Shown: in pieces, positions 1 to 64,000 of the stretch
How the letters are laid out: every line of letters begins with the position of its first letter
Numbering within the stretch: the first letter of the stretch is position 1
Source of the DNA: Polyangiales bacterium
Lineage (GTDB): Bacteria; Myxococcota_A; Polyangia; Polyangiales; JADJQN01
Length of the DNA: 64,000 bases
Assembly: GCA_964202905.1 (NCBI GenBank)
Contig: CAXNJO010000007.1
Coordinates: 64,001 to 128,000, forward strand
Direction of reading: 5' to 3'
Notes under the pieces: generated by a model
Databases searched by the model: none
Told to the model about the DNA's origin: nothing
The model's input: only the letters and a program-made list of their open reading frames with translations
Program-made: the position numbers and the translations under genes

Positions 1-1
1 C

Positions 2-676
2 GCGTACGTCCGGTCGAGGCTGCTCGAGGCGAGCCCCGCGGAGGTCCGGTCGTTGGTCGCCGAGGTGGCCGCCCGCGCCACGGTGGGCGACATCGCGCAC
101 GGCGACCTCTGGGTGTCCATGGCGGTCGCCCTCGCGGATCCGCTGTGCAGTGTGTTGCGCGCGGCGGCCGCCGAGCAAGCGCGCGCGGAGGGCGATTTGG
201 ACGCCGCCGCGCTGCTCGAGTCTGCGCCGCCGGGCGAGATCGACGAGGCCGCGCGACGGGTGCCCACGCACGCGGCGCGAGAGGGGCGTCCGCTGTCGCT
301 CGGGGAACGCAAGGCGCTCGCGCGTCGCCCCGGCCGCGACCTCCTCGCGCGGGTGCTGCGCGATCCGCACCCTGACGTCGTCCGCATCCTGCTCGGCCAT
401 CCGCGGCTCACGGAGGACGACCTCGTGCGCCTCTGCGCGCGCCGGCCCATCGCGCCCGAGGTCCTCCGCGAGGTCGTCCTCTCGGCGCGGTGGATCGTGC
501 GCTACCGCGTGCGCGCCGCGATCCTGCGCAACCCGCACACCCCGCTCGAGCTCGCGCTGCCGCTCGTCGCCGGCCTCCACGCGCAGGATGCGCGCGCCGT
601 CGCTGCGTCCGAGGAACTCCCGCGGGCGGTCCGCGAGGCCTGCGCCCGGCTCGGGCCGCCAAAGACCGTTCACTGA
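2..676 (+). CDS. Hypothetical helical-repeat protein (LRV/DUF2336-like), 5'-truncated by the window edge
   Basis: Frame is open from base 2 to TGA 674-676. Repeats 'LLARVLRDPHPDVVRILLGHPRLTEDD' and 'RVRAAILRNPHTP' resemble leucine-rich-variant helical repeats. Confidence 0.6.
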   Translation, partial: AYVRSRLLEASPAEVRSLVAEVAARATVGDIAHGDLWVSMAVALADPLCSVLRAAAAEQARAEGDLDAAALLESAPPGEIDEAARRVPTHAAREGRPLSLGERKALARRPGRDLLARVLRDPHPDVVRILLGHPRLTEDDLVRLCARRPIAPEVLREVVLSARWIVRYRVRAAILRNPHTPLELALPLVAGLHAQDARAVAASEELPRAVREACARLGPPKTVH

Positions 677-712
677 AGGGGCCATGCACCGTTGGACGCG
701 GCGATCCTGTGC

Positions 713-757
713 TTGACGCAGCGCGTCGCCCGCTGTAATCGGAGTCGGATAGGGGAG
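713..757 (+). promoter_or_regulatory. Candidate sigma70 promoter and Shine-Dalgarno for the PhaR-domain gene
   Basis: TTGACG 713-718, 17-nt spacer, TAATCG 736-741; AGGGGAG 751-757 before GTG 765. Confidence 0.35.
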
Positions 758-764
758 CGAACCC

Positions 765-1388
765 GTGGAACCCATCGAGTCGCAGACGAAGAAGCCCGCA
801 GGTCGCCGCGTCGTCAAGCGCTACGCCAACCGCAAGCTCTACGACACGCGGGACAGCCGCTACGTGACGCTCGTGCAGATCGCCGAGTACGTGCGCAACG
901 GCGAGGATGTGCAGATCATCGACAACACGTCGAAGGAGGATCTCACGCACGTCACCCTCGCGCAGATCATCTACGAGGAAGAGAAAAAGGCTGAGAGCGA
1001 CGCGCGTCAGGGCTCCATCGGCACGCTGCGGCAGTTCATCCAGACGGGCTCGCAGCGCCTCGTCGAGACCCTCCGCGAGAGCCCCATCAGCCGCGTCTTC
1101 CATCGCGGCGGCGAGTCCGCGGAGCCGCGCCCCGAGCCGGCGTCCGCCGACGACTCGCGCCGCAACGCGCTCCTCGACAAGTCGCGGGAGGCGCTCGACG
1201 AGCTGCAGCGGATCGCCGACGACCGCCTGCGCCTGCTCGTCACGAGCGCCATCGCCCCTGTCCACCACCTCCAGTCCGAGGTGAAGCGCCTGCAGGGGCG
1301 CATCGACGAGCTCGAGGCGCGCCTCGTCAAGGCTGCGCAGCCGAAGGGCCGGTCGCGCACCGGTCGCGACGGCGACGGGCAGGCCTGA
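765..1388 (+). CDS. PHA synthesis regulator (PhaR-type) DNA-binding domain protein with C-terminal coiled coil
   Basis: N-terminal 'VKRYANRKLYDTRDSRYVTLVQIAEYVRNGEDVQIIDNTSKEDLT' is the PHB_acc_N motif; SD present. Confidence 0.8.
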   Translation: MEPIESQTKKPAGRRVVKRYANRKLYDTRDSRYVTLVQIAEYVRNGEDVQIIDNTSKEDLTHVTLAQIIYEEEKKAESDARQGSIGTLRQFIQTGSQRLVETLRESPISRVFHRGGESAEPRPEPASADDSRRNALLDKSREALDELQRIADDRLRLLVTSAIAPVHHLQSEVKRLQGRIDELEARLVKAAQPKGRSRTGRDGDGQA

Positions 1389-1539
1389 GCGCGGCGGGTC
1401 GGGCCGCTTGCCCCTTGGAGCGGCGGCGGCCGTGCCCTCGCGCGGAAACTGGAGTCGCGCACCGGCAGGCGAGGGCGCGCGCGGCCGCTGGTGCGGGAGC
1501 GGTCGATCGGCGGGTTCGGCTGGAACTCGCGGCGCCGTT

Positions 1540-1566
1540 GAAATAGACACGACGCGTCGGCGGTTG
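1540..1566 (+). promoter_or_regulatory. Candidate autoregulatory ECF promoter (SigR/SigH-like)
   Basis: GAAAT 1540-1544, N18, GTTG 1563-1566; one mismatch to the GGAAT-N18-GTT consensus; 22 nt before ATG 1589. Confidence 0.35.
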
Positions 1567-1588
1567 GGCCCGCCAAGGGAATCCAACG

Positions 1589-2287
1589 ATGCGCCTCTTC
1601 GGACTCGGCAAGCCCCCCATGCCCGCCGCCCCGCCTGCGGCGCAGCGCGCAACGCTGCGTCGCGGCCGCGATGACTTCGAGCGCGACGCGCTCGCGCATC
1701 TCGACGCGCTCTACGCGACGGCGCTCCGGCTCACCCGCTCGCCGGCCGACGCCGACGACCTGGTGCAGGACACTTACCTGAAGGCGCACCGCTTCAGCCA
1801 TCATTTCGAGGCGGGCACCAACCTCAAGGCCTGGCTCTTCAAGATCCTCACGAACACGTTCATCAACAAATACCGCCGCGCGACGCGTGAGCGCGAGGTC
1901 CTCGACGACGCAGGGCACGGGCCGGTCGGCGAGGGCGTCATGAGTCACGCGGCGATGCGCGCGCTCGTCGATCCGCAGGGCGCGGCCCTCGAGCCGCTCG
2001 TCGCTGCGGAGATCGGCCGGGCGCTCGACGCGCTGCCCGACGATTACCGCACCATGATCCTCCTCGCGGACGTCGAAGAGCTCTCCTACAAGGAGATCGC
2101 GGACGTCGTCGGTTGCCCGATCGGCACCGTGATGTCGAGGCTCCACCGCGCGCGGAAGCAGCTGCAGCGGCACCTCTACGAGCACGCGGTCGGCGCCGGG
2201 ATCGTCTCCGAGGCGGCCGCCGGGGCGATGGACGAGCCGCCGGTCGCGCTCGAGGCGTACCGCGCGCGTCGGGCGCGCGGGGCGTGA
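1589..2287 (+). CDS. ECF RNA polymerase sigma-70 factor (SigR/SigH-like)
   Basis: Region 2 '[40 protein letters not shown]'; region 4 '[25 protein letters not shown]'. Confidence 0.93.
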
Positions 2288-2306
2288 GGAAGAGCGGGGT
2301 CGCGCC

Positions 2307-3164
2307 ATGAACTGCAGCCTCTTCCGTCGGCACGTCGATGCCTTCCTCGACGCCGAGGTCGACCCGACGACACAGATCGAGTTCGAGCGGCACGTGGCCG
2401 CGTGCGCGGGTTGTCAGGAAGTGCTCGCCTTCGAGCGCGCCACGCGACGCTCGACGCGCGCCGCGCTCGCGGGCCCCGGCGCCCCAGACGCGCTCCGTGC
2501 GCGGATCGCGGAGCGGCTCCAGGGCGCGCCCGAGCCGCTGGATGCGTCGCTTTCGGGAAGCGGTGAGGGGCGCCCGTGGCTGCGCGTCTACGCCCTCCCG
2601 CGGCGCTATGCGATCCCCCTGAGCCTCGCTGCGGCGGCGGCGCTCGCGGTGCTCGCGGCGGGCCGCGGTCCCGGAGTCGGCGGCGAGCCGGTGGCCGCCG
2701 AGGCGGGCGCGCTCCCGCTGTTCGAGGAGGTCGCGCGCCTTCACTCGACGCCGCTCCCCTCGGATGTGCGCGATCCGCAAGACGAGCAGGTACTCAGTTA
2801 CTTCCGCGGGAAGGTCGAGTTCCCGGTGCGTCCGGCGGCCTTTCCGAACGGCCACGCGCGGCTCGTCGGGGTGCGCGTGTCGAACGTGCGCGAGCGTCGT
2901 GCGGCGGCGCTCTATTACGACGTGAAGGGGCGTCGGATGACCGTCGTCGTCTACGCTGAGCCTCGGCCGGGTGCGGCGTGGCAGGTCTTCCCCGCGGGGC
3001 GGGGCCTGCTGGTCGAGCGCGTGAACGGCCGACCGGTCGCACACCGGCGCGTCGGCGGCTACACGGTCTCGGCCACGTACCACGACGGCCTGACCTACGC
3101 GCTGACCGGCGACATGGACGAGCGCACGCTCGTGCGGCTCGCCGCGACCGCGCAGATCCGCTGA
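2307..3164 (+). CDS. Membrane-anchored zinc anti-sigma factor (ZAS, HxxxCxxC)
   Basis: 'MNC...FLDAEV...HVAACAGC' zf-HC2 motif, a hydrophobic segment (LSLAAAAALAVLAA) and a C-terminal extracytoplasmic domain; directly follows the ECF sigma. Confidence 0.85.
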   Translation: MNCSLFRRHVDAFLDAEVDPTTQIEFERHVAACAGCQEVLAFERATRRSTRAALAGPGAPDALRARIAERLQGAPEPLDASLSGSGEGRPWLRVYALPRRYAIPLSLAAAAALAVLAAGRGPGVGGEPVAAEAGALPLFEEVARLHSTPLPSDVRDPQDEQVLSYFRGKVEFPVRPAAFPNGHARLVGVRVSNVRERRAAALYYDVKGRRMTVVVYAEPRPGAAWQVFPAGRGLLVERVNGRPVAHRRVGGYTVSATYHDGLTYALTGDMDERTLVRLAATAQIR

Positions 3165-3256
3165 CGCGGCGCGCACGCAGCCTCCGCGCAGGTCTCCGAG
3201 CGCCTGTCGAATGATGTGTAAACGCGCGAAACAACGGCGCTTCACGCGGGTTGGCG

Positions 3257-3286
3257 TTGACACTCCAGAGTGCGCCTGACTATCCT
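3257..3286 (+). promoter_or_regulatory. Sigma70-type promoter, probably leaderless transcript
   Basis: Perfect TTGACA 3257-3262, N18, TATCCT 3281-3286, then 8 nt to ATG 3295 with no SD. Confidence 0.7.
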
Positions 3287-3294
3287 CCGGCCCC

Positions 3295-5523
3295 ATGTCC
3301 CAGCGGATCCTCGTGGTCGACGGCGACGCCGTCTTTGCCGGCGCGATCAAGGCCGGTTTCGAGTCCCTCGGCGTGAGCGTCGAGGTCGTGGACGACGGCG
3401 ACACGGGCATCGCGCGCGCGCTGGCGCAGCGGCCGGATCTCATCCTCCTGGCGATCGAGCTGCGCGGCGTCAACGGTTTCCTGATCTGCAAGAAGCTGAA
3501 GAAATCGCCGGAACTCAAGGACATCCCGCTCGTGATCCTCTCGAGCGAAGCGACCGACGAAATCTTCGAGCAGCACAAGAAACTCCGCACCCGCGCGGAG
3601 GACTACATCCGCAAGCCCATCGGTTTCGACGCCCTCGCCGAGCACGTGCAGGCGATCTTGCCGATCGGCCTCGGCGACGGGATGCCCGTCTCTGAGGAGT
3701 CGGTCGACGTCGACGCGGGGATGATGGACGTCGAGGTCGACGAGCCCTCGGCACGCACGCGCGGCGCGGTCGACGCCGAGATTGAGGAGTTTGCCGACGC
3801 GGCCTTCGGAAGTCTGCTGCTGGAGGATGAGGCGACGAGCATCGGCGCCATCCCGGACCAGGTCCTCGCCGACCTCGCTGCGCGTCAGGCTGCCGCTGCC
3901 GCTGCGCCCCCGCCTGCGTCGCGCTCCGTCGCACCGCCGCGCCCGGCCACGCAGCCGCCGCCGCCGCCGCCGCCGCCGGCGATGGTGCCCGGGGCAGTTC
4001 CGGCGGTGAGCGCGTCGCCGGCGCAGCTTGCCGAGCTTGCAGCGCTGCGGGACGAGGCCGCCGGGCTCCGGCGGCGGGTCGAGGCTGCGGAGGAGGACGC
4101 GCAGGCCGCGCGGCGTGAGGCAGCCGAGCACGAAGGCCTCTCGCGCGAGCTCGCCGACCTCAAGGCGCGCGCGGCGAAGGGTGGCGGAGGCGTGTCGAGC
4201 CGCGAGTTCCTCGACCTCCGTGAGGCCCTGAATCGCAAGGACAAGGAGATCCTCGAGTTGCGCGATCAGGTGTCGACGCGCGACCGGCGCCTGCTCGACG
4301 CCAACGACAAGGGCCTCGTGCTCGAGCGAAAGATCGCGGACCTCGAGGACAAAGCCGTCTCGCTCGAGCGCGAGCACGACGACGCGACGACGAAGATCCA
4401 CGCGCTCTCGGCCGACAAGGAGCAGCTGCAGAAGCGCGCCGACGACGTGAAGTCGCGCCTCGAACGCATCGAGCAGAAGGCCAAGAAGCTCGAGGAGGAG
4501 ATCGACGGCGAGCGTGGCGTTCACGCCAAGGCGCTCGACGATTTGAGGCTTGCCGCCGCCGCGGAGCTCGCCGCTGCGCGGGAGTTGGGCGAGAACGCGC
4601 TCGCTGCGGCGCGCGCGGCCGCGGCGGCGGAGCTCGCGTCGCGCGAGGAGACCGCTGCGGTTGCTGCGGCGCGGGCGCGGGCCGCTTCGGAGGCCGCGCT
4701 CGACGCGGCGCGTGAGGCGGCTGCCGATGAACTCGCTGCGGCCCGCGTGCTCGCGGCGTCGGAGTCGGCCGACGAGCGCGCCGCACGTGCGGCGGCCGAG
4801 CAGGCGATGCTGGCGGCGCACGAGGAGGCCCTCGCCGCTGCCGAGAACGCGCGTTCCGCGTCGCTCGCGCGCGCGGCGTCCGAGTCCGAGGCGAGCCGCG
4901 ACGCCGCCCTCGCCGCGCTGCGCGCCGAGCTCGAGGCTTCGCGCGACGCGGCCCTGGCGGCGGCTGCCGCAACGAGCGCCGCGACGCTCGCGGCGGCGGG
5001 GGAGGCCCACGCGACCGTGATGGCCGAGGCCGCGGCTGCACACGCCGCAGCGATGAGCGAGGCCGCGGTCGCGCATGCGGCAGCGGTCGACGCGTCTCGC
5101 GCCGCGCACGAGGCGGCCGAGCGCGCGCTCCGCGAGCAGCATGGGCGTGAGCTCGCGATCCTCGGGCGGAAGCTCGCGGAGACCGAGTCCAGCCTCGCCA
5201 CGACGCAGCAGTCGCTCGAGGAGTCGGTCGAGTCGGGGCTCGCGCTGCGCCAATCGCTCGACGCGAGCACCGCGGAACTCGCCTCGACGAGCGCCGTGCT
5301 CGGCGCCACGCGCGCCGTCCGCGACGAGCTCGAGGCGACGTCCGCGGCGCAGGCCGGACGGATCCGCGAACTCGAGTCGACTTCGGCGTCCCTCGACGCG
5401 CGGCTCACCCGTGCCCTGGCGAAACTCGCCGCCGATGGGCTGCTCCTCGAGCGCGCGCGCAAGGCGCTCGACATCGGGGCCGCGCTCCTCGCGGAGCAGC
5501 ACGCCACCCCGCTCGAGGACTAG
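3295..5523 (+). CDS. FrzS/AglZ-like pseudo-receiver domain plus Pro-rich linker and long coiled coil
   Basis: Receiver fold 'RILVVDGD...RPDLILLAIEL..NGFLICKKLKKSPELKDIP..QHKKLRTRAEDYIRKP' with Ala at the phospho-acceptor Asp position; over 400 aa of heptad/Ala-Glu coiled coil. Confidence 0.75.
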   Translation: MSQRILVVDGDAVFAGAIKAGFESLGVSVEVVDDGDTGIARALAQRPDLILLAIELRGVNGFLICKKLKKSPELKDIPLVILSSEATDEIFEQHKKLRTRAEDYIRKPIGFDALAEHVQAILPIGLGDGMPVSEESVDVDAGMMDVEVDEPSARTRGAVDAEIEEFADAAFGSLLLEDEATSIGAIPDQVLADLAARQAAAAAAPPPASRSVAPPRPATQPPPPPPPPAMVPGAVPAVSASPAQLAELAALRDEAAGLRRRVEAAEEDAQAARREAAEHEGLSRELADLKARAAKGGGGVSSREFLDLREALNRKDKEILELRDQVSTRDRRLLDANDKGLVLERKIADLEDKAVSLEREHDDATTKIHALSADKEQLQKRADDVKSRLERIEQKAKKLEEEIDGERGVHAKALDDLRLAAAAELAAARELGENALAAARAAAAAELASREETAAVAAARARAASEAALDAAREAAADELAAARVLAASESADERAARAAAEQAMLAAHEEALAAAENARSASLARAASESEASRDAALAALRAELEASRDAALAAAAATSAATLAAAGEAHATVMAEAAAAHAAAMSEAAVAHAAAVDASRAAHEAAERALREQHGRELAILGRKLAETESSLATTQQSLEESVESGLALRQSLDASTAELASTSAVLGATRAVRDELEATSAAQAGRIRELESTSASLDARLTRALAKLAADGLLLERARKALDIGAALLAEQHATPLED

Positions 5524-5620
5524 CCGCGCCGGCGTGTCTGGCAGGCGCGTCCCCGGGACACGTGTCGCCGACGCATGTCGTTGGCGCGCCACGAGGGTGC
5601 GCCGCCTCGCGTATCTGCGG

Positions 5621-8549
5621 TCAGGTCCCGTCGACGAGCACGTGGCGGAGCACGACGCCGCCAGTCCCCGCGACGTACACGTAGCGGTCGGCGCGCACGA
5701 CCGCGCGCAGGCTCTGGCCGGAGACCTCGAGCGGGAGCGTGCGCCAGAGGCCGTCCTCGCCCCGCTCGAGCGCGGTCCCGTCGTCCCCGACCGCGAGAGG
5801 GAGGCCCCGCGGTCCGAGGCCGATGGCGTGCAACGTCGGGCCCGCGTCGTGTTCGACGCGGCAATCGGCGGGCGATATCGCGACGATGAGCCCACCGTCG
5901 CCCGCGGCCCAGGCCTCCTGCCCCGCGCCTCGCACGACCCCGCGCAGCATGCGGCCGGATGCGGGTTCGCACGGTTGACGGGTGGTCCGCTCCGCGCCGA
6001 CGCGAAGCACGGCGCCGTTCGCGCCGACGACGAGCGCATCCTTGGGCGTGCCGGCGATCGCAGCGAGGTCGCCGGTGTCGGGCACGCGCGTCGCCTGCAA
6101 CGCGGCGAGCGGACCGCGGAGCAGCGTCCCTTCGCCCCCGACGACGAGGACGCCGTCTTCGTCCGCGACGACGTCGCGCCACGGCTGACGTAACGGTGAT
6201 GCGCGCAGGGTGGCACGGTCCGCGACGATTTCCACGAGCGCGCCGTCGTCGCCGACCGCGAGCAGGGCGTCGGGCCCGAGCGCCACGAGCCCCCCGAGGC
6301 CGGAGCGCGTGGGGGACACGCTCTCGGAAAACCCCGCCTCGCCTTCGCGGGCGATGCGCCCGTATTCGCCGACCGCCACGAGCGCGCCGCCGAGAGACGC
6401 GAGGTCGCGGATCGCACCGGTCGGTCCGGCGGTGAGCAGGCGGACGTGGTCGTCGGCGAGCGAGGCCACCCGTCCGCCCGCGCCGACCAGCCAGGTGCGC
6501 TCTCCCTGCGCGCCGGACAGCGCGTACCACGGGCGATCCGCGCCGCTCTCGAGTCGTACTCCGCGGTCGCCCTGCACGAGCAGGACCTCGCCGTGCGTCC
6601 CCGCGATCGCGATGCGATCACCATCACAGTCGATGGCGGTCCATGCAGAGGTTCCCGTGTCGCGGAGCGCGCGCCAGACGTCCGGTCCGACGCGCCGCAG
6701 CACGACGCCCCCGTCGCCCGCAGCGTAGAGCGGACCGCCGGGGCAGCCCCCGAGCCCACGGAGGGTCGCGCGGGTCCCGCTGCGCTCGCGGATGGCGCCG
6801 CGCGGTCCGACGCGCACGATGGTGCCGGCCTCACCCGCGGCGAAGACCTCCGCGCCGACGACCGCGAGCGCGCGCAGCGCAGCGCCGCCCGTCGCGCGCG
6901 CGGCGTCGAGCGCGGAGACGTGGCGGTCGACGACGCGGAGGAGCGTGCCCGCGTCGCCGGCGACGAACGCCTCCGTCGGCGACACGGCGGCGACGGCGTG
7001 CAGCGCGCGGTCGGTGCCTGCGTCGAGGCGAATCGGCGCCGCGTCGCTCAGCCGCACGAGGGTGCCGTGCGCGCCCGCGGCGAGCGCGTCGCGCGTGCCG
7101 GTGAAGGCGACGGCCTCGAGGTCCTCCGTCGTGCCCGTATCCCACGTGGCGAGGCCCTGCGGCATCAGTCGCGCCGCCGCGCCGCGTCGTCCGACCATCG
7201 CGACGAGCCCGCGGCCGCCGACGTCGAGGCCGAGGTAGGTTGGAAGCGCGCGGGGGAGCGGGTTCAGCCAGCGCCAGCCTTCGCCTCCGCCGCGGTCCGG
7301 TCCGGCGAGCGGCGCGGCCCGCGGGGCCGCCGGCGTCGGCAGCGCGCTCTGCTCGACGGGCTTCGGGCGGCGCTCGCCGAGCAGCGCGGTCGCGACCGTC
7401 GCGCTTGCGAGCAGCAGCAGCGCGAGCCCTGCGATGGGGAGCCAGCGTGACGACGGCGACACGACGGGGGGCACCGCGTCCGCCGCGCCGTCCGCATCGT
7501 CGTCGCCCGCCCGCGCCGGCGCGCGCTCGGCCCACGCACCGCCTGGCGACCTGGTCCGATCGCACCCACGCATCGCCCGCGGCCTGCGTCGCCGCGAGAC
7601 CAACCTGCTCGAGCGCGTCGAGCGCCGAGGGCGCGAGCGAGGCGGTCGGCGGCGCCTCGAGGATGACGGGCGCGCCGTCGAACGCGCGGAAGGGCGCGAG
7701 CGCCTCGCGGACCTCGCGCGCTGACGCGTGACGCTGGGCGCGATCCTTCGCGAGGAGCCGCTCGATCACCGCGCCGAGGGCCTCGGGGACGTCGCCACGG
7801 TAGCGGCGCACCGGGGGCGGCGGCTCGGTGCAGATCTTCACGATCAACATCGGGAACGAGCTGTCGTCGAAGGGATGTTGACCCGTGAGCGCGCGGAAGA
7901 GGATGACGCCGAGCGCGTAGAGGTCGACCCGGTGATCGACGTCCCGCGCGCCGCGCGCCTGCTCGGGCGCCATGTAGTAGGGCGTGCCGAGGGCCGTCCC
8001 CGTGCGCGTCGCCGCGTCCTGCGGCGTGCCGAGCGCGGCCTTCACCTTGCTGATGCCGAAATCGAGCACCTTCACGAAGCGCGGCTCGCCCTCGCGTCGC
8101 GTGAGAAAGACGTTCTCCGGCTTGAGATCGCGGTGCACGATCTCCTTCGCGTGGACGGCTTCGAGCGCCTCGCAGACCTGCGACACCACGTCGATGACGT
8201 CGGCGATCGGCAGCGGACCGCGCGCGCGGATCTCCGCGGCGAGGTCGTGCCCCTCGAGCAGCTCGAGCACCATGAAGACCGAGCCGTCCTCGGCCTCGCC
8301 GAGCTCGAGCACCTCGATGACGTGCGGGTTCCCGATCGCCGTCGCCGCGAATGCCTCGCGTCGGAAGCGCGCGACGATGTCCGGGTCGGCGGCGTATTGC
8401 GCGTGCAGCAGCTTGACCGCGACGCGCCCGCCGACGCGGATGTTCTCGGCTTCGTAGATCGTGCCCATCCCGCCGGCAGCGATCGCGCGGAGCAAACGGT
8501 AGCGACCGCCGAGGAGGGCGCCCACGCGCAAATCGCGAGCCTGCGTCAC
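5621..8549 (-). CDS. Receptor-type Ser/Thr protein kinase: Hanks kinase + TM + extracellular beta-propeller (one frameshift near 7530-7590, likely sequencing error)
   Basis: Kinase motifs IAAGGMGTIY, VAVK, HRDLKPEN, DFG, GTPYYMAPE in ORF 6831..8549. ORF 5621..7603 continues with TM 'WLPIAGLALLLLASATVATALLG' and about 14 'L.AV....hAAG.GG.hh' propeller blades (YCF48/BNR-like). Confidence 0.8.
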
Positions 8550-8555
8550 GGCGCG

Positions 8556-8682
8556 AGTGTATCCGCGTGTCCCGGCGACGGGTGCGCCAATCCGCCCGCG
8601 GAGCCCGTCCTCGATGCGCCGCCGGCGTCGCGCGCAAATCGTGGCCCGTCCATTGCTCTTCCGGAGCGCGTCGGCTTACTCT
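8556..8682. promoter_or_regulatory. Divergent promoter region shared by the kinase and the Tad cluster
   Basis: Minus strand: TACACT (8561-8556) 6 nt before kinase GTG 8549. Plus strand: TTGCTC 8653-8658, N18, TACTCT 8677-8682, 9 nt before flp ATG 8692. Confidence 0.55.
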
Positions 8683-8691
8683 CGGAGACTC

Positions 8692-8952
8692 ATGACCCCA
8701 TCCGCGCTCCCCACCCTGGCCATCGCACGCTCCCTCCGGGCGGTCGTGCGTGCGCGTTTGGAGCGTGCGCGGTCCGCGTCCGCGGCAGGCGAGGGCCTCG
8801 CCGAGAACGAGCGCGGCGTCGCGATGGTGGAGTACGTGACGCTGCTCTGTCTCGTCACCCTCAGCGGTGCGGCGACCGTCGTCGCGCTCGGCGTGCCGCT
8901 CATGCAGCTCTTCCGCTACGTCCAGATGGTCATCGCGATGCCCATCCCCTGA
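8692..8952 (+). CDS. flp: Flp-family type IVc prepilin 1 (86 aa)
   Basis: Class III cleavage site 'ENERG|VAMVEY' with E5-Y6 followed by a hydrophobic helix. Confidence 0.8.
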   Translation: MTPSALPTLAIARSLRAVVRARLERARSASAAGEGLAENERGVAMVEYVTLLCLVTLSGAATVVALGVPLMQLFRYVQMVIAMPIP

Positions 8953-9043
8953 GGGCGTCGGGCGCGACGTCTGCGTCCCGCGTCTCGAGCCACCGATTCT
9001 CCCCGCAACCCCGAACGAACGCGTCAACCCCGAGGAGTGCCCC

Positions 9044-9279
9044 ATGGCGAAGAAGACCCCGTCGAAGTCCATCGTGCTCGAGACCCCGAAGAAGGACCTC
9101 CCGTCGCTGCTCCGCGATCAGCGCGGTCTGACCACGGTCGAGTACATCATCATCCTCTGCCTGATTGCGGTCGTGGGCTTCGGCGTCTGGAAGAAGTTCG
9201 GCGCGACGGTCAAGGACGCGCGTCGGCGAGGCGAACGACACGCTCGGCGCGTATGTCCGGCGAAGCCACCACCGAGTAG
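9044..9279 (+). CDS. flp: Flp-family type IVc prepilin 2 (3' end carries two apparent +1 indels near 9218 and 9252)
   Basis: SD GAGGAG 9032-9037; 'RDQRG|LTTVEYIIILCLIAVVGFGVWKKFG'. Removing two bases gives a plausible tail 'VGEANDTLG.MSGEATTE*' ending TAG 9277-9279. Confidence 0.75.
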
Positions 9280-9292
9280 TCCGCGACCCGGC

Positions 9293-9847
9293 ATGCTGCC
9301 TCAGTGGGCCACGGACGGCGCGCGCATCGCCGCGCTCGGGGTCGTCGCAATCGCGGCGTTCACCGACGCGCGGCGTGAGCGAATCCCGAACTGGCTCACG
9401 CTCCCCGCGATCGCGTTCGGGCCTTTGTTCTGGCTGTTCGCGGACTTCTACTGGGGCGGGATCCGCTCGCTCCTCGGCCTCGTCCTCTGCGCCGCGGTCC
9501 CGTACTGGCTGTTCCGGCGCGGGGCGTGGGCAGGGGGCGACGTCAAACTCTTCGCGGCGATCGGCGCCCTCGTGGGCGGTGACTACGGCGGCGTCGGCCT
9601 CGGCATCGAGGCGCTGCTCTTCACGACGATGGCGGCGGCTGCGTACGCCCTCGTGCGGCTCGCCTGGGAGGGCAAGCTGCTGCGCACGCTCGCGAATGCG
9701 TTCTTCCTGCCGCTCAACCCGGTGCTCCCGAAGGCCTGGCGTCGGGAGATCACCCCGGAGCTGATGTCCCGGGTGAGGCTTGGCGTACCCGCGCTGGTGG
9801 GGACTGCGGTCGCCGTCGGGCTCCGTTACCCGACGCTGTGGATGTGA
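9293..9847 (+). CDS. cpaA: A24 prepilin peptidase (CpaA/TadV)
   Basis: Multi-TM; 'AFTDARRERIPNW' and 'AGGDVKL' carry the two catalytic aspartates. Confidence 0.9.
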   Translation: MLPQWATDGARIAALGVVAIAAFTDARRERIPNWLTLPAIAFGPLFWLFADFYWGGIRSLLGLVLCAAVPYWLFRRGAWAGGDVKLFAAIGALVGGDYGGVGLGIEALLFTTMAAAAYALVRLAWEGKLLRTLANAFFLPLNPVLPKAWRREITPELMSRVRLGVPALVGTAVAVGLRYPTLWM

Positions 9848-9942
9848 TGTTCGCGTGCGCGCGTGTGCCGGGCGCCCGAACGGGCGCGGCAGCGCCGGAG
9901 CGCGGGAGGGGCGCCGGTGAGCGGCGCCAAAGGAGGCTCGCG

Positions 9943-10950
9943 ATGACGTTCGCTTCGAGGCGCGACGCCGACCCCCGTGATGACGCCGACCCCCGTGATG
10001 ACGCCGACCCCCGTGATGCAGCGGCGACACGCACTGCGCCGTGGGGGCTCGCGCGCGACGAGCGCGGCGCGGCCTATGTCGAGTTCCTGATCGTCTTCAT
10101 CCCGATCTTCATGATGTTCCTGGGGATGATCCAGGCCGCGATGATGTACGCGGCGAACCTCGTGGTGACGCACGCGGCGAACACCGCCTCGCGCGCAGCG
10201 ATCGTCGTGCTCGACGACGCCGAGTCCGCCTACGGCGACGAGGACCGGAACGACCTCAGCGGGGGCGGCGGCGGCGAGTCCCCCCTCGACAAGGTCGACG
10301 GTTTCCTCGAATGGGCGGGCTTGGGCTCCGCCGCCGCTGCGCCGGCCCGCGAGGCGGGCTCGACCTCGGGCGCGCGGATGAACGCCATCCGCAGCGCGGC
10401 TTCGATCCCACTCCTCGCCGTCTCGCCGTCGATGAGCCAGCTGGTCGGGTCGGAGAGCGTCTACGCCGCGATCGGCGGCAACCCCGCCGAGCGCGGGCTG
10501 ACGGGCGCCGCCGTCTACAACCGCACGGCGGTCGCCGTGACGTTCCCGACCGCGCGCGCCGGCACGAACTACAAGGCGCAGTTCGCCACCAACGAGGACG
10601 TCACCGTCCGCGTGACCTACCTCTTCCACTGCGCCGTGCCGCTCGTGAACCGCATCATGTGCGACGATATTATCGCCCTGAAGACGGGCGTGCCGCTCGC
10701 CGCCGTGCGCGCCCTCGCGGAGCGCACCGCCAGCGGAGACGCCTCACCGGCCGAGATCGCGGCGCTCATCGAGCGTGTGCGTGACGGGCGCGCCCGATTG
10801 CAGCGCGCGAACCCCGGCGTCGCCGAGCTGGACGGTGCCGAGTCGCCCTGGCTCGCCTCCCTCACGGCCGTGACGGGCGCGCGCTTCCTCGTGCTGCGTG
10901 CCGAGGCGACGATGCCCAACCACGGGGCCGCTTACAGCTATGTGGAGTGA
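9943..10950 (+). CDS. TadE-like pseudopilin (large, 335 aa)
   Basis: SD AGGAGG 9931-9936; 'RDERG|AAYVEFLIVFIPIFMMFLGMIQ...HAANTASRAA' TadE N-terminal motif. Confidence 0.8.
   Translation: MTFASRRDADPRDDADPRDDADPRDAAATRTAPWGLARDERGAAYVEFLIVFIPIFMMFLGMIQAAMMYAANLVVTHAANTASRAAIVVLDDAESAYGDEDRNDLSGGGGGESPLDKVDGFLEWAGLGSAAAAPAREAGSTSGARMNAIRSAASIPLLAVSPSMSQLVGSESVYAAIGGNPAERGLTGAAVYNRTAVAVTFPTARAGTNYKAQFATNEDVTVRVTYLFHCAVPLVNRIMCDDIIALKTGVPLAAVRALAERTASGDASPAEIAALIERVRDGRARLQRANPGVAELDGAESPWLASLTAVTGARFLVLRAEATMPNHGAAYSYVE
9964..10017 (+). repeat. Perfect 18-bp tandem repeat x3 (GACGCCGACCCCCGTGAT; DADPRD) in the prepilin leader
   Basis: Copies at 9964-9981, 9982-9999, 10000-10017. Confidence 0.95.
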
Positions 10951-10954
10951 CGCG

Positions 10955-12314
10955 ATGAGCACCCGACCCGCGCCGACGTCCGCTCCCGAATCCGCCGCCG
11001 CCGGCCGCCCCGGTCTCGTCGCCGACGAGGGCGGCGCGATCATGGTCATCGGCGTGTTCATGGCCGTCCTGCTGGTCGGCTTCATGTACTACCTGATCGG
11101 CGTCGGCGAGACGATCTTCTACCGCGAGCGCATGGCCGACGCGGCCGACGCGGGCGCGTGGGCGGCAGCCGTGATGCATGCGCGCGGGATGAACGCGATC
11201 GTGCTCATCAACATGATCATGGCTGCCATCGCTGCGGTCGTGCTCGCGATCGGCGCGGTGCTCTTCATCATCGACGTGGGCATCGCGATCGCGACGGCGC
11301 TCGTGGCCTCGGTGGTCACCGCGCCCATCGGGGCGCCGGTGCTCAGCTGCGCTCACCCCGATCCGGCCGGTCGTGAACACCATCCATCAGGCCGCGCAGC
11401 GCTTCGCGAATGCCGTCCTGCCCGTGCTCAACAAGGCCGCGACCGGCGTGAAATACGCGACGCCCTGGATCGCGCAGGTGAAAGTGCTGAACGTCGGCGA
11501 GTCGTACAAGCCGCCCGTCGACGTGGGCATCTTCGTGTCGAAGACGCTCGTCGACGGGCTGCCCGTCGAGGACGACGAGTGCAAGGTCCTCGAGGATCGC
11601 GGCATCAAGTACATCGAGGTCCTGATCGGCAACGCGCTCGGCAACATCCCGATCCTGAGCACCGTGATGGGGTGGGTGGGCGGCCTCGCGGCGAAGGCCG
11701 GCAGCGCGGTCTACGGCGGCGTCTGCGGGAGCGGCGGAGGAACCGCCGGCGCCGACGTGGTCTCGGACGCCGTCGGGGCTGCGACGGACGCGGCCATGGA
11801 AGAGGCGGGCTGCAACGACGACCCGCCCCCGGACCCGATGCCCGAGGGCTGCGACGCGGAGCTCCCCGAGACGAGCGGCGTGACCGCGCCCGCGAGCACC
11901 TCGACCGGCTCCGACGGCAAGGGCCCGAAGAAGGTCAAGGACGACTGCAACCTCGGCGACGAGTGCTTCCAACTCCGCGCCATCATGGTCGGCACGCCCG
12001 GCTATGAGAAGACGATGCGCGGCGTGCAGATCGCGAACTGGGGCCACGAGAACGAGACCGGCTCCATGTACACCCAGATGGCGAACCTCGGCCGCGGCTC
12101 GCTCGCGCAGGCGGAGTTCTACTGGGACAAGGGCGACGAGGACGCGCAGGAGATGCGCGACGACTGGATGTGGGAGATGAACTGGCGCGCGCGTCTGCGT
12201 CGGTTCCGCGTCCCGGCTGACTCGCTGCTCGGTGACGCCTGCACCGCGGGGGGCGGCTTCTGCGACGCCATCCTCGGGAGCGCGGACATGATCAACGCGG
12301 TTATCGTGCACTGA
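10955..12314 (+). CDS. TadG-like pseudopilin/tip protein with Cys-rich C-terminal domain (single +1 indel near 11348)
   Basis: 'ADEGG|AIMVIGVFMAVLL...MADAADAGAWAAA' Tad motif. Deleting T11348 joins ORF 10898 to ORF 11373 (...APVLSALTPIRPVVNTIHQ...), giving about 452 aa with 8 Cys in the C-terminal part. Confidence 0.75.
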
Positions 12315-12898
12315 TGGAGCGCCCGATGAACGCCACGGCCCGCGTCTCCACTCCCCACCCTGCGACGGCCCCGGGTCGCCGCGCGCTGCGTGCGCTGTTG
12401 CCCCGCCCGCTCCGCGCGCTCCTCCGAGACGAGCGCGGCAGCGTCATGACCGAGGCCGTCGTGATGCTCCCGTTCTTCGTGCTCGTGTGGGGCTGCATCA
12501 TCTACGTCTCGCAGCTCTACGAGAAGGGCATCGAGACGCAGGCCGTCGCGCGCGAGTGCGCATGGCGCCACGCCAAGGACAACTGCGAGGGCGATTCGCG
12601 CTGCGCGATCGCCGCCGGCCTCGACCCGAGCCGGGATTACGGCAGCGGCGACGACGCCGCCATCGAGTCGGCCGAGGGCTCCGGCGGCCCGGGCTTCCTC
12701 GGCGACGGCTTCCTCACCAACATCCTCTTCGGGGCCGACGTCACGGCGACGGCCGAGGACACGACGCGCAAGCCCGAGCTGATTGGCGGCGGCGACGCGC
12801 AGCTGACGGGCAAGGTCGGCCTCGCCTGCAACGAGAAGCCACGGGGCAACCTGGGCGAGGTCATCAGCAGCGCGTGGAGCGCGCTGTGGACGTTCTGA
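12314..12898 (+). CDS. TadE-like pseudopilin
   Basis: 'RDERG|SVMTEAVVMLPFFVLVWGCII'; start overlaps the upstream stop (TGATG). Confidence 0.8.
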   Translation: MERPMNATARVSTPHPATAPGRRALRALLPRPLRALLRDERGSVMTEAVVMLPFFVLVWGCIIYVSQLYEKGIETQAVARECAWRHAKDNCEGDSRCAIAAGLDPSRDYGSGDDAAIESAEGSGGPGFLGDGFLTNILFGADVTATAEDTTRKPELIGGGDAQLTGKVGLACNEKPRGNLGEVISSAWSALWTF

Positions 12899-12911
12899 TG
12901 CGGGGGGCCCG

Positions 12912-13910
12912 ATGAGCGTGCGTCGACCATCGTCCATGTCGCTCGGCGCGCTCGTCTGGGCGCGCATGAAGAGCAACGCCATTGAGTACGTGCCACGGTT
13001 CGCGCGGGTCGGGGCGCTGCTCGCGGCCCTCTTCGCGATCGCCATCGTCGTCGTTGGGCACCGCGCGAAGGCCGACCTGCACGAGGTGATGATGGGCTTC
13101 GGCGCGCAGATGATGCGCTACGAGGGCGCGCAGCGGCAGGGCGCGCCGCGCCAGCTCTATCTGAACGGCGAGCGGATGCTGCTCGCGACGGCCTCGACGA
13201 CGCACAGCCTCGACGCCGTGCTCGACTACTACGAGCGCCGCTGCATGGCCCGCGACGGCGCGCTCGAGCAGGAGCTCATGCGCGTGAGCGGCGCGGAGGC
13301 GTCGCGACTCCCCGTCGACGAGCGCCTCATCGACGCGACGATCCGCCACGACACGGGCGGTCGGGGTTATGTCGCGTGCCTCGACATGGGCGAGGACGCG
13401 ATCGGACTCACCGAACTCAGCGCGCGCCTCAAGTCCTTCTCCGACACGGGCAACCTCGGGGACGTCGGCCACCTCCGTTACGTCTACGTGACCGACGAGA
13501 CCACCTCGCGGCACGTCGTCACCTTCTGGACCGAGGGGCGCTTCGAGCTGCGCAAGGTCGTGCCCGAGACGGGCGATGCGCCGGGCCGCGACGTGGACGC
13601 GTTGCCACGCCCTGCGGGGTCGCGGCGGATGCTCTCCGCGTGGGAAGACGGCCAGCCGCAGTCGCTCACGGTCTACGCCTTCGCCCCGCAGGGCGAGGAG
13701 GCGCTCGAGCGCTTCTACCGTACGGAGCTCCCCCGACGCGGCTGGCGCGTGCACTCGCCGCGCGATCTCGCCGAGGGCTCGCTGCAGCGCCCCCCCGAGC
13801 TCGACGATGTGCGCGTGCTCGGCGCCGAGCGCGCGGGCCGCAGCGCCTTCCTCGTGCTCGGCGAGGACGCCGAAGGACACGGCACGCTCACCGTCCTGAC
13901 GGCGCGCTGA
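12912..13910 (+). CDS. Hypothetical membrane-anchored protein within the Tad cluster
   Basis: Good GC3 codon bias, N-terminal TM (VGALLAALFAIAIVVVG), located between pseudopilins and cpaB; no family recognised. Confidence 0.7.
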   Translation: MSVRRPSSMSLGALVWARMKSNAIEYVPRFARVGALLAALFAIAIVVVGHRAKADLHEVMMGFGAQMMRYEGAQRQGAPRQLYLNGERMLLATASTTHSLDAVLDYYERRCMARDGALEQELMRVSGAEASRLPVDERLIDATIRHDTGGRGYVACLDMGEDAIGLTELSARLKSFSDTGNLGDVGHLRYVYVTDETTSRHVVTFWTEGRFELRKVVPETGDAPGRDVDALPRPAGSRRMLSAWEDGQPQSLTVYAFAPQGEEALERFYRTELPRRGWRVHSPRDLAEGSLQRPPELDDVRVLGAERAGRSAFLVLGEDAEGHGTLTVLTAR

Positions 13911-14004
13911 CGCCGGTCGCCGCGCATCCGCGCAGGGCGCCGAGGTCGCACCTCTGCGCTTCTATTCCTCCGCGATCCGGTCTAGGGTCGCGCCCGAGGA
14001 ATCG

Positions 14005-14829
14005 ATGAATCGCAAGGCGCTGATCGCGGCGGGCGTCGCGGCCCTCGCGGGGCTGGGGATGCTTTATCTGTACATGAAGCGCTTCGAGGCCGAGGCCTCA
14101 GGCGGCGCGCCGGTCATGGTGCTCATGGCCACGCAGGACATCCCGCTCGGCACCGCGATCACGCGGCAGATGGTGGGCGCGCGGCCGCTGCCGAGCGCGT
14201 ACCTCGAAGAGCGACACATCCGCGCGTCGGACGCCGAGCGCGTCTACGGCGTGCGCGTCTCGATGGGCGTGAAGTCGAACGAATCCGTGCTTTGGACGGA
14301 CCTCGCGACGACGAGCGAGCAGCGGCGTGACCTCTCGGCGCTCGTGCGGAACGGCCAGCGCGCGATCACGGTGCGCGCCGGGTTGACCTCCTCCTTCGGC
14401 GGACTGCTCCGGCCGGGCGACCGCGTCGACGTGCTGCTCACCGCGGACCGGCCCGGCTCCGCGCTCGCGGGCGTGGGCGATCTCTCCTCGGCGCGCGTGA
14501 CGATCCCGCTGCTGCAGAATCTCCTCGTGCTCGCGGTCGGCCGCGACACCGGTGGCGAGCAGGCGCAGGGCGCGGCGCGCACGGGCGCCCGCGCGAACGG
14601 CCAGCCCAACCAGGTCACGCTGAGCGCGACGGTCGCGCAGTCGCAGACGCTGACCTACGCCGGTGATCGCGGTGAGCTGACGCTCATCCTCCGCAACCCC
14701 GACGACATCGCCATCCTCGACGGGCTGCCCGAGACGAGCGCCCGCGACATCCTCGAGCCCGAGCGCCGCGCGACCCTGCTGCGTCGCGAGCGCCCCGAGA
14801 CCGCCCCGGAGATCGAGCGTGTCCAATAG
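14005..14829 (+). CDS. cpaB: Flp pilus assembly protein CpaB/RcpC
   Basis: N-terminal TM, SAF domain 'VLMATQDIPLGTAIT', 'GQRAITVR...GGLLRPGDRVDVLLT', 'LLQNLLVLAVG', 'GELTLILRNPDD'. Confidence 0.93.
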   Translation: MNRKALIAAGVAALAGLGMLYLYMKRFEAEASGGAPVMVLMATQDIPLGTAITRQMVGARPLPSAYLEERHIRASDAERVYGVRVSMGVKSNESVLWTDLATTSEQRRDLSALVRNGQRAITVRAGLTSSFGGLLRPGDRVDVLLTADRPGSALAGVGDLSSARVTIPLLQNLLVLAVGRDTGGEQAQGAARTGARANGQPNQVTLSATVAQSQTLTYAGDRGELTLILRNPDDIAILDGLPETSARDILEPERRATLLRRERPETAPEIERVQ

Positions 14830-14833
14830 CCCC

Positions 14834-16090
14834 ATGCGCCGCGTCCTCAGCCACCTCCACCTCCTCGTGCTCGCGCTCGCGCTCGCCGGCCTCGCGGCGG
14901 CACCCTTCGCCGCGCCGCGCGCCGCGTCCGCGCAGCAGATGCAGCGCCGTGAGCTCGAGCTGCAGATCGGCGAGCAGACGAGCCTCCCGGCCGACGGCGT
15001 CCGCAGCTACTCGGAAGGCGTACCCGGCATCGCGGACGTCCGCGTCTCGCGTGAGACGGGGCAGTTCATCGTGCTCGGCCAGCGGGCCGGCGCGACCTCG
15101 CTCCTCCTCATCATGGAGGATGGCAGTCAGGTCCAGTACCGCATCGTCGTCAAGGGCGCCGACGCGGCGGCGACGGGGATCTCGGAGCGCGACAACGTCC
15201 GCCTCGACTTCTACTTCGTGCAGGTCTCGGACGCGTACTCCCACCGCATCGGCATCGGCTGGCCGGCGTTCATCGGAGGGCAGGGCGTCGCGCGGTTCGC
15301 GGGTGACTTCGATCTCACGACGGCGTCGCTGACGAGCGCGCAGCTGCTCGTGACGAACCAACCCCTGCCGCGGCTCGACCTGCTGCAGGAGTCCGGTTGG
15401 GCGCGCATCTCGCGGCAGGCCGCGGTCATCACCGCGAACGGCAACGAGGCCATCTTCAACAGCGGCGGCGAAGTGAACGTGCAGGCGACGCGCGGCATCG
15501 CCGGCGCGGTGCAGGCGATCAGCTTCGGCAGCCAACTCACCGTGCTCCCCAACTACGACAAGCAGTCGGGGCGCGTCGAACTGAAGATCGTCTCGGACGT
15601 CAGCGACCTCACGGATGACCGCGGCACCGGGATCCCCGGTCGCACCGTCGCGCACCTCGAGACGCTCGTGAACCTCGAGATGGGCCAGGCGATCATGCTC
15701 GCGGGCGTGCAGGCCGACTCCGAGGGCAGCTCGCGCACCGGGCTGCCGGGGCTCTCGCAGATCCCGATCCTCGGCGTGCTCTTCGGCACGCACGCGGCGC
15801 GGCGCGAGCAGACGCGGAACGTGCTCTTCATCGTGCCGACGGTCGTCGACTCCGTGAGCGCGCGCTCGCGCGACGCCATCGCAGACGCGATGCAGGTGTA
15901 TCAGGATTTCAGTGGCGGCGCGGAGGACGTGCTCCTCTTCGAGCCCATCCACAGCGGGGGGAGCCGCGCGCCGATGGACGTCGGTGGCGGCGACGAGGGC
16001 AGCCGGGAGCAGCCGCCATCCGGACGCGACGCGTCTCCGCCCGGGCGTCCTGCAGGCGGGCGTCGCGGGGCCACGCGCCCCGGCGGCTGA
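14834..16090 (+). CDS. cpaC: Secretin, CpaC/RcpA type
   Basis: Signal peptide, pilus-formation N-domain ('IADVRV..FIVLGQRAGATSLLL'), secretin C-domain 'NGNEAIFNSGGEV' and 'GLPGLSQIPILGVLFG'. An alternative GTG start lies at 14819. Confidence 0.88.
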   Translation: MRRVLSHLHLLVLALALAGLAAAPFAAPRAASAQQMQRRELELQIGEQTSLPADGVRSYSEGVPGIADVRVSRETGQFIVLGQRAGATSLLLIMEDGSQVQYRIVVKGADAAATGISERDNVRLDFYFVQVSDAYSHRIGIGWPAFIGGQGVARFAGDFDLTTASLTSAQLLVTNQPLPRLDLLQESGWARISRQAAVITANGNEAIFNSGGEVNVQATRGIAGAVQAISFGSQLTVLPNYDKQSGRVELKIVSDVSDLTDDRGTGIPGRTVAHLETLVNLEMGQAIMLAGVQADSEGSSRTGLPGLSQIPILGVLFGTHAARREQTRNVLFIVPTVVDSVSARSRDAIADAMQVYQDFSGGAEDVLLFEPIHSGGSRAPMDVGGGDEGSREQPPSGRDASPPGRPAGGRRGATRPGG

Positions 16091-16094
16091 GACG

Positions 16095-17804
16095 ATGCTG
16101 CTGTCGATCGAGATCTCGGACGGCACGGTCGAGAACCTCGCGATCCACGACACCCCGCAGGTCGTGATCGGGCGCGACGCGGGCTGTCACGTCGTGCTCC
16201 CCTCGCCGGAGGTGTCGCGTCGGCACTGCCGCCTCGACGTCACGCCGCAGGGCGTGACGATCACCGACACCTCCGCCAACGGCACGATCGTCGGGAACGA
16301 GCGCGTCGTGCAGTCGACGGTGCTGCTGCAGCCCGAGGTCCCGTTCCGCGTCGGGCCCTACGTCGTGCGCCTTCGCGGCGGTCAGGCGCGTCGGCCGACG
16401 CCGCCGCAGGCGCCCGCGCCGCCCCCCGTCGCGCCCGCGCACGGCCTCCCCACCGCGCCCGCCGCGCCTTTTCGGGCGCCGCAAGCCCCGGCCCCGAGCG
16501 CGGACGATCCGCCTTGGCGCCACCGGAACGGCACGAAGGGCGTCTCCGTCGAGGTGCGCCGGCGCCTGCACCGGATGCTCCTCGACCACCTCGATCTCGC
16601 GACGCTCGATCGCACCAAGATGGACGAGCGGGTCATGCGCCCGAAGGTGCTCGACGCCCTCAAGCGCATCATCCAGACGATCGCGCGCGACCTGCCGCCG
16701 GGGACGGACCTCGCGCAGCTGATCGAGGAGATGAGCGACGAGGCGCTCGGGCTCGGTCCGCTCGAGCTGCTCCTCGCCGACGACTCCGTGAACGAGATCA
16801 TGGTCGTCGACCCGTCGACCATCTTCGTCGAGCGCGGCGGCCGCATCGAGCACACGCCGCTCCGTTTCACCGACGACGAGAGCGTGCGCGCCGTCATCGA
16901 GCGCATCGTGACGCCGCTCGGCCGCCGCATCGACGAGTCGACTCCCCTCGTCGATGCGCGCCTCAAGGACGGCTCGCGCGTCAACGCGGTCATCAAGCCG
17001 CTCGCGCTGCGCGGCGCGTGCATCACGATCCGCAAGTTCGCGCGCTCCGCGCTGAACCTCGAGGACCTCGTCCGCTTCGGCGCGCTCACCGAGCAGATGG
17101 GGCGCTTCCTCGTGCGCGCGGTGACGGCCCGCAAGAACATCGTCATCTCCGGCGGTACCGGCTCGGGCAAGACCACGCTGCTCAACGTCCTGTCGGGCGC
17201 GATCCCCGCCGAGGAGCGCGTCGTCACGATCGAGGACGCCGCTGAGCTGCGGCTCGTGCAGCCGCACGTCGTGTCGCTCGAGTCGCGCCCGGCGAACATG
17301 GAAGGCAAGGGCGAGATCACGATCCGCGACCTCGTGAAGAACGCCCTCCGCATGCGCCCCGACCGCATCCTCGTCGGCGAGTGCCGCGGCGGTGAGGCGC
17401 TCGACATGTTGCAGGCGATGAACACGGGCCACGACGGCTCCATGACGACGACGCACTCGAACAGCCCGCGCGAGGCCATCGCGCGGCTCGAGACGCTCGT
17501 GATGATGAGCGGGCTCGACCTCCCGTCGCGCGCGATCCGCGAGCAGATCTCGCAATCGGTGCACGTCGTGCTCCAGCAGGCGCGGCTCTCGGACGGCTCC
17601 CGCAAGATCACGAGCATCGCGGAGGTGACGGGGATCGACCCGGACAGCGGCGAGGTCATCGTGTCCGAGATCTTCCGCTTCGAGCGCACCGGGACGGGCA
17701 AGGGCGGCAAGGTGCTCGGCGAGTTCCGCGCGACGGGCTTCCTGCCCTCGTTCCTCGACGAGTTCATCAAGCGGGGCCTCGTGCGGGAGGGCGACTACCT
17801 GTGA
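16095..17804 (+). CDS. cpaF: CpaF/TadA pilus ATPase with N-terminal FHA domain
   Basis: FHA 'IGRD..VSRRHC..DTSANGT', Pro-rich linker, Walker A GGTGSGKTT, 'TIEDAAEL', 'LRMRPDRILVGECRG', His box 'TGHDGSMTTTHSN'. Confidence 0.93.
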   Translation: MLLSIEISDGTVENLAIHDTPQVVIGRDAGCHVVLPSPEVSRRHCRLDVTPQGVTITDTSANGTIVGNERVVQSTVLLQPEVPFRVGPYVVRLRGGQARRPTPPQAPAPPPVAPAHGLPTAPAAPFRAPQAPAPSADDPPWRHRNGTKGVSVEVRRRLHRMLLDHLDLATLDRTKMDERVMRPKVLDALKRIIQTIARDLPPGTDLAQLIEEMSDEALGLGPLELLLADDSVNEIMVVDPSTIFVERGGRIEHTPLRFTDDESVRAVIERIVTPLGRRIDESTPLVDARLKDGSRVNAVIKPLALRGACITIRKFARSALNLEDLVRFGALTEQMGRFLVRAVTARKNIVISGGTGSGKTTLLNVLSGAIPAEERVVTIEDAAELRLVQPHVVSLESRPANMEGKGEITIRDLVKNALRMRPDRILVGECRGGEALDMLQAMNTGHDGSMTTTHSNSPREAIARLETLVMMSGLDLPSRAIREQISQSVHVVLQQARLSDGSRKITSIAEVTGIDPDSGEVIVSEIFRFERTGTGKGGKVLGEFRATGFLPSFLDEFIKRGLVREGDYL

Positions 17805-18667
17805 ACGTCTCGCGCGCCACGGATTGGCTCGGCTATGGCGGCATCGCGCTGCTCGTCCTCGGCCTGACGGTCGGTGTGACGCTCGTGCTGTTCAACCCGC
17901 AGAGCGGGCCGCGCCGGGCGTATCGCGATTACGAGGCGACGCTCGAGCGGGAGGTGCGTTTCCTGCTCTACCGCACGACGGGCGCGCGCATCGCGCGGAC
18001 GCAGCTCGCCGCATCGGTCAGCCTGCTCGTCGCCGCCGCGTTCCTCGAGGATTTGCTGCTCGCGCTGCTCGCGCTGCCGGTCGCGCTCCTGCCGCTCGCG
18101 TGGCTGCAGTCGAAGCACGCGCGGCGCGTGCTGGTGATCGAGCTGCAGCTCGACTCGTGGCTGCAGCTGCTCGCGAACAGCCTCAAGGCCACGCCGTCGC
18201 TCGGCGAGGGCATCGCGTCGAGCGCGAAACTGATACGCGCGCCGCTCGGCGAAGAGCTCGACCTCGTGCTGAAGGAGATCGCGCTCGGCACGCCGCTCGA
18301 TCAGGCGGTGATGAACATGAGCGTGCGGATCGGCTCGCGCCCCGTGTCGGGCGCGCTCGCGATCATCCTCGTCGGGCGTCAGACGGGCGGTGATCTCACA
18401 CGCATCCTCGAGGAGGGCGCCGCGACGCTGCGCGAGATGTCGCGCCTCGAGGGCGTCGTGCGGACGAAGACGGCCGAGGGCAAGTCTCAGGCGTACGTCC
18501 TCGGCGGGATCCCCTTCGTGCTGCTCGGCGCGCTCTACATGGTCGACCCGTACTGGCTGCAGCCGCTCGCGGAGACGACCCTCGGCTACATCATCATCGC
18601 GGTCGCGACCTCGCTCTGGCTCGCGGCGATCGTCCTCGCGCGCAAGATCCTCGCGGTCGACGTCTAG
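17801..18667 (+). CDS. tadB: TadB inner-membrane platform protein (T2SSF family)
   Basis: 'LANSLKATPSL', 'PLGEELDLV..E..LG', 'QTGGDLTRILE', 'KTAEGKSQAYVL'; GTGA overlap with cpaF. Confidence 0.88.
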   Translation: MNVSRATDWLGYGGIALLVLGLTVGVTLVLFNPQSGPRRAYRDYEATLEREVRFLLYRTTGARIARTQLAASVSLLVAAAFLEDLLLALLALPVALLPLAWLQSKHARRVLVIELQLDSWLQLLANSLKATPSLGEGIASSAKLIRAPLGEELDLVLKEIALGTPLDQAVMNMSVRIGSRPVSGALAIILVGRQTGGDLTRILEEGAATLREMSRLEGVVRTKTAEGKSQAYVLGGIPFVLLGALYMVDPYWLQPLAETTLGYIIIAVATSLWLAAIVLARKILAVDV

Positions 18668-18681
18668 CCTCGCGGAGACCC

Positions 18682-19599
18682 ATGCTGTTTCAGCCCTCCA
18701 CGCTCACCGTCCTCGTCGGCCTCGTCTCGCTCGGCCTGTTCGCGCTCGGCGTGGCGTCCGCGGTCTTCGTGCTCGCGCGGAACCCGCCTGCTGTCCCGCC
18801 GCGCCTCGGCGCGCGGGGCTTGCGGCGCGCGCAGGCGCTCGCGGACGGCGGTCTCTTCGCGGTCGTCGAGCCCGTGATGCGCGTGACCGCGGGTTGGATC
18901 TCGCACCTGCCGATCGCGCCTCGGCGTCACGCGATCGACGAGCAGCTCGTGCACGCGGGCGATTGGCTCGGTCTCACGGCGGACGAGTACATCGCGCTCA
19001 CGAGCCTCTCGGGCGTGTTCTTCTCCATCCTGGGGCTCTCGATCATCACGATGCTCGAGCTGCCCGCGATGCTCGCGTTCTTCTTCGCGGGGCTCGGGCT
19101 CGTCCTCCCGTACATGCGGCTCACCGGTGAGATCGCGCGGCGTTTCAAGGAGGTCAACCGCTCGCTCCCGGCGGCCATCGATCTCGCGGCGCTGTGCATG
19201 AACGCGGGCCTCGATTTCCCGGGCGCGCTGCGGCAGTTCGTCGACAAGTCGGCCTCACGGCAGGACACGCTCGTCCTCGAGTTCGGCCGCATCCTGCAGG
19301 AGCTCGAGCTCGGGCGGACGCGGCGTCAGGCGCTCGAGAACTTCGCCGAGCGCTGCCCGACGGACGCCGTGCGTGATTTCGTCGGCTCGGTGGTGCAGGC
19401 CGAGGAGAAGGGCAACCCGTTGGCGCAGGTGCTGCGAATCCAGGCGGGCATGCTGCGCATGCGGCGCAGCATCATGGCCGAGGAGAACGCGGCGCGTGCG
19501 GCCGTCATGATGATGGGGCCGCTCATGCTGATTTTCTGCGCGATCATCATCATCCTGCTCGGCCCATTCATCGTGAACTCGATGGGCAAGGGGGTCTGA
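18682..19599 (+). CDS. tadC: TadC inner-membrane platform protein (T2SSF family)
   Basis: 'LPAAIDLAALCMNAGLDF..AL', 'ELELGRTRRQAL', 'QAEEKGNPLAQVLRIQA..R..AEENA'. Confidence 0.9.
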   Translation: MLFQPSTLTVLVGLVSLGLFALGVASAVFVLARNPPAVPPRLGARGLRRAQALADGGLFAVVEPVMRVTAGWISHLPIAPRRHAIDEQLVHAGDWLGLTADEYIALTSLSGVFFSILGLSIITMLELPAMLAFFFAGLGLVLPYMRLTGEIARRFKEVNRSLPAAIDLAALCMNAGLDFPGALRQFVDKSASRQDTLVLEFGRILQELELGRTRRQALENFAERCPTDAVRDFVGSVVQAEEKGNPLAQVLRIQAGMLRMRRSIMAEENAARAAVMMMGPLMLIFCAIIIILLGPFIVNSMGKGV

Positions 19600-19605
19600 A
19601 CGAAC

Positions 19606-20472
19606 ATGGACACCTACGTCGAGGTCCTGCGCGCAGACGGAAGCTCCGAGCGTCACCGCATCGAGGGCGAGCAGATGACGCTCGGCCGCTCGCCGGCGGC
19701 CGGCATCACGGTCACCGGCGTCGACGAGCTCGAGCCCGAGCACCTGCTCGTCGCCCCGCGCTCGGACGGCTGCTGGGTGGCGATCGCGAAGGGCGCGCGG
19801 GTCGGCGCCGTCGTGCGGGGCGCGCCGTTCGAGCACGGGCTGCTCGCGTGGGGCTCGGAGATCGAGATCGGCTCCATGCGCTTGCGTGTGAGTGACGTCG
19901 TCCCGGGCGCGAAGAAGGAGCAGAAGGTCAGCACGCCGGTCGCGCTCGCCGCCCTCGTCGGGATCGGGCTCGTCGGGTGGATGCTGCTGTCGGACAATGG
20001 GGGCGAGCTGCCGGAGACCGCGGCGACGGCGCCTCCGCTCTTCGGCGCGCTGCCGACGTGTGGCTCCGACGGGCCCGCGGCGTTGCACGGCGCGCGCGAG
20101 GCCGCCGAGGCCGCGGCCGCGAAGAGCGAGCGCTACGTGTTCAGCGCACAGGACGGCGTGACGGCGGTCTCGCTCTACGGGCGCGCGCAGGTGTGCTTCG
20201 GACAGGCGGGAGCCGCGGCCGCCGCGCGCCGGATGTCGACCGAGCGTGAGGCGATGACGCGTCGGATCGACGAGGACTACAAGACGCACCGCCTGCGCCT
20301 CGAGCGCTCGCTGCACCACGCGCGCTTCCCCGAGGCGCTCGTCGAGGCGCACGCGCTGCGGGCACTCACGCGGCACCTCGAGGGGCCGTACGTCGACTGG
20401 CTCATGCTGCTCGAGCGGCGCCTGCAGATGCTCGTGGACACCGCGAACCTGCGGGCCTCGAGCGGGCAGTGA
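19606..20472 (+). CDS. Degenerate-FHA, single-TM protein with helical periplasmic domain
   Basis: 'MTLGRSP...LEPEH...WGSEIEIG' FHA-like N-terminus, TM 'VALAALVGIGLVGWMLL', helical C-terminus with two Cys. Confidence 0.7.
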   Translation: MDTYVEVLRADGSSERHRIEGEQMTLGRSPAAGITVTGVDELEPEHLLVAPRSDGCWVAIAKGARVGAVVRGAPFEHGLLAWGSEIEIGSMRLRVSDVVPGAKKEQKVSTPVALAALVGIGLVGWMLLSDNGGELPETAATAPPLFGALPTCGSDGPAALHGAREAAEAAAAKSERYVFSAQDGVTAVSLYGRAQVCFGQAGAAAAARRMSTEREAMTRRIDEDYKTHRLRLERSLHHARFPEALVEAHALRALTRHLEGPYVDWLMLLERRLQMLVDTANLRASSGQ

Positions 20473-21320
20473 CGGCGCCGGGCGCGATGGCCTCCCGACC
20501 GCGCCGTCTGTTCGCGCCGTGCGTCGCGGCCGTGCTGACCGTCGCGGCGTGCGGGGGCGCGGGCGCGGGCGCGCCGGAGGGCCCGCCGCCGACGGATCCG
20601 GTCGCGGAGGTGGGGGCGCAGCGCCTCTTCGACACGGGGATCGCGGCGGCCGCGCAAGGGGACTACGTGCGCGCGGAGCAGTACCTCGCTGCCGCGGGCG
20701 CGCGCGGGTACGAGGAGGCGGCGGTCATCGGGCCGCTCGTGCGCGTGTGCGTCGCGGCCTCGCGGCTCCGGCAGGCGCTCGTCTACGCGCAGCCCTACCT
20801 CCGGCGGCACGCGACGGACTGGCGGCTGCGCTTCGTCGTCGCGGCGGTGCTGCTCGGGCTCGAGCGGGTCGACGATGCGCGCGCGGAGCTCGAGCGCGTG
20901 ATCGCCACCGCGCCGGAGGCCCCGGAGCCGTACTTCGTGCTCGGTGCGCTGCTGCGCGACCGGCTCCGCGACGACGCCGCTGCGCGGCCGCGCTTCGAGC
21001 GCTACCTCGCGCTCGTGCCGGAGGGTGCGCACTCGGACGAAGCGCGCGTCGCGCTCGCGTCGCCGCTGCCCGCGCAAGGGCCCCCGCAAGTGACCCCGCA
21101 GGACCCGACGCTCCAGCCCGCGCCGACCCCGGTGGCTCTGCCGGCGCCAGCGGCGCAGCCGGTTCAGGCGCCAGCGGCGCAGCCGGTTCAGGCGCCAGCG
21201 GCGCAGCCGGTTCAGGCGCCAGCGGTGCGGGCCGCCGTGCCCCCCGCCGCGCCGCCGGGACCGGTGCGGCTCCCCGCGCGCACGCGCCCGACGCCTCCCA
21301 CCGAGACAGGTACGCCGTGA
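20469..21320 (+). CDS. TPR lipoprotein (TadD/pilotin-like) with Pro/Ala-rich tail
   Basis: Lipobox-like 'VLTVAAC', TPR helices ('APEAPEPYFVLGALL', 'FERYLALVPEG'). Confidence 0.7.
   Translation: MTAPGAMASRPRRLFAPCVAAVLTVAACGGAGAGAPEGPPPTDPVAEVGAQRLFDTGIAAAAQGDYVRAEQYLAAAGARGYEEAAVIGPLVRVCVAASRLRQALVYAQPYLRRHATDWRLRFVVAAVLLGLERVDDARAELERVIATAPEAPEPYFVLGALLRDRLRDDAAARPRFERYLALVPEGAHSDEARVALASPLPAQGPPQVTPQDPTLQPAPTPVALPAPAAQPVQAPAAQPVQAPAAQPVQAPAVRAAVPPAAPPGPVRLPARTRPTPPTETGTP
21144..21225 (+). repeat. Perfect 24-bp tandem repeat, 3 copies plus a partial copy (GCGCCAGCGGCGCAGCCGGTTCAG; APAAQPVQ)
   Basis: Copies at 21144-21167, 21168-21191, 21192-21215, plus a 10-bp partial copy. Confidence 0.95.
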
Positions 21321-22441
21321 TCCCGAAAGAAGTCTTCGAGCAGACGCTGCTCTCGTTCCTCGAGCCGATCCGGCCCTTTCTCGACGACGCGTCCGTCAGC
21401 GAGATCATGATCAACGGGCCCTTCGAAATCTACATCGAGAAGAAGGGCCGGCTCCACAAGACCGACGCGAAGTTCGCGTCGCAGCACGCGCTCGAGGCCG
21501 CGCTGCGGAACCTCGCGCAGTACGTCGGGCGGCACATCGACGAAGAGCGCCCGATCCTCGAGGCGCGCCTCCCCGACGGCTCCCGTGTCGAGGCGGTGCT
21601 GCCGCCGGCCGCGCCCGACGGGCCGAGCGTCGCGATCCGCCGCTTCTTCAAGGAGACGCTCACCGTGAAGCGGCTCCTCGAGTTCGGCTCGTTCACGCAG
21701 GACGCGGCCGACTGCATGCACGCGATCGTCGCCTGCAAACAGAACGTCATCGTCGCGGGCGGCACCGGCTCGGGCAAGACGTCGCTCCTCAACGTGCTGT
21801 CGTCCTTCGCCGCCGAGGACGAGCGCGTCGTGGTGATCGAGGACTCGCGCGAGTTGCAGCTGCAGCGGCCACACGTCGTGCAGCTCGAGGCGCGCCCGCC
21901 GAACGCGCGGGGGCGCGGCGCGGTGTCGATCCGCGATCTCTTCAAGGCGACGCTGCGCATGCGCCCCGACCGCATCGTCGTCGGCGAGATCCGCGGCGCC
22001 GAGGCGCTCGACCTGATCCAGGCGATGACCTCGGGCCACGGCGGCTGCCTTTCGACCGTGCACGCGAGCTACCCGATCGACACGTGCAACCGCCTCGAGA
22101 CGATGGCGCTCATGGCCGACGTGGGCCTGCCGCTCTTCGCGCTGCGCGCGCAGCTCGCGAGCGCGGTCGACGTGATTGTGCAGACCTCGCGCCTCGCGGA
22201 TGGCTCGCGCTGCGTGACGCACCTGACCGAGGTGCGAGGCTACGATCCGCAAGGCGGTTATCGGCTCGCGGATCTGTTCGTCCGCGAGTACGATGGCAAG
22301 GACGCGACGGGCAAAGTGCTCTCGCGCTTCGTGCCGACGGGCGAGCTCCCGAAGAGCCTCGAGATGATCCGCGCGCACGGCCACGAACTGCCGCAGTCGA
22401 TGTACGACGCGGCCGAGCGGCGCGGCGCGCACCGCGACTGA
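21317..22441 (+). CDS. cpaF: Second CpaF/TadA-family ATPase (374 aa, no FHA)
   Basis: GTGA overlap with the upstream stop; 'FLDDASVSEIMING', Walker A GGTGSGKTS, 'VIEDSREL', 'LRMRPDRIVVGEIRG', 'SGHGG..STVHA'. Confidence 0.92.
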   Translation: MIPKEVFEQTLLSFLEPIRPFLDDASVSEIMINGPFEIYIEKKGRLHKTDAKFASQHALEAALRNLAQYVGRHIDEERPILEARLPDGSRVEAVLPPAAPDGPSVAIRRFFKETLTVKRLLEFGSFTQDAADCMHAIVACKQNVIVAGGTGSGKTSLLNVLSSFAAEDERVVVIEDSRELQLQRPHVVQLEARPPNARGRGAVSIRDLFKATLRMRPDRIVVGEIRGAEALDLIQAMTSGHGGCLSTVHASYPIDTCNRLETMALMADVGLPLFALRAQLASAVDVIVQTSRLADGSRCVTHLTEVRGYDPQGGYRLADLFVREYDGKDATGKVLSRFVPTGELPKSLEMIRAHGHELPQSMYDAAERRGAHRD

Positions 22442-22496
22442 CGGTCGCTCCGCAATCCGACGCATCGCGCGCGAACTTGGCTAAGATGCGGGCCGC

Positions 22497-24014
22497 ATGG
22501 TCGACCCGCGCCACGGTCCCCAGGTCCGGCCCGCTCCGACGTCCTGGGCGCGCGTGCGCCTGCTGAAGGGCGACTCCGCGGGCGGGCTGTGGGACGTCTC
22601 GAGCGACATCCCCGAGGCCCGCATCGCCATCGGCAGCGATGCGGGCTGCGGTTGGCTGGTGCGTGGCAGCGGCGTCGCGCCATTCCACTTCGAAGTCTAT
22701 TGGGACGGCACCGTGCTCTGGGTCGGCAACAGCGCGGGCGCGCCGGACGTGCGCCTCGATGGTGAGCCGCTCGGCGATTGGCGTCCGATCAGCGGCCGCG
22801 CGCGGATCGAGTTCGGGCGGGCGGCCATGCTGGTCGAGGCGTCCGACGCGGTGGCGCGCGCGTCGGTCGTGCCGCAGCCGCGGGACTCTCAAGCCCCGTT
22901 CGAGAGCGAGAACACACGCATCGCGGCGCCGCGGGACGAGCGGCGCGAGGTGTACGCCTCCGGGAACAGCGCCCTGCAGGAGGTGCCGCCGCTCAGCGAG
23001 CTCGAGGCGAAGCCCTCGCGTGGAGTGCATGCGGCGTTGGGGGCGTCCGGCGACGGGGGCGCGACGCGCGTCGTCTCGTTGGCCGAGGCCGAGGCGGGCC
23101 GTGCGGCGCCGGTCGCGGCCCCGCGGGTCGGCGTGGGGGCGGGCGTGCGGCGCGTCGAGGAGCCCCCGCCGATCTCGGAGGAGGCGACGCGCCTCGGCGT
23201 CTTCGCCGGCGCGGGGCAGGCGAGCGCGCTCCCGCCGGGCGTCTCTGCGGCCTCGCGAGCGGGGGGCGGTCCGGGGGGCGGCGCGGTGGGCGTGGCGTTG
23301 GGGGCGCCGAGCGGGGCGCCTTCGCCTTTCGGCCCGTCGGTCGCGGCGCCGTCCGCTTTCGACGCGCCGGGCGCGGGGGCAGGGCTGCGCGGGCCTGTCG
23401 CGGGCGCGGCGAGCCCGTTCGCGGCGCCGCCGCCGGTGGCGGCTGATCCGTCGTCGATCGCGTTCGCGCGGGTCGGCGAGAAGCTGAAGGGCGGGCTCGG
23501 CAGGCCCAAGCTGTCGCAGCCGCCGCGTACGTGGCTGCTGCTCGCGCTGGTCGTGGCCGTGCTCGTGGTGTTCGTGCTCGACGCCTTCGACCCGACGCCG
23601 GAGCCTCCGGCCGGGTCTCCCGCGGTGGCCACGCAGCCCGCGGCCTCTCCGCCCGGGACGGCGGACGCCGGGTTGGCGGCGGTCCCCGCTTTGGCGCGGA
23701 TCGGGGCAGGCCTCGCCGTGGGACCGGGCGGGCTGGTCGCGGGCGGCATGCCGCTCGCGGTGGCCGACGCGGGGGTCGCCGCGCCGTCCGGGGACACGCC
23801 GCCCGGTGCGCCGGTGCCCGCGACGCCGGAGCGCCAGGCCGCGGACGCGCTGATCGCCGGTCGCTACCGCGAGGCGCTCCCGCTCTATCAGGCGCTCGCT
23901 GCGGCGAACCCGCAGAACCCCACCTTCTCCCAGATCGTCGTCGTGCTCGAGCGGCGCGTGCGGGCCGCGTGTCGCGACGGGCTCACCCCGGAGGGCACGC
24001 AGTGCGAGCCGTGA
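22497..24014 (+). CDS. Degenerate-FHA + Gly/Ala/Pro linker + TM + C-terminal TPR-like protein
   Basis: 'IAIGSDAGC..VAPFH..VRLDGEPL..RIEFG', TM 'WLLLALVVAVLVVFVL', 'AADALIAGRYREALPLYQAL', terminal Cys pair; TAAGAT 9 nt upstream of the ATG. Confidence 0.65.
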   Translation: MVDPRHGPQVRPAPTSWARVRLLKGDSAGGLWDVSSDIPEARIAIGSDAGCGWLVRGSGVAPFHFEVYWDGTVLWVGNSAGAPDVRLDGEPLGDWRPISGRARIEFGRAAMLVEASDAVARASVVPQPRDSQAPFESENTRIAAPRDERREVYASGNSALQEVPPLSELEAKPSRGVHAALGASGDGGATRVVSLAEAEAGRAAPVAAPRVGVGAGVRRVEEPPPISEEATRLGVFAGAGQASALPPGVSAASRAGGGPGGGAVGVALGAPSGAPSPFGPSVAAPSAFDAPGAGAGLRGPVAGAASPFAAPPPVAADPSSIAFARVGEKLKGGLGRPKLSQPPRTWLLLALVVAVLVVFVLDAFDPTPEPPAGSPAVATQPAASPPGTADAGLAAVPALARIGAGLAVGPGGLVAGGMPLAVADAGVAAPSGDTPPGAPVPATPERQAADALIAGRYREALPLYQALAAANPQNPTFSQIVVVLERRVRAACRDGLTPEGTQCEP

Positions 24015-24739
24015 ACCCGCCGCTGGGCGCGCCGCTCCTCACGCACTTCGCCGTGCTGCTCGGCGTCGCGTCCGTTCTCGTGGTCGGCGCCGCGTGCGAC
24101 GACCCGCCTCCGCCGCCCGAGTACCGCGTCTCCTTCACCGCGCTCGCCGATGCGGCGGCCCTCGGCGGCGTCGAGATCGCCGTCGCCGGGCGCCCGCTGG
24201 GGGTGACCGGGCCGGACGGGACGCTGCGCGCGAACCTGCGCGGGCGCGAGGGAGCGGTCGTGGCGTACCGCGTCAAGTGTCCGGAAGGATTCAGGGAACC
24301 GGAGCAGTCGCCGCCTCTGACCTTGCGTCGCTTCCGCGGCCTCGACCCGGCCGCGGCCGCGCGGGGCATCGAGCTCAACATCCAGTGCCGGCCGGCCGAG
24401 CGCCTCGCGGCGGTCGTCGTGCGGGCGGGCGGCATCCCCAACCTGCCGGTGCTGATGCAGGGGCAGCCCGTCGCGGTCACCGACGCGAGCGGCGTCGCGC
24501 ACCTGCTGCTGAAGCTGCCGCCGAACACCAGCTTCACGATGACGGTCGACACGCGCGCCAACCCGCGCCTCGTGCCGGCGAGCCCGACGCAGCCCTTCGT
24601 CGTGCCGGACGCAGACGACGTCCTCGTCTTCGACGCCCCGCTCGCCGAGCAGCAGGCGCCCACGAAGCGGCGCCGGGCCGTGCGCCGCGCGCCCGTGTTC
24701 ACCGGGCCGGTGCGGATCCCCTCGTCCGGTCGGCGCTGA
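24011..24739 (+). CDS. Lipoprotein with two transthyretin/carboxypeptidase-regulatory-like beta repeats
   Basis: GTGA overlap; lipobox-like 'VVGAAC'; repeated 'GxPxxVTxxxG' motifs (GRPLGVTGPDG, GQPVAVTDASG). Confidence 0.65.
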   Translation: MNPPLGAPLLTHFAVLLGVASVLVVGAACDDPPPPPEYRVSFTALADAAALGGVEIAVAGRPLGVTGPDGTLRANLRGREGAVVAYRVKCPEGFREPEQSPPLTLRRFRGLDPAAAARGIELNIQCRPAERLAAVVVRAGGIPNLPVLMQGQPVAVTDASGVAHLLLKLPPNTSFTMTVDTRANPRLVPASPTQPFVVPDADDVLVFDAPLAEQQAPTKRRRAVRRAPVFTGPVRIPSSGRR

Positions 24740-24819
24740 GCGCCTCGGCCCGGGGCGTGCGCCGCCGGCGGGCCGCGCCGAGAACTTGGAGCGACGGCGG
24801 TCGCGTAGTACGCGGGGCC

Positions 24820-25836
24820 ATGCTTCGCTCGCGTTTCTTCGCGTCCGCCGCGCTCGGCCTGGCGCTGCTCGCCACGATGGTCCCGTCGCGCGCGCGCGCG
24901 GACGGCGCAGCGGTGCTCGCGGTGCGCGAATCGGCGCGCGTCGCCGACCGCGTACGGCGGGAGGGCGAGGCCGCGCTGGTCGCTGCGCTGGCCGCCGACG
25001 GTGTGCGCGTGCGGACCGCCGCCGACACGGAGGCCGTGCTGGTCGGCGATCCGCTCGCCGAGTGCGGCGCGGTCGACTGCGCGGTGGCCGTCGCGCGGCG
25101 GCTCGGCGTCGATTTCGTCGTCGTGCTTTCGGTGTTCGGCACCGACGCGCAGGCGGACAGTGTCGCCGTCGCGCTCGCGACCGCCGACGGGCTGAGCTTC
25201 GGCGGGGAGGCCGACGTCGACGCCGCACGCCCGCTCGCGCGCGCGGTCGCCGACGCGCTCGCCGAGGCGCGGATCCGGCAGGGCGCCGGAACGCGCGGCA
25301 CGCTCCGCGTCGAGACGACGCCGTCGGGTGCCACCGTGCACGTCGACGGCGAGTTTCGCGGGGAGACCCCGCTTTTCCGCGCGGTCGAGCCGGGCGCGCA
25401 CCGCGTCGTGGTCAGCCAGTCGGGCCGTGTGACCGAGTCGCGCGACGTCGTCGTGCAGCTGCACGAGGAGACGACGCTGCAGCTCGCGCTCGCGCCGGTC
25501 GCGCCCTCTGCGCCGCGGGTCGCCGCGGTCCGGCGCCCGCTGCTCGGGCCGTTGGTGCTCGGTGGTGCCGGCGCTGCGCTGCTCGCGTTCGATCTCGGCT
25601 CGCTCGCGGCGCTCGGGTGCAGCGAGGAGGCGCCGGGGGGCGCGTGCCGCCGCCGCGTCGTCGTCGATCCGCTGCCCTTCGGGCTCTACGCCGGAGTCGG
25701 TGCCGGCGCCGTGGTCGGCGCGCTGCTCTGGTGGCTGCTCGGGGCCCGCGAGGTCGAGACGGCGCAGGCCGCGGGCGCCGCGTCGCTGCGCCTCGACGTC
25801 GGCCTGCGCGAGGTCTCGCTCCGCGGCCGTTTCTGA
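24820..25836 (+). CDS. Secreted PEGA-domain protein
   Basis: Signal peptide ending 'SRARA'; PEGA 'GTLRVETTPSGATVHVDGEFRGETP..PGAHRVVV'; hydrophobic hairpin and C-terminal 'VSLRGRF' typical of myxobacterial PEGA proteins. Confidence 0.8.
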   Translation: MLRSRFFASAALGLALLATMVPSRARADGAAVLAVRESARVADRVRREGEAALVAALAADGVRVRTAADTEAVLVGDPLAECGAVDCAVAVARRLGVDFVVVLSVFGTDAQADSVAVALATADGLSFGGEADVDAARPLARAVADALAEARIRQGAGTRGTLRVETTPSGATVHVDGEFRGETPLFRAVEPGAHRVVVSQSGRVTESRDVVVQLHEETTLQLALAPVAPSAPRVAAVRRPLLGPLVLGGAGAALLAFDLGSLAALGCSEEAPGGACRRRVVVDPLPFGLYAGVGAGAVVGALLWWLLGAREVETAQAAGAASLRLDVGLREVSLRGRF

Positions 25837-25843
25837 TGGCGGC

Positions 25844-25863
25844 GCGCCCGGCGCACCGGGCGC
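25844..25863. terminator. GC hairpin between convergent genes (possible terminator, no U-tract)
   Basis: GCGCCCGG-cgca-CCGGGCGC, 8-bp perfect stem. Confidence 0.3.
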
Positions 25864-25885
25864 ACGACCCGAAGCGTCCGGCGCG

Positions 25886-28150
25886 TCAGGTGCGGGAGTC
25901 GAAGCGCTCGGCGTCCTGCACGCGTCCGAGCGCGCGGTAGCAGCGGGCGAGCGTCCGCAGCGCGGCCTCTTCGCCGCTCGCGTCGTGGCGCCTTCGGGTG
26001 CTCGCGAGCGCGGCCACGGCAGCACGCACGGCGCCGACCGGGTCGCCCGACCCGGCGAGGACGAGCGCGAGCGCGAGCATCGCGCGGCTCGAATCGGCAT
26101 CGCTCGTCGGGCCTGCACCCTGCTGCCGTCGCAGGGTGCGGAGCGCGCGCCCGGCGTCTCCGCGGGCGAGCTGCGCGACGGCGCGGATGCGCTCGGCGGC
26201 TGCGGGGGCGCCACCGGCGGCGAGGGCGGCCTCGACCACGCGATCGACGGCATCGAAGTCGCGCGCGATGATCGCGCGCACCGCGCGGTGCGCCGTGTCG
26301 GTCGCCTCGGGGCGGTCGGAATCGGCAGGTTGCGGGGTGGGCGTCGTTGCGTCGTCGTCGGCCGCCTGCTCGCTCGTCAGCGCGGCGGCCGCGCGCCGCG
26401 TCCCGTCACGCGGATCGACCCGCACGGCGGCTGCGGCCAGCCGCACCGCCGCGCGCTCGAACCCCGCCTCCCGCGCGTGGTGCGCGGCCTCGAGCAGCGT
26501 CGCGCCCGCATCCTCCGGCATGCCGCCCTCGGCGAGGTGGCTCGCGAGGGTACCGAGCCGGAAGGCGCGCGTCTCCGCGTCGGGACCGGTGCGCAGGGCA
26601 CGCGCTGCGAAGCGGTGCAGCTTCGCCGTTCGCGCGGGGTGCATCGCCTCGAGCACCACCGTGCGCACGAGGAAGGTGGGCAGCGCGGGTGACGCCGACG
26701 GCGCCCAGAGGCCCTCGGCCCGGAGGGACGTGAGGCCACGCGTGAAGCGCTCGGTGTCGAGGCCGTCCTGCTCGGCGAGGATGCGCGCGACGTCGAGCGG
26801 GGCCGCCTCCGCGAGCACGCAGAGCGCCTCGAGCACGCGGTGAGCGGTCTCGTCGAGGAGGCCGAGCCGCTCGGTCACGAGCGATTTCAGGGGCGCAGGG
26901 CCGCTCGCTGCGCGGGGGGCCTGCCGCCACGCGAGCCGCTCGCCCTGGCGTACGATGTCGCCCGTCGCGACGAGCGCGTGCGCCGCCTCCACGATGCCCA
27001 TCGTCGTGTCGCCGCCGATCAGCGCGAGCTTGCGGGCCACGGAGGGCTCCGCGTCGGCCCCGAGCACGCCGCACGCGACGGCGAGCGCGTCGACGGGGCC
27101 GAGGGGCGGCAGCGTGTACTCGAGCGTGGGCGCGCCCTCGAGGAGCACCTGTGGCGGCGCCGCGCCCTCGGGCAGGCGCGCGAACACGAGCGCCGCCGCG
27201 CCGGCGTGCGCGGTGGACTCGGCGACGAGCTCGACCGAGGCCGGATCGAGGGCGCTCACCGGATCGAGGAGAAACCACACGGCGCGGCCGTCCCGCGCAT
27301 GGCGCGCGAGGAGCGCATCGAGCGCTGCGCGCGCGTCGGTGCGGGGCGTGGCGCGACCCGCGGCGAGGGCGCGGATCGCTTCCGCCGCCGCGGGCGGGAT
27401 CCCCTCGAGCGGAGGGTCCGCGAGCCGCAGCGCAGCGCCGAGGCTGCCGAGCGGATCGAGTCCGCCGGGCACCCCGGGCAGGTCGAGCACGAGCGCGGGA
27501 CGCAGCGTGCGGGCGAGCGCGGTGACGAGCGCGCGGGAGCCCGCGGCGAACGACCCGCGAAGCAGCACGCGTGTCGCAGCCTGGCCTGCGGCCGCGCGCG
27601 CGATGGCCGAGGCCAGCGCCTCTTGCGCCGGCGCGATCGGCGGCGGAGCGAGCCCGGCGAGCGCCTCCCGACACGCCTCGCGCCGCGGGTGGGCCCGGTC
27701 CACGGCAAAGCCCCGCGGCCCCGCCGGTCCCGCGGTCACCTCGCGCGTGAAGAGCAGCGCGTGCGCGCTCCGATCCCGCGCCTCGCGCTCGAGCACCACC
27801 TCACCGTCCCGTGCGCGCGCGGCGAGCCCCTGCGCGTGGTCGACGGCGGAGCCGACGAGGACGCCGCCTTCGACCTCGACGAGGCCGAGCGCGACCCCGA
27901 ACGCCGGGCGCACGGGAGACTCGCCGCGGTCGACCTCGTCGCAGAGGTCGAGCAGCGCCTCGACCGCGTCGATGGCGTCTTCGGGATCGAAGGTCGCCAC
28001 CACCGTGCCCGAGAGCAGCGCCCGCACCTCCCCGCCCACGGCCACGAGCCGCGCGGCGACGGCGCGGGCCTGCGCGGCCGCGGCGCGCGCCTCGTCCAGG
28101 CCGTCGTGCGCGGCGGCGATCCAGCGCAGCCAGACGACGAGGTGCTCCAC
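25886..28150 (-). CDS. Degenerate class III cyclase + degenerate STAND/AAA NTPase + TPR protein
   Basis: GTG 28150, 11 nt after the pspA stop; cyclase-like 'RPAFGVALGLV..VGSAVDHAQGLAARARDGEVVL'; Walker A-like 'LLRGSFAAGSR'; Walker B-like 'FLLDPVSALDPAS'; C-terminal TPR-like helices. Confidence 0.6.
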   Translation of the reverse strand: MEHLVVWLRWIAAAHDGLDEARAAAAQARAVAARLVAVGGEVRALLSGTVVATFDPEDAIDAVEALLDLCDEVDRGESPVRPAFGVALGLVEVEGGVLVGSAVDHAQGLAARARDGEVVLEREARDRSAHALLFTREVTAGPAGPRGFAVDRAHPRREACREALAGLAPPPIAPAQEALASAIARAAAGQAATRVLLRGSFAAGSRALVTALARTLRPALVLDLPGVPGGLDPLGSLGAALRLADPPLEGIPPAAAEAIRALAAGRATPRTDARAALDALLARHARDGRAVWFLLDPVSALDPASVELVAESTAHAGAAALVFARLPEGAAPPQVLLEGAPTLEYTLPPLGPVDALAVACGVLGADAEPSVARKLALIGGDTTMGIVEAAHALVATGDIVRQGERLAWRQAPRAASGPAPLKSLVTERLGLLDETAHRVLEALCVLAEAAPLDVARILAEQDGLDTERFTRGLTSLRAEGLWAPSASPALPTFLVRTVVLEAMHPARTAKLHRFAARALRTGPDAETRAFRLGTLASHLAEGGMPEDAGATLLEAAHHAREAGFERAAVRLAAAAVRVDPRDGTRRAAAALTSEQAADDDATTPTPQPADSDRPEATDTAHRAVRAIIARDFDAVDRVVEAALAAGGAPAAAERIRAVAQLARGDAGRALRTLRRQQGAGPTSDADSSRAMLALALVLAGSGDPVGAVRAAVAALASTRRRHDASGEEAALRTLARCYRALGRVQDAERFDSRT

Positions 28151-28161
28151 GGGGACCGGGC

Positions 28162-28839
28162 CTACAGCCCTTCGAGCTTGCGCTTGAGGGCAGAGAGCTC
28201 GTCGTCGACCTTCGCGCCCCCTGCCTCGCGCTCGAGCCTCCGGAAGCGCGCGTCGACGTCGGCGCGCGCCGGATCCTCGAGCACTTCGTGCGCCTCGACC
28301 TCGGACTCGAGCGTCTCGATGCGCCCGCCCATGCGCTCGAGCTCTCCGAAGGCCGACCCTTCGCCGAAGCGCTGGCCGCCCTCGAGCGGGCGCGTGTCGC
28401 GGGCGCGGCGGACCTGCGCGGCGAGCGACGTCTTGCGGCTCTCGATCTCGTCGATCTTGCGCTCGACGTTCTCGAGCGTCGCCTTCATCTCGTCGGCCGC
28501 GCTCGCGGCGCCCGCGGACTGCCGCTCGGCGTCGGCCGCATCCCGTTCGGCGCGGCCCTTGCGCTTGAGCGCCTCGCGCGCGAGCGAATCGTCGCCGTTG
28601 CGCAGCGCGAGCACGGCCTTCTCCTCCCACGCGCGCGCCTCGGCGTTCAACTCGGCCGTCTTCTTCTCGAGGCGCTTCGCCGTGCCGAGCGTCGTGATCA
28701 GCTCCTGACGGGCGCGCTTCACTTCGTCCTTCATGTCGAGGACGGTCTGGCCGATCAACTTCTCCGGGTCCTCCGCCTTCTCGACCAGCGCGTTGAGGTT
28801 CGACTTGATGACGTTGTTGAGGCGGCTGAACATGCCCAT
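28162..28839 (-). CDS. pspA: PspA/IM30 family protein
   Basis: 'MGMFSRLNNVIKSNLNALVEKAEDPEKLIGQ..DM', 'WEEKAVLAL..DDSLAREAL', 'VDDELSALKRKL'. Confidence 0.93.
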   Translation of the reverse strand: MGMFSRLNNVIKSNLNALVEKAEDPEKLIGQTVLDMKDEVKRARQELITTLGTAKRLEKKTAELNAEARAWEEKAVLALRNGDDSLAREALKRKGRAERDAADAERQSAGAASAADEMKATLENVERKIDEIESRKTSLAAQVRRARDTRPLEGGQRFGEGSAFGELERMGGRIETLESEVEAHEVLEDPARADVDARFRRLEREAGGAKVDDELSALKRKLEGL

Positions 28840-28925
28840 GTCCGCCAAGCCTACACCCGGTCCGGGGTCGATCAACCGCGCGTCCGTGCGCCGGGCCGGA
28901 GCGCGGCGGGGCCCGTGGGGCTCCG

Positions 28926-29507
28926 TCAGGGCGTGGCGCCGCGTCGCAGCGCGTCGCGCAGTTCCGTGACGACCGCGGCCGAGGCGCGCGCGTTCTCGGA
29001 CTCGCGCCACTCGTCGAACCAGAGCGTCACGGCGCAGCGGGCGCCCGGGAGCGACACCTCCAGGGTCGGGCGGCTCTCGTGCGTGCGCCCGGTCCGGCGC
29101 GTCGAGGCGAGCTCGCAAGGGCGCGCGGCGAGCAGACGGCGCTCGAGCTCCGCGACGTCCTCGGGCGGCAGGCTCAGCTCCGCGCGGGTCGGCGCGCCGC
29201 CGCCCTGCGGCGGATCGAGCAGGTAGCGCGCGCGCCCGTCCCGGCGCACGAGCACCGCCTCCGTGCCCCAGTGCGGGTGCGCGACGCTCCAGGCGACCAG
29301 GATCTCGGCGTCGTCGCCCCCGAGCTGCCGGGCCGCAGCGTGTCCGGCCGTGCGCGGGGGCGGCGCGTCGAGGCCCCGTGCGAGCGTCACCGCGAGCGCG
29401 GTCGCGAGCCCCGCGGCGGCCATGCCGGCGAGCGTGGCGCGCGCGCCTCCGCTGCGGGTGGCGCCCGGTCCGCCACGGGTGCGGGCGTCGTCGTTCGGTG
29501 CATGCAT
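28926..29507 (-). CDS. Hypothetical membrane-anchored/secreted protein
   Basis: Hydrophobic segment 'LAGMAAAGLATALAVTLA' then a globular domain with a Cys pair; start codon uncertain. Confidence 0.5.
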   Translation of the reverse strand: MHAPNDDARTRGGPGATRSGGARATLAGMAAAGLATALAVTLARGLDAPPPRTAGHAAARQLGGDDAEILVAWSVAHPHWGTEAVLVRRDGRARYLLDPPQGGGAPTRAELSLPPEDVAELERRLLAARPCELASTRRTGRTHESRPTLEVSLPGARCAVTLWFDEWRESENARASAAVVTELRDALRRGATP

Positions 29508-29538
29508 TTCTCGCGTCTCCGGGTCAGGCTTGCGCCCC

Positions 29539-30840
29539 ATGTCGCGCTCCAAGGTCGCCATCGTTCGTACGAAGCCGTCGACGGTCCTCGAGGACTACCA
29601 CCGGGTGATGAACCTGGCGGACTACCAGCAGACGATTGACCGCAGCGCGGACACCGCGCTGAAGGTGAACATCTCCTGGCACTTCTTCTACCCGGCCTCG
29701 TCGACGACCCCGTGGCAGCTCGAGGGCGTCATCCGCGCGATGCAGCGCGACGGCTACGACAAGGACCTCATCCACGCGTGCCACAACCGCACCGTGGTGA
29801 TCGACGCGCACCTCGGGGAGCGCGAGAACAAGCAGATCGACGTCGTCGAGGCGCACGGCCTGCGCAACGTGCACCTCTACGAGGGCGGCGAGGAGTGGAT
29901 CGACGTCCGCGACGCCGTCGGCGATCTCGCGAAGAAGTTCCTCGTCCTCAACGACGTGTATCCGAAGGGCTTCTCGATCCCGAAGCGCTTCATCGGCGAG
30001 AACATCATCCATCTACCGACCGTGAAGACGCACATCTTCACGACGACGACCGGCGCGATGAAGAACGCGTTCGGCGGCCTCCTCAACGAGCACCGTCACT
30101 GGACGCACCCCGTCATCCACGAGACGCTCGTCGACCTGTTGATGATCCAGAAAAAGATCCACCGCGGCGTCTTCGCCGTGATGGACGGGACCTTCGCAGG
30201 TGATGGTCCCGGTCCGCGCTGCATGATCCCGCACGTCAAGAACGTGCTGCTCGCGAGCTCCGATCAGGTCGCGATCGATGCGGTCGCGGCGAAGCTGATG
30301 GGCTTCGACCCGCTGCGCGACACGAAGTTCGTCCGCCTCGCGCACGAGCTCGGGCTCGGCTGCGGCGACGTGCGCGACATCGAGATCGTCGGCGACGTCG
30401 ACGCCCTCGACGAGAAGTGGAACTTCGAGGGGCCGTTCAAGAACATGACGTTCGCCTCGAAGAACCAGCACCGCATCTACTGGGGCCCGCTCAAGAAGCC
30501 CATCGAGTGGTCGCTGAAGACGTGGCTCGCGCCGTGGGCGTACGTCGCCTCGGTCACGTACCACGACGTCTTCTGGTATCCGGTGCACGGGCAGAAGCAC
30601 ATCCAGAAGGCGCTCGGCTCCGAGTGGGGCAAGCTCTTCGCGAACTGGGGGAAGGTGCACCCCGACGCCGCGGGGCGCGGCTACCCGGACGTCGGGCAGG
30701 CGAGCCCGGAGCTCGTGCGGCTCGGCATGAAGCACTTCGTCGAGGGCGCGCGCCTCATCGGGATGGCCGTCGCCGAGTCCCCCGAGGTGCAGGCCCGCGC
30801 ACGGCGCCGCAGCGCGCAGCAGCAGATCGTGGGCGGGTGA
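29539..30840 (+). CDS. DUF362 domain protein
   Basis: 'LKVNISW..PASSTTPWQLEGVI', 'LPTVKTH..TTGAMKNAFG', 'AVMDG..GDGPGP', 'ASSDQVAIDAVAAKLMGFDP'. Confidence 0.85.
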   Translation: MSRSKVAIVRTKPSTVLEDYHRVMNLADYQQTIDRSADTALKVNISWHFFYPASSTTPWQLEGVIRAMQRDGYDKDLIHACHNRTVVIDAHLGERENKQIDVVEAHGLRNVHLYEGGEEWIDVRDAVGDLAKKFLVLNDVYPKGFSIPKRFIGENIIHLPTVKTHIFTTTTGAMKNAFGGLLNEHRHWTHPVIHETLVDLLMIQKKIHRGVFAVMDGTFAGDGPGPRCMIPHVKNVLLASSDQVAIDAVAAKLMGFDPLRDTKFVRLAHELGLGCGDVRDIEIVGDVDALDEKWNFEGPFKNMTFASKNQHRIYWGPLKKPIEWSLKTWLAPWAYVASVTYHDVFWYPVHGQKHIQKALGSEWGKLFANWGKVHPDAAGRGYPDVGQASPELVRLGMKHFVEGARLIGMAVAESPEVQARARRRSAQQQIVGG

Positions 30841-30925
30841 GCGCGGCGCGGGCCGCGACGATCGGACGCGCCGACCGCCGCGTCTGCGCGTCCCGTTCGC
30901 GCGGCGTACTGCTAGGATGCGCGCC

Positions 30926-32068
30926 GTGAGCGACGCCCGACGCGCCATCGATCTCGGTTCCGTGCGCGCCGACGGCTGGTTCTCCCGCCTCGGCGACGAC
31001 GCGCGCGAGTACCGCCAGCTCTGCCAGGTCGTGGGTGAGCGCTTCGTCGCCTTCAGCGTGATCGCCGGCGTGAACATCCGCGCGCTCACGCTCGATCGAC
31101 GCTCGCCCGACGCCTCGCTCATCGACTTCAGCGTCGGCGAGAGTTCCGTCGAGCAGCGCCTCCCGCTCGGCGAGTACCGCCGCCGCGTCGCGACCGCCAT
31201 GCTCGCCGAGGAGGACACGACCGCCGCCCTCCCGGACGATCCGCAACCCGAGGATCTGCAAGCGTTTCTGGGCTTGCGGACGCTGATGCTCGCGGGGCTC
31301 TACGGCGTCGAGGTGCGCGCGCTCCGCGTCGGCGGTGGGCGTCCGATCGGTGTGAGCGTCGGCGCGGGCGCGTCGGAGGCGGAGATCACGCCCGAGGATT
31401 TGCGTGAGTCGCTCCGCGACTGCGTGCGCGACGAGCTCGCGCGGGTGCGTCCGCAGTCGCCGTTTGCGATCGATCTCTCGCGCGTGCCGGAGGCCTCCGA
31501 GGCCCTCGCCGCGGGACACGACGAGCGCGTCATCGAGCTGCTCGGCGCGTGGCCGGGGCCGCTCTCGATGCTGCTGCGCACGGCCGAGGGGATGGCCCTC
31601 GGGGCCGAGTCGCGGTCCACGCTCGGGGACGCGCTCGGCATGCTCGGCGCCGCGTACACGCGGACGGCGCGCTACGACTGGGCGGACGAGGTTCTCCGCC
31701 TCGGCATCCAGTGGGCGCAGGACGGCGCCGCGGGGGCACGGCTCTTCCGGCGGCTCGCGGAGGCGCACGTCGCGCGCGACCGGCACGGCGAGGCGATCGG
31801 GCTGTTGCGGCGCGCGCTCGCGCTCGGGGCGCCCGTCGCGGAGGTGCTGCCGACGCTCGCGCGCTGTTACGCCGCGCGCGAGCGCTGGGTCGCCGCGCTG
31901 CTCTGCGTCGAGCAGGGCGAGGCCGCGGGGGTCCCGGTGGAGGTGATGGCCGACGTCCGCGCGGCGGCCGAGGGCGTGCTCGGCGAGGGGTGGAACCGAC
32001 TGCGCGCGGTCATCCCCGCACCCGCCGCGTTCTCGTCCGCGCCGGGCGGTCCGAGCGGGCCGGGCTGA
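30926..32068 (+). CDS. Hypothetical protein with C-terminal TPR repeats
   Basis: GTG 30926 lies 7 nt after TAGGAT; TPR-like 'RHGEAIGLLRRALALG', 'LARCYAARERW'. Confidence 0.7.
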   Translation: MSDARRAIDLGSVRADGWFSRLGDDAREYRQLCQVVGERFVAFSVIAGVNIRALTLDRRSPDASLIDFSVGESSVEQRLPLGEYRRRVATAMLAEEDTTAALPDDPQPEDLQAFLGLRTLMLAGLYGVEVRALRVGGGRPIGVSVGAGASEAEITPEDLRESLRDCVRDELARVRPQSPFAIDLSRVPEASEALAAGHDERVIELLGAWPGPLSMLLRTAEGMALGAESRSTLGDALGMLGAAYTRTARYDWADEVLRLGIQWAQDGAAGARLFRRLAEAHVARDRHGEAIGLLRRALALGAPVAEVLPTLARCYAARERWVAALLCVEQGEAAGVPVEVMADVRAAAEGVLGEGWNRLRAVIPAPAAFSSAPGGPSGPG

Positions 32069-32070
32069 CG

Positions 32071-34472
32071 ATGCCGGGGCCCGTCGAGCGGCCGCAGCCC
32101 GCAGACACGCGCCCCTCCGCGGGGCCGCGATTCGACGTGCGCTTCGAGCCGGCGGGCGGGCTGCTCGAGCTGGCGCGGCCGCTCACGATCGGCGCGGCGA
32201 CGGTCGAGGTGCTCTCGCTCTCGCTGGGGAAGATTCGTTTTCCGCTCGCGCTCGGGGGCGGACCCGCGCGCTTCCGGACGCGGCGCACGGCGGCGCGGCG
32301 GGCCCGCGTCCGGGTCGACCTGCGTGCGCTCTCGGCGGCGTGCGCGGCCGCGGGTGTCCCGCTCGCCTTCGTCGGTACGACGCGGCGCGGCGAGCTGCGG
32401 TGCGCGCTCCGCGACGCGTCGGGGGTGCTCGCGTTCGAGCTGGCGCTCGTCGCGGATGGCGCGGATCTCTGCGCGCTCCTGCGTGGTGCGCGGGCTGCCG
32501 CCGACGGTCCGGCGCCCGCGACGGCGCGGGTGCTCGCTGCGTTGCGCGGGCTCGGTGTCGCGCTCGACGCGGGTACGGGGCTGCTGCGCTTGCGCCGGCC
32601 GTTGCGCCTCGTGTTGCGGGAGGCGCTCGCGGGGCATGGCTGGCGCGTCCCGGATGAGCGGGGCCTGCGCCTCGCGGCGCCTGCGCTCGACGGGCGCGCG
32701 CTGGTGCTCGCGAGTGCCGCGGAGCCGCCGCGCGCGGCCGTGTCGCAGGGCGGGTCGATGTCGCGCGAGGTCGACGACGAGCTCTCGTTGCGAGAGTCCG
32801 GGCGCGGGCTCGCGACGGCGCTCACCGCGCTCGAGGAGGGCGACGAAGCGCGGGCGCGCGCGTGCCTCGCGCGGCGCGACGAAGACGGCGGACCTGCGGC
32901 GGGCGAGCTCGCCGCGGCGCTCGCCGTCGACGCGGGCGATGCGCACGCGGCCGCGCAGGTCGCCATGCTCGCGCCGACCGGCGAGGACCTCCCGGCGCAG
33001 GCGCTCGCGGCGACGCTCGCGCTGCGTCTCGCGTTGCGGGCGGGCGACGTGGACGCTGCGGCGAGCGCGGCGCGGCGCGCGACGCGGCCGAGGCCTCCGG
33101 CGAGGCAGCCGCCGAGGTGCTGCGCGAGGCAGCGCGCGCGTGCGACGAGGCCCGCTCTGGCGTGCGCGCGGAGCTCCTCGCCCGCGCGGCGGCGCGTGCC
33201 CCGCACGACGCGGCGCTCGCGGGGGAGGCGATCGCGGCGGCGGTCTCCGTGGGCGAATGGCACGAGGTCGAGGCCACCGCACGGCGCGTCCTCGGGGGGC
33301 TCTCCGACGCGGGCGCGCGGGTCGCCGTCCTGCGCGGGGCGGCGCGCGCGGTCATCGACGACGCCGCCGCCGCGCGGCTCGCGCTGCCTAGGACGAAGCG
33401 CTCGCGCTCGCGCCCGACGACCTCGATGCTGCTCGAGGTCGCAGCGCGCGCGTGCGACGGCGCGCGGTGATGCCCCGGGCGCGATCTTGCTGCGCGATCG
33501 CGCCGCGGACGTTGCGGTCGCCGCGGGGGACGCGGACGCGGCGGTGCGATGCTCGCGCGCGCCGCCACGCTCGCCGTCGCCGCGGGGCGGGCCGCCGGTG
33601 CGCTCGAGCGTCTCGCGCGGGCGGCCGCCCTCACGCCGAGCGACCCCGCAGCGCTCGTCGCGCTCGCGGCGGCGTGCGTGCGCGCGGGCGCCATCGAGGG
33701 GGCCCTCGACGCCTCCCGGCGCCTGCTCTCGGTCGGCCCCGGGCGTGCCGAGATCGATGCCCTCGTCGTCGCGGCGCGGCTGCATCTCGCGCGCCGCGAG
33801 GCCCGCGAGGCCCGCGCGTTCTTCGAGGCGGCGCGACGTCTCGACCCGGCGCACGCGGCGCTGCCCGACCTCGGGCTCGAGGTCGACGCCGCCGTCGCCG
33901 ATGGCTGGCTCTCCTCGCCGGGGGCCCTCCGCGCGATCGACGTCTTCGCGCTCGCGGGGGTCGCGCGCGACGCGTCGGACCCCGCGGCCCTCGTGCGCTC
34001 GGTCCTCGATGGACTCGCCGGCGCGGCGCCCGCGGCCGAAGCCCCGTCGCTCGTGGCTGCGGGGCGTACCGCGGCGGAGCGCCTCCAGGCCGTGGATGCG
34101 GCGCCGCTCCTGCGTGCCCTCGCGGACGCGGCCGCGCAGGTCGCCGCGCACCTCGCCGACCCGAGCGATCTCGCGGCGCTCGAGCCCCACGCGACGTCAG
34201 TCGATGCACGCGCGGCGCTCGCGCAACGTCTCGGACAGGTGTTGCGTGGCGCGGGGCAGGGGGGCGCGGCGGCGCGCGCGCTGGCGCGGGCCGGCGTCGT
34301 GCGGCGCGACGCGGCCACGCTGCGGGCGGCCATCGAGCTGGCCGTGCGCGCGGAGGCGTGGGACGACGCCGCGTCGGTCGTGCGCGAGGCCCTCGAGGTC
34401 GTGGGCGACGGCCCAGCCCGCGCGCACCTCGTCGCGCGTGCGGCCGCCATCGCCGCCAAGCAGCGCGCCTGA
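32071..34472 (+). CDS. Large Ala-rich TPR protein interrupted by several frameshifts (about 33080-33550)
   Basis: Coherent protein-like segments alternate between ORFs 31549, 32862 and 33549 ('ALERLARAAALTPSDPAALVALA', 'FFEAARRLDPAH'); ends TGA 34470-34472. Confidence 0.55.
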
Positions 34473-34479
34473 GCGGCCC

Positions 34480-36144
34480 ATGCGGCCTCTTCGCGACTCC
34501 GGGCGCGCGAGCGAGCCGTACCGCCGCCATCTCCGCGAGGCCGCGGCCGGCGCGCCCGTCGGCCGCGTGGCTGCGCCAGTCGCTCGCATCGCGCGCGCGG
34601 CGTCGCCTTCGCGCCGCGTCGAGACCTCGCCATCGCGCTGCATCACGGCGTGCCTGAGCGCGTGCGTGCTTCTCCTCGGCTGCGGCGCGCGCACGTCCCC
34701 GCTCCCCGTCGCCGCAGCGCCGGGGGACGCCGGACTCGTCGTGGACGCGGGGCCCGGCGACGGCGGTGGACGTGCCGACGCCGCACCGCCCGACGCCGGT
34801 GCGCCGCGCGCGTGCAGCGCCGATCGGGACTGCGCCGGCGGGACGGTCTGCCGCGCGGACCTCGGCGAAGGGCCCGTCGATCTCGCGCCCGTGCCGCTCG
34901 CGTGCGCGACGCGCACGGCGGGGGCGGCCGCGGACGACGCTGCGTGCGACGGGGTCGACGGCACCGGCTGCGCGCGCGGGCTCTGCGTCGTGGCGGGGAC
35001 CTGCGTCGCGCCCTGCATCGACGACGCCGATTGCGCCGCCGAGGCGCGCTGCGCGGAGGTGTACGCGCGCACCGGTCCCGCCGCGCTGCAGCCGCTGCGC
35101 GCGTGCGTCCCGCTCCTCGCGGCGCCGCCCGACGTGCGCGTCCGCGTCGATCGCGCCGTCGCCGAGGTGCGGGGCGGCGATGTGCCCGTCGACGTCGCGC
35201 TCCCTCACGAGGCGCCGGTCACCCTCGCCGTGTTCTCGTCTCCGCGCAGCCTCGCGCTGCTCGCGCCCGCGCTGCGCGGCCCCGATGGCGCGACCGTCTT
35301 CGACCTCGACGCGCTCGCGCCCGGCGCGCCTCCGCCGCGCAGCCCGATCAACCCCTTCGGGGCACCGCTCACCGTGCTGCTCCCGGCGGCCGACGATGCA
35401 GCCCCGGGCACGTACACGCTCGCGCTCGCCGCGGGGTCGCGCACGGCGATCGACCGCGTCCTGCTCGCGCGCGACCTGCGCGGGCGCACCCTCGATCTCG
35501 ACCTCTACCTCGTCGCGGGCCGCTTCGCCGGGCGCGGCGATGGCGGGCTCGTCCCCGCGCTCGCGGAGGCCCTCGAAGTCTTCCGCGCGACGTACGCCGA
35601 GGCGGGCATCGCCGTCGGCGAGGTGCGCACGCACACGCTCGTCGGCGGGCTCGCGCGCCGCTTCGGGGTGATCGAAGGCGACGGCAGCGGCGACCTGCCG
35701 GAGCTCGGCCCGCTCTTCGCGCTCACGGCCGGCGCGCGGGGCCCCTCGGTGAGCTGGTTCTTCGTGCGCGACGTCGAGGGCGCGCTCGGTGTCTCGGGCG
35801 GCGTCCCCGGCGCGCAGTGTCTCCCCGGGACGGCCGCGAGCGGCCTCGTCGTGAGCGGCGACCTGCTCGGCGGCGACGTCGCGCTCGAGAGCGTGCTCGT
35901 CCACGAGACAGGGCACTTTCTCGGGCTCTTCCACACGAGCGAGCGCGACGGCACCGTGCTCGATCCGTTCGAGGACACGCCCGCGTGCGGCCCCTCGCGC
36001 GACGTGGACGGCGACGGTGCGCTCGTCTACGCGGAGTGCCTCGGTGCGGGCGCCGAGAACGCGATGTTCTGGGGCGCCCGGAATGAACGGCGATTCAGTG
36101 AGGCGCAGCGCGCGCTGCTCGGACGCGCGCTCGTGCTGCGCTGA
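34480..36144 (+). CDS. Cys-rich lipoprotein with C-terminal metzincin (M43/pappalysin-like) zinc metalloprotease domain
   Basis: Lipobox 'LLLGC', DAG-rich linker, Cys-rich region, 'HETGHFLGLFHT' (HExxHxxGxxH) and Met-turn 'ENAMFW'; start uncertain. Confidence 0.8.
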   Translation: MRPLRDSGRASEPYRRHLREAAAGAPVGRVAAPVARIARAASPSRRVETSPSRCITACLSACVLLLGCGARTSPLPVAAAPGDAGLVVDAGPGDGGGRADAAPPDAGAPRACSADRDCAGGTVCRADLGEGPVDLAPVPLACATRTAGAAADDAACDGVDGTGCARGLCVVAGTCVAPCIDDADCAAEARCAEVYARTGPAALQPLRACVPLLAAPPDVRVRVDRAVAEVRGGDVPVDVALPHEAPVTLAVFSSPRSLALLAPALRGPDGATVFDLDALAPGAPPPRSPINPFGAPLTVLLPAADDAAPGTYTLALAAGSRTAIDRVLLARDLRGRTLDLDLYLVAGRFAGRGDGGLVPALAEALEVFRATYAEAGIAVGEVRTHTLVGGLARRFGVIEGDGSGDLPELGPLFALTAGARGPSVSWFFVRDVEGALGVSGGVPGAQCLPGTAASGLVVSGDLLGGDVALESVLVHETGHFLGLFHTSERDGTVLDPFEDTPACGPSRDVDGDGALVYAECLGAGAENAMFWGARNERRFSEAQRALLGRALVLR

Positions 36145-36147
36145 GCG

Positions 36148-36981
36148 TCAGAGCGCCATCGCTTCGCAGTGCCCGGCGACGCAGCGCGCGACGACCGTGT
36201 CGGGATAGGTCGGGAGGCACTCCGGACACGCCGCGCCCATCGGGCAGACGAGCGACTCGTACGTCTCGCTCGAGGTCGTCGACACGGCGGTGTAGCGCTC
36301 GTCGCCGCCGCACTCGCAGCACGACGTGGTGCGGATGCGGCAGTCCGTGTCGATGGCGCACGCGGTGAGCGCCTCCATGCGCACGTCGACGACCTTGCAC
36401 TGCCCCGCGGCGCAGGTCGGCACGAGCTCCGGGACGTCGAAGCTTGGGCAGCGCGGGCAACCGACCGAGGGGGGGGTCGGGCAGACCTCGTTGTAGTGGT
36501 CTTCCTCGCGGCCCATCCGCACGCCCACGACGTCGGTGATCGTCGGTGCGCCGCAGACCGCGCAGCAGCCGACGGGGTTGATCGCACACTGCCCCTGGTC
36601 GGTGCAGGCGGCCCAGTCGGGCGCGCCGCCGTCGGGCGTCGCCGCGTCGGGCACCGACGCGTCCGCGACGACGCCACCGTCGCCGCAGAACGTCGCGCAG
36701 GCGGTCTCGTCCACGCTGTAGGGCGGGCAGATCCACGGGCAGCAGCCGCCCGTGCAGGTCGCGCCGAGCACCGACTCCACCACCTCGTCGCAGCCGCACG
36801 TGGCCATCGTGCGGCACACCGGGCGCGGTCCATCGCAGGGCGGCGGCGAGTTCATGTCGACGCCGAGATCGCGCGGCACGGGCGGCGGCTCGTCGTCGTC
36901 ATCGCCGCAGGCCGTCAGCGAGAGCGGCGCGAGGAGACAGAGTGCGAGGGTGAGGGGCAGGCGAAGGGCGCGCAGCGTCAT
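36148..36981 (-). CDS. Cys-rich lipoprotein
   Basis: Lipobox 'LSLTAC'; two repeated modules 'AC.....C......CC..CG...' plus an N-terminal Cys cluster. Confidence 0.75.
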   Translation of the reverse strand: MTLRALRLPLTLALCLLAPLSLTACGDDDDEPPPVPRDLGVDMNSPPPCDGPRPVCRTMATCGCDEVVESVLGATCTGGCCPWICPPYSVDETACATFCGDGGVVADASVPDAATPDGGAPDWAACTDQGQCAINPVGCCAVCGAPTITDVVGVRMGREEDHYNEVCPTPPSVGCPRCPSFDVPELVPTCAAGQCKVVDVRMEALTACAIDTDCRIRTTSCCECGGDERYTAVSTTSSETYESLVCPMGAACPECLPTYPDTVVARCVAGHCEAMAL

Positions 36982-37000
36982 GCGCGCAAGACTGCCACAG
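36982..37000 (-). promoter_or_regulatory. 19-nt motif CTGTGGCAGTCTTGCGCGC abutting the start codon (extended -10-like)
   Basis: 17/19 identical to the motif at 56563-56581; TGn-CAGTCT lies 7 nt before the ATG. Confidence 0.55.
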
Positions 37001-37079
37001 TCCTGCGCCCGACGCGGTGCTCTGCGCGGTGAAGGAGCACGGCGCGCGCCGCGGCGACGGGCTACCCTCGCGGCGTCGC

Positions 37080-39056
37080 ATGACCCTCGTCCCGCTGCGC
37101 CGCGCCCGTGATGCCTCTCCGCGGGATCTCCGCGCGTTCCTGCCCACCACCCGTGAGGAGATGCGCGCGCGCGGCTGGGACGCGCTCGACATCTTGATCG
37201 TGAACGGCGACGCGTACGTCGATCACCCCGCGTTCGGCGCGGCGCTCATCGGGCGCTTCCTCGCGGGGCGCGGCTACCGCGTCGGCATCGTCTCGCAGCC
37301 ACGCTGGGACACGACGGAGGACGTGCTGCGCATGGGCGCGCCGCGGCTCTTCGTGGGCATCACCGCGGGCAACCTCGACTCGATGCTCAACAAGCTCACC
37401 GCGCAGAAGAAGACGCGCGGTGAGGACCAATACTCGCCCGACGGCGCGACGAACATGCGCCCGAACCGCGCGAGCATCGTCTACGCGAACCTCGTGCGGC
37501 AGGCGCTGCCCGGCGTGCCGGTCGTGCTCGGCGGCATCGAGGCCTCGCTGCGCCGCATCGCGCACTTCGACTACTGGTCCGAGCAGGTGCGCCGCGCGAT
37601 CCTCCTCGACGCGAAGGCCGATCTCCTCGTCTTCGGCATGGGCGAGCGGCCCATCTGGGAGATCGCCGATCGCCTCGCGCGCGGCGAGTCCATCGCGGCG
37701 CTCCGCGACGTGCGCGGCACCGCGCACGTGCGCAACAAAGGGGAGTGGGAAGATCTCTCTCGCTCTCGCTTCGTGCGCGACGGCAAGGTGCTGTTCTTGC
37801 CATCCTACGAGGAGGTGAGCGCGCAGACGCCCGAGGGCCTCGACGCCTTCCGCGAGATGTCGCGCGCCTTCCAGTACGAGACGAACCCGGGCAACGGCCG
37901 GCCCATGGTGCAGCCGCACGGCGCGCAGGCCGTCTACTTCAACCCGCCCGCGAAGCCGCTCGAGACCGAGTTCATGGACGGGCTCTACGACCTGCCGTTC
38001 ACGCGGATGCCGCACTGGTCGTACACCGCGCGCATCCCCGCCTACGAGACGGTCAAGCACAGCATCGTGACGATGCGCGGCTGCTTCGGCGGCTGCACGT
38101 TCTGCTCGATCACCGAGCACGAGGGCCGTGTCATCCAGTCGCGCTCGGCCGAGAGCGTGCTCCGCGAGGTGCGCGCGCTGCGCCGCATGGAGGGGTTCCA
38201 CGGCGTCATCAGCGACGTCGGCGGGCCGACCGCGAACATGTACCAGATGCGTTGTCGCGACGAGCGCATCGAGAGCGCGTGCCGGCGCCTCTCCTGCGTG
38301 CACCCGGGCATCTGCGAGAACCTCGACACCGACCACGCGCCGCTCATCGATCTGCTCAAACAGGTGCGCACCGAGAAGGGCGTGAAGAAGGTCTTCATCG
38401 CGAGCGGCGTCCGCTACGACCTCGCCGAGCGCAGCCCCGAGTTCGTCACGCAGCTCGCGCGCCACCACACGGGTGGGCAGCTCTCCGTCGCGCCCGAACA
38501 CGTCGACGAAGACGTCCTCGACAAGATGAAGAAGCCCGGCGTCGAGAGCTACGACCGCTTCGCCGCGATGTTCCACTGCGCGAGCGACGAAGCCGGCAAG
38601 GACCAGCAGCTCGTCCCCTATTACATCAGCGGGCACCCCGGCTCGACGCTCGAGTCGATGATCGACCTCGCGACCTACCTGAAGGCGAACCACATGCGCC
38701 CGCGGCAGGTGCAAGACTTCATCCCGACGCCGATGTCGATGGCGACGTGCATGTATTACACGGGCAAGGACCCGTTCACCGGCGCGCCTGTCTACACGGC
38801 GCGCGTGCTCCGCGACAAGCGCATGCAGAAGGCGCTGCTCCTCTACTGGGATCCGGCGCACCACGACCTCGCGCGCGAGGCGCTCGTGAAGGCCGGGCGC
38901 CGCGACCTCATCGGCACCGGGCCGCGCTGCCTCGTGCCGCCCGCGACGGGGAAAGGCTCGCTCTCCATCCACGACAAGCGTCGGGTCGGCGTGGACGGGC
39001 GCCCCCCGCGCGTGAAGCGACGCCCCGGCGCGCCGCGGCCGGAGCGCGGCTCGTGA
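37080..39056 (+). CDS. ygiQ: YgiQ family (UPF0313) radical SAM protein
   Basis: 'FLPTTREEM..GWD.LD..GDAYVDHPAFG', 'GGIEASLRRIAHFDYWS', 'RGCFGGCTFCSITEHEGR', 'QVQDFIPTPM'. Confidence 0.93.
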   Translation: MTLVPLRRARDASPRDLRAFLPTTREEMRARGWDALDILIVNGDAYVDHPAFGAALIGRFLAGRGYRVGIVSQPRWDTTEDVLRMGAPRLFVGITAGNLDSMLNKLTAQKKTRGEDQYSPDGATNMRPNRASIVYANLVRQALPGVPVVLGGIEASLRRIAHFDYWSEQVRRAILLDAKADLLVFGMGERPIWEIADRLARGESIAALRDVRGTAHVRNKGEWEDLSRSRFVRDGKVLFLPSYEEVSAQTPEGLDAFREMSRAFQYETNPGNGRPMVQPHGAQAVYFNPPAKPLETEFMDGLYDLPFTRMPHWSYTARIPAYETVKHSIVTMRGCFGGCTFCSITEHEGRVIQSRSAESVLREVRALRRMEGFHGVISDVGGPTANMYQMRCRDERIESACRRLSCVHPGICENLDTDHAPLIDLLKQVRTEKGVKKVFIASGVRYDLAERSPEFVTQLARHHTGGQLSVAPEHVDEDVLDKMKKPGVESYDRFAAMFHCASDEAGKDQQLVPYYISGHPGSTLESMIDLATYLKANHMRPRQVQDFIPTPMSMATCMYYTGKDPFTGAPVYTARVLRDKRMQKALLLYWDPAHHDLAREALVKAGRRDLIGTGPRCLVPPATGKGSLSIHDKRRVGVDGRPPRVKRRPGAPRPERGS

Positions 39057-40273
39057 TCCGCTACGCCGACGCCCTCGACGCCGTGCGCGCGTCGGTGCGC
39101 GGTGTGCCCCTCGCCGTCGAGACGCTCCCGCTCCGCGCGGCGCGTGGGCGCGTGCTCGCGGCCGACGTGTACGCCGCGATCGACGTACCGCGCTTCGCCA
39201 ACTCCGCGATGGATGGCTTCGCGGTGCGCGGCGCGGCGACGCCGGGGCGATTCGTCGTCGCGCAGCGGCTCTTCGCGGGCGACGAGGCCGGCGCGGTGGC
39301 GGTCGATGCGGCGCAGGCCGTCGAGATCATGACCGGCGCGCCCATCCCGCCGGGCGCCGACGCCGTCGCGCGGGTCGAGGACGTGCGCGTCGTCGTGGAT
39401 GGCGCGGGCGGGCTCGCGGGGGAGGGCACGCGCTCGGTCGAGGTGCCGCTCCACGTCGCGCCCGGGACGAGCGTGCGCGCGGCCGGGGAGGATTACCGCG
39501 CGGGTGACCCCGTCGCGCGCGCCGGCATGCGACTCACGCCCGAGGTCCTGCTCGCGCTCGCGCAGACGGGCACGGGCGCGGTGCGTGTGCGGGCGCGGCC
39601 GCGCGTGGCGATCGTGCCGACGGGGCGGGAGCTCGCGGAGCCGGGTGAGGTCTTGGCATCACAGGCGATGGTGTGGTCGTCGAGCCCGGTCTACCTCGCC
39701 GCCGCGCTCGAGGACGCGGGCTGCGAGGTCGTCGTGCTGCCGCTCGTGCGGGACGACGTCGCGGGCTTTGACGCCGCGCTCGCGGGCGTCGCCGACGCGC
39801 ACCTCGTGCTCACGACGGGCGCCGTCTCCGCGGGCGCGCACGACTTCGTGCCCGATGCGCTCCGGGCGCGCGGGGCGCGCGTGCTGTTCCACAAGCTCGC
39901 GGCGCGCCCGGCGAAGCCCGTGCTCTTCGCGGAGCTCGGCGCGCAGCGCGTGTTCGGGCTCCCGGGAAACCCGATCTCCGCGGCGGTCGCGTGGCGCTTC
40001 CTCGTCTGGCCCGCCGTCGCCGCGATGCTCGGCCTCGCGCCCGAGACGCCGCGGCGCGCGCGGCTCGAGGCCGACGTGCGCAAGCCCGCGGGCCTGCGCT
40101 GCTTCTACAAGGCGCGCCTCCGTGGGGACGTCGTCGCCGTCACGGCGGGGCAGGGCTCGCACCTCGTGCGGCCCCTCGCCGAATGCGACGCGTGGGCGGT
40201 GCTCCCGGAGGACATGGACGCCGTCACGTCCGGCACCGAGATCGACGTCTTCCCGCTGCAACCGCCCCGATAG
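39053..40273 (+). CDS. moeA: Molybdopterin molybdenumtransferase MoeA
   Basis: 'DVPRFANSAMDGFAV', 'IMTGAPIPPGADAV', 'TTGAVSAGAHDFV', 'GLPGNPISA', 'QGSH'; GTGA overlap with ygiQ. Confidence 0.92.
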   Translation: MIRYADALDAVRASVRGVPLAVETLPLRAARGRVLAADVYAAIDVPRFANSAMDGFAVRGAATPGRFVVAQRLFAGDEAGAVAVDAAQAVEIMTGAPIPPGADAVARVEDVRVVVDGAGGLAGEGTRSVEVPLHVAPGTSVRAAGEDYRAGDPVARAGMRLTPEVLLALAQTGTGAVRVRARPRVAIVPTGRELAEPGEVLASQAMVWSSSPVYLAAALEDAGCEVVVLPLVRDDVAGFDAALAGVADAHLVLTTGAVSAGAHDFVPDALRARGARVLFHKLAARPAKPVLFAELGAQRVFGLPGNPISAAVAWRFLVWPAVAAMLGLAPETPRRARLEADVRKPAGLRCFYKARLRGDVVAVTAGQGSHLVRPLAECDAWAVLPEDMDAVTSGTEIDVFPLQPPR

Positions 40274-40388
40274 ACGGGCGAATCCGGCGTGCACGTCGCT
40301 CGGAGGCTCGTCCCCGCGCCGCGGTCCTGCACGGCGCGCGGCGGGGGACGAGGTGGCGGCCCGCGTGGCGGCGCGGCGGCCCGAGGGG

Positions 40389-40487
40389 CTACTTCCCGGC
40401 CTTCTTCTCCTTCTTCTTCTGCTGCTTTTCCTTGGTCGTGAGCTTCGGCTTGTTGTCCTTCTTCGGCTTCTCTTGTCCCTTGGCCAT
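40389..40487 (-). CDS. 32-aa lysine-rich small protein
   Basis: MAKGQEKPKKDNKPKLTTKEKQQKKKEKKAGK*, strong SD GAGGAGG, and promoter TCGACT-N17-TACCAT upstream. Confidence 0.75.
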   Translation of the reverse strand: MAKGQEKPKKDNKPKLTTKEKQQKKKEKKAGK

Positions 40488-40509
40488 GGCGGACCTCCTC
40501 GTGGCGGGG

Positions 40510-40592
40510 ATGGTAGAGGCCACGCGCACGCAAGTCGATCCGGACACGCGCGCGGCGGACGCTGGACACGCGGACGCGCCTGCGGCTAGCGT
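40510..40592. promoter_or_regulatory. Back-to-back promoters for the small protein and glpK
   Basis: Minus: TCGACT (40538-40533), N17, TACCAT (40515-40510). Plus: TGGACA 40563-40568, N18, TAGCGT 40587-40592, 9 nt to ATG 40602. Confidence 0.5.
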
Positions 40593-40601
40593 CCCGCGCC
40601 C

Positions 40602-42101
40602 ATGGGCCGACATCTTCTTGCGATCGATCAGGGCACGACGGGCAGCACGGTCGTCGTGCTCTCCGACGACGGTCGCATCCTCGGGAAGGCGACGCGTGAG
40701 TTCGCCCAGCACTACCCGAAGCCGGGTGAGGTCGAGCACGACCTCGGCGAGATCGCGGCCTCGATCGACGCCGCGCTCGCCGACGCGTACGCGGCCGCGG
40801 GCGTGTCGCCGGCGGCGTGTGCGGGCATCGGCATCACCAACCAGCGCGAGACCACGGTCGTCTGGGATCGCGCGACCGGCGCGCCCATCCACCGCGCCAT
40901 CGTCTGGCAGGATCGGCGCACGGCCGCGCGTTGCGAGGGGCTCCGCGCCGCGGGGCACGAGGCGCTCTTCCGCGCGAAGACGGGGCTCGTGCTCGATCCG
41001 TACTTCAGCGGCACGAAGCTCGAGTGGATCCTCGACGCGGTGCCGGGCGCGCGGGCGCGGGCCGAGCGCGGTGAGCTCGCCTTCGGCACCATCGACAGCT
41101 GGCTCGTGTGGCGCCTCTCGGGCGGGGCCCTGCACGTCACGGACGCGACGAACGCCTCGCGCACGCTGATTTACGACATCCACGCCGGCTGCTGGGACGC
41201 GCAGCTCGCGGCGCTGCTGCGCGTGCCCATGGCCGTGCTGCCCGAGGTGCGCTCCTCGTCGGAGATCTACGCGCGCACGCGCGGCGTCGCGGGGCTGCCG
41301 GACGGGATCCCCATCGCCGGCATCGCCGGCGATCAGCAGGCGGCGCTCTTCGGGCAGACGTGCTTCGCCGCGGGCGAGGCGAAGTGCACCTACGGCACGG
41401 GCGCGTTCCTGCTGCTCAACACGGGCACGCGCGCCGTGCCGTCGACGCACGGCCTCATCACGACCATCGCGTGGCGCCTCGGCGGGCAGACGACGTATGC
41501 GCTCGAGGGGAGCGCCTTCATCGCGGGCGCGGCGGTGCAGTGGCTGCGCGACGGGCTCGGGCTCATCCGCTCGGCGTCCGAGGTCGAGGCGCTCGCGGCG
41601 CAGGTCGAGTCGGCGGGCGACGTGGTGTTCGTGCCGGCGCTCGCCGGGCTCGGCGCGCCGCACTGGGACCCGCACGCGCGGGGCCTGATCGCGGGCATCA
41701 CGCGCGACACGCGCGCCGCGCACCTCGCGCGGGCCGCCCTCGAAGGCATCGCCTTCCAGATCGCGGATCTCGTCGACGCGATGGAGCGCGACGCGGGCAC
41801 GCCGCTCGGCCGCCTCCGTGTCGACGGCGGCGCCGCGTCGAACGCCCTGCTCATGCAGTTCCAGGCCGACGTGCTCGGCGCGCCGATCGACCGCCCGCGC
41901 TGCGTCGAGACGACCGCGCTCGGCGCCGCCTACCTCGCAGGGCTCGCGGTGGGCGTGTTCCGCGACACCGCCGACGTCGCCCGCGCACACGCCATCGAGC
42001 GCACGTTCGAGCCGCGCATCGCGCCCGCCGAGCGCGCGGCGCACCTCGCGCGGTGGCGCCGCGCCGTCGCGCGTGCGAAGAGCGAGTCGACCCTCGCATG
42101 A
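40602..42101 (+). CDS. glpK: Glycerol kinase
   Basis: 'AIDQGTTGS', '[14 protein letters not shown]', 'DPYFSGTK', '[10 protein letters not shown]', '[10 protein letters not shown]', 'KCTYGTGAF', 'GLGAPHWD'. Confidence 0.96.
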
Positions 42102-42904
42102 CCGACTCCAGGAAGCCGCCGAAGTCCGAGCCGACCTTGTCCGCGACGAAGCGCGAGGTGTCCATCGCGTGGGAGGCGCTCGAGGACGCGTTCGAGAACA
42201 ACGCGCCCGAGGTGCACAGCTACCTGCAGCTCTCGACGGGTGAGGTCATCCGCGTCGTCGACGGCATCGCGGACCCCGCCATGCACGCGCGCATCGCGAG
42301 CGATCCGGGCTACTTGCGCGTCGATCCGGTCTCGTCGCGCGAGCAGTACCGCTGGATGGAGCGCTTCATCGCGACGATCGAGGAGTCGGAGTTCCGAACC
42401 CGCCTCGTGCAGGCCATCGACGGCAAGGGCGCGTTCCGCCGCTTCAAGGACGTCCTCATGGCGTTCCCCGTCGATCGCGAGCGCTGGTTCACGTTCCGGT
42501 CGGAGCGGCTGCGCACGTGCATGGAGGGCTGGCTCGAGACGCACGGCATCGCGGCCATCGCGCGCCCCCAGTGGGAGGTGCCGAGCGCCGACGACGTCCG
42601 CGTGCAGGTCGACCGCGAAGAACTCGAGCGGCCTGCGCGGCGGGCCCGCGCGCAGCACGCCGAGACGCAGAACCGTCGCCTCCACGAGCTCGCGGACGCG
42701 CTCCACGCGCGTGACCTCGACGCCGCGCTCGCCTTCCTGGAGTTCCTGCGCGAACGTCGGCACGTGCCGCGCGAGCGCGGGCGAGGCGAGGGGGGCCCGC
42801 GGGACGGCGCGCTCGTCGGGGACGCGGACCGCGACGACGACCTCGACGACGATCACGACGACGCGCAGCGGGTCGCGACCGATGGTCCGTTGCAGGCGGA
42901 CTGA
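42098..42904 (+). CDS. UPF0158 family protein
   Basis: '[39 protein letters not shown]'; ATGA overlap with glpK. Confidence 0.85.
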
Positions 42905-43598
42905 GCGCGGCGCGCGCCGCGCTGTCGCCGGGTCCCTCGTGCTCGGCGCAGCCCTCTGGCTCGCGTCCGCCGGCCACGCGGAGGCGCAGGGGCGCGTGCG
43001 CGTCGAGGGCATCGCCGCGCTCGTCGGGGGTGCGGCCCCGGGGCCGGGCGTCGACGTCCTCCTCCGCAGCGACGTCGCGCTGCGCGCGCGCATGCGCCTC
43101 GCGGGGCAGGCGCCCGAGAGCCCGCTGCCGCTCGGTACCCTTCCGGAGGGCTTGCTGCGCGCGACGCTCGACGAGCTGCTCGGCGAGCTGCTCATCGCGC
43201 GCGAGGCCACGCGCGTCCGCGTGCGGGTCCCCCAGCCCGCGGACGTCCTGCGCGAGCGCACCCACCTCGAGGCCGAGACGGGCGGGCCCGCGCGGCTCGC
43301 GGCGCTGCTCGAGGCGCTCGGTGCGTCGTCGGCCGAGGTCGACGCGCTCGCGGCGCGGCGCGCGCTGGTCGGCGCTTTCTTCGCGGCGAACCTGGAGGGC
43401 GTGACGGACATCCCCGACGCCGAGGTCGAGCGCCTCTACCTCGCGGGGGATCACCCCTTCGTCGACATGACGCTCGAGGAGGCCCGCGAACCCCTGCGCA
43501 TCCAGGCCGCGCAGGCCGCCCTCGAGCGCGCGGTCGCGCGTTGGGTGGCGGTGCTGCGGTCCCGCATCACGCACCGCATCCTGATGCGCGACGTCTGA
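42882..43598 (+). CDS. Secreted SurA N-terminal-like domain protein
   Basis: Signal peptide ending 'HAEA'; 'VEGIAALVG..LLRSDV', 'LDELLGELLIAREA', 'IPDAEVERLY', 'RWVAVLRSR'; start uncertain. Confidence 0.55.
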   Translation: MVRCRRTERGARRAVAGSLVLGAALWLASAGHAEAQGRVRVEGIAALVGGAAPGPGVDVLLRSDVALRARMRLAGQAPESPLPLGTLPEGLLRATLDELLGELLIAREATRVRVRVPQPADVLRERTHLEAETGGPARLAALLEALGASSAEVDALAARRALVGAFFAANLEGVTDIPDAEVERLYLAGDHPFVDMTLEEAREPLRIQAAQAALERAVARWVAVLRSRITHRILMRDV

Positions 43599-43642
43599 CG
43601 CGCGCGACGTTGTCCATCCCGCCCTCGGAGCCCACGAGAAAC

Positions 43643-44629
43643 ATGTCCGCCGAAGCCAACTCCACGAAGGTCGTCATCGCCGCGCTCCTCGGGAACCTCG
43701 CGATCGCCGTCAGCAAGTTCGTCGCCGCGTTCGTGACCGGCAGCACCGCGACCCTCGCGGAGGCCGTGCACAGCGTCGCGGACACCGGGAACCAGGTGCT
43801 CCTGCTCTTCGGGATGCGCCTCGCGCGGAGGGGACCCACCGAGGCACACCCCTTCGGCCGGACGATCGAGCGGTATTTCTGGCCTTTCGTCGTGAGCATC
43901 ATGCTCTTCACGGTCGGCGGCGTGTTCGCGGTCTACGAGGGCATCCACAAGATCGCCGCGATGACGACCGTCGTCGACGACCTCACGGGCAAGCACGGCT
44001 CGAACCTCTGGAACTACGGCGTGCTCGGCGCGTCGTTTCTCTTCGAGTGCTACTCGTTTTCGGTCGCTTGGGGCGAGTTCAAGAAATACAAGGGTTCGCG
44101 CGGTCTCGTCGACGCGCTCGTCGCGGCGAAGGACCCGACCATCCCCGTGGTCATCATGGAGGACGCCGCGGCGCTCTTCGGGCTCGCGATCGCGCTGCTC
44201 GGCGTGGCGCTCTCCGACCTCACGGGCTGGGCGGGCTGGGACGGCATCGCGTCGCTCGTGATCGGCTTGCTGCTCTGCTTCGTCGCGTGGTTCCTCGCGC
44301 GGGAGACGCACTCGCTCATCGTCGGCGAGAGCGCCAGCGTCGAGGACCGCCGCGCGGTCGCCCGGATCGCGGGCGGGGTCGAGGGCGTGCTTCGCGTGAC
44401 GCAGCTGCTCTCGATGCACCGCGGCCCGGACGACGTGCTCCTCGCGTTGAAGATCGCCTTCGCGCCGGACCTGCAGGTCGCGCAGCTCGAGGCCGCGACC
44501 GACGCCATCGAGGCCGCGATCCGTAAGGAACTGCCCCAGATGACGCAGATCTTCATCGAGGCCGACTCGAAGTACGACGGGCACATCGACGCCCGTCCCG
44601 ACGCGAGCGTGCTGCCGCCCGTCTCGTGA
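43643..44629 (+). CDS. Cation diffusion facilitator (CDF) transporter
   Basis: 'GS..LAEAVHSVADTGNQ', 'HPFG', multiple TMs, 'EDAAA', C-terminal 'IFIEAD' dimerisation domain. Confidence 0.92.
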   Translation: MSAEANSTKVVIAALLGNLAIAVSKFVAAFVTGSTATLAEAVHSVADTGNQVLLLFGMRLARRGPTEAHPFGRTIERYFWPFVVSIMLFTVGGVFAVYEGIHKIAAMTTVVDDLTGKHGSNLWNYGVLGASFLFECYSFSVAWGEFKKYKGSRGLVDALVAAKDPTIPVVIMEDAAALFGLAIALLGVALSDLTGWAGWDGIASLVIGLLLCFVAWFLARETHSLIVGESASVEDRRAVARIAGGVEGVLRVTQLLSMHRGPDDVLLALKIAFAPDLQVAQLEAATDAIEAAIRKELPQMTQIFIEADSKYDGHIDARPDASVLPPVS

Positions 44630-44701
44630 CGTGCCCCGGGCGAACGCTGCGGGCCTCACCTCCGGCGCGCGGGTCGCGGCTCGGCGCCGCAGCGGGCGCG
44701 C

Positions 44702-44998
44702 TCAGCCGCCGCCGCCGCCGGACACCAGGATGACCAGCACGAGCAGCAGGGCCGCGAGGACGCCCGCTGCGACGCCGATGCCGCGGAAGCCGCGCGGACC
44801 GAGGCGGTCGGACAGGATCATCCCGCCGTAGGCGCCGACCGCGAAGAGCCCGAAGGCCGCGGGCTCCTTGGGGTAGGCGTCGCCGACCAGGAGGTAGAGC
44901 GCGTAGCTGAGCAGGAGCCCGGTGGCGCCCCCGGCCGTCCACGCGAGGGCCGTCTGCACCCCGCGGCGCCCGCGCGGCCCGTCGTCGACGTCACCCAT
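44702..44998 (-). CDS. Small 3-TM membrane protein (98 aa)
   Basis: MGDVDDGPRGRRGVQTALAW... with three hydrophobic segments; TAGGGT 8 nt upstream of the ATG. Confidence 0.65.
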   Translation of the reverse strand: MGDVDDGPRGRRGVQTALAWTAGGATGLLLSYALYLLVGDAYPKEPAAFGLFAVGAYGGMILSDRLGPRGFRGIGVAAGVLAALLLVLVILVSGGGGG

Positions 44999-45233
44999 CG
45001 CGGCGCACCCTAGCAGCCGCGGCGTCGTGCGCCGCTGCCCGCGCGATGTGCGGCACGCGGCCCCGCGCGACCCGGCACCGCCCAAGCTCACGCCCCACGC
45101 GGGGTCTGACGTGCCGCACCCCCGACCCGCCGCGCCTTCGCGGTGCGGCGCTTTCGTGATAGCGTCCGCACCCTTTCGCTCGCTCCCGGTGGGCGCGGCA
45201 TCCCAGGCGGCACAGCAGTCAGACGAGGCGCTC

Positions 45234-46538
45234 GTGGCGAAGCAGAAGAAGAAGCACGCATCCGGAGACACCCTCGAGGCGACGGCCCCGCCGAAGCCTG
45301 CGGCGCCGCCCGTCTCCGCGCCGCCGCCCCCGCGGCCGGCGACGACGACGACGATGCGGTGCTGAATCTCGCGGCCCTCGTCGGAAGCTCCATCGCCCCG
45401 CCGGCCGCCAGCTCGCCGGGCACGTCTTCGTCCCCCGCGTACGACGACGACGACGACGCGAAGCTCGACCTCGCCGCGCTCGCGAACTCGATGGCGCCGC
45501 CCGCGGCCGAGTCGAGCGCTGCGTCCGACGTCGTGATCCCGGCGCCCGCGAGGACGCCGACCCTCGACAAGGCGGGGGGCCCCTCCGCCGCGTCGGCATC
45601 GTCGACGCCCACCGCGAAGGCCAAGCCCGTGGCGGCCCCTGCCGCCGAGAAGCCGCGCTCGACGGGCATGCTGCTGGGCATCGCGGCCCTCGCGGTCGTC
45701 GTCGCGGGCGGCTTCTACGCGCTCCGTGGCGGTGGCGAGCCCAGCGGCGGCGAGGCCGTCTCGCCGGACGCGCCTGCGTCCGCGCCCGAGGCGGCGTCGC
45801 CCCCGGTGGAGGCCCCGGTCGGCTCGGCGGCGGCCGTCGGCGCCGCGGTCGCCGTGCCCATCGCGCCTGCGCCCGCCGAGGCTCCGTCCGCGCCGGAGGC
45901 GTCCGCGTTGCCTGCGCCGGCCGCACCCGCAGCGGACCGAGCTCGGCCGCGGCCGTCGCCGAGCGTCGCCGCGTCGTCGCGGCGCGCACCGTGCGCGCCT
46001 GCGTCCGCTGCGGCGTCGGCCGTCGCGGCGCCCGCGCCCGCCGCCGCTGCGGTCGAGGCCGCGCCCGCGCAGCCCGTGCGGCCGCTGCCCCGCGGCGCCT
46101 GCGCCCGCGCCCGCGCCCGCTGCCGAGATGGACTCCCTGCTCGACCGCGCCCTCGGTGGCCGCCCCGTCGCGGGGGGCACACGGACCGAACCGACGGGCG
46201 GCGCGGCGGCGCGCCCTGCGGCCGCCCCCGCGGCGGCTGCTCCGGCCGCGGCCCCGGCCGCCGGTCCCGTCCCCAACGAGCCGGGCCGCGGTGACATCGC
46301 GCGCGTGATGGGCAGCCTCCTCCCGGGCGTGCGCGCCTGCGCGGGCGACCAGGTCGGCCTCGCGAGCGCGACGGTCGCCCTCAAGAACGACGGCTCGGTC
46401 GTGAGCGCCGCCGTCGCCGGCGCCCCCTTCGGCGGCACGCCGCAGGGCGCGTGCATGGAGGGCGTCATCCGCCGGGCGCGCTTCACGCGCTTCTCCGCGA
46501 CGACCTTCCGCTTCACCTACCCGCTCGCCATCCGCTGA
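45234..46538 (+). CDS. TonB-like protein: acidic N-terminus, single TM, Pro/Ala linker, AgmX/PglI-type C-terminal domain (frameshifted near 45335 and 45950-46090)
   Basis: Segments from ORFs 44922, 45143 and 45726; TM 'MLLGIAALAVVVAGGFYAL'; C-terminus 'DIARVM..VRAC..DGSVVSA..GTPQGACME..ARF.RF...FTYP'. Confidence 0.6.
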
Positions 46539-47276
46539 ATGACCGTGGCGCGCGCGCAGCCTCCCGCGGCGTCGCGCGCCCTCGGAGCGCGTGTCGCGGC
46601 GCCCCTCGCCGGCGCCCCGTCCCCGCCCGCGTCGCCTCCCGCGGGCACTGCGGCCGACTCCCACGTCGCGCGCACGGCGGTCGCGACCCGCGCCGCGCTG
46701 CTCGTCATGTCGCTCGGGGTCGCCCTCGCGGGATGTGGTCCGGCGGGGATCTCCCTCCGCGCCGAGTCGGTGCCCGTCGCTCCGTCGGCGCGCGACGCGG
46801 CGGTGCTCGCGCTCGGCCGCACCGTCTTCGCGGCGGTGCAGGCCGGCGAGGTCGAGCGCGTGCTCTTCGACGACCTCGACCTGCGCGCGCTCCTCGACGG
46901 AGCGGGCGCGAGCCGGGCCGCGGCCGTCCGGCACACGGCGGGCCCGGCCCTCCGCGCAGGCGCAGGCGCGCTCTCACTCGCCGCGGCGGGTGCGCGCTAC
47001 GTCGGCGTGTGCCTGCAGGAGTCCAGCGTCGCGCGGGGCGGCGGGGCGCTCGGCCTGAGGCGGGAGGCGTGGGTCGTCGGGCGCGTGCTCGTCGTCGCCG
47101 AGCACCCCCGCGCCGGACGCGTCGCCGGCTGGGCGGAGGGCGTCTTCGTCCACTCGAGCCGCGGCTTCGGGGCCGTCACGCTCGACCGCATCGAGCCGCT
47201 GCGCCCGGCGCACAGCGACCTCGAGCTCGCCGTGTGCGACATGGCGGCCGGCCTCGACGAGCCCGGCGTGCGCTGA
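46539..47276 (+). CDS. Hypothetical lipoprotein
   Basis: Lipobox 'VALAGC'; the true start may lie downstream of 46539. Confidence 0.55.
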   Translation: MTVARAQPPAASRALGARVAAPLAGAPSPPASPPAGTAADSHVARTAVATRAALLVMSLGVALAGCGPAGISLRAESVPVAPSARDAAVLALGRTVFAAVQAGEVERVLFDDLDLRALLDGAGASRAAAVRHTAGPALRAGAGALSLAAAGARYVGVCLQESSVARGGGALGLRREAWVVGRVLVVAEHPRAGRVAGWAEGVFVHSSRGFGAVTLDRIEPLRPAHSDLELAVCDMAAGLDEPGVR

Positions 47277-47386
47277 GCGCGGCCGTCGCGGTCGCCTCGC
47301 GGAGGCCCGTCCCGATGGGGTCCGCCCGACACCTCCCCGCGGCGGTCCGTCTGGGGGCGGGAGCGTCCGTCCGATCCTCGCGTCGA

Positions 47387-47404
47387 ACCACAACAGGTAG
47401 TGGT
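47387..47404. promoter_or_regulatory. NrdR-box-like palindrome upstream of smc
   Basis: ACCACAACAGGTAGTGGT; core CACAACAGGTAGTG matches CACwAyATrTwGTG at 13/14. Confidence 0.5.
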
Positions 47405-47442
47405 GTCGCCCCTTCGAGGCTACCGGATCCAGCGGAAAACCG

Positions 47443-47471
47443 TTGCGATCGCGGGTGGGCGATGGTACGAG
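47443..47471 (+). promoter_or_regulatory. Candidate smc promoter
   Basis: TTGCGA 47443-47448, N17, TACGAG 47466-47471 with TG extension; ATG at 47485. Confidence 0.4.
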
Positions 47472-47484
47472 GGCCGACCCCGCC

Positions 47485-51090
<3,606 letters not shown>

Positions 51091-51142
51091 GCGGGGCCTG
51101 CGTGGCGCGCGTTCACGCGCGGGGCGCTAACCGGGGAGCGGG

Positions 51143-52823
51143 ATGGGACACGGGGACGGTTCGGCGGGGAGCGGTGCATCGGAGGCGGGTGGGGGCGGCG
51201 CGCCGCGGGCCGGGCCTGCCGCCGCCGCTGCCGCGACGCGCAACGCCGTCCTCTGCGCAGGGAACGCCGCCGTCCGCGCCGGGCGTGCCGCCGTCCGCGC
51301 CGGGCCTGCCGCCGGCGATGCAGGCGCGCGCCGTCGCCCGTTTCGCGGGGTGCGGCGCCGCCGCCTTCGCAGGGCGCGGCGCCGTCCGCGCAGGTACGCC
51401 ACGTCCGCCGACGCCAGCCGCCCCGCTGGGCGCGGCGGCGCCCCATGCGCCGCGATGGCCGGTGCCCGGGCGCCTCCCGCCTCCGCGGTCTGCGGTCGCG
51501 CCGGCTCCGGCGCGCGTCGCGTCGCTGGCCTCGGAGGTGGCGGTCGCCAACGCGTCGCCGGCCGGTCCGGGGCGCGCGCCGACCTCCGCGTCGGGAGGCG
51601 AGCCGGAGCGCCCGTTCACGGCCCTGCCGATCCGCACGCCACCGCCGCTTCGTGCCCCGCTTGCGTCGGACGGCGCGCCCGGTGCGGTCCAGGGAACGGC
51701 CGCGGCGTCTCCGATCGCGCCGCTGTCGGCCGCGCCCGGGCTCGATGAGGGCGCTCGCTCGGCCGGGGCGTCGACCCCGACGGGGGCGTCGTCGGGACGT
51801 GGCTCGTCGCTGCCGCCCGTCGCGTCGCCGCCCGTCGCGTCGCCGCCCGTCGCGTCGCCGCCCGGCTTCTTCGCGCGGCGTCCGTCGGATGCGCCGCCAC
51901 CGGTTGCCGCCGTGCTCGACGCGGGGCGCATGGCCAGCCTGCAGCGCGACGTCGCCGAGTTGCGCGAGCGGTCGAGCGGCTGGACGGACGCGCTCGCCGG
52001 CCTGCGGGACGCGCTGGAGCGCCTCGACGCACAAGCCGCGCACGCCGCGGGGCGTGAGGCGCAGCGGGAGGCGCTCCTCGGCGCGGGCGGGCTGATCGAC
52101 GCGCGACTCGGGGCCCTCGAGGCGGGCAGCGCTGCGGCCGCTGCACACGTCGACGCGGTCGCGGCAGCCCTCGTCGGCACGCAGGTGGCGCTCGGCGCGT
52201 CCGAGGCGCGCGCCGCCGCGCTCGCCGCGCAGGTCGACACGCTCGCGGGCGCGCTCGACACGACGCGTGAGGCGCTGCACGCCGGGGACGCGCGCGCCGC
52301 ATCGCTCGGCGCGCGCATCGAGGAGCTCACCGCGTCCCTCGCGCCCGCGCTGCACGCCCTCGAGGCGGCGACGTCGCGGATCGCGACGCTCGAGCGACGC
52401 GCCGACGCGCAGGACGCAGCCGTCGACGCATCGCGGTCGACCGACGCGCGGCGGACGACGGCTGCGCACGCGCCGCGCACGGATGCTCCAGCGGAGAACC
52501 CCGCGCGGGACGACGTGCCGTCTCACGCCGGGGCGAAGGATGCTGCGGTGCCCGAGCCATCCGCCGACGCACCACCCCCGACCAACGCTGCGCCGATGCC
52601 GACGAGGGCGTCACGCGTGCCCATCGATCTGCGGCGTATCAAGGGGATCGGCCCGAAGTTCGCGCAGGCGCTCGCGGCCGCGGGCATCGTCGATGCCCAC
52701 GGGATCGCGGACTGGGCCCCGGCGGATGTCGCGCGCGCTGCGGCGGTCGTCGGCGTGCGTCCCGAGCGCATCGAGCGCGACGACTGGGTCGGACAAGCGC
52801 GCGCGCTCCGCGACGCCCCGTGA
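51143..52823 (+). CDS. Pro-rich + coiled-coil + C-terminal helix-hairpin-helix protein (5' part probably frameshifted)
   Basis: C-terminal 'DLRRIKGIGPKFAQALAAAGI..IADW..RIERDDWVGQA' HhH motif. ATG 51143 has SD GGGGAG but is in a different frame from ORF 51087..52823. Confidence 0.65.
51813..51864 (+). repeat. 15-bp tandem repeat, 3 copies plus a partial copy (CCGCCCGTCGCGTCG; PPVAS)
   Basis: Copies at 51813-51827, 51828-51842, 51843-51857, plus a partial copy. Confidence 0.9.
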
Positions 52824-52873
52824 GTGGCGCGCCGCGCTTCCGTGCGTAGCTCGAAAAGCGGAGGGATCCGCCC

Positions 52874-53476
52874 ATGACTGAAGCGCCCACCCCCGCACAG
52901 CGGCTCGCCGTGGCCGTCGACTTCACGCCCGCCTCGGAGCACGCGCTCGACGCCGCGATCGCGCTCGCACAGCGCGTCCCGCACACGGCCATCCACGTCG
53001 TGCACGTCCTGCCCATCGACCCGTGGATCAAGGCGGACGGTCTCCCGCGCGAGAGCGCCGCCATGGAGGCCGCGAGCCGCAAGTTGCGCGAGCTCGTCCT
53101 CGAGGTCGGCATGCGCGCGCCCGGTCGCCGCTGGGACCAGAAGGTCTCCTTCCATGTGCGGCTCGGGGACGCGGTCGAGGCCATCCTGCAACTGGCGGTC
53201 GACGTCGATGCCGACCTGCTCATCGTCGGCACGCACGGGCGGCGCGGTCTCGAGCGCCTGCTGCTCGGCTCGGTCGCGACGCGCCTCGTGATGGAGGCGC
53301 ACCTGCCTGTCTTCGTCGCGCGCCCGAAGGAGTTCGAAGGCCTCCCGCGGAGCGAGGTGCCCGCGCTGCCCGCCGCGGGCATGGCCGGCTCGCAGCCGCC
53401 CGACGCGCCGCGCTCGGATCAGCGGGCGGTGCTCGCGCTCGGCGCCCGCACGCCGCACGTCAGCGGGCTTGTTTGA
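52874..53476 (+). CDS. Universal stress protein (USP)
   Basis: 'AVAVDFTPASEHAL', 'GDAVEAIL..DADLLIVGTHGRRGLERLLLGSVA'; SD GGAGG. Confidence 0.92.
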   Translation: MTEAPTPAQRLAVAVDFTPASEHALDAAIALAQRVPHTAIHVVHVLPIDPWIKADGLPRESAAMEAASRKLRELVLEVGMRAPGRRWDQKVSFHVRLGDAVEAILQLAVDVDADLLIVGTHGRRGLERLLLGSVATRLVMEAHLPVFVARPKEFEGLPRSEVPALPAAGMAGSQPPDAPRSDQRAVLALGARTPHVSGLV

Positions 53477-53618
53477 TGTGTTGTGTCATCAGGAGCGCAG
53501 ACCCGCGGCGCCTCGTCTTGCGCGGCGTCGTGCCGGGCGTCCGCCCCATGAAGCCGACCCGACCGGGCCGGGCGCGTCGGCCGGCTCGGCGAACGCGTGG
53601 CCCGCGCCGCGGTCACTC

Positions 53619-54230
53619 CTAGCCGGATTGCCCTCGGAAGCGGTCGTCCTCGTCCCGGAAGAGCACGTTGAACGTGGTGAGCGAGCCGTAGCAGGCGGTG
53701 ATGTACTGCTGGAGCTGCACCTTCTCGTCGGCGGCGAGATCGCTGCCGTTCACCTTCTGCTCGAGCACGCGGAGTTTGTCGCGGATCATCACGATCTTGT
53801 GGAAGAGCGCGTCGATCGGGACGCGCTTCTCCTGCGTGTCCTTCTTGCCGGGGACGAGCACGACCTCGCCGCCGCGCCAGCGATCACCGAGCGCCGCGTC
53901 GCCCACGCCGAGCTCGTCGCGCAGCACCTCCGTCAGCACACGCCGGAACTCTGCCTGGTCCATGTCGAGGTCGATCTCCCGAGGAAGCGGCCGCTTGGGG
54001 GCGGGCGCGTCGTCCTCTTGCAGTCGCCGTGGCGTCCCGGCCGCGGCGGGTCTCTTCTTCGTCCAGCCATCCCAGCTCGCGCCGAGCGCCTTGTAGCTCG
54101 CGCACGTCCCCGTCTCGGGCTTGCGGGCCTTCCAGATGCGGCAGTCGCCGACCTGGACCTCCGCGCCTTCGACGTAGTAACGCGCGAAGAAGGCGCACGT
54201 CCCGCAGCGCCCGGTGAGGTCGCGTTCCAT
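53619..54230 (-). CDS. Hypothetical protein: N-terminal 4-Cys metal-binding motif + C-terminal helical domain
   Basis: 'CGTCAFF..GDC..GTCASY'; C-terminal 'VPIDALFHKIVMIRDKLRVLEQKVN..LQQYITACYGSLTTFNVLF'. Confidence 0.75.
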   Translation of the reverse strand: MERDLTGRCGTCAFFARYYVEGAEVQVGDCRIWKARKPETGTCASYKALGASWDGWTKKRPAAAGTPRRLQEDDAPAPKRPLPREIDLDMDQAEFRRVLTEVLRDELGVGDAALGDRWRGGEVVLVPGKKDTQEKRVPIDALFHKIVMIRDKLRVLEQKVNGSDLAADEKVQLQQYITACYGSLTTFNVLFRDEDDRFRGQSG

Positions 54231-54266
54231 CGGCGGGGCGAGGATAGCGCGCCAACCGGCGCGGCG

Positions 54267-55106
54267 TCAGCCCCGGACGCGGAGGACGTCCACGGGGTCG
54301 CCGACGCGCAGCGGCCCCGCGCCCTCGTGGAGCGCGTTCCACCCGAAGTATGTGCTCGACGCGGAGACGCCGACGAATCCGAGGTCCGCGCCTCGGCGGA
54401 ACTGCGCGAGCGTGCGCAGGGGCTCGGCGCCCGGCGCGCCCGTCTCCGGGTCGACGAGCGTGATGCTGCAGCGCGCGCACGGTTTCACGAGCGTCAGCGT
54501 CACGTCACCGATGCGCAGCACGCGCCAGTCGTCCTCTTCCCACGCCGCGCTTCCCGCGATCACGACGTTCGGGCGGAAGCGCGCCATCGCGAGCGGCGTG
54601 GCCCCGCGGCGCGCGAGGTCGGCGAGCGACGCGTCCGTGGCGACGAGCAGAGGAAAACCGTCGCTCAGCCCGGTGCGCGCGCCGAGGGACGCGTAGCGTG
54701 TGTCGACCTGCCGCCCCGCGTCGACGGGCAGGTACACGAGGCGCACGGGCGCGTCGAGCCACGCGGAGAACCAGGCGCCGGCCTCGTCGCCGCAGTCGCG
54801 CACGCGCACGTCGTCGGCCCACACGCGCGCATCGCGGGAGGGCGTCGACGCGTCGGGCGTCGCGACGTGCAGCGCCTCGCGCGCGGGTGCCTCGAGCACG
54901 AGCCCGCCCTCGACGCGTTGGGCGGATACCATCGCCAGGGATGGTTGCTCGCGCTGCGTGACGAAGCGGCCGCGTGCGTCGACCAGCATGAAGCGGCGAT
55001 CGTCGATGGCGCCGAGCGCGTCGAGGGGCAGGGCGTCCACGCGCTCGCCCGCGCAACTCTTGACGGGGTGCACGTAGAGCGCGGAGATGCGCGAGGGCGG
55101 GCTCAT
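54267..55106 (-). CDS. MOSC domain protein (YcbX/mARC-like)
   Basis: 'ISALYVHPVKSCAG', 'DRRFML', 'DGFPLL', 'RFRPNVV', 'KPCARC'. Confidence 0.92.
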   Translation of the reverse strand: MSPPSRISALYVHPVKSCAGERVDALPLDALGAIDDRRFMLVDARGRFVTQREQPSLAMVSAQRVEGGLVLEAPAREALHVATPDASTPSRDARVWADDVRVRDCGDEAGAWFSAWLDAPVRLVYLPVDAGRQVDTRYASLGARTGLSDGFPLLVATDASLADLARRGATPLAMARFRPNVVIAGSAAWEEDDWRVLRIGDVTLTLVKPCARCSITLVDPETGAPGAEPLRTLAQFRRGADLGFVGVSASSTYFGWNALHEGAGPLRVGDPVDVLRVRG

Positions 55107-55119
55107 GGGGCGCCTTCGC

Positions 55120-56562
55120 TCAGACGCCGCCGCGGCCCGCCGTCGCGCCGCGCGCCGTTCGCGTCGCAGGGCGCGCCGCGCCGCGCTCACGAGCGCCTCG
55201 CGAAGGGCGAGGGAAACTGCCGAAGCGCGCCGTGGAGCGTGACGGGGCTGACGCGGTGCTCGTCGCGCCGTCGAGCGCCATCGATGCCGACGGCGGCGGC
55301 GCGGCGAGGCTCCCGCTCGACGATTCGGGCGCGTCGCTCGGACGGTCCTGCACGAGGTTCACGTCGTCGAGGCGCAGCGAGAGCGACTGCGAGAGCGCCC
55401 AGAGGAACTTCGCGGCGATGAGCGGCTCCTGGCTCATCAGCGCGGAGAACGACGCGCGATCGAGCACGAGCATGTGGCTCGGCAGCCGCGCGAGGACGGT
55501 CGCGGTGCGCGGCCGTCGGTTGAGCAGCGCCATCTCGCCGAAATGCCGGCCCGCCTCGAGGTCCGCGACGGTCTGCCCTCCGCGCTGCACGCGCGCGGCG
55601 CCCTCGACGAGGATGTAGAGCCCATCCGTCGTCTCCCCCTCGCGGACGACCACCTCGCCCGCGGGCACCTCGACGGGGTGCGCGACGTGCAGGATGCGCG
55701 CGAGCTCCGGCATCGTCATCTCGCGGAACAGCGTCACGCGGCGCAGCGTCTCGAACTGCGCGTGCACCTGCGAGGCCCGCGTCGTCTCCTCGACGGCGAG
55801 CTCTTCCTGCGCCGCGACGTGCAGGAGCACGGCCGTGATGTTGTCGGCGCCGCCGCGCGCGTTCGCGAGCTGCACGAGCTCCTGCGCGAGCCCCTGGGTC
55901 ACCTCGCGCCCGAGCCACTGCATCAGCTCGCGCGCGTCCGGGGTGTACTGGTGCAGGCCGTCCGAGCAGAGCAGGAGCGTGTCGCCCGGCAGGACGTCGA
56001 AGACGAGCACGTCGACCTGTACGTTGGGCTGCGGCCCGACGGCGCGCGTCACCATGTTCCCGTGCGTGCTGCCGACCGCCTGCGCCGGGGTGAGCACGCC
56101 GTGACGGATCGCCTCGGCGAGGAACGTGTGGTCGTCGCTCATCTGGTAGAGTTGCCCGGCCCGAAGCAGGTACACGCGCGAGTCACCCACGTGCGCCATG
56201 GCCGCCTTGCCGCCGAGCACGAGGAGCGCGGTGCAGGTCGTGCCCATGCCGCGCCGGTTCTTGTCGGAGGCGCCGAGCGCGTGGATCACCTCGGAGGCCG
56301 TCACGATCGCGCCACGCAGCAGCCCGGCCGCGACGTCCATGGGCGCGCCGCCGTGCTGCACGTCGGAGAGCGCGTCGCGGTGTTTGCGCAGCTCCGATTG
56401 CACGGTCGCGCAGGCCGTGGCGGAGGCGACCTCGCCGGCTGCGTGCCCACCCATGCCATCGCAGACGATGAAGAGCCCGAGGTCCGGGTCGACGAGGTGG
56501 GCGTCCTCGTTGCCGGAGCGGGACCGTCCGACATCCGAGATGGCGTGCGCGGTGAGGTTCAC
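55120..56562 (-). CDS. PP2C (PPM) Ser/Thr phosphatase fused to a cNMP-binding domain
   Basis: 'NEDA', 'VCDGMGGHAAGEVAS', 'MGTT', 'HVGDSR', 'LCSDGL', 'GGADNIT'; then 'VVREGE..GLYILVEG..FGEMALL..PRTATV'. The last ~30 codons may be frameshifted (alternative stop at 55187). Confidence 0.92.
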   Translation of the reverse strand: MNLTAHAISDVGRSRSGNEDAHLVDPDLGLFIVCDGMGGHAAGEVASATACATVQSELRKHRDALSDVQHGGAPMDVAAGLLRGAIVTASEVIHALGASDKNRRGMGTTCTALLVLGGKAAMAHVGDSRVYLLRAGQLYQMSDDHTFLAEAIRHGVLTPAQAVGSTHGNMVTRAVGPQPNVQVDVLVFDVLPGDTLLLCSDGLHQYTPDARELMQWLGREVTQGLAQELVQLANARGGADNITAVLLHVAAQEELAVEETTRASQVHAQFETLRRVTLFREMTMPELARILHVAHPVEVPAGEVVVREGETTDGLYILVEGAARVQRGGQTVADLEAGRHFGEMALLNRRPRTATVLARLPSHMLVLDRASFSALMSQEPLIAAKFLWALSQSLSLRLDDVNLVQDRPSDAPESSSGSLAAPPPSASMALDGATSTASAPSRSTARFGSFPRPSRGARERGAARPATRTARGATAGRGGV

Positions 56563-56581
56563 GCGCGCGAAACTGCCACAG
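56563..56581 (-). promoter_or_regulatory. 19-nt motif CTGTGGCAGTTTCGCGCGC abutting the start codon (extended -10-like)
   Basis: 17/19 identical to the motif at 36982-37000. Confidence 0.55.
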
Positions 56582-56753
56582 CACCTCGGCGTTCGGGAAG
56601 GGGCGCGATCGGGCGCGGCGCGTGTCGGTGTGCGGATGGCGTGTCGCGGGATGACCGCCCCGGGCCCGTGCGCGGACCGCGCGTGCGGCAGCGGCGCCGT
56701 TCGGTGCCGCGTCGTGCTTGCGGGGGCGGGCGGCGATGCCCTATGACCGGCGC

Positions 56754-58805
56754 GTGAACGCCGCCACCGCGCCCAACCCCTTCCTCGACGTCCAACTCCC
56801 GATCCGCTGGGGCGCGCTCACGCCCGACCACATCGAGCCCGCGGTCGAAGTGCTGCTCGCGGACGCGCGCGCGGGCCTCGCGCGCATCGGTGCCGGGGGC
56901 GGCGTCGGCCGCTACGAGGAGGTGCTCGGCGCGCTCGACGAGGCGACCGCGCGGCTCGAGGTCGTGATGTCGCTCGTCTCGCACCTCGAGGCGACGTGCA
57001 CCGGGCCCGCGATTCGCGCGGCGTACGACGCGGTGCGCCCCGCCGTGAGCGACTTCTACGCGGGGATTCCGCTCGATCCGGCCCTCTGGGCGGCGCTCAA
57101 GCGCTGGGCGGCGACGCCGGAGGCCGCGTCGCTCACCGGTGCGCAGCGGCGCTTCCTCGACAAGACGCTCGACGAGTTCCGGCGCAGCGGCGCCGATCTC
57201 GACGCGGCGGGCAAGGATCGTCTGCGCGCGCTCAGCGTCGAGCTCGCGGACGTCACGTCGAAGTTCTCGCAGCACGTCGTCGATGCGACGGCCGCGTTCT
57301 CCCTGCGGATCGACGACCCCGCGCGGATCGTCGGGCTCCCCGGCCGCGCGCGCGACGCGGCCCGCGCGGCCGCCGAGGCGCGCGGCGAGGAGGGTTGGCG
57401 CTTCGGCCTCGACGCCCCGAGCTACCTCGCGGTGCTCACGCACGCCGAGGATCGCACGCTCCGCGAGGCGCTCTGGCGGGCGTTCGCGACGCGGGCGACG
57501 CGCGGCGAGCACGACAACCGCAGCCTCGTCGCGCGCATCGTCGCGCTCCGCCACGAGCAGGCGCAGCTGCTCGGCTTCCGCGACTTCGCCGATTACGTGC
57601 TCGCCGACCGGATGGCGAAGGACGGCGCGACGGCCGACGCCTTCGTCGCGCGGCTCGAGGCGCGGACGCGGCCGGCCTTCGAGCGTGAGACGCGCGAGTT
57701 GTTCGAGTTCCGCCGCAGCCTCGAGGGGCCCGACGCGGCGCCGCTCGCGCCCTGGGACATCGCCTTCTACGCCGAGCGGCAGCGCCGCGCGCGCTACGAC
57801 TTCGACGAGGAGGCGCTGCGCCCGTATCTCCCTGCGGATCAGGCGATCGAGGGCGTCTTCGAGGTCGCGCGGCGCCTCTACGGGGTGCGCGTGATCTCGC
57901 TGCCGGACGCGCCCGTCTGGCACGCGTCGGTGCACGCCTTCGCGATGCACGACGAGACGGACGCGCCGCTCGGCGTCTTCTATCTCGACCTCTTCCCGCG
58001 CGCGACGAAGCGGGACGGCGCGTGGATGGGGCCCTTCGTCACGGGGCTGCCCGGCGCGCAGCACGCCGCCACGATCTGCGCGAACCTCACGCCGCCGACG
58101 GCCGTTGGGCCCTCGTTGCTCACGCACCGCGAGCTCGAGACGCTCTTCCACGAGTTCGGGCACCTGCTCCACCACCTGCTCTCCGGTGTCGAGGTCCGCT
58201 CGCTCGCCGGCACGCGCGTCGCATGGGATTTCGTCGAACTCCCCTCGCAGATCATGGAGAACTGGTGCTGGGAGCGCGGCGGACTCGACCTCGTCGCGCG
58301 GCACGTCGAGACGGGCGCGCGCGTGCCGGACGACCTCTTCGAGAAGCTGCTCCGCGCGAAGAACTTCCGCGCCGCGACCGATCAGATGCGCCAGCTCGGC
58401 TTCGGCGCCGTCGACCTCGCGCTGCACCGCCGCTACGACCCGGCGCGCGACGGGGACGTCGTCGCCTTCGCGCGGGACATCCTCGCGCGGCACAGCGTCA
58501 CGGCGCTCCCCGACGACTACGCGATGATCGCGAGCTTCGGGCACCTCTTCGGCAGCCCGGTCGGCTATGCGGCCGCGTACTACTCGTACAAGTGGGCCGA
58601 GGTGCTCGACGCCGACGCCTTCACGCGCTTCCGCGCCGAGGGCATCTTCAGCCGCGAGGTCGGCACCTCGTTCCGCACGGAGGTCCTCTCGCGCGGTGAC
58701 GGCGAGGACCCGCTCGTGCTCTACCGTCGCTTCATGGGGCGCGACCCGGACCCGGACGCGATGCTCGTGCGCGCGGGCCTGCTCGAGGCCGCGCCCGCGG
58801 GCTGA
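56754..58805 (+). CDS. prlC: M3 family oligopeptidase A
   Basis: 'TLFHEFGHLLHH', 'WDFVELPSQIMENW', 'FGHLF..GYAAAYYSYKWAEVLDADAF'. Confidence 0.92.
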   Translation: MNAATAPNPFLDVQLPIRWGALTPDHIEPAVEVLLADARAGLARIGAGGGVGRYEEVLGALDEATARLEVVMSLVSHLEATCTGPAIRAAYDAVRPAVSDFYAGIPLDPALWAALKRWAATPEAASLTGAQRRFLDKTLDEFRRSGADLDAAGKDRLRALSVELADVTSKFSQHVVDATAAFSLRIDDPARIVGLPGRARDAARAAAEARGEEGWRFGLDAPSYLAVLTHAEDRTLREALWRAFATRATRGEHDNRSLVARIVALRHEQAQLLGFRDFADYVLADRMAKDGATADAFVARLEARTRPAFERETRELFEFRRSLEGPDAAPLAPWDIAFYAERQRRARYDFDEEALRPYLPADQAIEGVFEVARRLYGVRVISLPDAPVWHASVHAFAMHDETDAPLGVFYLDLFPRATKRDGAWMGPFVTGLPGAQHAATICANLTPPTAVGPSLLTHRELETLFHEFGHLLHHLLSGVEVRSLAGTRVAWDFVELPSQIMENWCWERGGLDLVARHVETGARVPDDLFEKLLRAKNFRAATDQMRQLGFGAVDLALHRRYDPARDGDVVAFARDILARHSVTALPDDYAMIASFGHLFGSPVGYAAAYYSYKWAEVLDADAFTRFRAEGIFSREVGTSFRTEVLSRGDGEDPLVLYRRFMGRDPDPDAMLVRAGLLEAAPAG

Positions 58806-58848
58806 GGGCGCCGTTGCAGTCCCCGGTGGCCCACGGCAAGCTCGCCCG

Positions 58849-59196
58849 ATGATTCGACTCGGCGCCGACTGGCAGCGGCTCATGGACAGCTACGAGCAGG
58901 CCCACCGCGATCCGCGCAATCAGGCGTGTCATGCGGTCGGCATCCCGATGATCGCCGCGAGCCTGCCCATCGCCGCGACGATCGTCGGCCTGCCGCTCGG
59001 CGCGTCGATGTTCACCGTGGGGTGGGGCTTCCAGTTCCTCGGCCACTGGTTCGAGGGCACGGACCCGGAGTTCCTCTCCGACAAGCGCAGCCTCGCCATC
59101 GGGTTGATCTGGTGGCTGAAGAAGCGCGGGATCGAGGTCGTCGAGTTCGAGGACGCGCCGGGGAACGACGCGCGCGCCGACGTCGCGGCGCACTGA
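58849..59196 (+). CDS. DUF962/Mpo1-like membrane protein
   Basis: 'YEQAHRDPRNQACHAVGIP', 'GWGFQFLGHWFEG..P.F'. Confidence 0.85.
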   Translation: MIRLGADWQRLMDSYEQAHRDPRNQACHAVGIPMIAASLPIAATIVGLPLGASMFTVGWGFQFLGHWFEGTDPEFLSDKRSLAIGLIWWLKKRGIEVVEFEDAPGNDARADVAAH

Positions 59197-59209
59197 GGCC
59201 GAACGGGCG

Positions 59210-59929
59210 ATGGGTACGCTCGTCCTCGTGCGCCACGGGCAGGCGTCGTCGCTCACGGTCGGCGACTACGACCAGCTGTCGCCGCTCGGCACGCAGCAGG
59301 CGCAGTTGCTCGGCGCGCACTGGGCCGCGCGGTCGCGCGGCTTCGATCACGTCTACGTCGGGCCGCGACGCCGGCACGCGCAGACGCACGCGGAGGTCGC
59401 CGCGGCCTACGCGTCGCGCGGCGTGCCGTGGCCTGCGCCGCAGCCCCTCGACGCGCTCGACGAGCACCACGGGATGGTCGTCGTGCGCGAGGCCGTGCCC
59501 GCGCTCGCGGCGCGCGACGCCGAGCTCGCGGGCTGGGTCGAGTCGCTCGCGCGCGGCGAGGCGGGGGACGCCGTGCTGCTGCGGATCTTCCGCCGCGCGA
59601 TGCGCGCCTGGGCGGGCGGCGAGGTGCCCGAGCGCGACGATGGCCCCGAGTCGTTCCGCGCCTTCCGTGCGCGCGTGCGCGGCGGCGTGCGCGCGATGCT
59701 CGCGGGGGCGCAGCAGGGGCAGCGCATCGCGGCGTTCACCTCGGGCGGCACCGCCGCGGCGGCCGTCTGCGACGCGCTCGACATCGACGACGCCCGCGCG
59801 ATGGACCTGAGCTTCGCGATCCGCAACGCCTCGTACTGCGAGCTCCGCTACACGGGCGAGCGCGCCTCGCTCAGCGTGTTCAACGCGACCCCGCACCTCG
59901 ACGACGAGGCGCTGCTCACGATGGTGTAG
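59210..59929 (+). CDS. Histidine phosphatase family protein
   Basis: 'LVLVRHGQAS..YDQLSPLG..QA', 'ESF..F..RV', 'FTSGG', 'NAS..FN..PHL'. Confidence 0.9.
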   Translation: MGTLVLVRHGQASSLTVGDYDQLSPLGTQQAQLLGAHWAARSRGFDHVYVGPRRRHAQTHAEVAAAYASRGVPWPAPQPLDALDEHHGMVVVREAVPALAARDAELAGWVESLARGEAGDAVLLRIFRRAMRAWAGGEVPERDDGPESFRAFRARVRGGVRAMLAGAQQGQRIAAFTSGGTAAAAVCDALDIDDARAMDLSFAIRNASYCELRYTGERASLSVFNATPHLDDEALLTMV

Positions 59930-60058
59930 CCGCCCGCGCCGTCGATCGCGTCGCCGAGCGCGTGCGCGATCACGCCGTCGACCGCGTCGCCGCTCAGGGG
60001 CACGCGGGCCTCGTGGTCGCGCACCGCGTACCGCGTACCGCGCGCGACACCGCGGCGA

Positions 60059-61105
60059 TCAGCCCGCGGCCTCGAGGAACGCGTCGAGCACCGGCGCGAG
60101 CGAGCGCAAACCTTCGATCACCGCGCCCTCTGCGCCGTACGCGGCGTTGATCGCGGCGACGAGGCGCTCCGGCGTCGGCGGCCCGCCCACGATCGCGTCG
60201 CGGAGCCGCGCGGCCCCGTCATCGTCGGCGAAGAAGTCGCCCGCGAGCCGCGCGTCCGCGACGAGGCCCCCCGTGACGCGCAGCCCGGCTGCGACGAAGC
60301 CGATCGGCACCTCCCGCGGCCCGCTCCAACGCAGGGCGTCGTCGTCGTCGGGCCGAGCCGCGTCGCGCGCCGCGAGGTCCGCGAGCGACGCGACGTCGGG
60401 AGGGGCGGTGGGCGCGGCGTCGAGGCCGTACGTCGCGACCCAGCCGCGCGCGAGCACGCAGGCGACGAGGGCGTCGGCGTCCGGCGCAGCGTCGCCGGGG
60501 CGCCTCGCGGCGAACGCCTCGGCGAACGTGAGGGGGGCCTTCGGTGTCATGGCCGCGTCGGTGCGCGGCGGGTAGGCGATGCAGGTGGGGTCCGGCACGT
60601 GGTGCGCCGTCGCGCCGACGAAGAACTCGAGCAGCACGTGACCGCGCGCGTCGCGGGACCAGCCGCAGCCGATGGCCGGGCGCCGATCGAGGCTGAGGAA
60701 CTCGCGCCCGAAGTAGTGCACGGGCAGGCCCGCCGCGCCGAGCCCCGCGAGCGCGCCGCGCACGTTGCGGTTGAGCACGCGGTCGCGCGGGCAGTCGAGC
60801 AGCGTCGACGCCGTGCGCAGGCCGAGCGCGAGGTACGCGACGCCCTCGCCGGCGCGGTAGGTCGGGCCGCCCGTCGCGCGCCGCACCGCGTGCGTGCCGC
60901 GCGCGCGGAGTCGCGCGAGATCGAGCGCGTGCGCGCTGCGCTGGTGCGCGCCGAGCGTGACGGAGTCGCCCGTGAGCGCGGCGCCGTAGAGCGCGACCGC
61001 GGGCGCATCGGGCCACGCGACGCGCGCGGCGAGGGCGGCCCCCTCGGCGAGCGCCTGCGCGGCGGGGCGGGGGCCTGCGTGGCAGACGGAGGCGCGGGCG
61101 GTCAC
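60059..61105 (-). CDS. Lipoate-protein ligase A-like fold protein (catalytic motif appears degenerate)
   Basis: 'VTLGAHQ', 'VRRATGG', C-terminal 'ARLAGDFF'; GTG 61105 chosen because TACAAC lies 9 nt upstream. Confidence 0.6.
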   Translation of the reverse strand: MTARASVCHAGPRPAAQALAEGAALAARVAWPDAPAVALYGAALTGDSVTLGAHQRSAHALDLARLRARGTHAVRRATGGPTYRAGEGVAYLALGLRTASTLLDCPRDRVLNRNVRGALAGLGAAGLPVHYFGREFLSLDRRPAIGCGWSRDARGHVLLEFFVGATAHHVPDPTCIAYPPRTDAAMTPKAPLTFAEAFAARRPGDAAPDADALVACVLARGWVATYGLDAAPTAPPDVASLADLAARDAARPDDDDALRWSGPREVPIGFVAAGLRVTGGLVADARLAGDFFADDDGAARLRDAIVGGPPTPERLVAAINAAYGAEGAVIEGLRSLAPVLDAFLEAAG

Positions 61106-61281
61106 GGCGTCCGCGTTGTAGGTCGTCGCGCGCGTCGGCGGTAGCCCACCGGCGTCCGCCTGCGCGGCCCCGTCCGTGGCACGGCGCGGCGTCGCCCACG
61201 TCGCGCGCGTTCCCAGGACGGCGGCGCCGATCGTGCGCGGGCGCTTTCCGCGCGGGTCCCGGGGCCCCACGATGGGACGCC

Positions 61282-61545
61282 ATGTCCTACCGCGAAGAGC
61301 GCAGCTATCGGGTCGAGATCGTGCTGTCGGCCGAGTTCGCCGAGGACTACGAGGGCGAGGAGGACGGCTACGCCTGGCACGAGCGGTTCGAGCGGGTCGT
61401 GCGCCCGCGCGTCGTGCGCGCGGTGCTCGAGGCGCTCGCGAGCGATCCCGGCTGGCGCGTGGTGCCCGCGACCCGCGGCGTCAGCGCGAGCGACGCGCTC
61501 GAGGTCCGCGTCGAGCGCATCACCGCGACGGGTGAGCCGCGCTGA
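61282..61545 (+). CDS. Small hypothetical protein (87 aa)
   Basis: Strong GC3 bias, acidic 'EDYEGEEDGYAW' motif; CACGAT 8 nt upstream. Confidence 0.65.
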   Translation: MSYREERSYRVEIVLSAEFAEDYEGEEDGYAWHERFERVVRPRVVRAVLEALASDPGWRVVPATRGVSASDALEVRVERITATGEPR

Positions 61546-61648
61546 GCCGCTCCGCTCCGCACCGCGTCGCACGGCGCGCGCGCCGCGCGGGAATCTGCGG
61601 TGCGCCCCTCGACGCCGGCCGCTCCATGCACCTACAACCCTGCCGCGC

Positions 61649-62788
61649 ATGCTCAGCATCGACGATCCCACCCGCCCGCTTGCGCGCGACCTGCTCTCCC
61701 GGCCCGGCGGATTCGCGTGGTGGTACGCCGATCTGCGCGACGACGCCGGCTCGGGCCTCGTGCTCATCTGGTCGTTCGGGCTCCCGTTCCTCCCGGGCTA
61801 CGCGGCGGCCGAGCGTGCCGGCAACCCCCAGCTGCCCTCCGCGCGCCCGAGCCTCAACCTCGCGGTCTACGATCGCGGCGCGCTTAGCTTCTACCAGCTC
61901 ACCGAGTTCTCGCCGGACCAGGTCCGCTGGGACGACGCCGCGTCGCGCTGGACGTTCGGCCGCACCGAGATTGCCACCGTCGACCAGCCCGACGGGCGCC
62001 GCGCGCTCCGCGTGACCCTGGACTGCGACGTGCCCGCCTCGCGCGAGCGCCTCACGGGGACGATCGAGGTCGTCGGCACCGCGGCGCGCGGCTTCCGCTC
62101 CCTCGTCGCGCCCGTGCCCGAGGGCGGCGCGCCCCATGTGTGGACGCCGATCATCGCGCCCGCGCGCGGCACGGCCCGGCTCGAAGTGGGCGGCCGCCTG
62201 CTGCTCGCCATGAGCGGCCGCGCCTACCACGACCGCAACGGCGGTGCGGTGGCGCTGCACCGCCTCGGGATGCGGCACTGGCTGTGGGGCCGCGTCGCGC
62301 TCGAGGGCGAGGAGCGCATCTACTTCGTGTGTTTCCCGCGGGATCGCGAGAAGGCGCCGCTCGTCGTCGCGCTCGCGCTGCGCGAGGACGGCACGCACGA
62401 GGAGCTCGTCGGCGCTACGGCCACGCGCGGCGGCATGCGGCTCGCGCGCTTCGGCATGCACTGGTGGACGCGCCTCACGATCACGCGCAGCGCCGGCGCG
62501 CGCTGGCTCGAGGTCGAGAGCGAGGCGCCCGTGGACGACGGGCCCTTCTACCTGCGGACACCGCTCGTCGCGACCACGGCCGACGGCGCGCGCGGGCGGG
62601 GCTTCGGCGAGCTCTGCCGCCCGGACCGCGTCGATCGCGCGCTCGAGCGCCCCTTCGTGCGGATGCGCGTGCACCGCGCGCGCGGCGAGAACTCGCTCTT
62701 CCTGCCCCTCTTCACCGGGCGCCGCGAAGATCGCGTCGCGCGTCTCTTCACGCACCTCCGGGACGCCGCTCCGCGGCTCGCGGGATGA
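61649..62788 (+). CDS. crtC: Carotenoid 1,2-hydratase (CrtC-like)
   Basis: 'PGGFAWWYADL', 'HVW.PI', 'GRAYHDRNGG', 'W.WGR', 'VDDGPFY.R'; coupled to a CrtI-family gene. Confidence 0.7.
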   Translation: MLSIDDPTRPLARDLLSRPGGFAWWYADLRDDAGSGLVLIWSFGLPFLPGYAAAERAGNPQLPSARPSLNLAVYDRGALSFYQLTEFSPDQVRWDDAASRWTFGRTEIATVDQPDGRRALRVTLDCDVPASRERLTGTIEVVGTAARGFRSLVAPVPEGGAPHVWTPIIAPARGTARLEVGGRLLLAMSGRAYHDRNGGAVALHRLGMRHWLWGRVALEGEERIYFVCFPRDREKAPLVVALALREDGTHEELVGATATRGGMRLARFGMHWWTRLTITRSAGARWLEVESEAPVDDGPFYLRTPLVATTADGARGRGFGELCRPDRVDRALERPFVRMRVHRARGENSLFLPLFTGRREDRVARLFTHLRDAAPRLAG

Positions 62789-64000
62789 GCGCCGTGGCGC
62801 CGGAAGCGCTCGTGGTCGGTGCCGGGCTCGGCGGGCTCTCGGCTGCCGTGTGCCTCGCGGCGCGCGGCGTGCGTGTGCACGTGCTCGAGGCCGGCGAGCG
62901 GCTCGGCGGCAAGGCTGGCGTCGAGGTCGTCGACGGCGTCGAGTTCGACACGGGCCCGAGCGTGCTCACGATGCCCGAGGCCCTCGACGAGGTCTTCCGG
63001 CGCGCCGGCACGTCGCTGCGCGCGGAGCTGACGCTGCGCGAGGAGCGCCCCGCGTTTCGCTACCTCTACCCCGACGGCAAGACAGTCGACGTCTTCACGC
63101 GCCCCGAGGAGACGCTCGCCTCGGTCGAGAAGGCGCTCGGCGCGAACGCGCGCCGCGAGCTCGCGGCCTTCCTCGACTACGCGCGCGTCATCTGGGACTC
63201 GGCGGCGCCGCACTTCGTCTTCGGCGAGGCGCCCAGCGTCGGCGGCATGCTGCGCCTCGGCCCCGCGGCGCTCGCGCGCGTGACGAAGGTCGATGCGCTC
63301 CGCTCGATGGTGTCCGCGGTCGAGTCCCGCGTGCGCGATCCGCACCTGCGCCCGCTGCTCCTGCGCTACGCGACCTACAACGGCTCCGACCCGCGCCGCG
63401 CGCCGGCGACGATGAACTGCATTGCGCACGTCGAGCTCTCGCTCGGCGGCTTCGGCGTCGAGGGCGGCATCTACGCGCTCGTGCGCGCGCTCGCGCGGGT
63501 CGCCGAGCGCCTCGGCGTGACCTTTGAGACGAACGCGCGCGTCACCGGCATCCGCGCGCCGCGCGGCCGCATCGAGGGCGTCACGCTGGCCGACGGCCGC
63601 ACCCTCGGCGCGAGCGTCGTCGTCGCGAACGCCGACGCGGCGCACGTCGCCGAACACCTCGTCGCGCCCGGCCAGCGCCAGGCCATCAAGCACGCCGGCG
63701 AGCCGTCGATGTCCGCGTGGACGGGCGTGCTCCGCGCGCGTCGACGCACGGGCGAGGCGGCTCGCGCGCCGCACACCGTGCTCTTCCCGCGGGACTACCT
63801 CGGCGAGTTCGTCGACATCTTCGACCAGGACCGCCCGCCCGGCGAGCCGACCGTCTACCTCTGCGCGCAGGAGCCCTGCCACGGCCGCCGCGGCTGGGCG
63901 GACGACGAGCCTGTCTTCGTGATGGCGAACGCGCCGCCCGAGCCCGCGCAGGGCAAGCGCGATCCGGAGATCGCGGTGCGTCTGCGGGAGCGGGTCCTCG
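62785..64000 (+). CDS. Phytoene desaturase family (CrtI/CrtD) FAD oxidoreductase, 3'-truncated by the window edge
   Basis: ATGA overlap at 62785; 'VVGAGLGGLSAA..LEAG..GGKAG..FDTGPSVLTMP', 'RYATYNGSDP..APA'; frame open to the window end. Confidence 0.9.
   Translation, partial: MSAVAPEALVVGAGLGGLSAAVCLAARGVRVHVLEAGERLGGKAGVEVVDGVEFDTGPSVLTMPEALDEVFRRAGTSLRAELTLREERPAFRYLYPDGKTVDVFTRPEETLASVEKALGANARRELAAFLDYARVIWDSAAPHFVFGEAPSVGGMLRLGPAALARVTKVDALRSMVSAVESRVRDPHLRPLLLRYATYNGSDPRRAPATMNCIAHVELSLGGFGVEGGIYALVRALARVAERLGVTFETNARVTGIRAPRGRIEGVTLADGRTLGASVVVANADAAHVAEHLVAPGQRQAIKHAGEPSMSAWTGVLRARRRTGEAARAPHTVLFPRDYLGEFVDIFDQDRPPGEPTVYLCAQEPCHGRRGWADDEPVFVMANAPPEPAQGKRDPEIAVRLRERVL

Follow-up and report, generated by a model that had tools for sequence, protein, structure and literature searches.

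A Tad pilus operon with two CpaF-family ATPases in a Polyangiales genome, and its kinship with the Kil system of Myxococcus

What kind of machine is encoded by a Tad (T4cP) locus interleaved with genes of FHA-like proteins, and does the receptor kinase transcribed away from it belong to the same system? The window (the whole stretch of DNA that was analysed, 64,000 nucleotides) contains a complete Tad locus at 8692-24739, the gene order of which is kept across the order Polyangiales, in many families (synteny comparison). A sequence-only reading had taken it for a single-locus, kinase-coupled and expanded version of the Kil prey-killing apparatus. The explanation that we prefer, with a probability of about 0.6, is a complete, vertically inherited two-motor Tad (T4cP) operon belonging to a Polyangia/Bradymonadia subtype, the sister lineage of the Myxococcus Kil, with the kinase as a genus-specific neighbour. 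That the system is a pilus of this type we regard as highly probable, while its gene content, order-wide synteny, phylogenetic position and residue states are direct observations. The genes are as follows.

8692..8952, plus strand: Flp prepilin 1 (flp1), with a G|xxxxEY motif, conserved in relatives
9044..9279, plus strand: Flp prepilin 2 (flp2), weak PF04964 match below the cut-off, frame break near 9214
9293..9847, plus strand: prepilin peptidase, CpaA/TadV/KilA-like (PF01478, E 1e-12)
9943..10950, plus strand: TadE-like minor pilin of the tip trimer (PF07811, E 2e-8)
10955..12314, plus strand: TadG-like large minor pilin (tip backbone), a single ORF of 446 aa in the congeneric genome G001, frame break near 11345
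12314..12898, plus strand: TadE/F-like short minor pilin (prepilin motif, cross-hit to the TadE profile)
12912..13910, plus strand: X12, conserved membrane-anchored protein, family unassigned (52-row alignment)
14005..14829, plus strand: CpaB/RcpC/KilB (PF16976, TIGR03177)
14834..16090, plus strand: short secretin, pilus N-domain and secretin domain (PF00263, PF13629), no BON match
16095..17804, plus strand: F1, FHA-CpaF motor ATPase with an intact phosphothreonine pocket (PF00498 and PF00437; trees)
17801..18667, plus strand: TadB/CpaG platform protein (PF00482; tree)
18682..19599, plus strand: TadC/CpaH platform protein (PF00482; tree)
19606..20472, plus strand: fha2, degenerate FHA-like domain, TM helix and periplasmic helical domain, in 61/63 F2 loci
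20469..21320, plus strand: TPR lipoprotein (TPR Pfams), in 61/63 F2 loci
21317..22441, plus strand: F2, second CpaF-family ATPase (PF00437), no NTD1 or hinge
22497..24014, plus strand: fha3, degenerate FHA-like domain, long linker, TM helix and short periplasmic tail
24011..24739, plus strand: beta-sandwich lipoprotein of a Myxococcota-specific family (lipobox; Atlas 0.95 to unnamed Myxococcota clusters)
24820..25836, plus strand: PEGA-domain protein (PF08308)

According to Pfam/NCBIfam matches and prepilin motifs, the Tad/T4cP core set (Flp pilin, prepilin peptidase, TadA ATPase, TadB, TadC, secretin and RcpC) is present; CpaB scores above the cut-off of TIGR03177, and TadB and TadC both match PF00482. 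The inventory made from the sequence alone, with two Flp pilins, an A24 peptidase, three TadE/G/F-type pseudopilins, CpaB, secretin and TadB/TadC, was borne out, as were the TPR lipoprotein, the beta-sandwich lipoprotein, the PEGA protein and the divergent Ser/Thr kinase, but it named neither of the two CpaF ATPases. No ParA/CbiA-type Pfam match, as expected of TadZ/CpaE, was obtained among the scanned cluster proteins, and the TadG model (pLDDT 77) had no PDB match at E<=0.001 in a fold search. F1, TadB, TadC, fha2, the TPR lipoprotein, the secretin and CpaB lie upstream of F2 in 56-61 of the 63 named loci. The host was correctly assigned to Polyangiales: Sandaracinaceae MAGs are the closest named relatives of the locus, and this label is also borne by the two named sequences nearest to F2, at 92% and 80% identity. 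In this assembly the reading frame is broken in the receptor kinase (near 7545-7590), in flp2 and in tadG, while in G001 the kinase and TadG are each encoded by one ORF. The extra base in flp2 is absent in 4/4 runs and in G001, and the interruption near 9214 probably arose in assembly; tadG is seen unbroken in X1 but not in X2.

As for the accessory proteins, the C-terminal domain of X12 resembles the periplasmic PA1624/DcrB (Z 10.0, rmsd 2.8 over 103 residues to 6td9; model pLDDT 90). By position and class the TPR lipoprotein may be a TadD-like pilotin; its identification as TadD itself was rejected, as there was no TadD match among PDB sequences. The PEGA protein is probably not a part of the cluster and is not conserved with it: no homologue was detected at E<=1e-3 in the other loci searched, although divergent copies could escape. 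The description as a single-locus system is not strictly right, since contig C5 of the genome carries a second partial Tad copy at 19-30 kb and, at 355 kb, a dead ATPase with a fused FHA of the KilF type. The partial copy looks lineage-specific, because five other genomes (G001, G002, G003, G190 and G193) have only one TadB each, and for the same reason it was rejected as a conserved partner.

Concerning the relation to Kil, F1 falls together with the Kil-like ATPase of Bradymonadales, is sister to the Myxococcaceae-type KilF and lies outside the alpha/beta-proteobacterial CpaF. In the ATPase tree the Polyangiales F1 together with families f32 and f33/f44/f52 are supported at 100/99 and joined with the KilF type at 96/87, the KilF proxies being metagenome loci in cluster-I order; the concatenated CpaB+TadB+TadC tree, built without the Myxococcaceae KilB/G/H, agrees (95/99 with f32). 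Phylogenies of the core proteins had been proposed as a check on the Kil assignment, and F1, CpaB, TadB and TadC do group with the Kil-type and Bradymonadales proteins; F1 and the platform proteins are separate from ordinary Tad, including the ordinary Tad loci in the same phylum. The view of the locus as an expanded Kil survives as far as kinship with Kil rather than with ordinary Tad is concerned, but not in the strict sense, as a clade of F1 and KilF alone is rejected (AU p=0.0003). Among 401 genomes of the phylum there was no KilF-level match above 67% identity, hence the use of the metagenome proxies.

It is improbable, therefore, that the operon is strictly orthologous to the Kil system of M. 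xanthus, performing the same prey killing together with the needleless T3SS* (MXAN_2434-2464), although the FHA-fused ATPase, the short secretin, the FHA-rich neighbourhood and the tip trimer would fit, the f32 ATPase (sister of F1) matches the row used by Seef et al. for Bradymonas, and, in addition to a full flagellar cluster, six SctJ/N/R/T/U/V-type export genes occur in the source genome as scattered second copies, a set of the non-flagellar T3SS type. Besides the rejected clade, the FHA of KilF groups with that of the dead ATPase on C5 (63% identity; 91/94) and not with F1 (one row of the FHA tree, L233, is not an FHA and was disregarded), there are two ATPases, and the secretin lacks a match to the BON domain, which is found in 3/3 KilC-type secretins. 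Single-sequence tblastn against the source genome, which is 94% complete, yielded no match to MXAN_3102/3103-type genes and only FHA-domain-level matches, hence no orthologue, for KilD.

Kil homologues in Polyangiales have already been published. Tad(kil) homologues are reported absent from Sorangium, as is the system from Polyangium, in a part of PMC10196010; part 1 of 7 of the Fig. 7 data of Seef et al. contains no row recognised as Polyangiales. The operon could possibly be an adhesive or surface-sensing Tad pilus without any killing, its kinship with Kil reflecting shared Myxococcota ancestry only. Most characterised Tad pili are adhesive, as a passage of PMC6668835 puts it, and the source genome has no MXAN_3102/3103-type homologues. 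In a published table, HMMs for the four Kil Tips (Tip1-4) are given as NA for Sandaracinus, Chondromyces and Labilithrix, three Polyangiales genera, which makes killing in the manner of Myxococcus less than certain. In the section concerned of one MAG survey (PMC11821767), Tad-like sets are reported to be well conserved in Myxococcaceae alone. We nonetheless consider a purely adhesive pilus unlikely, given the grouping of F1 and the platform proteins with Bradymonadales and Kil-type ones, the lack of TadZ/CpaE among the cluster proteins, and the dispersed second non-flagellar export set.

The second ATPase, F2, sets the two-motor operon apart. It is present in 31/32 genomes bearing F1 (G034 has F1 and no clear F2) and in 0/8 of those without it (G025, with a broken F1, was set aside). 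It forms its own deep clade (99/97), the rooting of which depends on one long-branch outgroup. F1 and F2 are about 45% identical and belong to distant clades; a recent duplication of F1 was rejected, both trees placing the two apart. The catalytic equivalents of R223, K287, E312, R347, E357, R359 and H382 are found in 104/104 F2 rows, and the Loop-8 Asp position is D in 87 and N in 14 of the 104. The central-loop position E331 is K/R in 101/104 F2, as against E in 95/95 F1 and 8/8 KilF-type sequences. Caulobacter CpaF requires its hinge residue G149 as well as its central loop (part of PMC11300603); the central-loop mutant altered four residues together, which makes the single charge swap only suggestive. 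Judging from the residues, the operon encodes two catalytically intact CpaF paralogues, in contrast to the single bifunctional motor on which Tad pili are held to run, according to a portion of 10.64898/2026.07.08.737194. No paper on a second ATPase in this locus was found in a search of openly accessible article texts, and F2 is not mentioned in the portion of the text and tables of Seef et al. (PMC8460266) considered here.

By analogy, F2 might be a separate retraction-type motor, a suggestion that we make tentatively. The wider scheme, in which a two-motor Tad lineage of predatory Myxococcota would extend the pilus by the phosphothreonine-gated FHA-CpaF, retract or disassemble it by F2 and switch by docking at the Thr motifs built into fha3, in convergence with PilB/PilT, is more speculative still and rather unlikely. 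It may also be, with odds well below even, that F2 is no separate motor at all, forming instead a hetero-hexamer with F1 or, together with fha3 and the lipoprotein, an accessory module for loading effectors or exchanging tips. The F2 gene of family f32 is located away from the core operon, adjoining a membrane pseudokinase and a homologue of the beta-sandwich lipoprotein. F2 also lacks NTD1, the hinge of which is essential in Caulobacter CpaF (same portion of PMC11300603), and therefore may not work alone on the platform. On the other hand, the retention of the catalytic residues and the Loop-8 Asp is what is expected of a cycling motor, and the low identity and distant clades of F1 and F2 argue against such an arrangement. 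A complex prediction with two F2 copies and the fha3 N-domain returned 'no answer' (score 0.00), which is evidence for neither side.

The sequence-only reading had further suggested that the receptor kinase may gate pilus assembly through FHA readers. The pocket by which FHA domains bind phosphothreonine is made up of Gly-Arg, Ser-x-x-His and Asn. Only the FHA fused to F1, the one clear Pfam FHA of the three (PF00498, E 8e-15), has it, the residues R27/S41/H44/N62 being kept in 91-94 of 99 rows; the other two domains have lost it. In fha2, which scores 18 bits to Yop-YscD_cpl (below the cut-off of 33.2), the Arg persists in 26/96 and the pocket Ser and Asn are absent. In fha3, which has no Pfam match and aligns to the F1 FHA at 20% probability, the Arg is replaced (Ser in 24/35), as is the Ser (Ala in 21/35). 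Its linker has [DE]xT[RQKM]-hydrophobic motifs, of which 22 were observed as against 1.2 in shuffles, the motif having been chosen after seeing the sequences; in an independent check among genes following F2 in other lineages it was found in 1/4.

The kinase and the intergenic region comprise the following features.

5621..7545, minus strand: kinase TM helix and extracellular beta-propeller repeats (YCF48/BNR-like); the left edge is the stop, the right edge is approximate (frame break)
7546..8549, minus strand: Ser/Thr kinase domain, catalytic motifs intact (PF00069, E 2e-40; sequence)
8642..8657, plus strand: promoter-like site of the sigma54 type (-24/-12), directed towards flp1 and lying within the 142-bp region 8550-8691

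Divergent transcription was read correctly, the kinase starting at 8549 and the first pilin at 8692 with exactly 142 bp between them. In G001, where the arrangement is the same, kinase and propeller form one ORF of 970 aa; the propeller region has no Pfam match, only Atlas leads of 0.82-0.88, and is probably outside the pilus system. Synteny of the kinase in relatives had been set beforehand as the test that could refute the coupling, and the kinase adjoins the cluster in 1/35 related loci, within the same genus only; therefore it was rejected as a member of the system. Its orthologues are unlinked to the cluster in seven further genomes and in G193/G194 (at 5.2 Mb in G193, a single-record chromosome) and were not found in G190-G192. 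A dedicated sensor gating assembly through three FHA readers is thus very improbable, even though the kinase motifs and the F1 pocket are intact, Chondromyces apiculatus (L150) and G028 have non-orthologous kinases in or beside the cluster, a pseudokinase follows F2 in f32, and chance adjacency within 1.2 kb upstream amounts to merely 1.8% per locus in the source genome. Any kinase lies within 10 kb of F2 in 3/80 named loci, with a propeller in none, two of the FHA-like domains are degenerate, and the intergenic promoter-like site points to the pilins and recurs where no kinase is present. The position of the kinase next to the pilus cluster is very probably incidental.

The promoter-like site agrees with the sigma54 consensus at 11/12 positions. 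Similar sites were detected in 8/25 upstream regions (0.33 in shuffles) and none on the reverse strand; that no more than 8 of the 25 have one counts against the proposed sigma54 promoter. A sigma70 and terminator scan of 8400-9100 found nothing.

Taken as a two-motor Tad operon with the kinase as a mere neighbour, the locus may work as follows. A sigma54 promoter would drive the operon, and CpaA would mature the two Flp pilins and the trimer of TadE/G/F pilins at the tip. F1, in which the residues for platform contact in Caulobacter CpaF are conserved, would be the assembly motor on TadB/TadC and, its FHA being intact, could dock on phosphothreonine. The docking site would most likely be the linker Thr motifs of fha3, a protein anchored in the membrane, phosphorylated by one of the roughly 85 kinases of the genome. 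F2, without NTD1 and with a reversed central-loop charge, is predicted to be active as an ATPase and to engage the machine in another way, most likely serving as a second motor, either opposing or accessory (for retraction or disassembly, on the model of the minimal PilT). From its kinship with Kil, the pilus would most likely serve contact with prey cells, to which we give about an even chance; a role in predation is plausible. Tad pili serve as the model case in which a single ATPase drives extension as well as retraction, which raises the question of how direction is switched. Two intact, deeply diverged CpaF motors are present in the cultured Chondromyces apiculatus and Labilithrix luteola, which makes this question testable by single deletions. 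In addition, fha3 is a candidate for the phosphothreonine ligand of FHA motors of the Kil type. A kinase link is no general feature of these loci.

Among known systems, the type IVa pili pair PilB, the longer of two ATPases and the one with a regulatory domain at its N-terminus, with the minimal PilT. F1 and F2 likewise make a longer and a minimal ATPase in one system, by analogy only: F2 is of the CpaF family (its best PDB sequence matches are CpaF, E 4e-98, vs 1e-8 for PilT), so that a division of labour, if there is one, would have arisen convergently. Caulobacter Cpa, the canonical Tad as described in part of PMC11300603, has the same core parts, and its CpaF catalytic residues are kept in F1 and F2; the present system differs in lacking TadZ/CpaE in the cluster, in the FHA fusion, in its separate tree branch and in having, instead of a single bifunctional CpaF, a second ATPase without NTD1 and hinge and with the central-loop charge reversed. 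The Bradymonadales Kil-like cluster (PMC8460266) shares the core order cpaB-secretin-FHA/ATPase-tadB-tadC, followed in L222 by FHA and TPR genes, as well as sister F1 ATPases, a secretin without a BON match, and an F2-clade ATPase and lipoprotein homologue in the same genomes; in f32, however, F2 is in a separate module with the pseudokinase, whereas the present operon contains every part, the Flp pilins, the peptidase and the tip genes among them. The Kil system of M. xanthus (MXAN_3102-3108 and 4648-4661; PMC8460266, PMC12075869) is alike in the FHA-fused CpaF with an intact pocket, the short secretin, CpaB, TadB/C, the prepilin peptidase, the three-pilin tip, the FHA-rich accessory genes and the lack of TadZ in the cluster. 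It has two clusters and, by the count given in the Discussion of Seef et al. 2021 (PMC8460266), a single ATPase, as opposed to one operon with two ATPases, degenerate accessory FHA-like domains, a different tip family and an F1 that is a sister lineage outside the KilF clade.

The Tad locus predicted by the sequence-only reading is real, although its headline was partly wrong. The source genome (G000; 5.68 Mb, 94% complete, 73% GC; the window is C7:64001-128000) has its nearest named relatives, judged by F2, the second CpaF-family ATPase of the locus, in organisms labelled Sandaracinaceae (92% and 80% identical). The features concerned, in window positions, are as follows.

8549, minus strand: start of the Ser/Thr kinase gene, 142 bp from flp1
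8642-8657, facing flp1: sigma54-type site in the intergenic region between the kinase and flp1
8692 to 24739, plus strand: Tad cluster (gene reading plus Pfam/NCBIfam profiles)

The cluster runs in the order flp1, flp2, A24 peptidase, three minor pilins, X12 (a conserved membrane-anchored protein of no known family), cpaB, secretin, F1 (the FHA-CpaF ATPase), tadB, tadC, fha2, TPR lipoprotein, F2, fha3 and lipoprotein, followed by a PEGA gene. No homologue of the PEGA gene was found in the other loci searched. Three near-identical 18-bp repeats (9966-10020) lie at the 5' end of tadE1; the protein of the congeneric genome G001 lacks them. Positions 1589-5523 hold an ECF sigma factor, a zf-HC2 anti-sigma factor and a receiver-coiled-coil protein, which we take to be AglZ-like by architecture, convergent with the kinase. 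Frame shifts break three genes in this assembly, and are probably assembly errors: in G001 the kinase-TM-propeller and TadG are each a single ORF, and in the run comparison, where the best-matching run may be the source sample of the assembly, the extra base at 9214 is absent in 4/4 runs examined (contigs of 4 of the 18 listed runs), while that at 11345 is absent in run X1, run X2 spanning the site without showing that change.

The cluster is order-wide. Among 41 genomes (the source genome and 40 relatives; F1 and F2 classed by identity and position, counts being lower bounds), at least 32 contain an F1-type match and 31 of those 32 an F2-type match, the exception being G034; in G025 F1 is broken and F2 present, and the same search found no F2 match in the eight genomes without F1. 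Gene order is kept in the fetched regions with minor rearrangement. In the 63 of 80 named F2 loci with at least 6 kb upstream, the genes preceding F2 include fha2 and TPR (61 each), F1 and secretin (58 each), TadB and TadC (57) and CpaB (56). Among cultured strains, Chondromyces apiculatus and Labilithrix luteola carry it. One small genome in the order, a single contig of 1.8 Mb, also keeps the full two-ATPase cluster (G124:C1:1508000-1522000, L256), and G010, G030, G040 and the Labilithrix record have two such clusters each. The description of the system as single-locus is incomplete: a second, partial copy (32-61% identity) lies on another contig (G000:C5:18900-30450, L001); it contains cpaB, tadB, tadC, fha2, fha3, lipoprotein, flp, peptidase, the trio of TadE/G/F-type tip pilins and X12, and lacks ATPase and secretin. 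It may be an alternative tip supply, or decaying. No second TadB was found in five relatives.

F2, of which our literature search found no description in print, shares about 45% identity with F1. In a 39-row ATPase tree it falls in a separate clade (99/97), with members from lineages also carrying F1-type motors; a 95-row tree adds lineages. In the alignment with Caulobacter CpaF, which sets the numbering, the equivalents of R223, K287, E312, R347, E357, R359 and H382 are kept in 104/104 F2 rows and R217 in 102/104 (rows here and below being related, not independent). NTD1 is missing, the hinge position 149 is Gly in only 9/104 rows, and the central-loop E331 position is Lys/Arg in 101/104, as against Glu in 95/95 F1, 8/8 KilF-type and 3/4 proteobacterial rows. 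In Caulobacter CpaF, function is reported to be lost when the hinge glycines are mutated, and likewise when four central-loop residues are changed together, E331K among them (PMC11300603). The kept catalytic residues, together with the changes in NTD1, hinge and central loop, point to an enzyme that is intact but meets the platform with a changed surface. We read F2 as a putative second motor; that it is instead a hetero-hexamer subunit or a loading module is possible, though the less probable reading.

As to the resemblance to an expanded Kil, the Tad-like prey-killing apparatus of Myxococcus xanthus, metagenome loci found with a protein like KilF, its FHA-fused ATPase, stood in for Myxococcaceae. 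These have the Kil cluster-I order (FHA gene, peptidase, BON-secretin, FHA-ATPase, FHA-FHA-TPR), in agreement with Supplementary file 1 of Seef et al. (2021; PMC8460266); in the part of their alignment compared, locus L268 nearly equals the KilF rows, and the ATPase of L222 (lineage f32) equals the Bsediminis-labelled row over the columns compared. In the 39-row tree, the Polyangiales F1 (100/98) groups with lineages f32, f52, f33 and f44 (100/99), and this branch joins the KilF-type ATPases (17 rows, 96/87). Alpha/beta-proteobacterial CpaF lies elsewhere in the tree, as do ordinary Tad loci from within the phylum. The quick 95-row tree gives the same picture, and a CpaB+TadB+TadC tree (24 rows) agrees. 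However, an exclusive clade of F1 and KilF is rejected (p-AU 0.0003), and the FHA of KilF groups (91/94) with a family represented in the source genome by G000:C5:355411-357495 (L312:7412-9496), a KilF-type FHA fused to a CpaF-like domain without Walker A, whose FHA is 63% identical to that of a KilF proxy; 17 of the 20 fetched loci of this type have a KilF-type FHA match. Trees, rejection and FHA grouping together suggest that the locus belongs to the Kil-like systems in a broad sense, as a sister lineage and not an orthologue, and a Kil-like way of working is predicted; that it is Kil in the strict sense is unlikely.

A divergent kinase adjoins the Walker-A-less KilF-type gene in G000 and G003. 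The source genome also has an apparently complete flagellar cluster (G000:C3:757000-786000, L244 and L245; FlhA/B, FliF/G/I, hook, rod, P/L rings, flagellin-like). Such clusters are unusual for myxobacteria. Six T3SS export-type genes (SctN/T/U/R/V/J-type) have scattered single second copies outside it (G000 C1:470k, C3:175k, C3:443k, C5:176k, C6:7k, C9:60k), the SctJ-like gene coming after two kinase genes.

The sequence-only reading proposed that the kinase may gate pilus assembly through FHA readers. In F1, the residues which, from the phosphothreonine-pocket motif, we take to be binding are intact (R27 in 94, S41 in 94, H44 in 93 and N62 in 91 of 99 rows, the rest mostly gaps), but fha2 retains the pocket Arg in 26/96 rows and lacks Ser and Asn, and fha3 has both Arg and Ser replaced; on these states, canonical reading of phosphothreonine is open to the FHA of the F1 motor alone. 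A motif [DE]xT[RQKM]-hydrophobic, picked after inspecting the sequences, occurs 22 times in 16 of 25 cytoplasmic linkers of fha3 (11 of 36 rows dropped as truncated or without a TM helix above threshold) versus 1.2 in shuffles. Of four genes that come after F2 in other lineages, one has it. The motif is a candidate ligand of the F1 FHA. In f32 the place of fha3 after F2 is occupied by a membrane pseudokinase with a replaced catalytic loop (L223:2945-4930; L262:9876-11876), a lipoprotein homologue being next.

As for the kinase, it is probably not part of the cluster. Of 47 loci, 12 were skipped; in the 35 counted, where the sequence reaches 2 kb or more beyond the first cluster gene on its upstream side, the orthologous kinase adjoins the cluster once, in the congeneric G001. 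Unrelated kinases (29-33% identity) occur at distances of 3.6-12.2 kb in five further loci, and another locus has a weak 36-bit internal kinase match. Clear kinase-propeller orthologues occur in seven further genomes of the 41, on contigs other than that of F1 (fused in frame in 5/7 loci); in the single 9.07-Mb record of G193, 5.2 Mb separate the Tad locus (1.60 Mb) from the orthologue (6.80 Mb); three other cluster-bearing genomes gave none at E<=1e-20. With about 85 kinase loci in the source genome, a random 17-kb stretch has a kinase within 1.2 kb upstream in 1.8% of cases, and one no more than 3 kb from one or the other end in 8.6%. A kinase dedicated to the pilus, to which the adjacency in G000 and G001 would fit, is very improbable. 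Different kinases do appear elsewhere, a membrane Ser/Thr kinase whose gene immediately follows F2 within the operon of C. apiculatus (L150:11164-12942) and a kinase just downstream of the cluster in G028; therefore phosphorylation may be a recurring theme of the cluster even so.

Sites matching the sigma54 consensus used for the scan occur in 8/25 upstream regions, versus 0.33 in shuffles (maximum 3), with none on the reverse strand of the 25. Gene content, synteny, trees and residue states are observed; as to mechanism, we infer that sigma54 would drive the pilus operon, F1 would be the assembly motor with its FHA docked on a phospho-Thr, probably that of fha3, F2 would be a second motor that opposes or assists it, and the tip trimer would serve cell contact, probably with prey. 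A plain adhesion pilus is a weaker, though tenable, reading of the same locus; these alternatives are not all mutually exclusive.

In the literature, Tad(kil) homologues are recorded in Chondromyces, Minicystis, Labilithrix and Sandaracinus and as absent from Sorangium and Polyangium (PMC10196010); a study on Kil tips gives consecutive kil-gene matches in Sandaracinus, Chondromyces and Labilithrix, with Tip1-4 as NA for all three in a table whose column headings are partly visible (Herrou et al., 2025; PMC12075869); and a preprint states a single-motor rule for Tad pili and describes unlinked tadA paralogues in Bdellovibrio (bioRxiv 10.64898/2026.07.08.737194). Related work includes PMC11821767, PMC11509652, PMC12428579 and PMC6668835. 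Signalling through FHA has been proposed for Kil, and Kil and the present locus share an FHA-fused ATPase; that of Kil is reported to be single (Seef et al., 2021; PMC8460266), whereas here there are two ATPases, F1 and F2. Caulobacter CpaF, in turn, has NTD1, the hinge glycine and E331, whereas F2 lacks the first, rarely has the second and carries Lys or Arg in place of the third.

Follow-up and report, generated by a model that had tools for sequence, protein, structure and literature searches.

The retraction motor PilT has no N1 domain. ATPase duplications are listed by Denise 2019 for PilB/PilT and PilT/PilU only. For CpaF, the ATPase of Tad pili, classes I-III were described, a three-helix bundle was regarded as part of the minimum architecture, and R206 and E331 were named among the conserved interface residues for extension (Yen 2025, PMC12019362). 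Caulobacter mutants altered at the hinge or the loop were pilus-less, with a caveat concerning expression (Hohl 2024). Loss of R387 from Caulobacter CpaF blocked retraction, and a fluorescent fusion at the C-terminus blocks the C-face there. A preprint (Whitfield 2026) proposes that the hexamer flips over, so that the same Tad ATPase can extend and retract the pilus, and in its retraction models the three-helix bundle would clash with the platform; this single preprint, built from AF3 models and mutants, is the source of the orientation model. The locus described here bears on how a single Tad ATPase manages both movements.

The window, i.e. the whole stretch of 64,000 nucleotides that was analysed, contains a Kil-like Tad locus of a Polyangiales-type myxobacterium. 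The locus carries the Tad core, an FHA-fused ATPase and extra FHA and TPR proteins, CpaE being absent from it, and departs from the single ATPase of the Kil system by encoding two, designated F1 and F2. The Kil system is further marked by KilD and a partner needleless T3SS*, and by its assembly on contact with prey and contact-dependent killing. The features of the cluster are as follows.

8557..8952, forward strand: second Flp-like pilin, true start uncertain
9044..9260, forward strand: Flp pilin, end approximate
9293..9847, forward strand: CpaA prepilin peptidase (A24)
9838..10950, forward strand: TadE-like minor pilin
10898..12314, forward strand: TadG-like minor pilin, in two frames in this assembly and in one frame in the same-genus locus L011
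12314..12898, forward strand: probable TadE/F-like minor pilin, from its N-terminal pattern
12912..13910, forward strand: orf332, conserved protein without family assignment
14005..14829, forward strand: CpaB/RcpC
14819..16090, forward strand: CpaC/RcpA secretin
16095..17804, forward strand: F1, with FHA, disordered linker, three-helix bundle and CpaF core (KilF-like, class III CpaF); likely extension motor
17801..18667, forward strand: TadB/CpaG inner-membrane platform protein (Pfam T2SSF)
18682..19599, forward strand: TadC/CpaH, platform protein of the inner membrane whose basic N-terminal region is conserved
19606..20472, forward strand: FHAx, FHA-like membrane protein; canonical pThr motif missing in 82/82 homologues
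20469..21320, forward strand: TPR protein with a lipobox-like signal, putatively pilotin-like; its stop overlaps the F2 start
21317..22441, forward strand: F2, short CpaF whose catalytic residues are intact and whose extension face is remodelled; candidate motor for retraction
22497..24014, forward strand: FHAy, FHA-like low-complexity membrane protein with a probable fold from its sequence pattern and no Pfam match; canonical pThr motif missing in 37/37 homologues
24011..24739, forward strand: conserved predicted lipoprotein, closing the cluster

A single additional base near position 9214, missing from the contigs of three runs, makes the Flp pilin look fused to cpaA. The stop of the TPR gene (TGA) and the start of F2 (GTG) overlap as GTGA, and contigs of two studies span this junction (X1 record 7, positions 21196-21854, with 0 other letters; X5 record 31). 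The coupling of F2 to the TPR lipoprotein that was originally read from the sequence corresponds to a true overlap, conserved at 84 of the 100 loci where a TPR gene was recognised (a further 24 of 124 loci had no TPR match); since overlaps of four bases are seen at four of the cluster's junctions, it is nothing special by itself. The scan for promoters and terminators gave no signal beyond chance. Kinase adjacency was not used as evidence of phospho-control because the genome contains 85 kinase-like matches.

Both motor frames are open and encode 569 aa (F1) and 374 aa (F2), which share 45% identity across 336 aa. Walker A, Asp box, Walker B and His box were found in each, as were the N-terminal domain, the RecA-like core and the arginine fingers of CpaF/TadA ATPases, and CpaF of Caulobacter crescentus was the top sequence and fold match of F1 and F2 alike. 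The original prediction of two intact and diverged CpaF motors, only the first with an FHA domain, is therefore borne out at this locus: Pfam matched FHA to residues 23-84 of F1 and found none in F2. The predicted structures showed three N-terminal helices in F1 (152-165, 178-199 and 206-218) and one in F2 (4-14), indicating that F2 is without the three-helix bundle and is missing more than the FHA domain alone. The order of parts in F1 (FHA, disordered region, three-helix bundle, NTD, ATPase) is that of class III CpaF and KilF, an architecture already published; an FHA match was obtained in 87/99 F1 frames and the pThr-type FHA motif in 84/99. The short F2, a clade of its own, is the new part. 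Assignment of F2 to the PilT family was rejected, as TIGR01420 gave 45.1 bits against a cut-off of 319.1 and the AIRNLIRE motif was absent; a separate PilT with this motif is present in the same genome. The VirB11 and TrbB models of type IV secretion were likewise rejected, with scores under their cut-offs (221.6 vs 249.95 and 212.6 vs 304.55 bits), and no type IV secretion genes were found among the 48 ORFs scanned.

Residues were counted in 126 F2, 99 F1 and 22 canonical CpaF sequences using C. crescentus numbering (F2 position + 133); because the 126 F2 sequences were selected by similarity, decayed copies are under-counted. The catalytic K287, E312, R347, E357, H382 and R223 and the adenine-binding R431 were present in 126/126 F2 sequences, R217 in 120/126 and R359 in 125/126. 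The extension face was altered: R206 occurred in 22/22 canonical, 99/99 F1 and 6/126 F2 sequences, and E331 (E or D) in 22/22, 99/99 and 4/126, respectively, with K or R in 108/126 F2. The hinge G149 was found in 22/22 canonical, 98/99 F1 and 10/126 F2 sequences, so that F2 lacks both the three-helix bundle and the glycine hinge of the Yen 2025 classes I-III. Parts of the extension face are retained in F2, namely G204 and G334 largely, D208 in 94/126 and a basic residue at position 205, and the enrichment of losses on this face was not significant (5/15 conserved positions vs 22/123 elsewhere; Fisher p=0.17). Alpha5 and loop 8 ranked among the top 4% of local alignment segments for F1-F2 divergence, while the beta13-beta14 turn of the retraction face was under average. 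On this face F2 keeps R425 (126/126), D428 (117/126) and G429 (126/126), as well as P386 (118/126), which with R387 sits at the N-terminus of alpha11, and the turn and the C-terminal motif are intact in the F2 of the window and in most others. Beyond TGxxP, 94/126 F2 sequences continue for 25 aa or more and 92/99 F1 sequences for 20 aa or fewer, and both terminal helices are present in the F2 model and one in the F1 model. R387 was rejected as a marker of retraction motors, since the share of Arg (44/126 F2, 41/99 F1, 15/22 canonical) fails to separate F1 from F2; the residue is Ile in the F2 and Arg in the F1 of the window. F1 also keeps the beta13-beta14 turn and may remain bifunctional, which counts against a retraction role for F2.

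Loss of the predicted pilus-growth surface together with retention of the catalytic parts points to F2 as a dedicated pull-back motor. We give a probability of about 0.45 to the reading that F2 is a PilT-like retraction motor, arisen separately within the Tad lineage, and that F1 extends. The division of labour between the two motors, one of the possibilities raised in the original prediction, gains support at the sequence level from the changed extension face and the kept beta13-beta14 turn. In the proposed mechanism, the N-terminal face of F1 (three-helix bundle, alpha5/loop 8 and pore loop) would dock on TadB/TadC, possibly once a phosphothreonine signal has engaged its FHA domain. F2, being without the bundle and having a charge-reversed pore loop, would dock with the C-terminal face instead, as has been proposed for Caulobacter CpaF during retraction and for PilT, and the two hexamers would swap on one platform in the PilB/PilT fashion. 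The broader proposal, that a Tad/Kil subtype split the invertible bifunctional CpaF into two, one motor for phospho-gated extension and another, bundle-less, for retraction, and so evolved the PilB/PilT design independently, is tentative and stands at somewhat less than even odds.

The invariance of Q201 in alpha5 of F2 (126/126) speaks against the retraction reading, as it suggests a new role or packing rather than plain loss. Alpha5 and loop 8 of F2 are conserved in a clade-specific state (N198, Q201, D329), and this state also suits the main rival, in which F1 and F2 build one mixed hexamer, for instance with alternating subunits over a threefold TadB/TadC platform; F2 would give active sites and arginine fingers and tune direction or rate, and F1 would make the main platform contacts. 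This arrangement, which we consider unlikely although it is the strongest alternative, is consistent with the retention in F2 of every catalytic residue that acts in trans, with C-terminally truncated copies whose catalytic sites are kept, with the strict co-inheritance of F1 and F2, and with natural tandem fusions in which one core is a canonical CpaF and the pore loop of the other is altered (P0125, P0130, P0131, P0134). However, none of the 150 representatives was a tandem fusion with an F2-clade core or a direct F1-F2 fusion, the rotary model, with every subunit contacting the two platform proteins, would fit alternation poorly (judging from Yen 2025), and PilT and PilU are reported as homohexameric in the title of PMC6821130.

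In 33/41 related genomes both motors occur together, mostly beside a single TadB/TadC platform. In a quick tree, read without a root and hence without an order of duplication, F2 forms one clade that reaches across at least 10 families of the phylum and onto plasmids of Rhizobium. Rhizobium johnstonii 3841 carries the pair (RL_RS32645 and RL_RS32605), as does R. etli. Gene order is kept across the order, co-inheritance of F1 and F2 is tight (Mantel r 0.86, 89 loci), dN/dS in a single pair from the same genus is 0.16 for F2 and 0.125 for the F1 core, and in whole-locus duplications each copy holds both motors; these results speak against the suspicion that the second ATPase belongs to a separate remnant cluster. 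Exactly one TadC match was found in 25 of the 32 genomes having any, and F2 was present in all 25. One platform serving two motors was counted in favour of a retraction role. The same count, with both motors in all 25 genomes, largely refutes the explanation that F2 drives a second machine, built on a platform encoded at another place in the genome. In favour of such a machine, contig C5 of G000 holds a second cpaB-tadB-tadC-FHA set without a motor; the TadC count and the duplicated loci holding both motors twice make it very improbable.

The fear of a patchy distribution was justified in part. In genus g11, F2 is truncated and the C-terminal motif is missing at all 11 loci examined; catalytic motifs are intact in 8, a combination that a retraction-only role explains poorly, and Walker A and His box are decayed in three with F1 intact. 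In addition, F2 was not found in four F1-bearing genomes of other families (G042, G077, G121 and G130; drafts 93-96% complete). The N-terminal motif of TadC/TadB does not track F2 status, being intact in the F1-only locus L048 and at loci with decayed F2. Together with the single ATPase described for M. xanthus Kil and the dispensable rcpA2-tadA2 of Bdellovibrio, the g11 decay and the four genomes without F2 would agree with F2 as a largely redundant paralog retained through operon linkage. We regard this as quite improbable, since F2 has low dN/dS, clade-specific invariant residues and the wide range given above, and is retained where it is divergently transcribed or distant from F1.

Some F2-type proteins bear their own FHA, or cNMP-MshEN-FHA, domains; the contrast of a phospho-regulated with a constitutive motor therefore holds at this locus and not for the F2 type as a whole. 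Such cNMP, MshEN or FHA domains also favour F2 as an accessory ATPase with no direct drive on the platform, be it a PilU-like booster stacked on F1 or a motor for FHA-like membrane proteins or secreted cargo. F2 travels as a module with the TPR and FHA-like genes, F1 is not nearby in 7/62 loci with at least 6 kb available upstream, and TPR, secretin and F2 are jointly missing from two partial second loci (L048; G000 contig C5). An accessory role is nevertheless rather doubtful, as F2 is kept where TPR and FHAx matches were not found (L036 and L038; L171 and L174 of Rhizobium) and no cargo was identified.

A paralog in which one face is altered, while the other is mostly kept together with the catalytic core, makes the hexamer-flip idea directly testable, and would show a route by which dedicated retraction motors such as PilT arise. 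If the preferred reading of F2 as a retraction motor is true, F2 would count as a fourth class of CpaF and would put the ATPase-inversion model to a natural test, in a two-motor subtype that would be widespread and would occur both in Polyangiales that can be cultured and on the plasmids of tractable Rhizobium strains; single mutants of the pair are easily made in R. johnstonii 3841 and R. etli. The locus contradicts two published generalisations, that of one motor per Tad system and that of the three-helix bundle as minimum architecture. A short bundle-less CpaF beside an FHA-fused CpaF was not found in the literature searched. Bd0110/Bd0111 of Bdellovibrio, both called ATPases by Capeness 2013, were rejected as a two-ATPase precedent because Bd0110 is listed as TadB in Seef supplement 2.

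With regard to known systems, the predator Bdellovibrio bacteriovorus also has several TadA paralogs, tadZA, tadA2 and tadA3; according to bioRxiv 10.64898/2026.07.08.737194, these lie in separate loci, with tadA2 dispensable and paired with its own secretin and tadA3 isolated. The type IVa motors PilB/PilT(/PilU) comprise a long motor with N1 and a short one without it on one platform, and the F1/F2 pair would resemble them in how it works: F2 has no N1 domain and, judging from its residues, is an active ATPase, although by family it is a CpaF, unlike PilT. CpaF of C. crescentus shares its named catalytic residues with F1 and F2 and is one bifunctional motor, while this locus has two. In the classes of Yen 2025, F1 is class III and F2 fits none. 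The Kil system of Myxococcus xanthus (Seef 2021, PMC8460266; Herrou 2025, PMC12075869) likewise has a Tad core, KilF as its FHA-fused ATPase, more than one FHA and TPR protein, CpaE/TadZ unlisted and a myxobacterial host; it has a single ATPase by description and gene tables, while the locus in the window has a second ATPase clade and its core in one cluster.

Analysis of the Tad cluster indicated that it encodes two intact CpaF-type motors, as the original prediction held; both frames are open and each carries all four motor motifs.

16095-17804 (+), FHA-fused CpaF ATPase of 569 aa (F1)
21317-22441 (+), short CpaF ATPase of 374 aa (F2)

The two are clearly diverged, with 45% identity over 336 residues. 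The FHA domain is confined to F1, and F2 begins within a GTGA that it shares with the overlapping TPR gene; all three points had been anticipated. Contigs from two lake-water studies span the TPR-F2 junction. The gene order is flp, flp, cpaA, tadE, tadG, tadF-like, orf332, cpaB, cpaC, F1, tadB, tadC, FHA-like, TPR, F2, FHA-like, lipoprotein, and from tadF onward the intergenic spacing ranges from -11 to 94 bases. The ORFs scanned in the window included no match to CpaE/TadZ. F1 and F2 are the only close CpaF copies in this genome, and the closest named relatives of F2 carry the labels Sandaracinaceae or Polyangiales.

A Ser/Thr kinase gene, apparently in two frames, lies divergent from the cluster (5621-8549, -) and is followed by a membrane segment and a repeat domain; a kinase also adjoins the cluster in the locus of a same-genus relative (L011). 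Compared with L011, frame breaks were observed in the flp pilin at 9214 and in tadG at about 11350-11380. The extra base at 9214 is missing from the contigs of three runs and is thus probably an assembly error or a strain difference. The genome also carries a second, partial Tad set (contig C5, 18879-30516) comprising tadE, tadG, orf332, cpaB, tadB, tadC and two FHA-like genes; no ATPase, secretin or TPR match was found in it, and its motors and secretin would need to come from the window cluster. More distant CpaF-like paralogs were seen on contig C5 (356647-357462) and at loci L045-L047 and L050; those of L049 and L050 have a degenerate Walker A, while those of L045-L047 are of a short stand-alone type outside the F2 clade.

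The proposed survey for co-occurrence of the motors revealed F2-type matches in 33 of 41 genomes (own and 40 relatives), where an F1-type match never occurred without an F2-type one; one F1 and two F2 copies were frameshifted in draft assemblies. The order cpaB-cpaC-F1-tadB-tadC-FHAx-TPR-F2, FHAx being an FHA-like membrane protein gene, is preserved in nearly all paired loci retrieved, and in G005, G010, G030 and G040 whole-locus duplication doubled both motors along with the locus. Among the best 80 loci of the genome collection, which include Labilithrix luteola, Chondromyces apiculatus and Kofleriaceae, 62 had 6 kb or more of upstream sequence; F1 was present in 55 of these and absent from 7. 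In three two-motor loci (L036, L038, L106) neither a secretin nor a TPR gene could be recognised between the core genes. Across 261 genomes sampled from the phylum, with up to 7 candidates scored per genome, 56 of 69 same-order genomes gave a match and 13 none; 54 of the 56 had at least two, and the remaining 2 gave a second, diverged copy on closer search. F2-type genes occur in further families of the phylum, sometimes distant from F1, and none was found in the F1-bearing genomes G042, G077, G121 and G130.

The FastTree phylogeny showed F2 as a single clade (support 0.989; 126 of 254 sequences), as did a quick IQ-TREE run (SH-aLRT 99; 30 of 85 dereplicated rows), the tree being unrooted as to duplication order. 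F1 and F2 distances were correlated over 89 paired loci, kin not being independent (r 0.86; best permutation 0.29). F2 had a dN/dS of 0.16 against one same-genus relative, compared with 0.125 for the F1 core. Exactly one match to TadC, part of the inner-membrane platform, was found in 25 of the 32 genomes having any, and each of these 25 also has both types of motor, so the two motors usually share one platform.

The AlphaFold model of F1 comprises the FHA domain, a disordered linker, three helices and the core (pLDDT 81.5), and that of F2 one helix and a core with two C-terminal helices (pLDDT 92.7); the top fold matches of F2 are Caulobacter CpaF. FHA domains are marked by the pattern G-R..S-x-x-H..N-G, which is retained in 84 of 99 F1 frames and was never present in the two flanking FHA-like membrane proteins. 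Some F2-type cores carry an FHA domain of their own (P0142, P0144, P0146, P0171 and L148:7651-10107), P0144 combining cNMP-binding, MshEN and FHA domains.

Residues were counted in Caulobacter numbering (F2 position + 133) in 99 F1, 22 canonical CpaFs and 126 F2, the last picked by similarity so that truncated or decayed copies are under-counted; 7 outlying rows were excluded from the groups. K287, E312, R347, E357, H382, R223 and R431 were each found in 126/126 F2. The extension-interface residues are G204, R205, R206, D208, E331 and G334 (Yen 2025, PMC12019362). R206 is kept in 6/126 F2 versus 121/121 F1 and canonical sequences, and E331 in 4/126 versus 121/121, with K or R in 108/126 F2; R205 occurs in 52/126 F2 and is otherwise mostly K, D208 occurs in 94/126, and G204 and G334 are retained. 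At the level of positions, enrichment of F2 losses on the extension face was not significant (5/15 versus 22/123 elsewhere, Fisher p=0.17). The hinge glycine G149 is found in 10/126 F2; hinge and loop mutants of CpaF come from Hohl 2024 (PMC11300603), where CpaF without the bundle still purifies and assembles in vitro. On the face to which retraction has been tied (Whitfield 2026, bioRxiv 10.64898/2026.02.24.707734), R425, G429 and R431 are invariant in F2, D428 occurs in 117/126 and P386 in 118/126; R387 occurs in 44/126 F2, 41/99 F1 and 15/22 canonical CpaFs. F2 also has the longer C-terminal tail of the two motors. F1-F2 divergence was below average in the beta13-beta14 turn; ranked among all windows, alpha5 and loop 8 fell in the top 4%, the alpha11 N-terminus in the top 13% and the pore loop in the top 16%.

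The simplest reading of these sequences, to which we give a probability of about 0.45, is a division of labour with F2 as a likely retraction motor beside F1. F1 would keep the whole extension interface and add a phosphothreonine reader, while F2, its ATPase predicted active, would have given up the N-terminal docking module; docking via the C-terminal face, as predicted for PilT, is therefore likely, and F2 would thereby retract the pilus. A single hexamer mixing F1 and F2 would account for the new invariant residues on F2 alpha5 and for F2 copies that are truncated yet catalytically intact; we consider it rather unlikely. Tandem CpaF fusions whose pore loops are altered offer a parallel in nature, though an F2-clade core occurs in none of them. 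Such proteins (P0125-P0135) carry two or three CpaF cores; pore loops are altered in the later cores of P0125, P0130, P0131 and P0134, which suggests built-in asymmetric rings.

In genus g11 the C-terminal motif is missing from 11/11 F2 examined, and in 3/11 residues of Walker A or the His box are gone while F1 is intact.

Genus g11 copies of F2 in which Walker A and the His box are decayed
L200:5498-6505
L201:12566-13789
L202:4847-6175

Truncation and decay beside an intact F1 argue against any essential role of F2. An accessory function, PilU-like or in cargo handling, appears improbable, and dispensability of F2 more improbable still.

A plasmid search showed that the F1/F2-type pair also occurs in Rhizobium (R. 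etli Mim1 and R. johnstonii 3841), in the layout flp-peptidase-tadE-tadG-cpaB-long ATPase-tadB-tadC-FHA with the F2-type gene divergently transcribed.

Rhizobium plasmid Tad loci with two ATPases and an FHA protein
L171:1036-13113
L174:2908-15101

No secretin was present in the Tad stretch shown. The long ATPase is alignable with F1 over its entire length, including a degenerate FHA-like region; its loop 8 and pore loop are diverged, and an adenylate/guanylate cyclase gene is its neighbour in both loci.

The FHA-fused CpaF is already published, as KilF of the Myxococcus xanthus Kil system (Seef 2021, PMC8460266) and as class III CpaF (Yen 2025, PMC12019362). A single ATPase is stated for Kil (Seef 2021), KilF is treated as the predicted motor for both polymerisation and depolymerisation (Herrou 2025, PMC12075869), and Tad is classed as a single inverting motor (Whitfield 2026). 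No Tad ATPase duplication is listed in Denise 2019 (PMC6668835), and our literature search, which covered few subscription papers, turned up no account of a second CpaF without the bundle inside one Tad locus. The two-motor Tad/Kil variant is real and conserved, and apparently undescribed so far. Bdellovibrio tadA2 and tadA3 sit in separate loci (bioRxiv 10.64898/2026.07.08.737194), and several complete tad clusters per genome with one CpaF each, which are common (PMC10934763), differ in kind from two motors in one locus. Sequence and fold both place F2 among the CpaFs, yet it falls below the minimum architecture of three-helix bundle, NTD and ATPase (Yen 2025); although not a PilT, it likely works in a PilT-like way.
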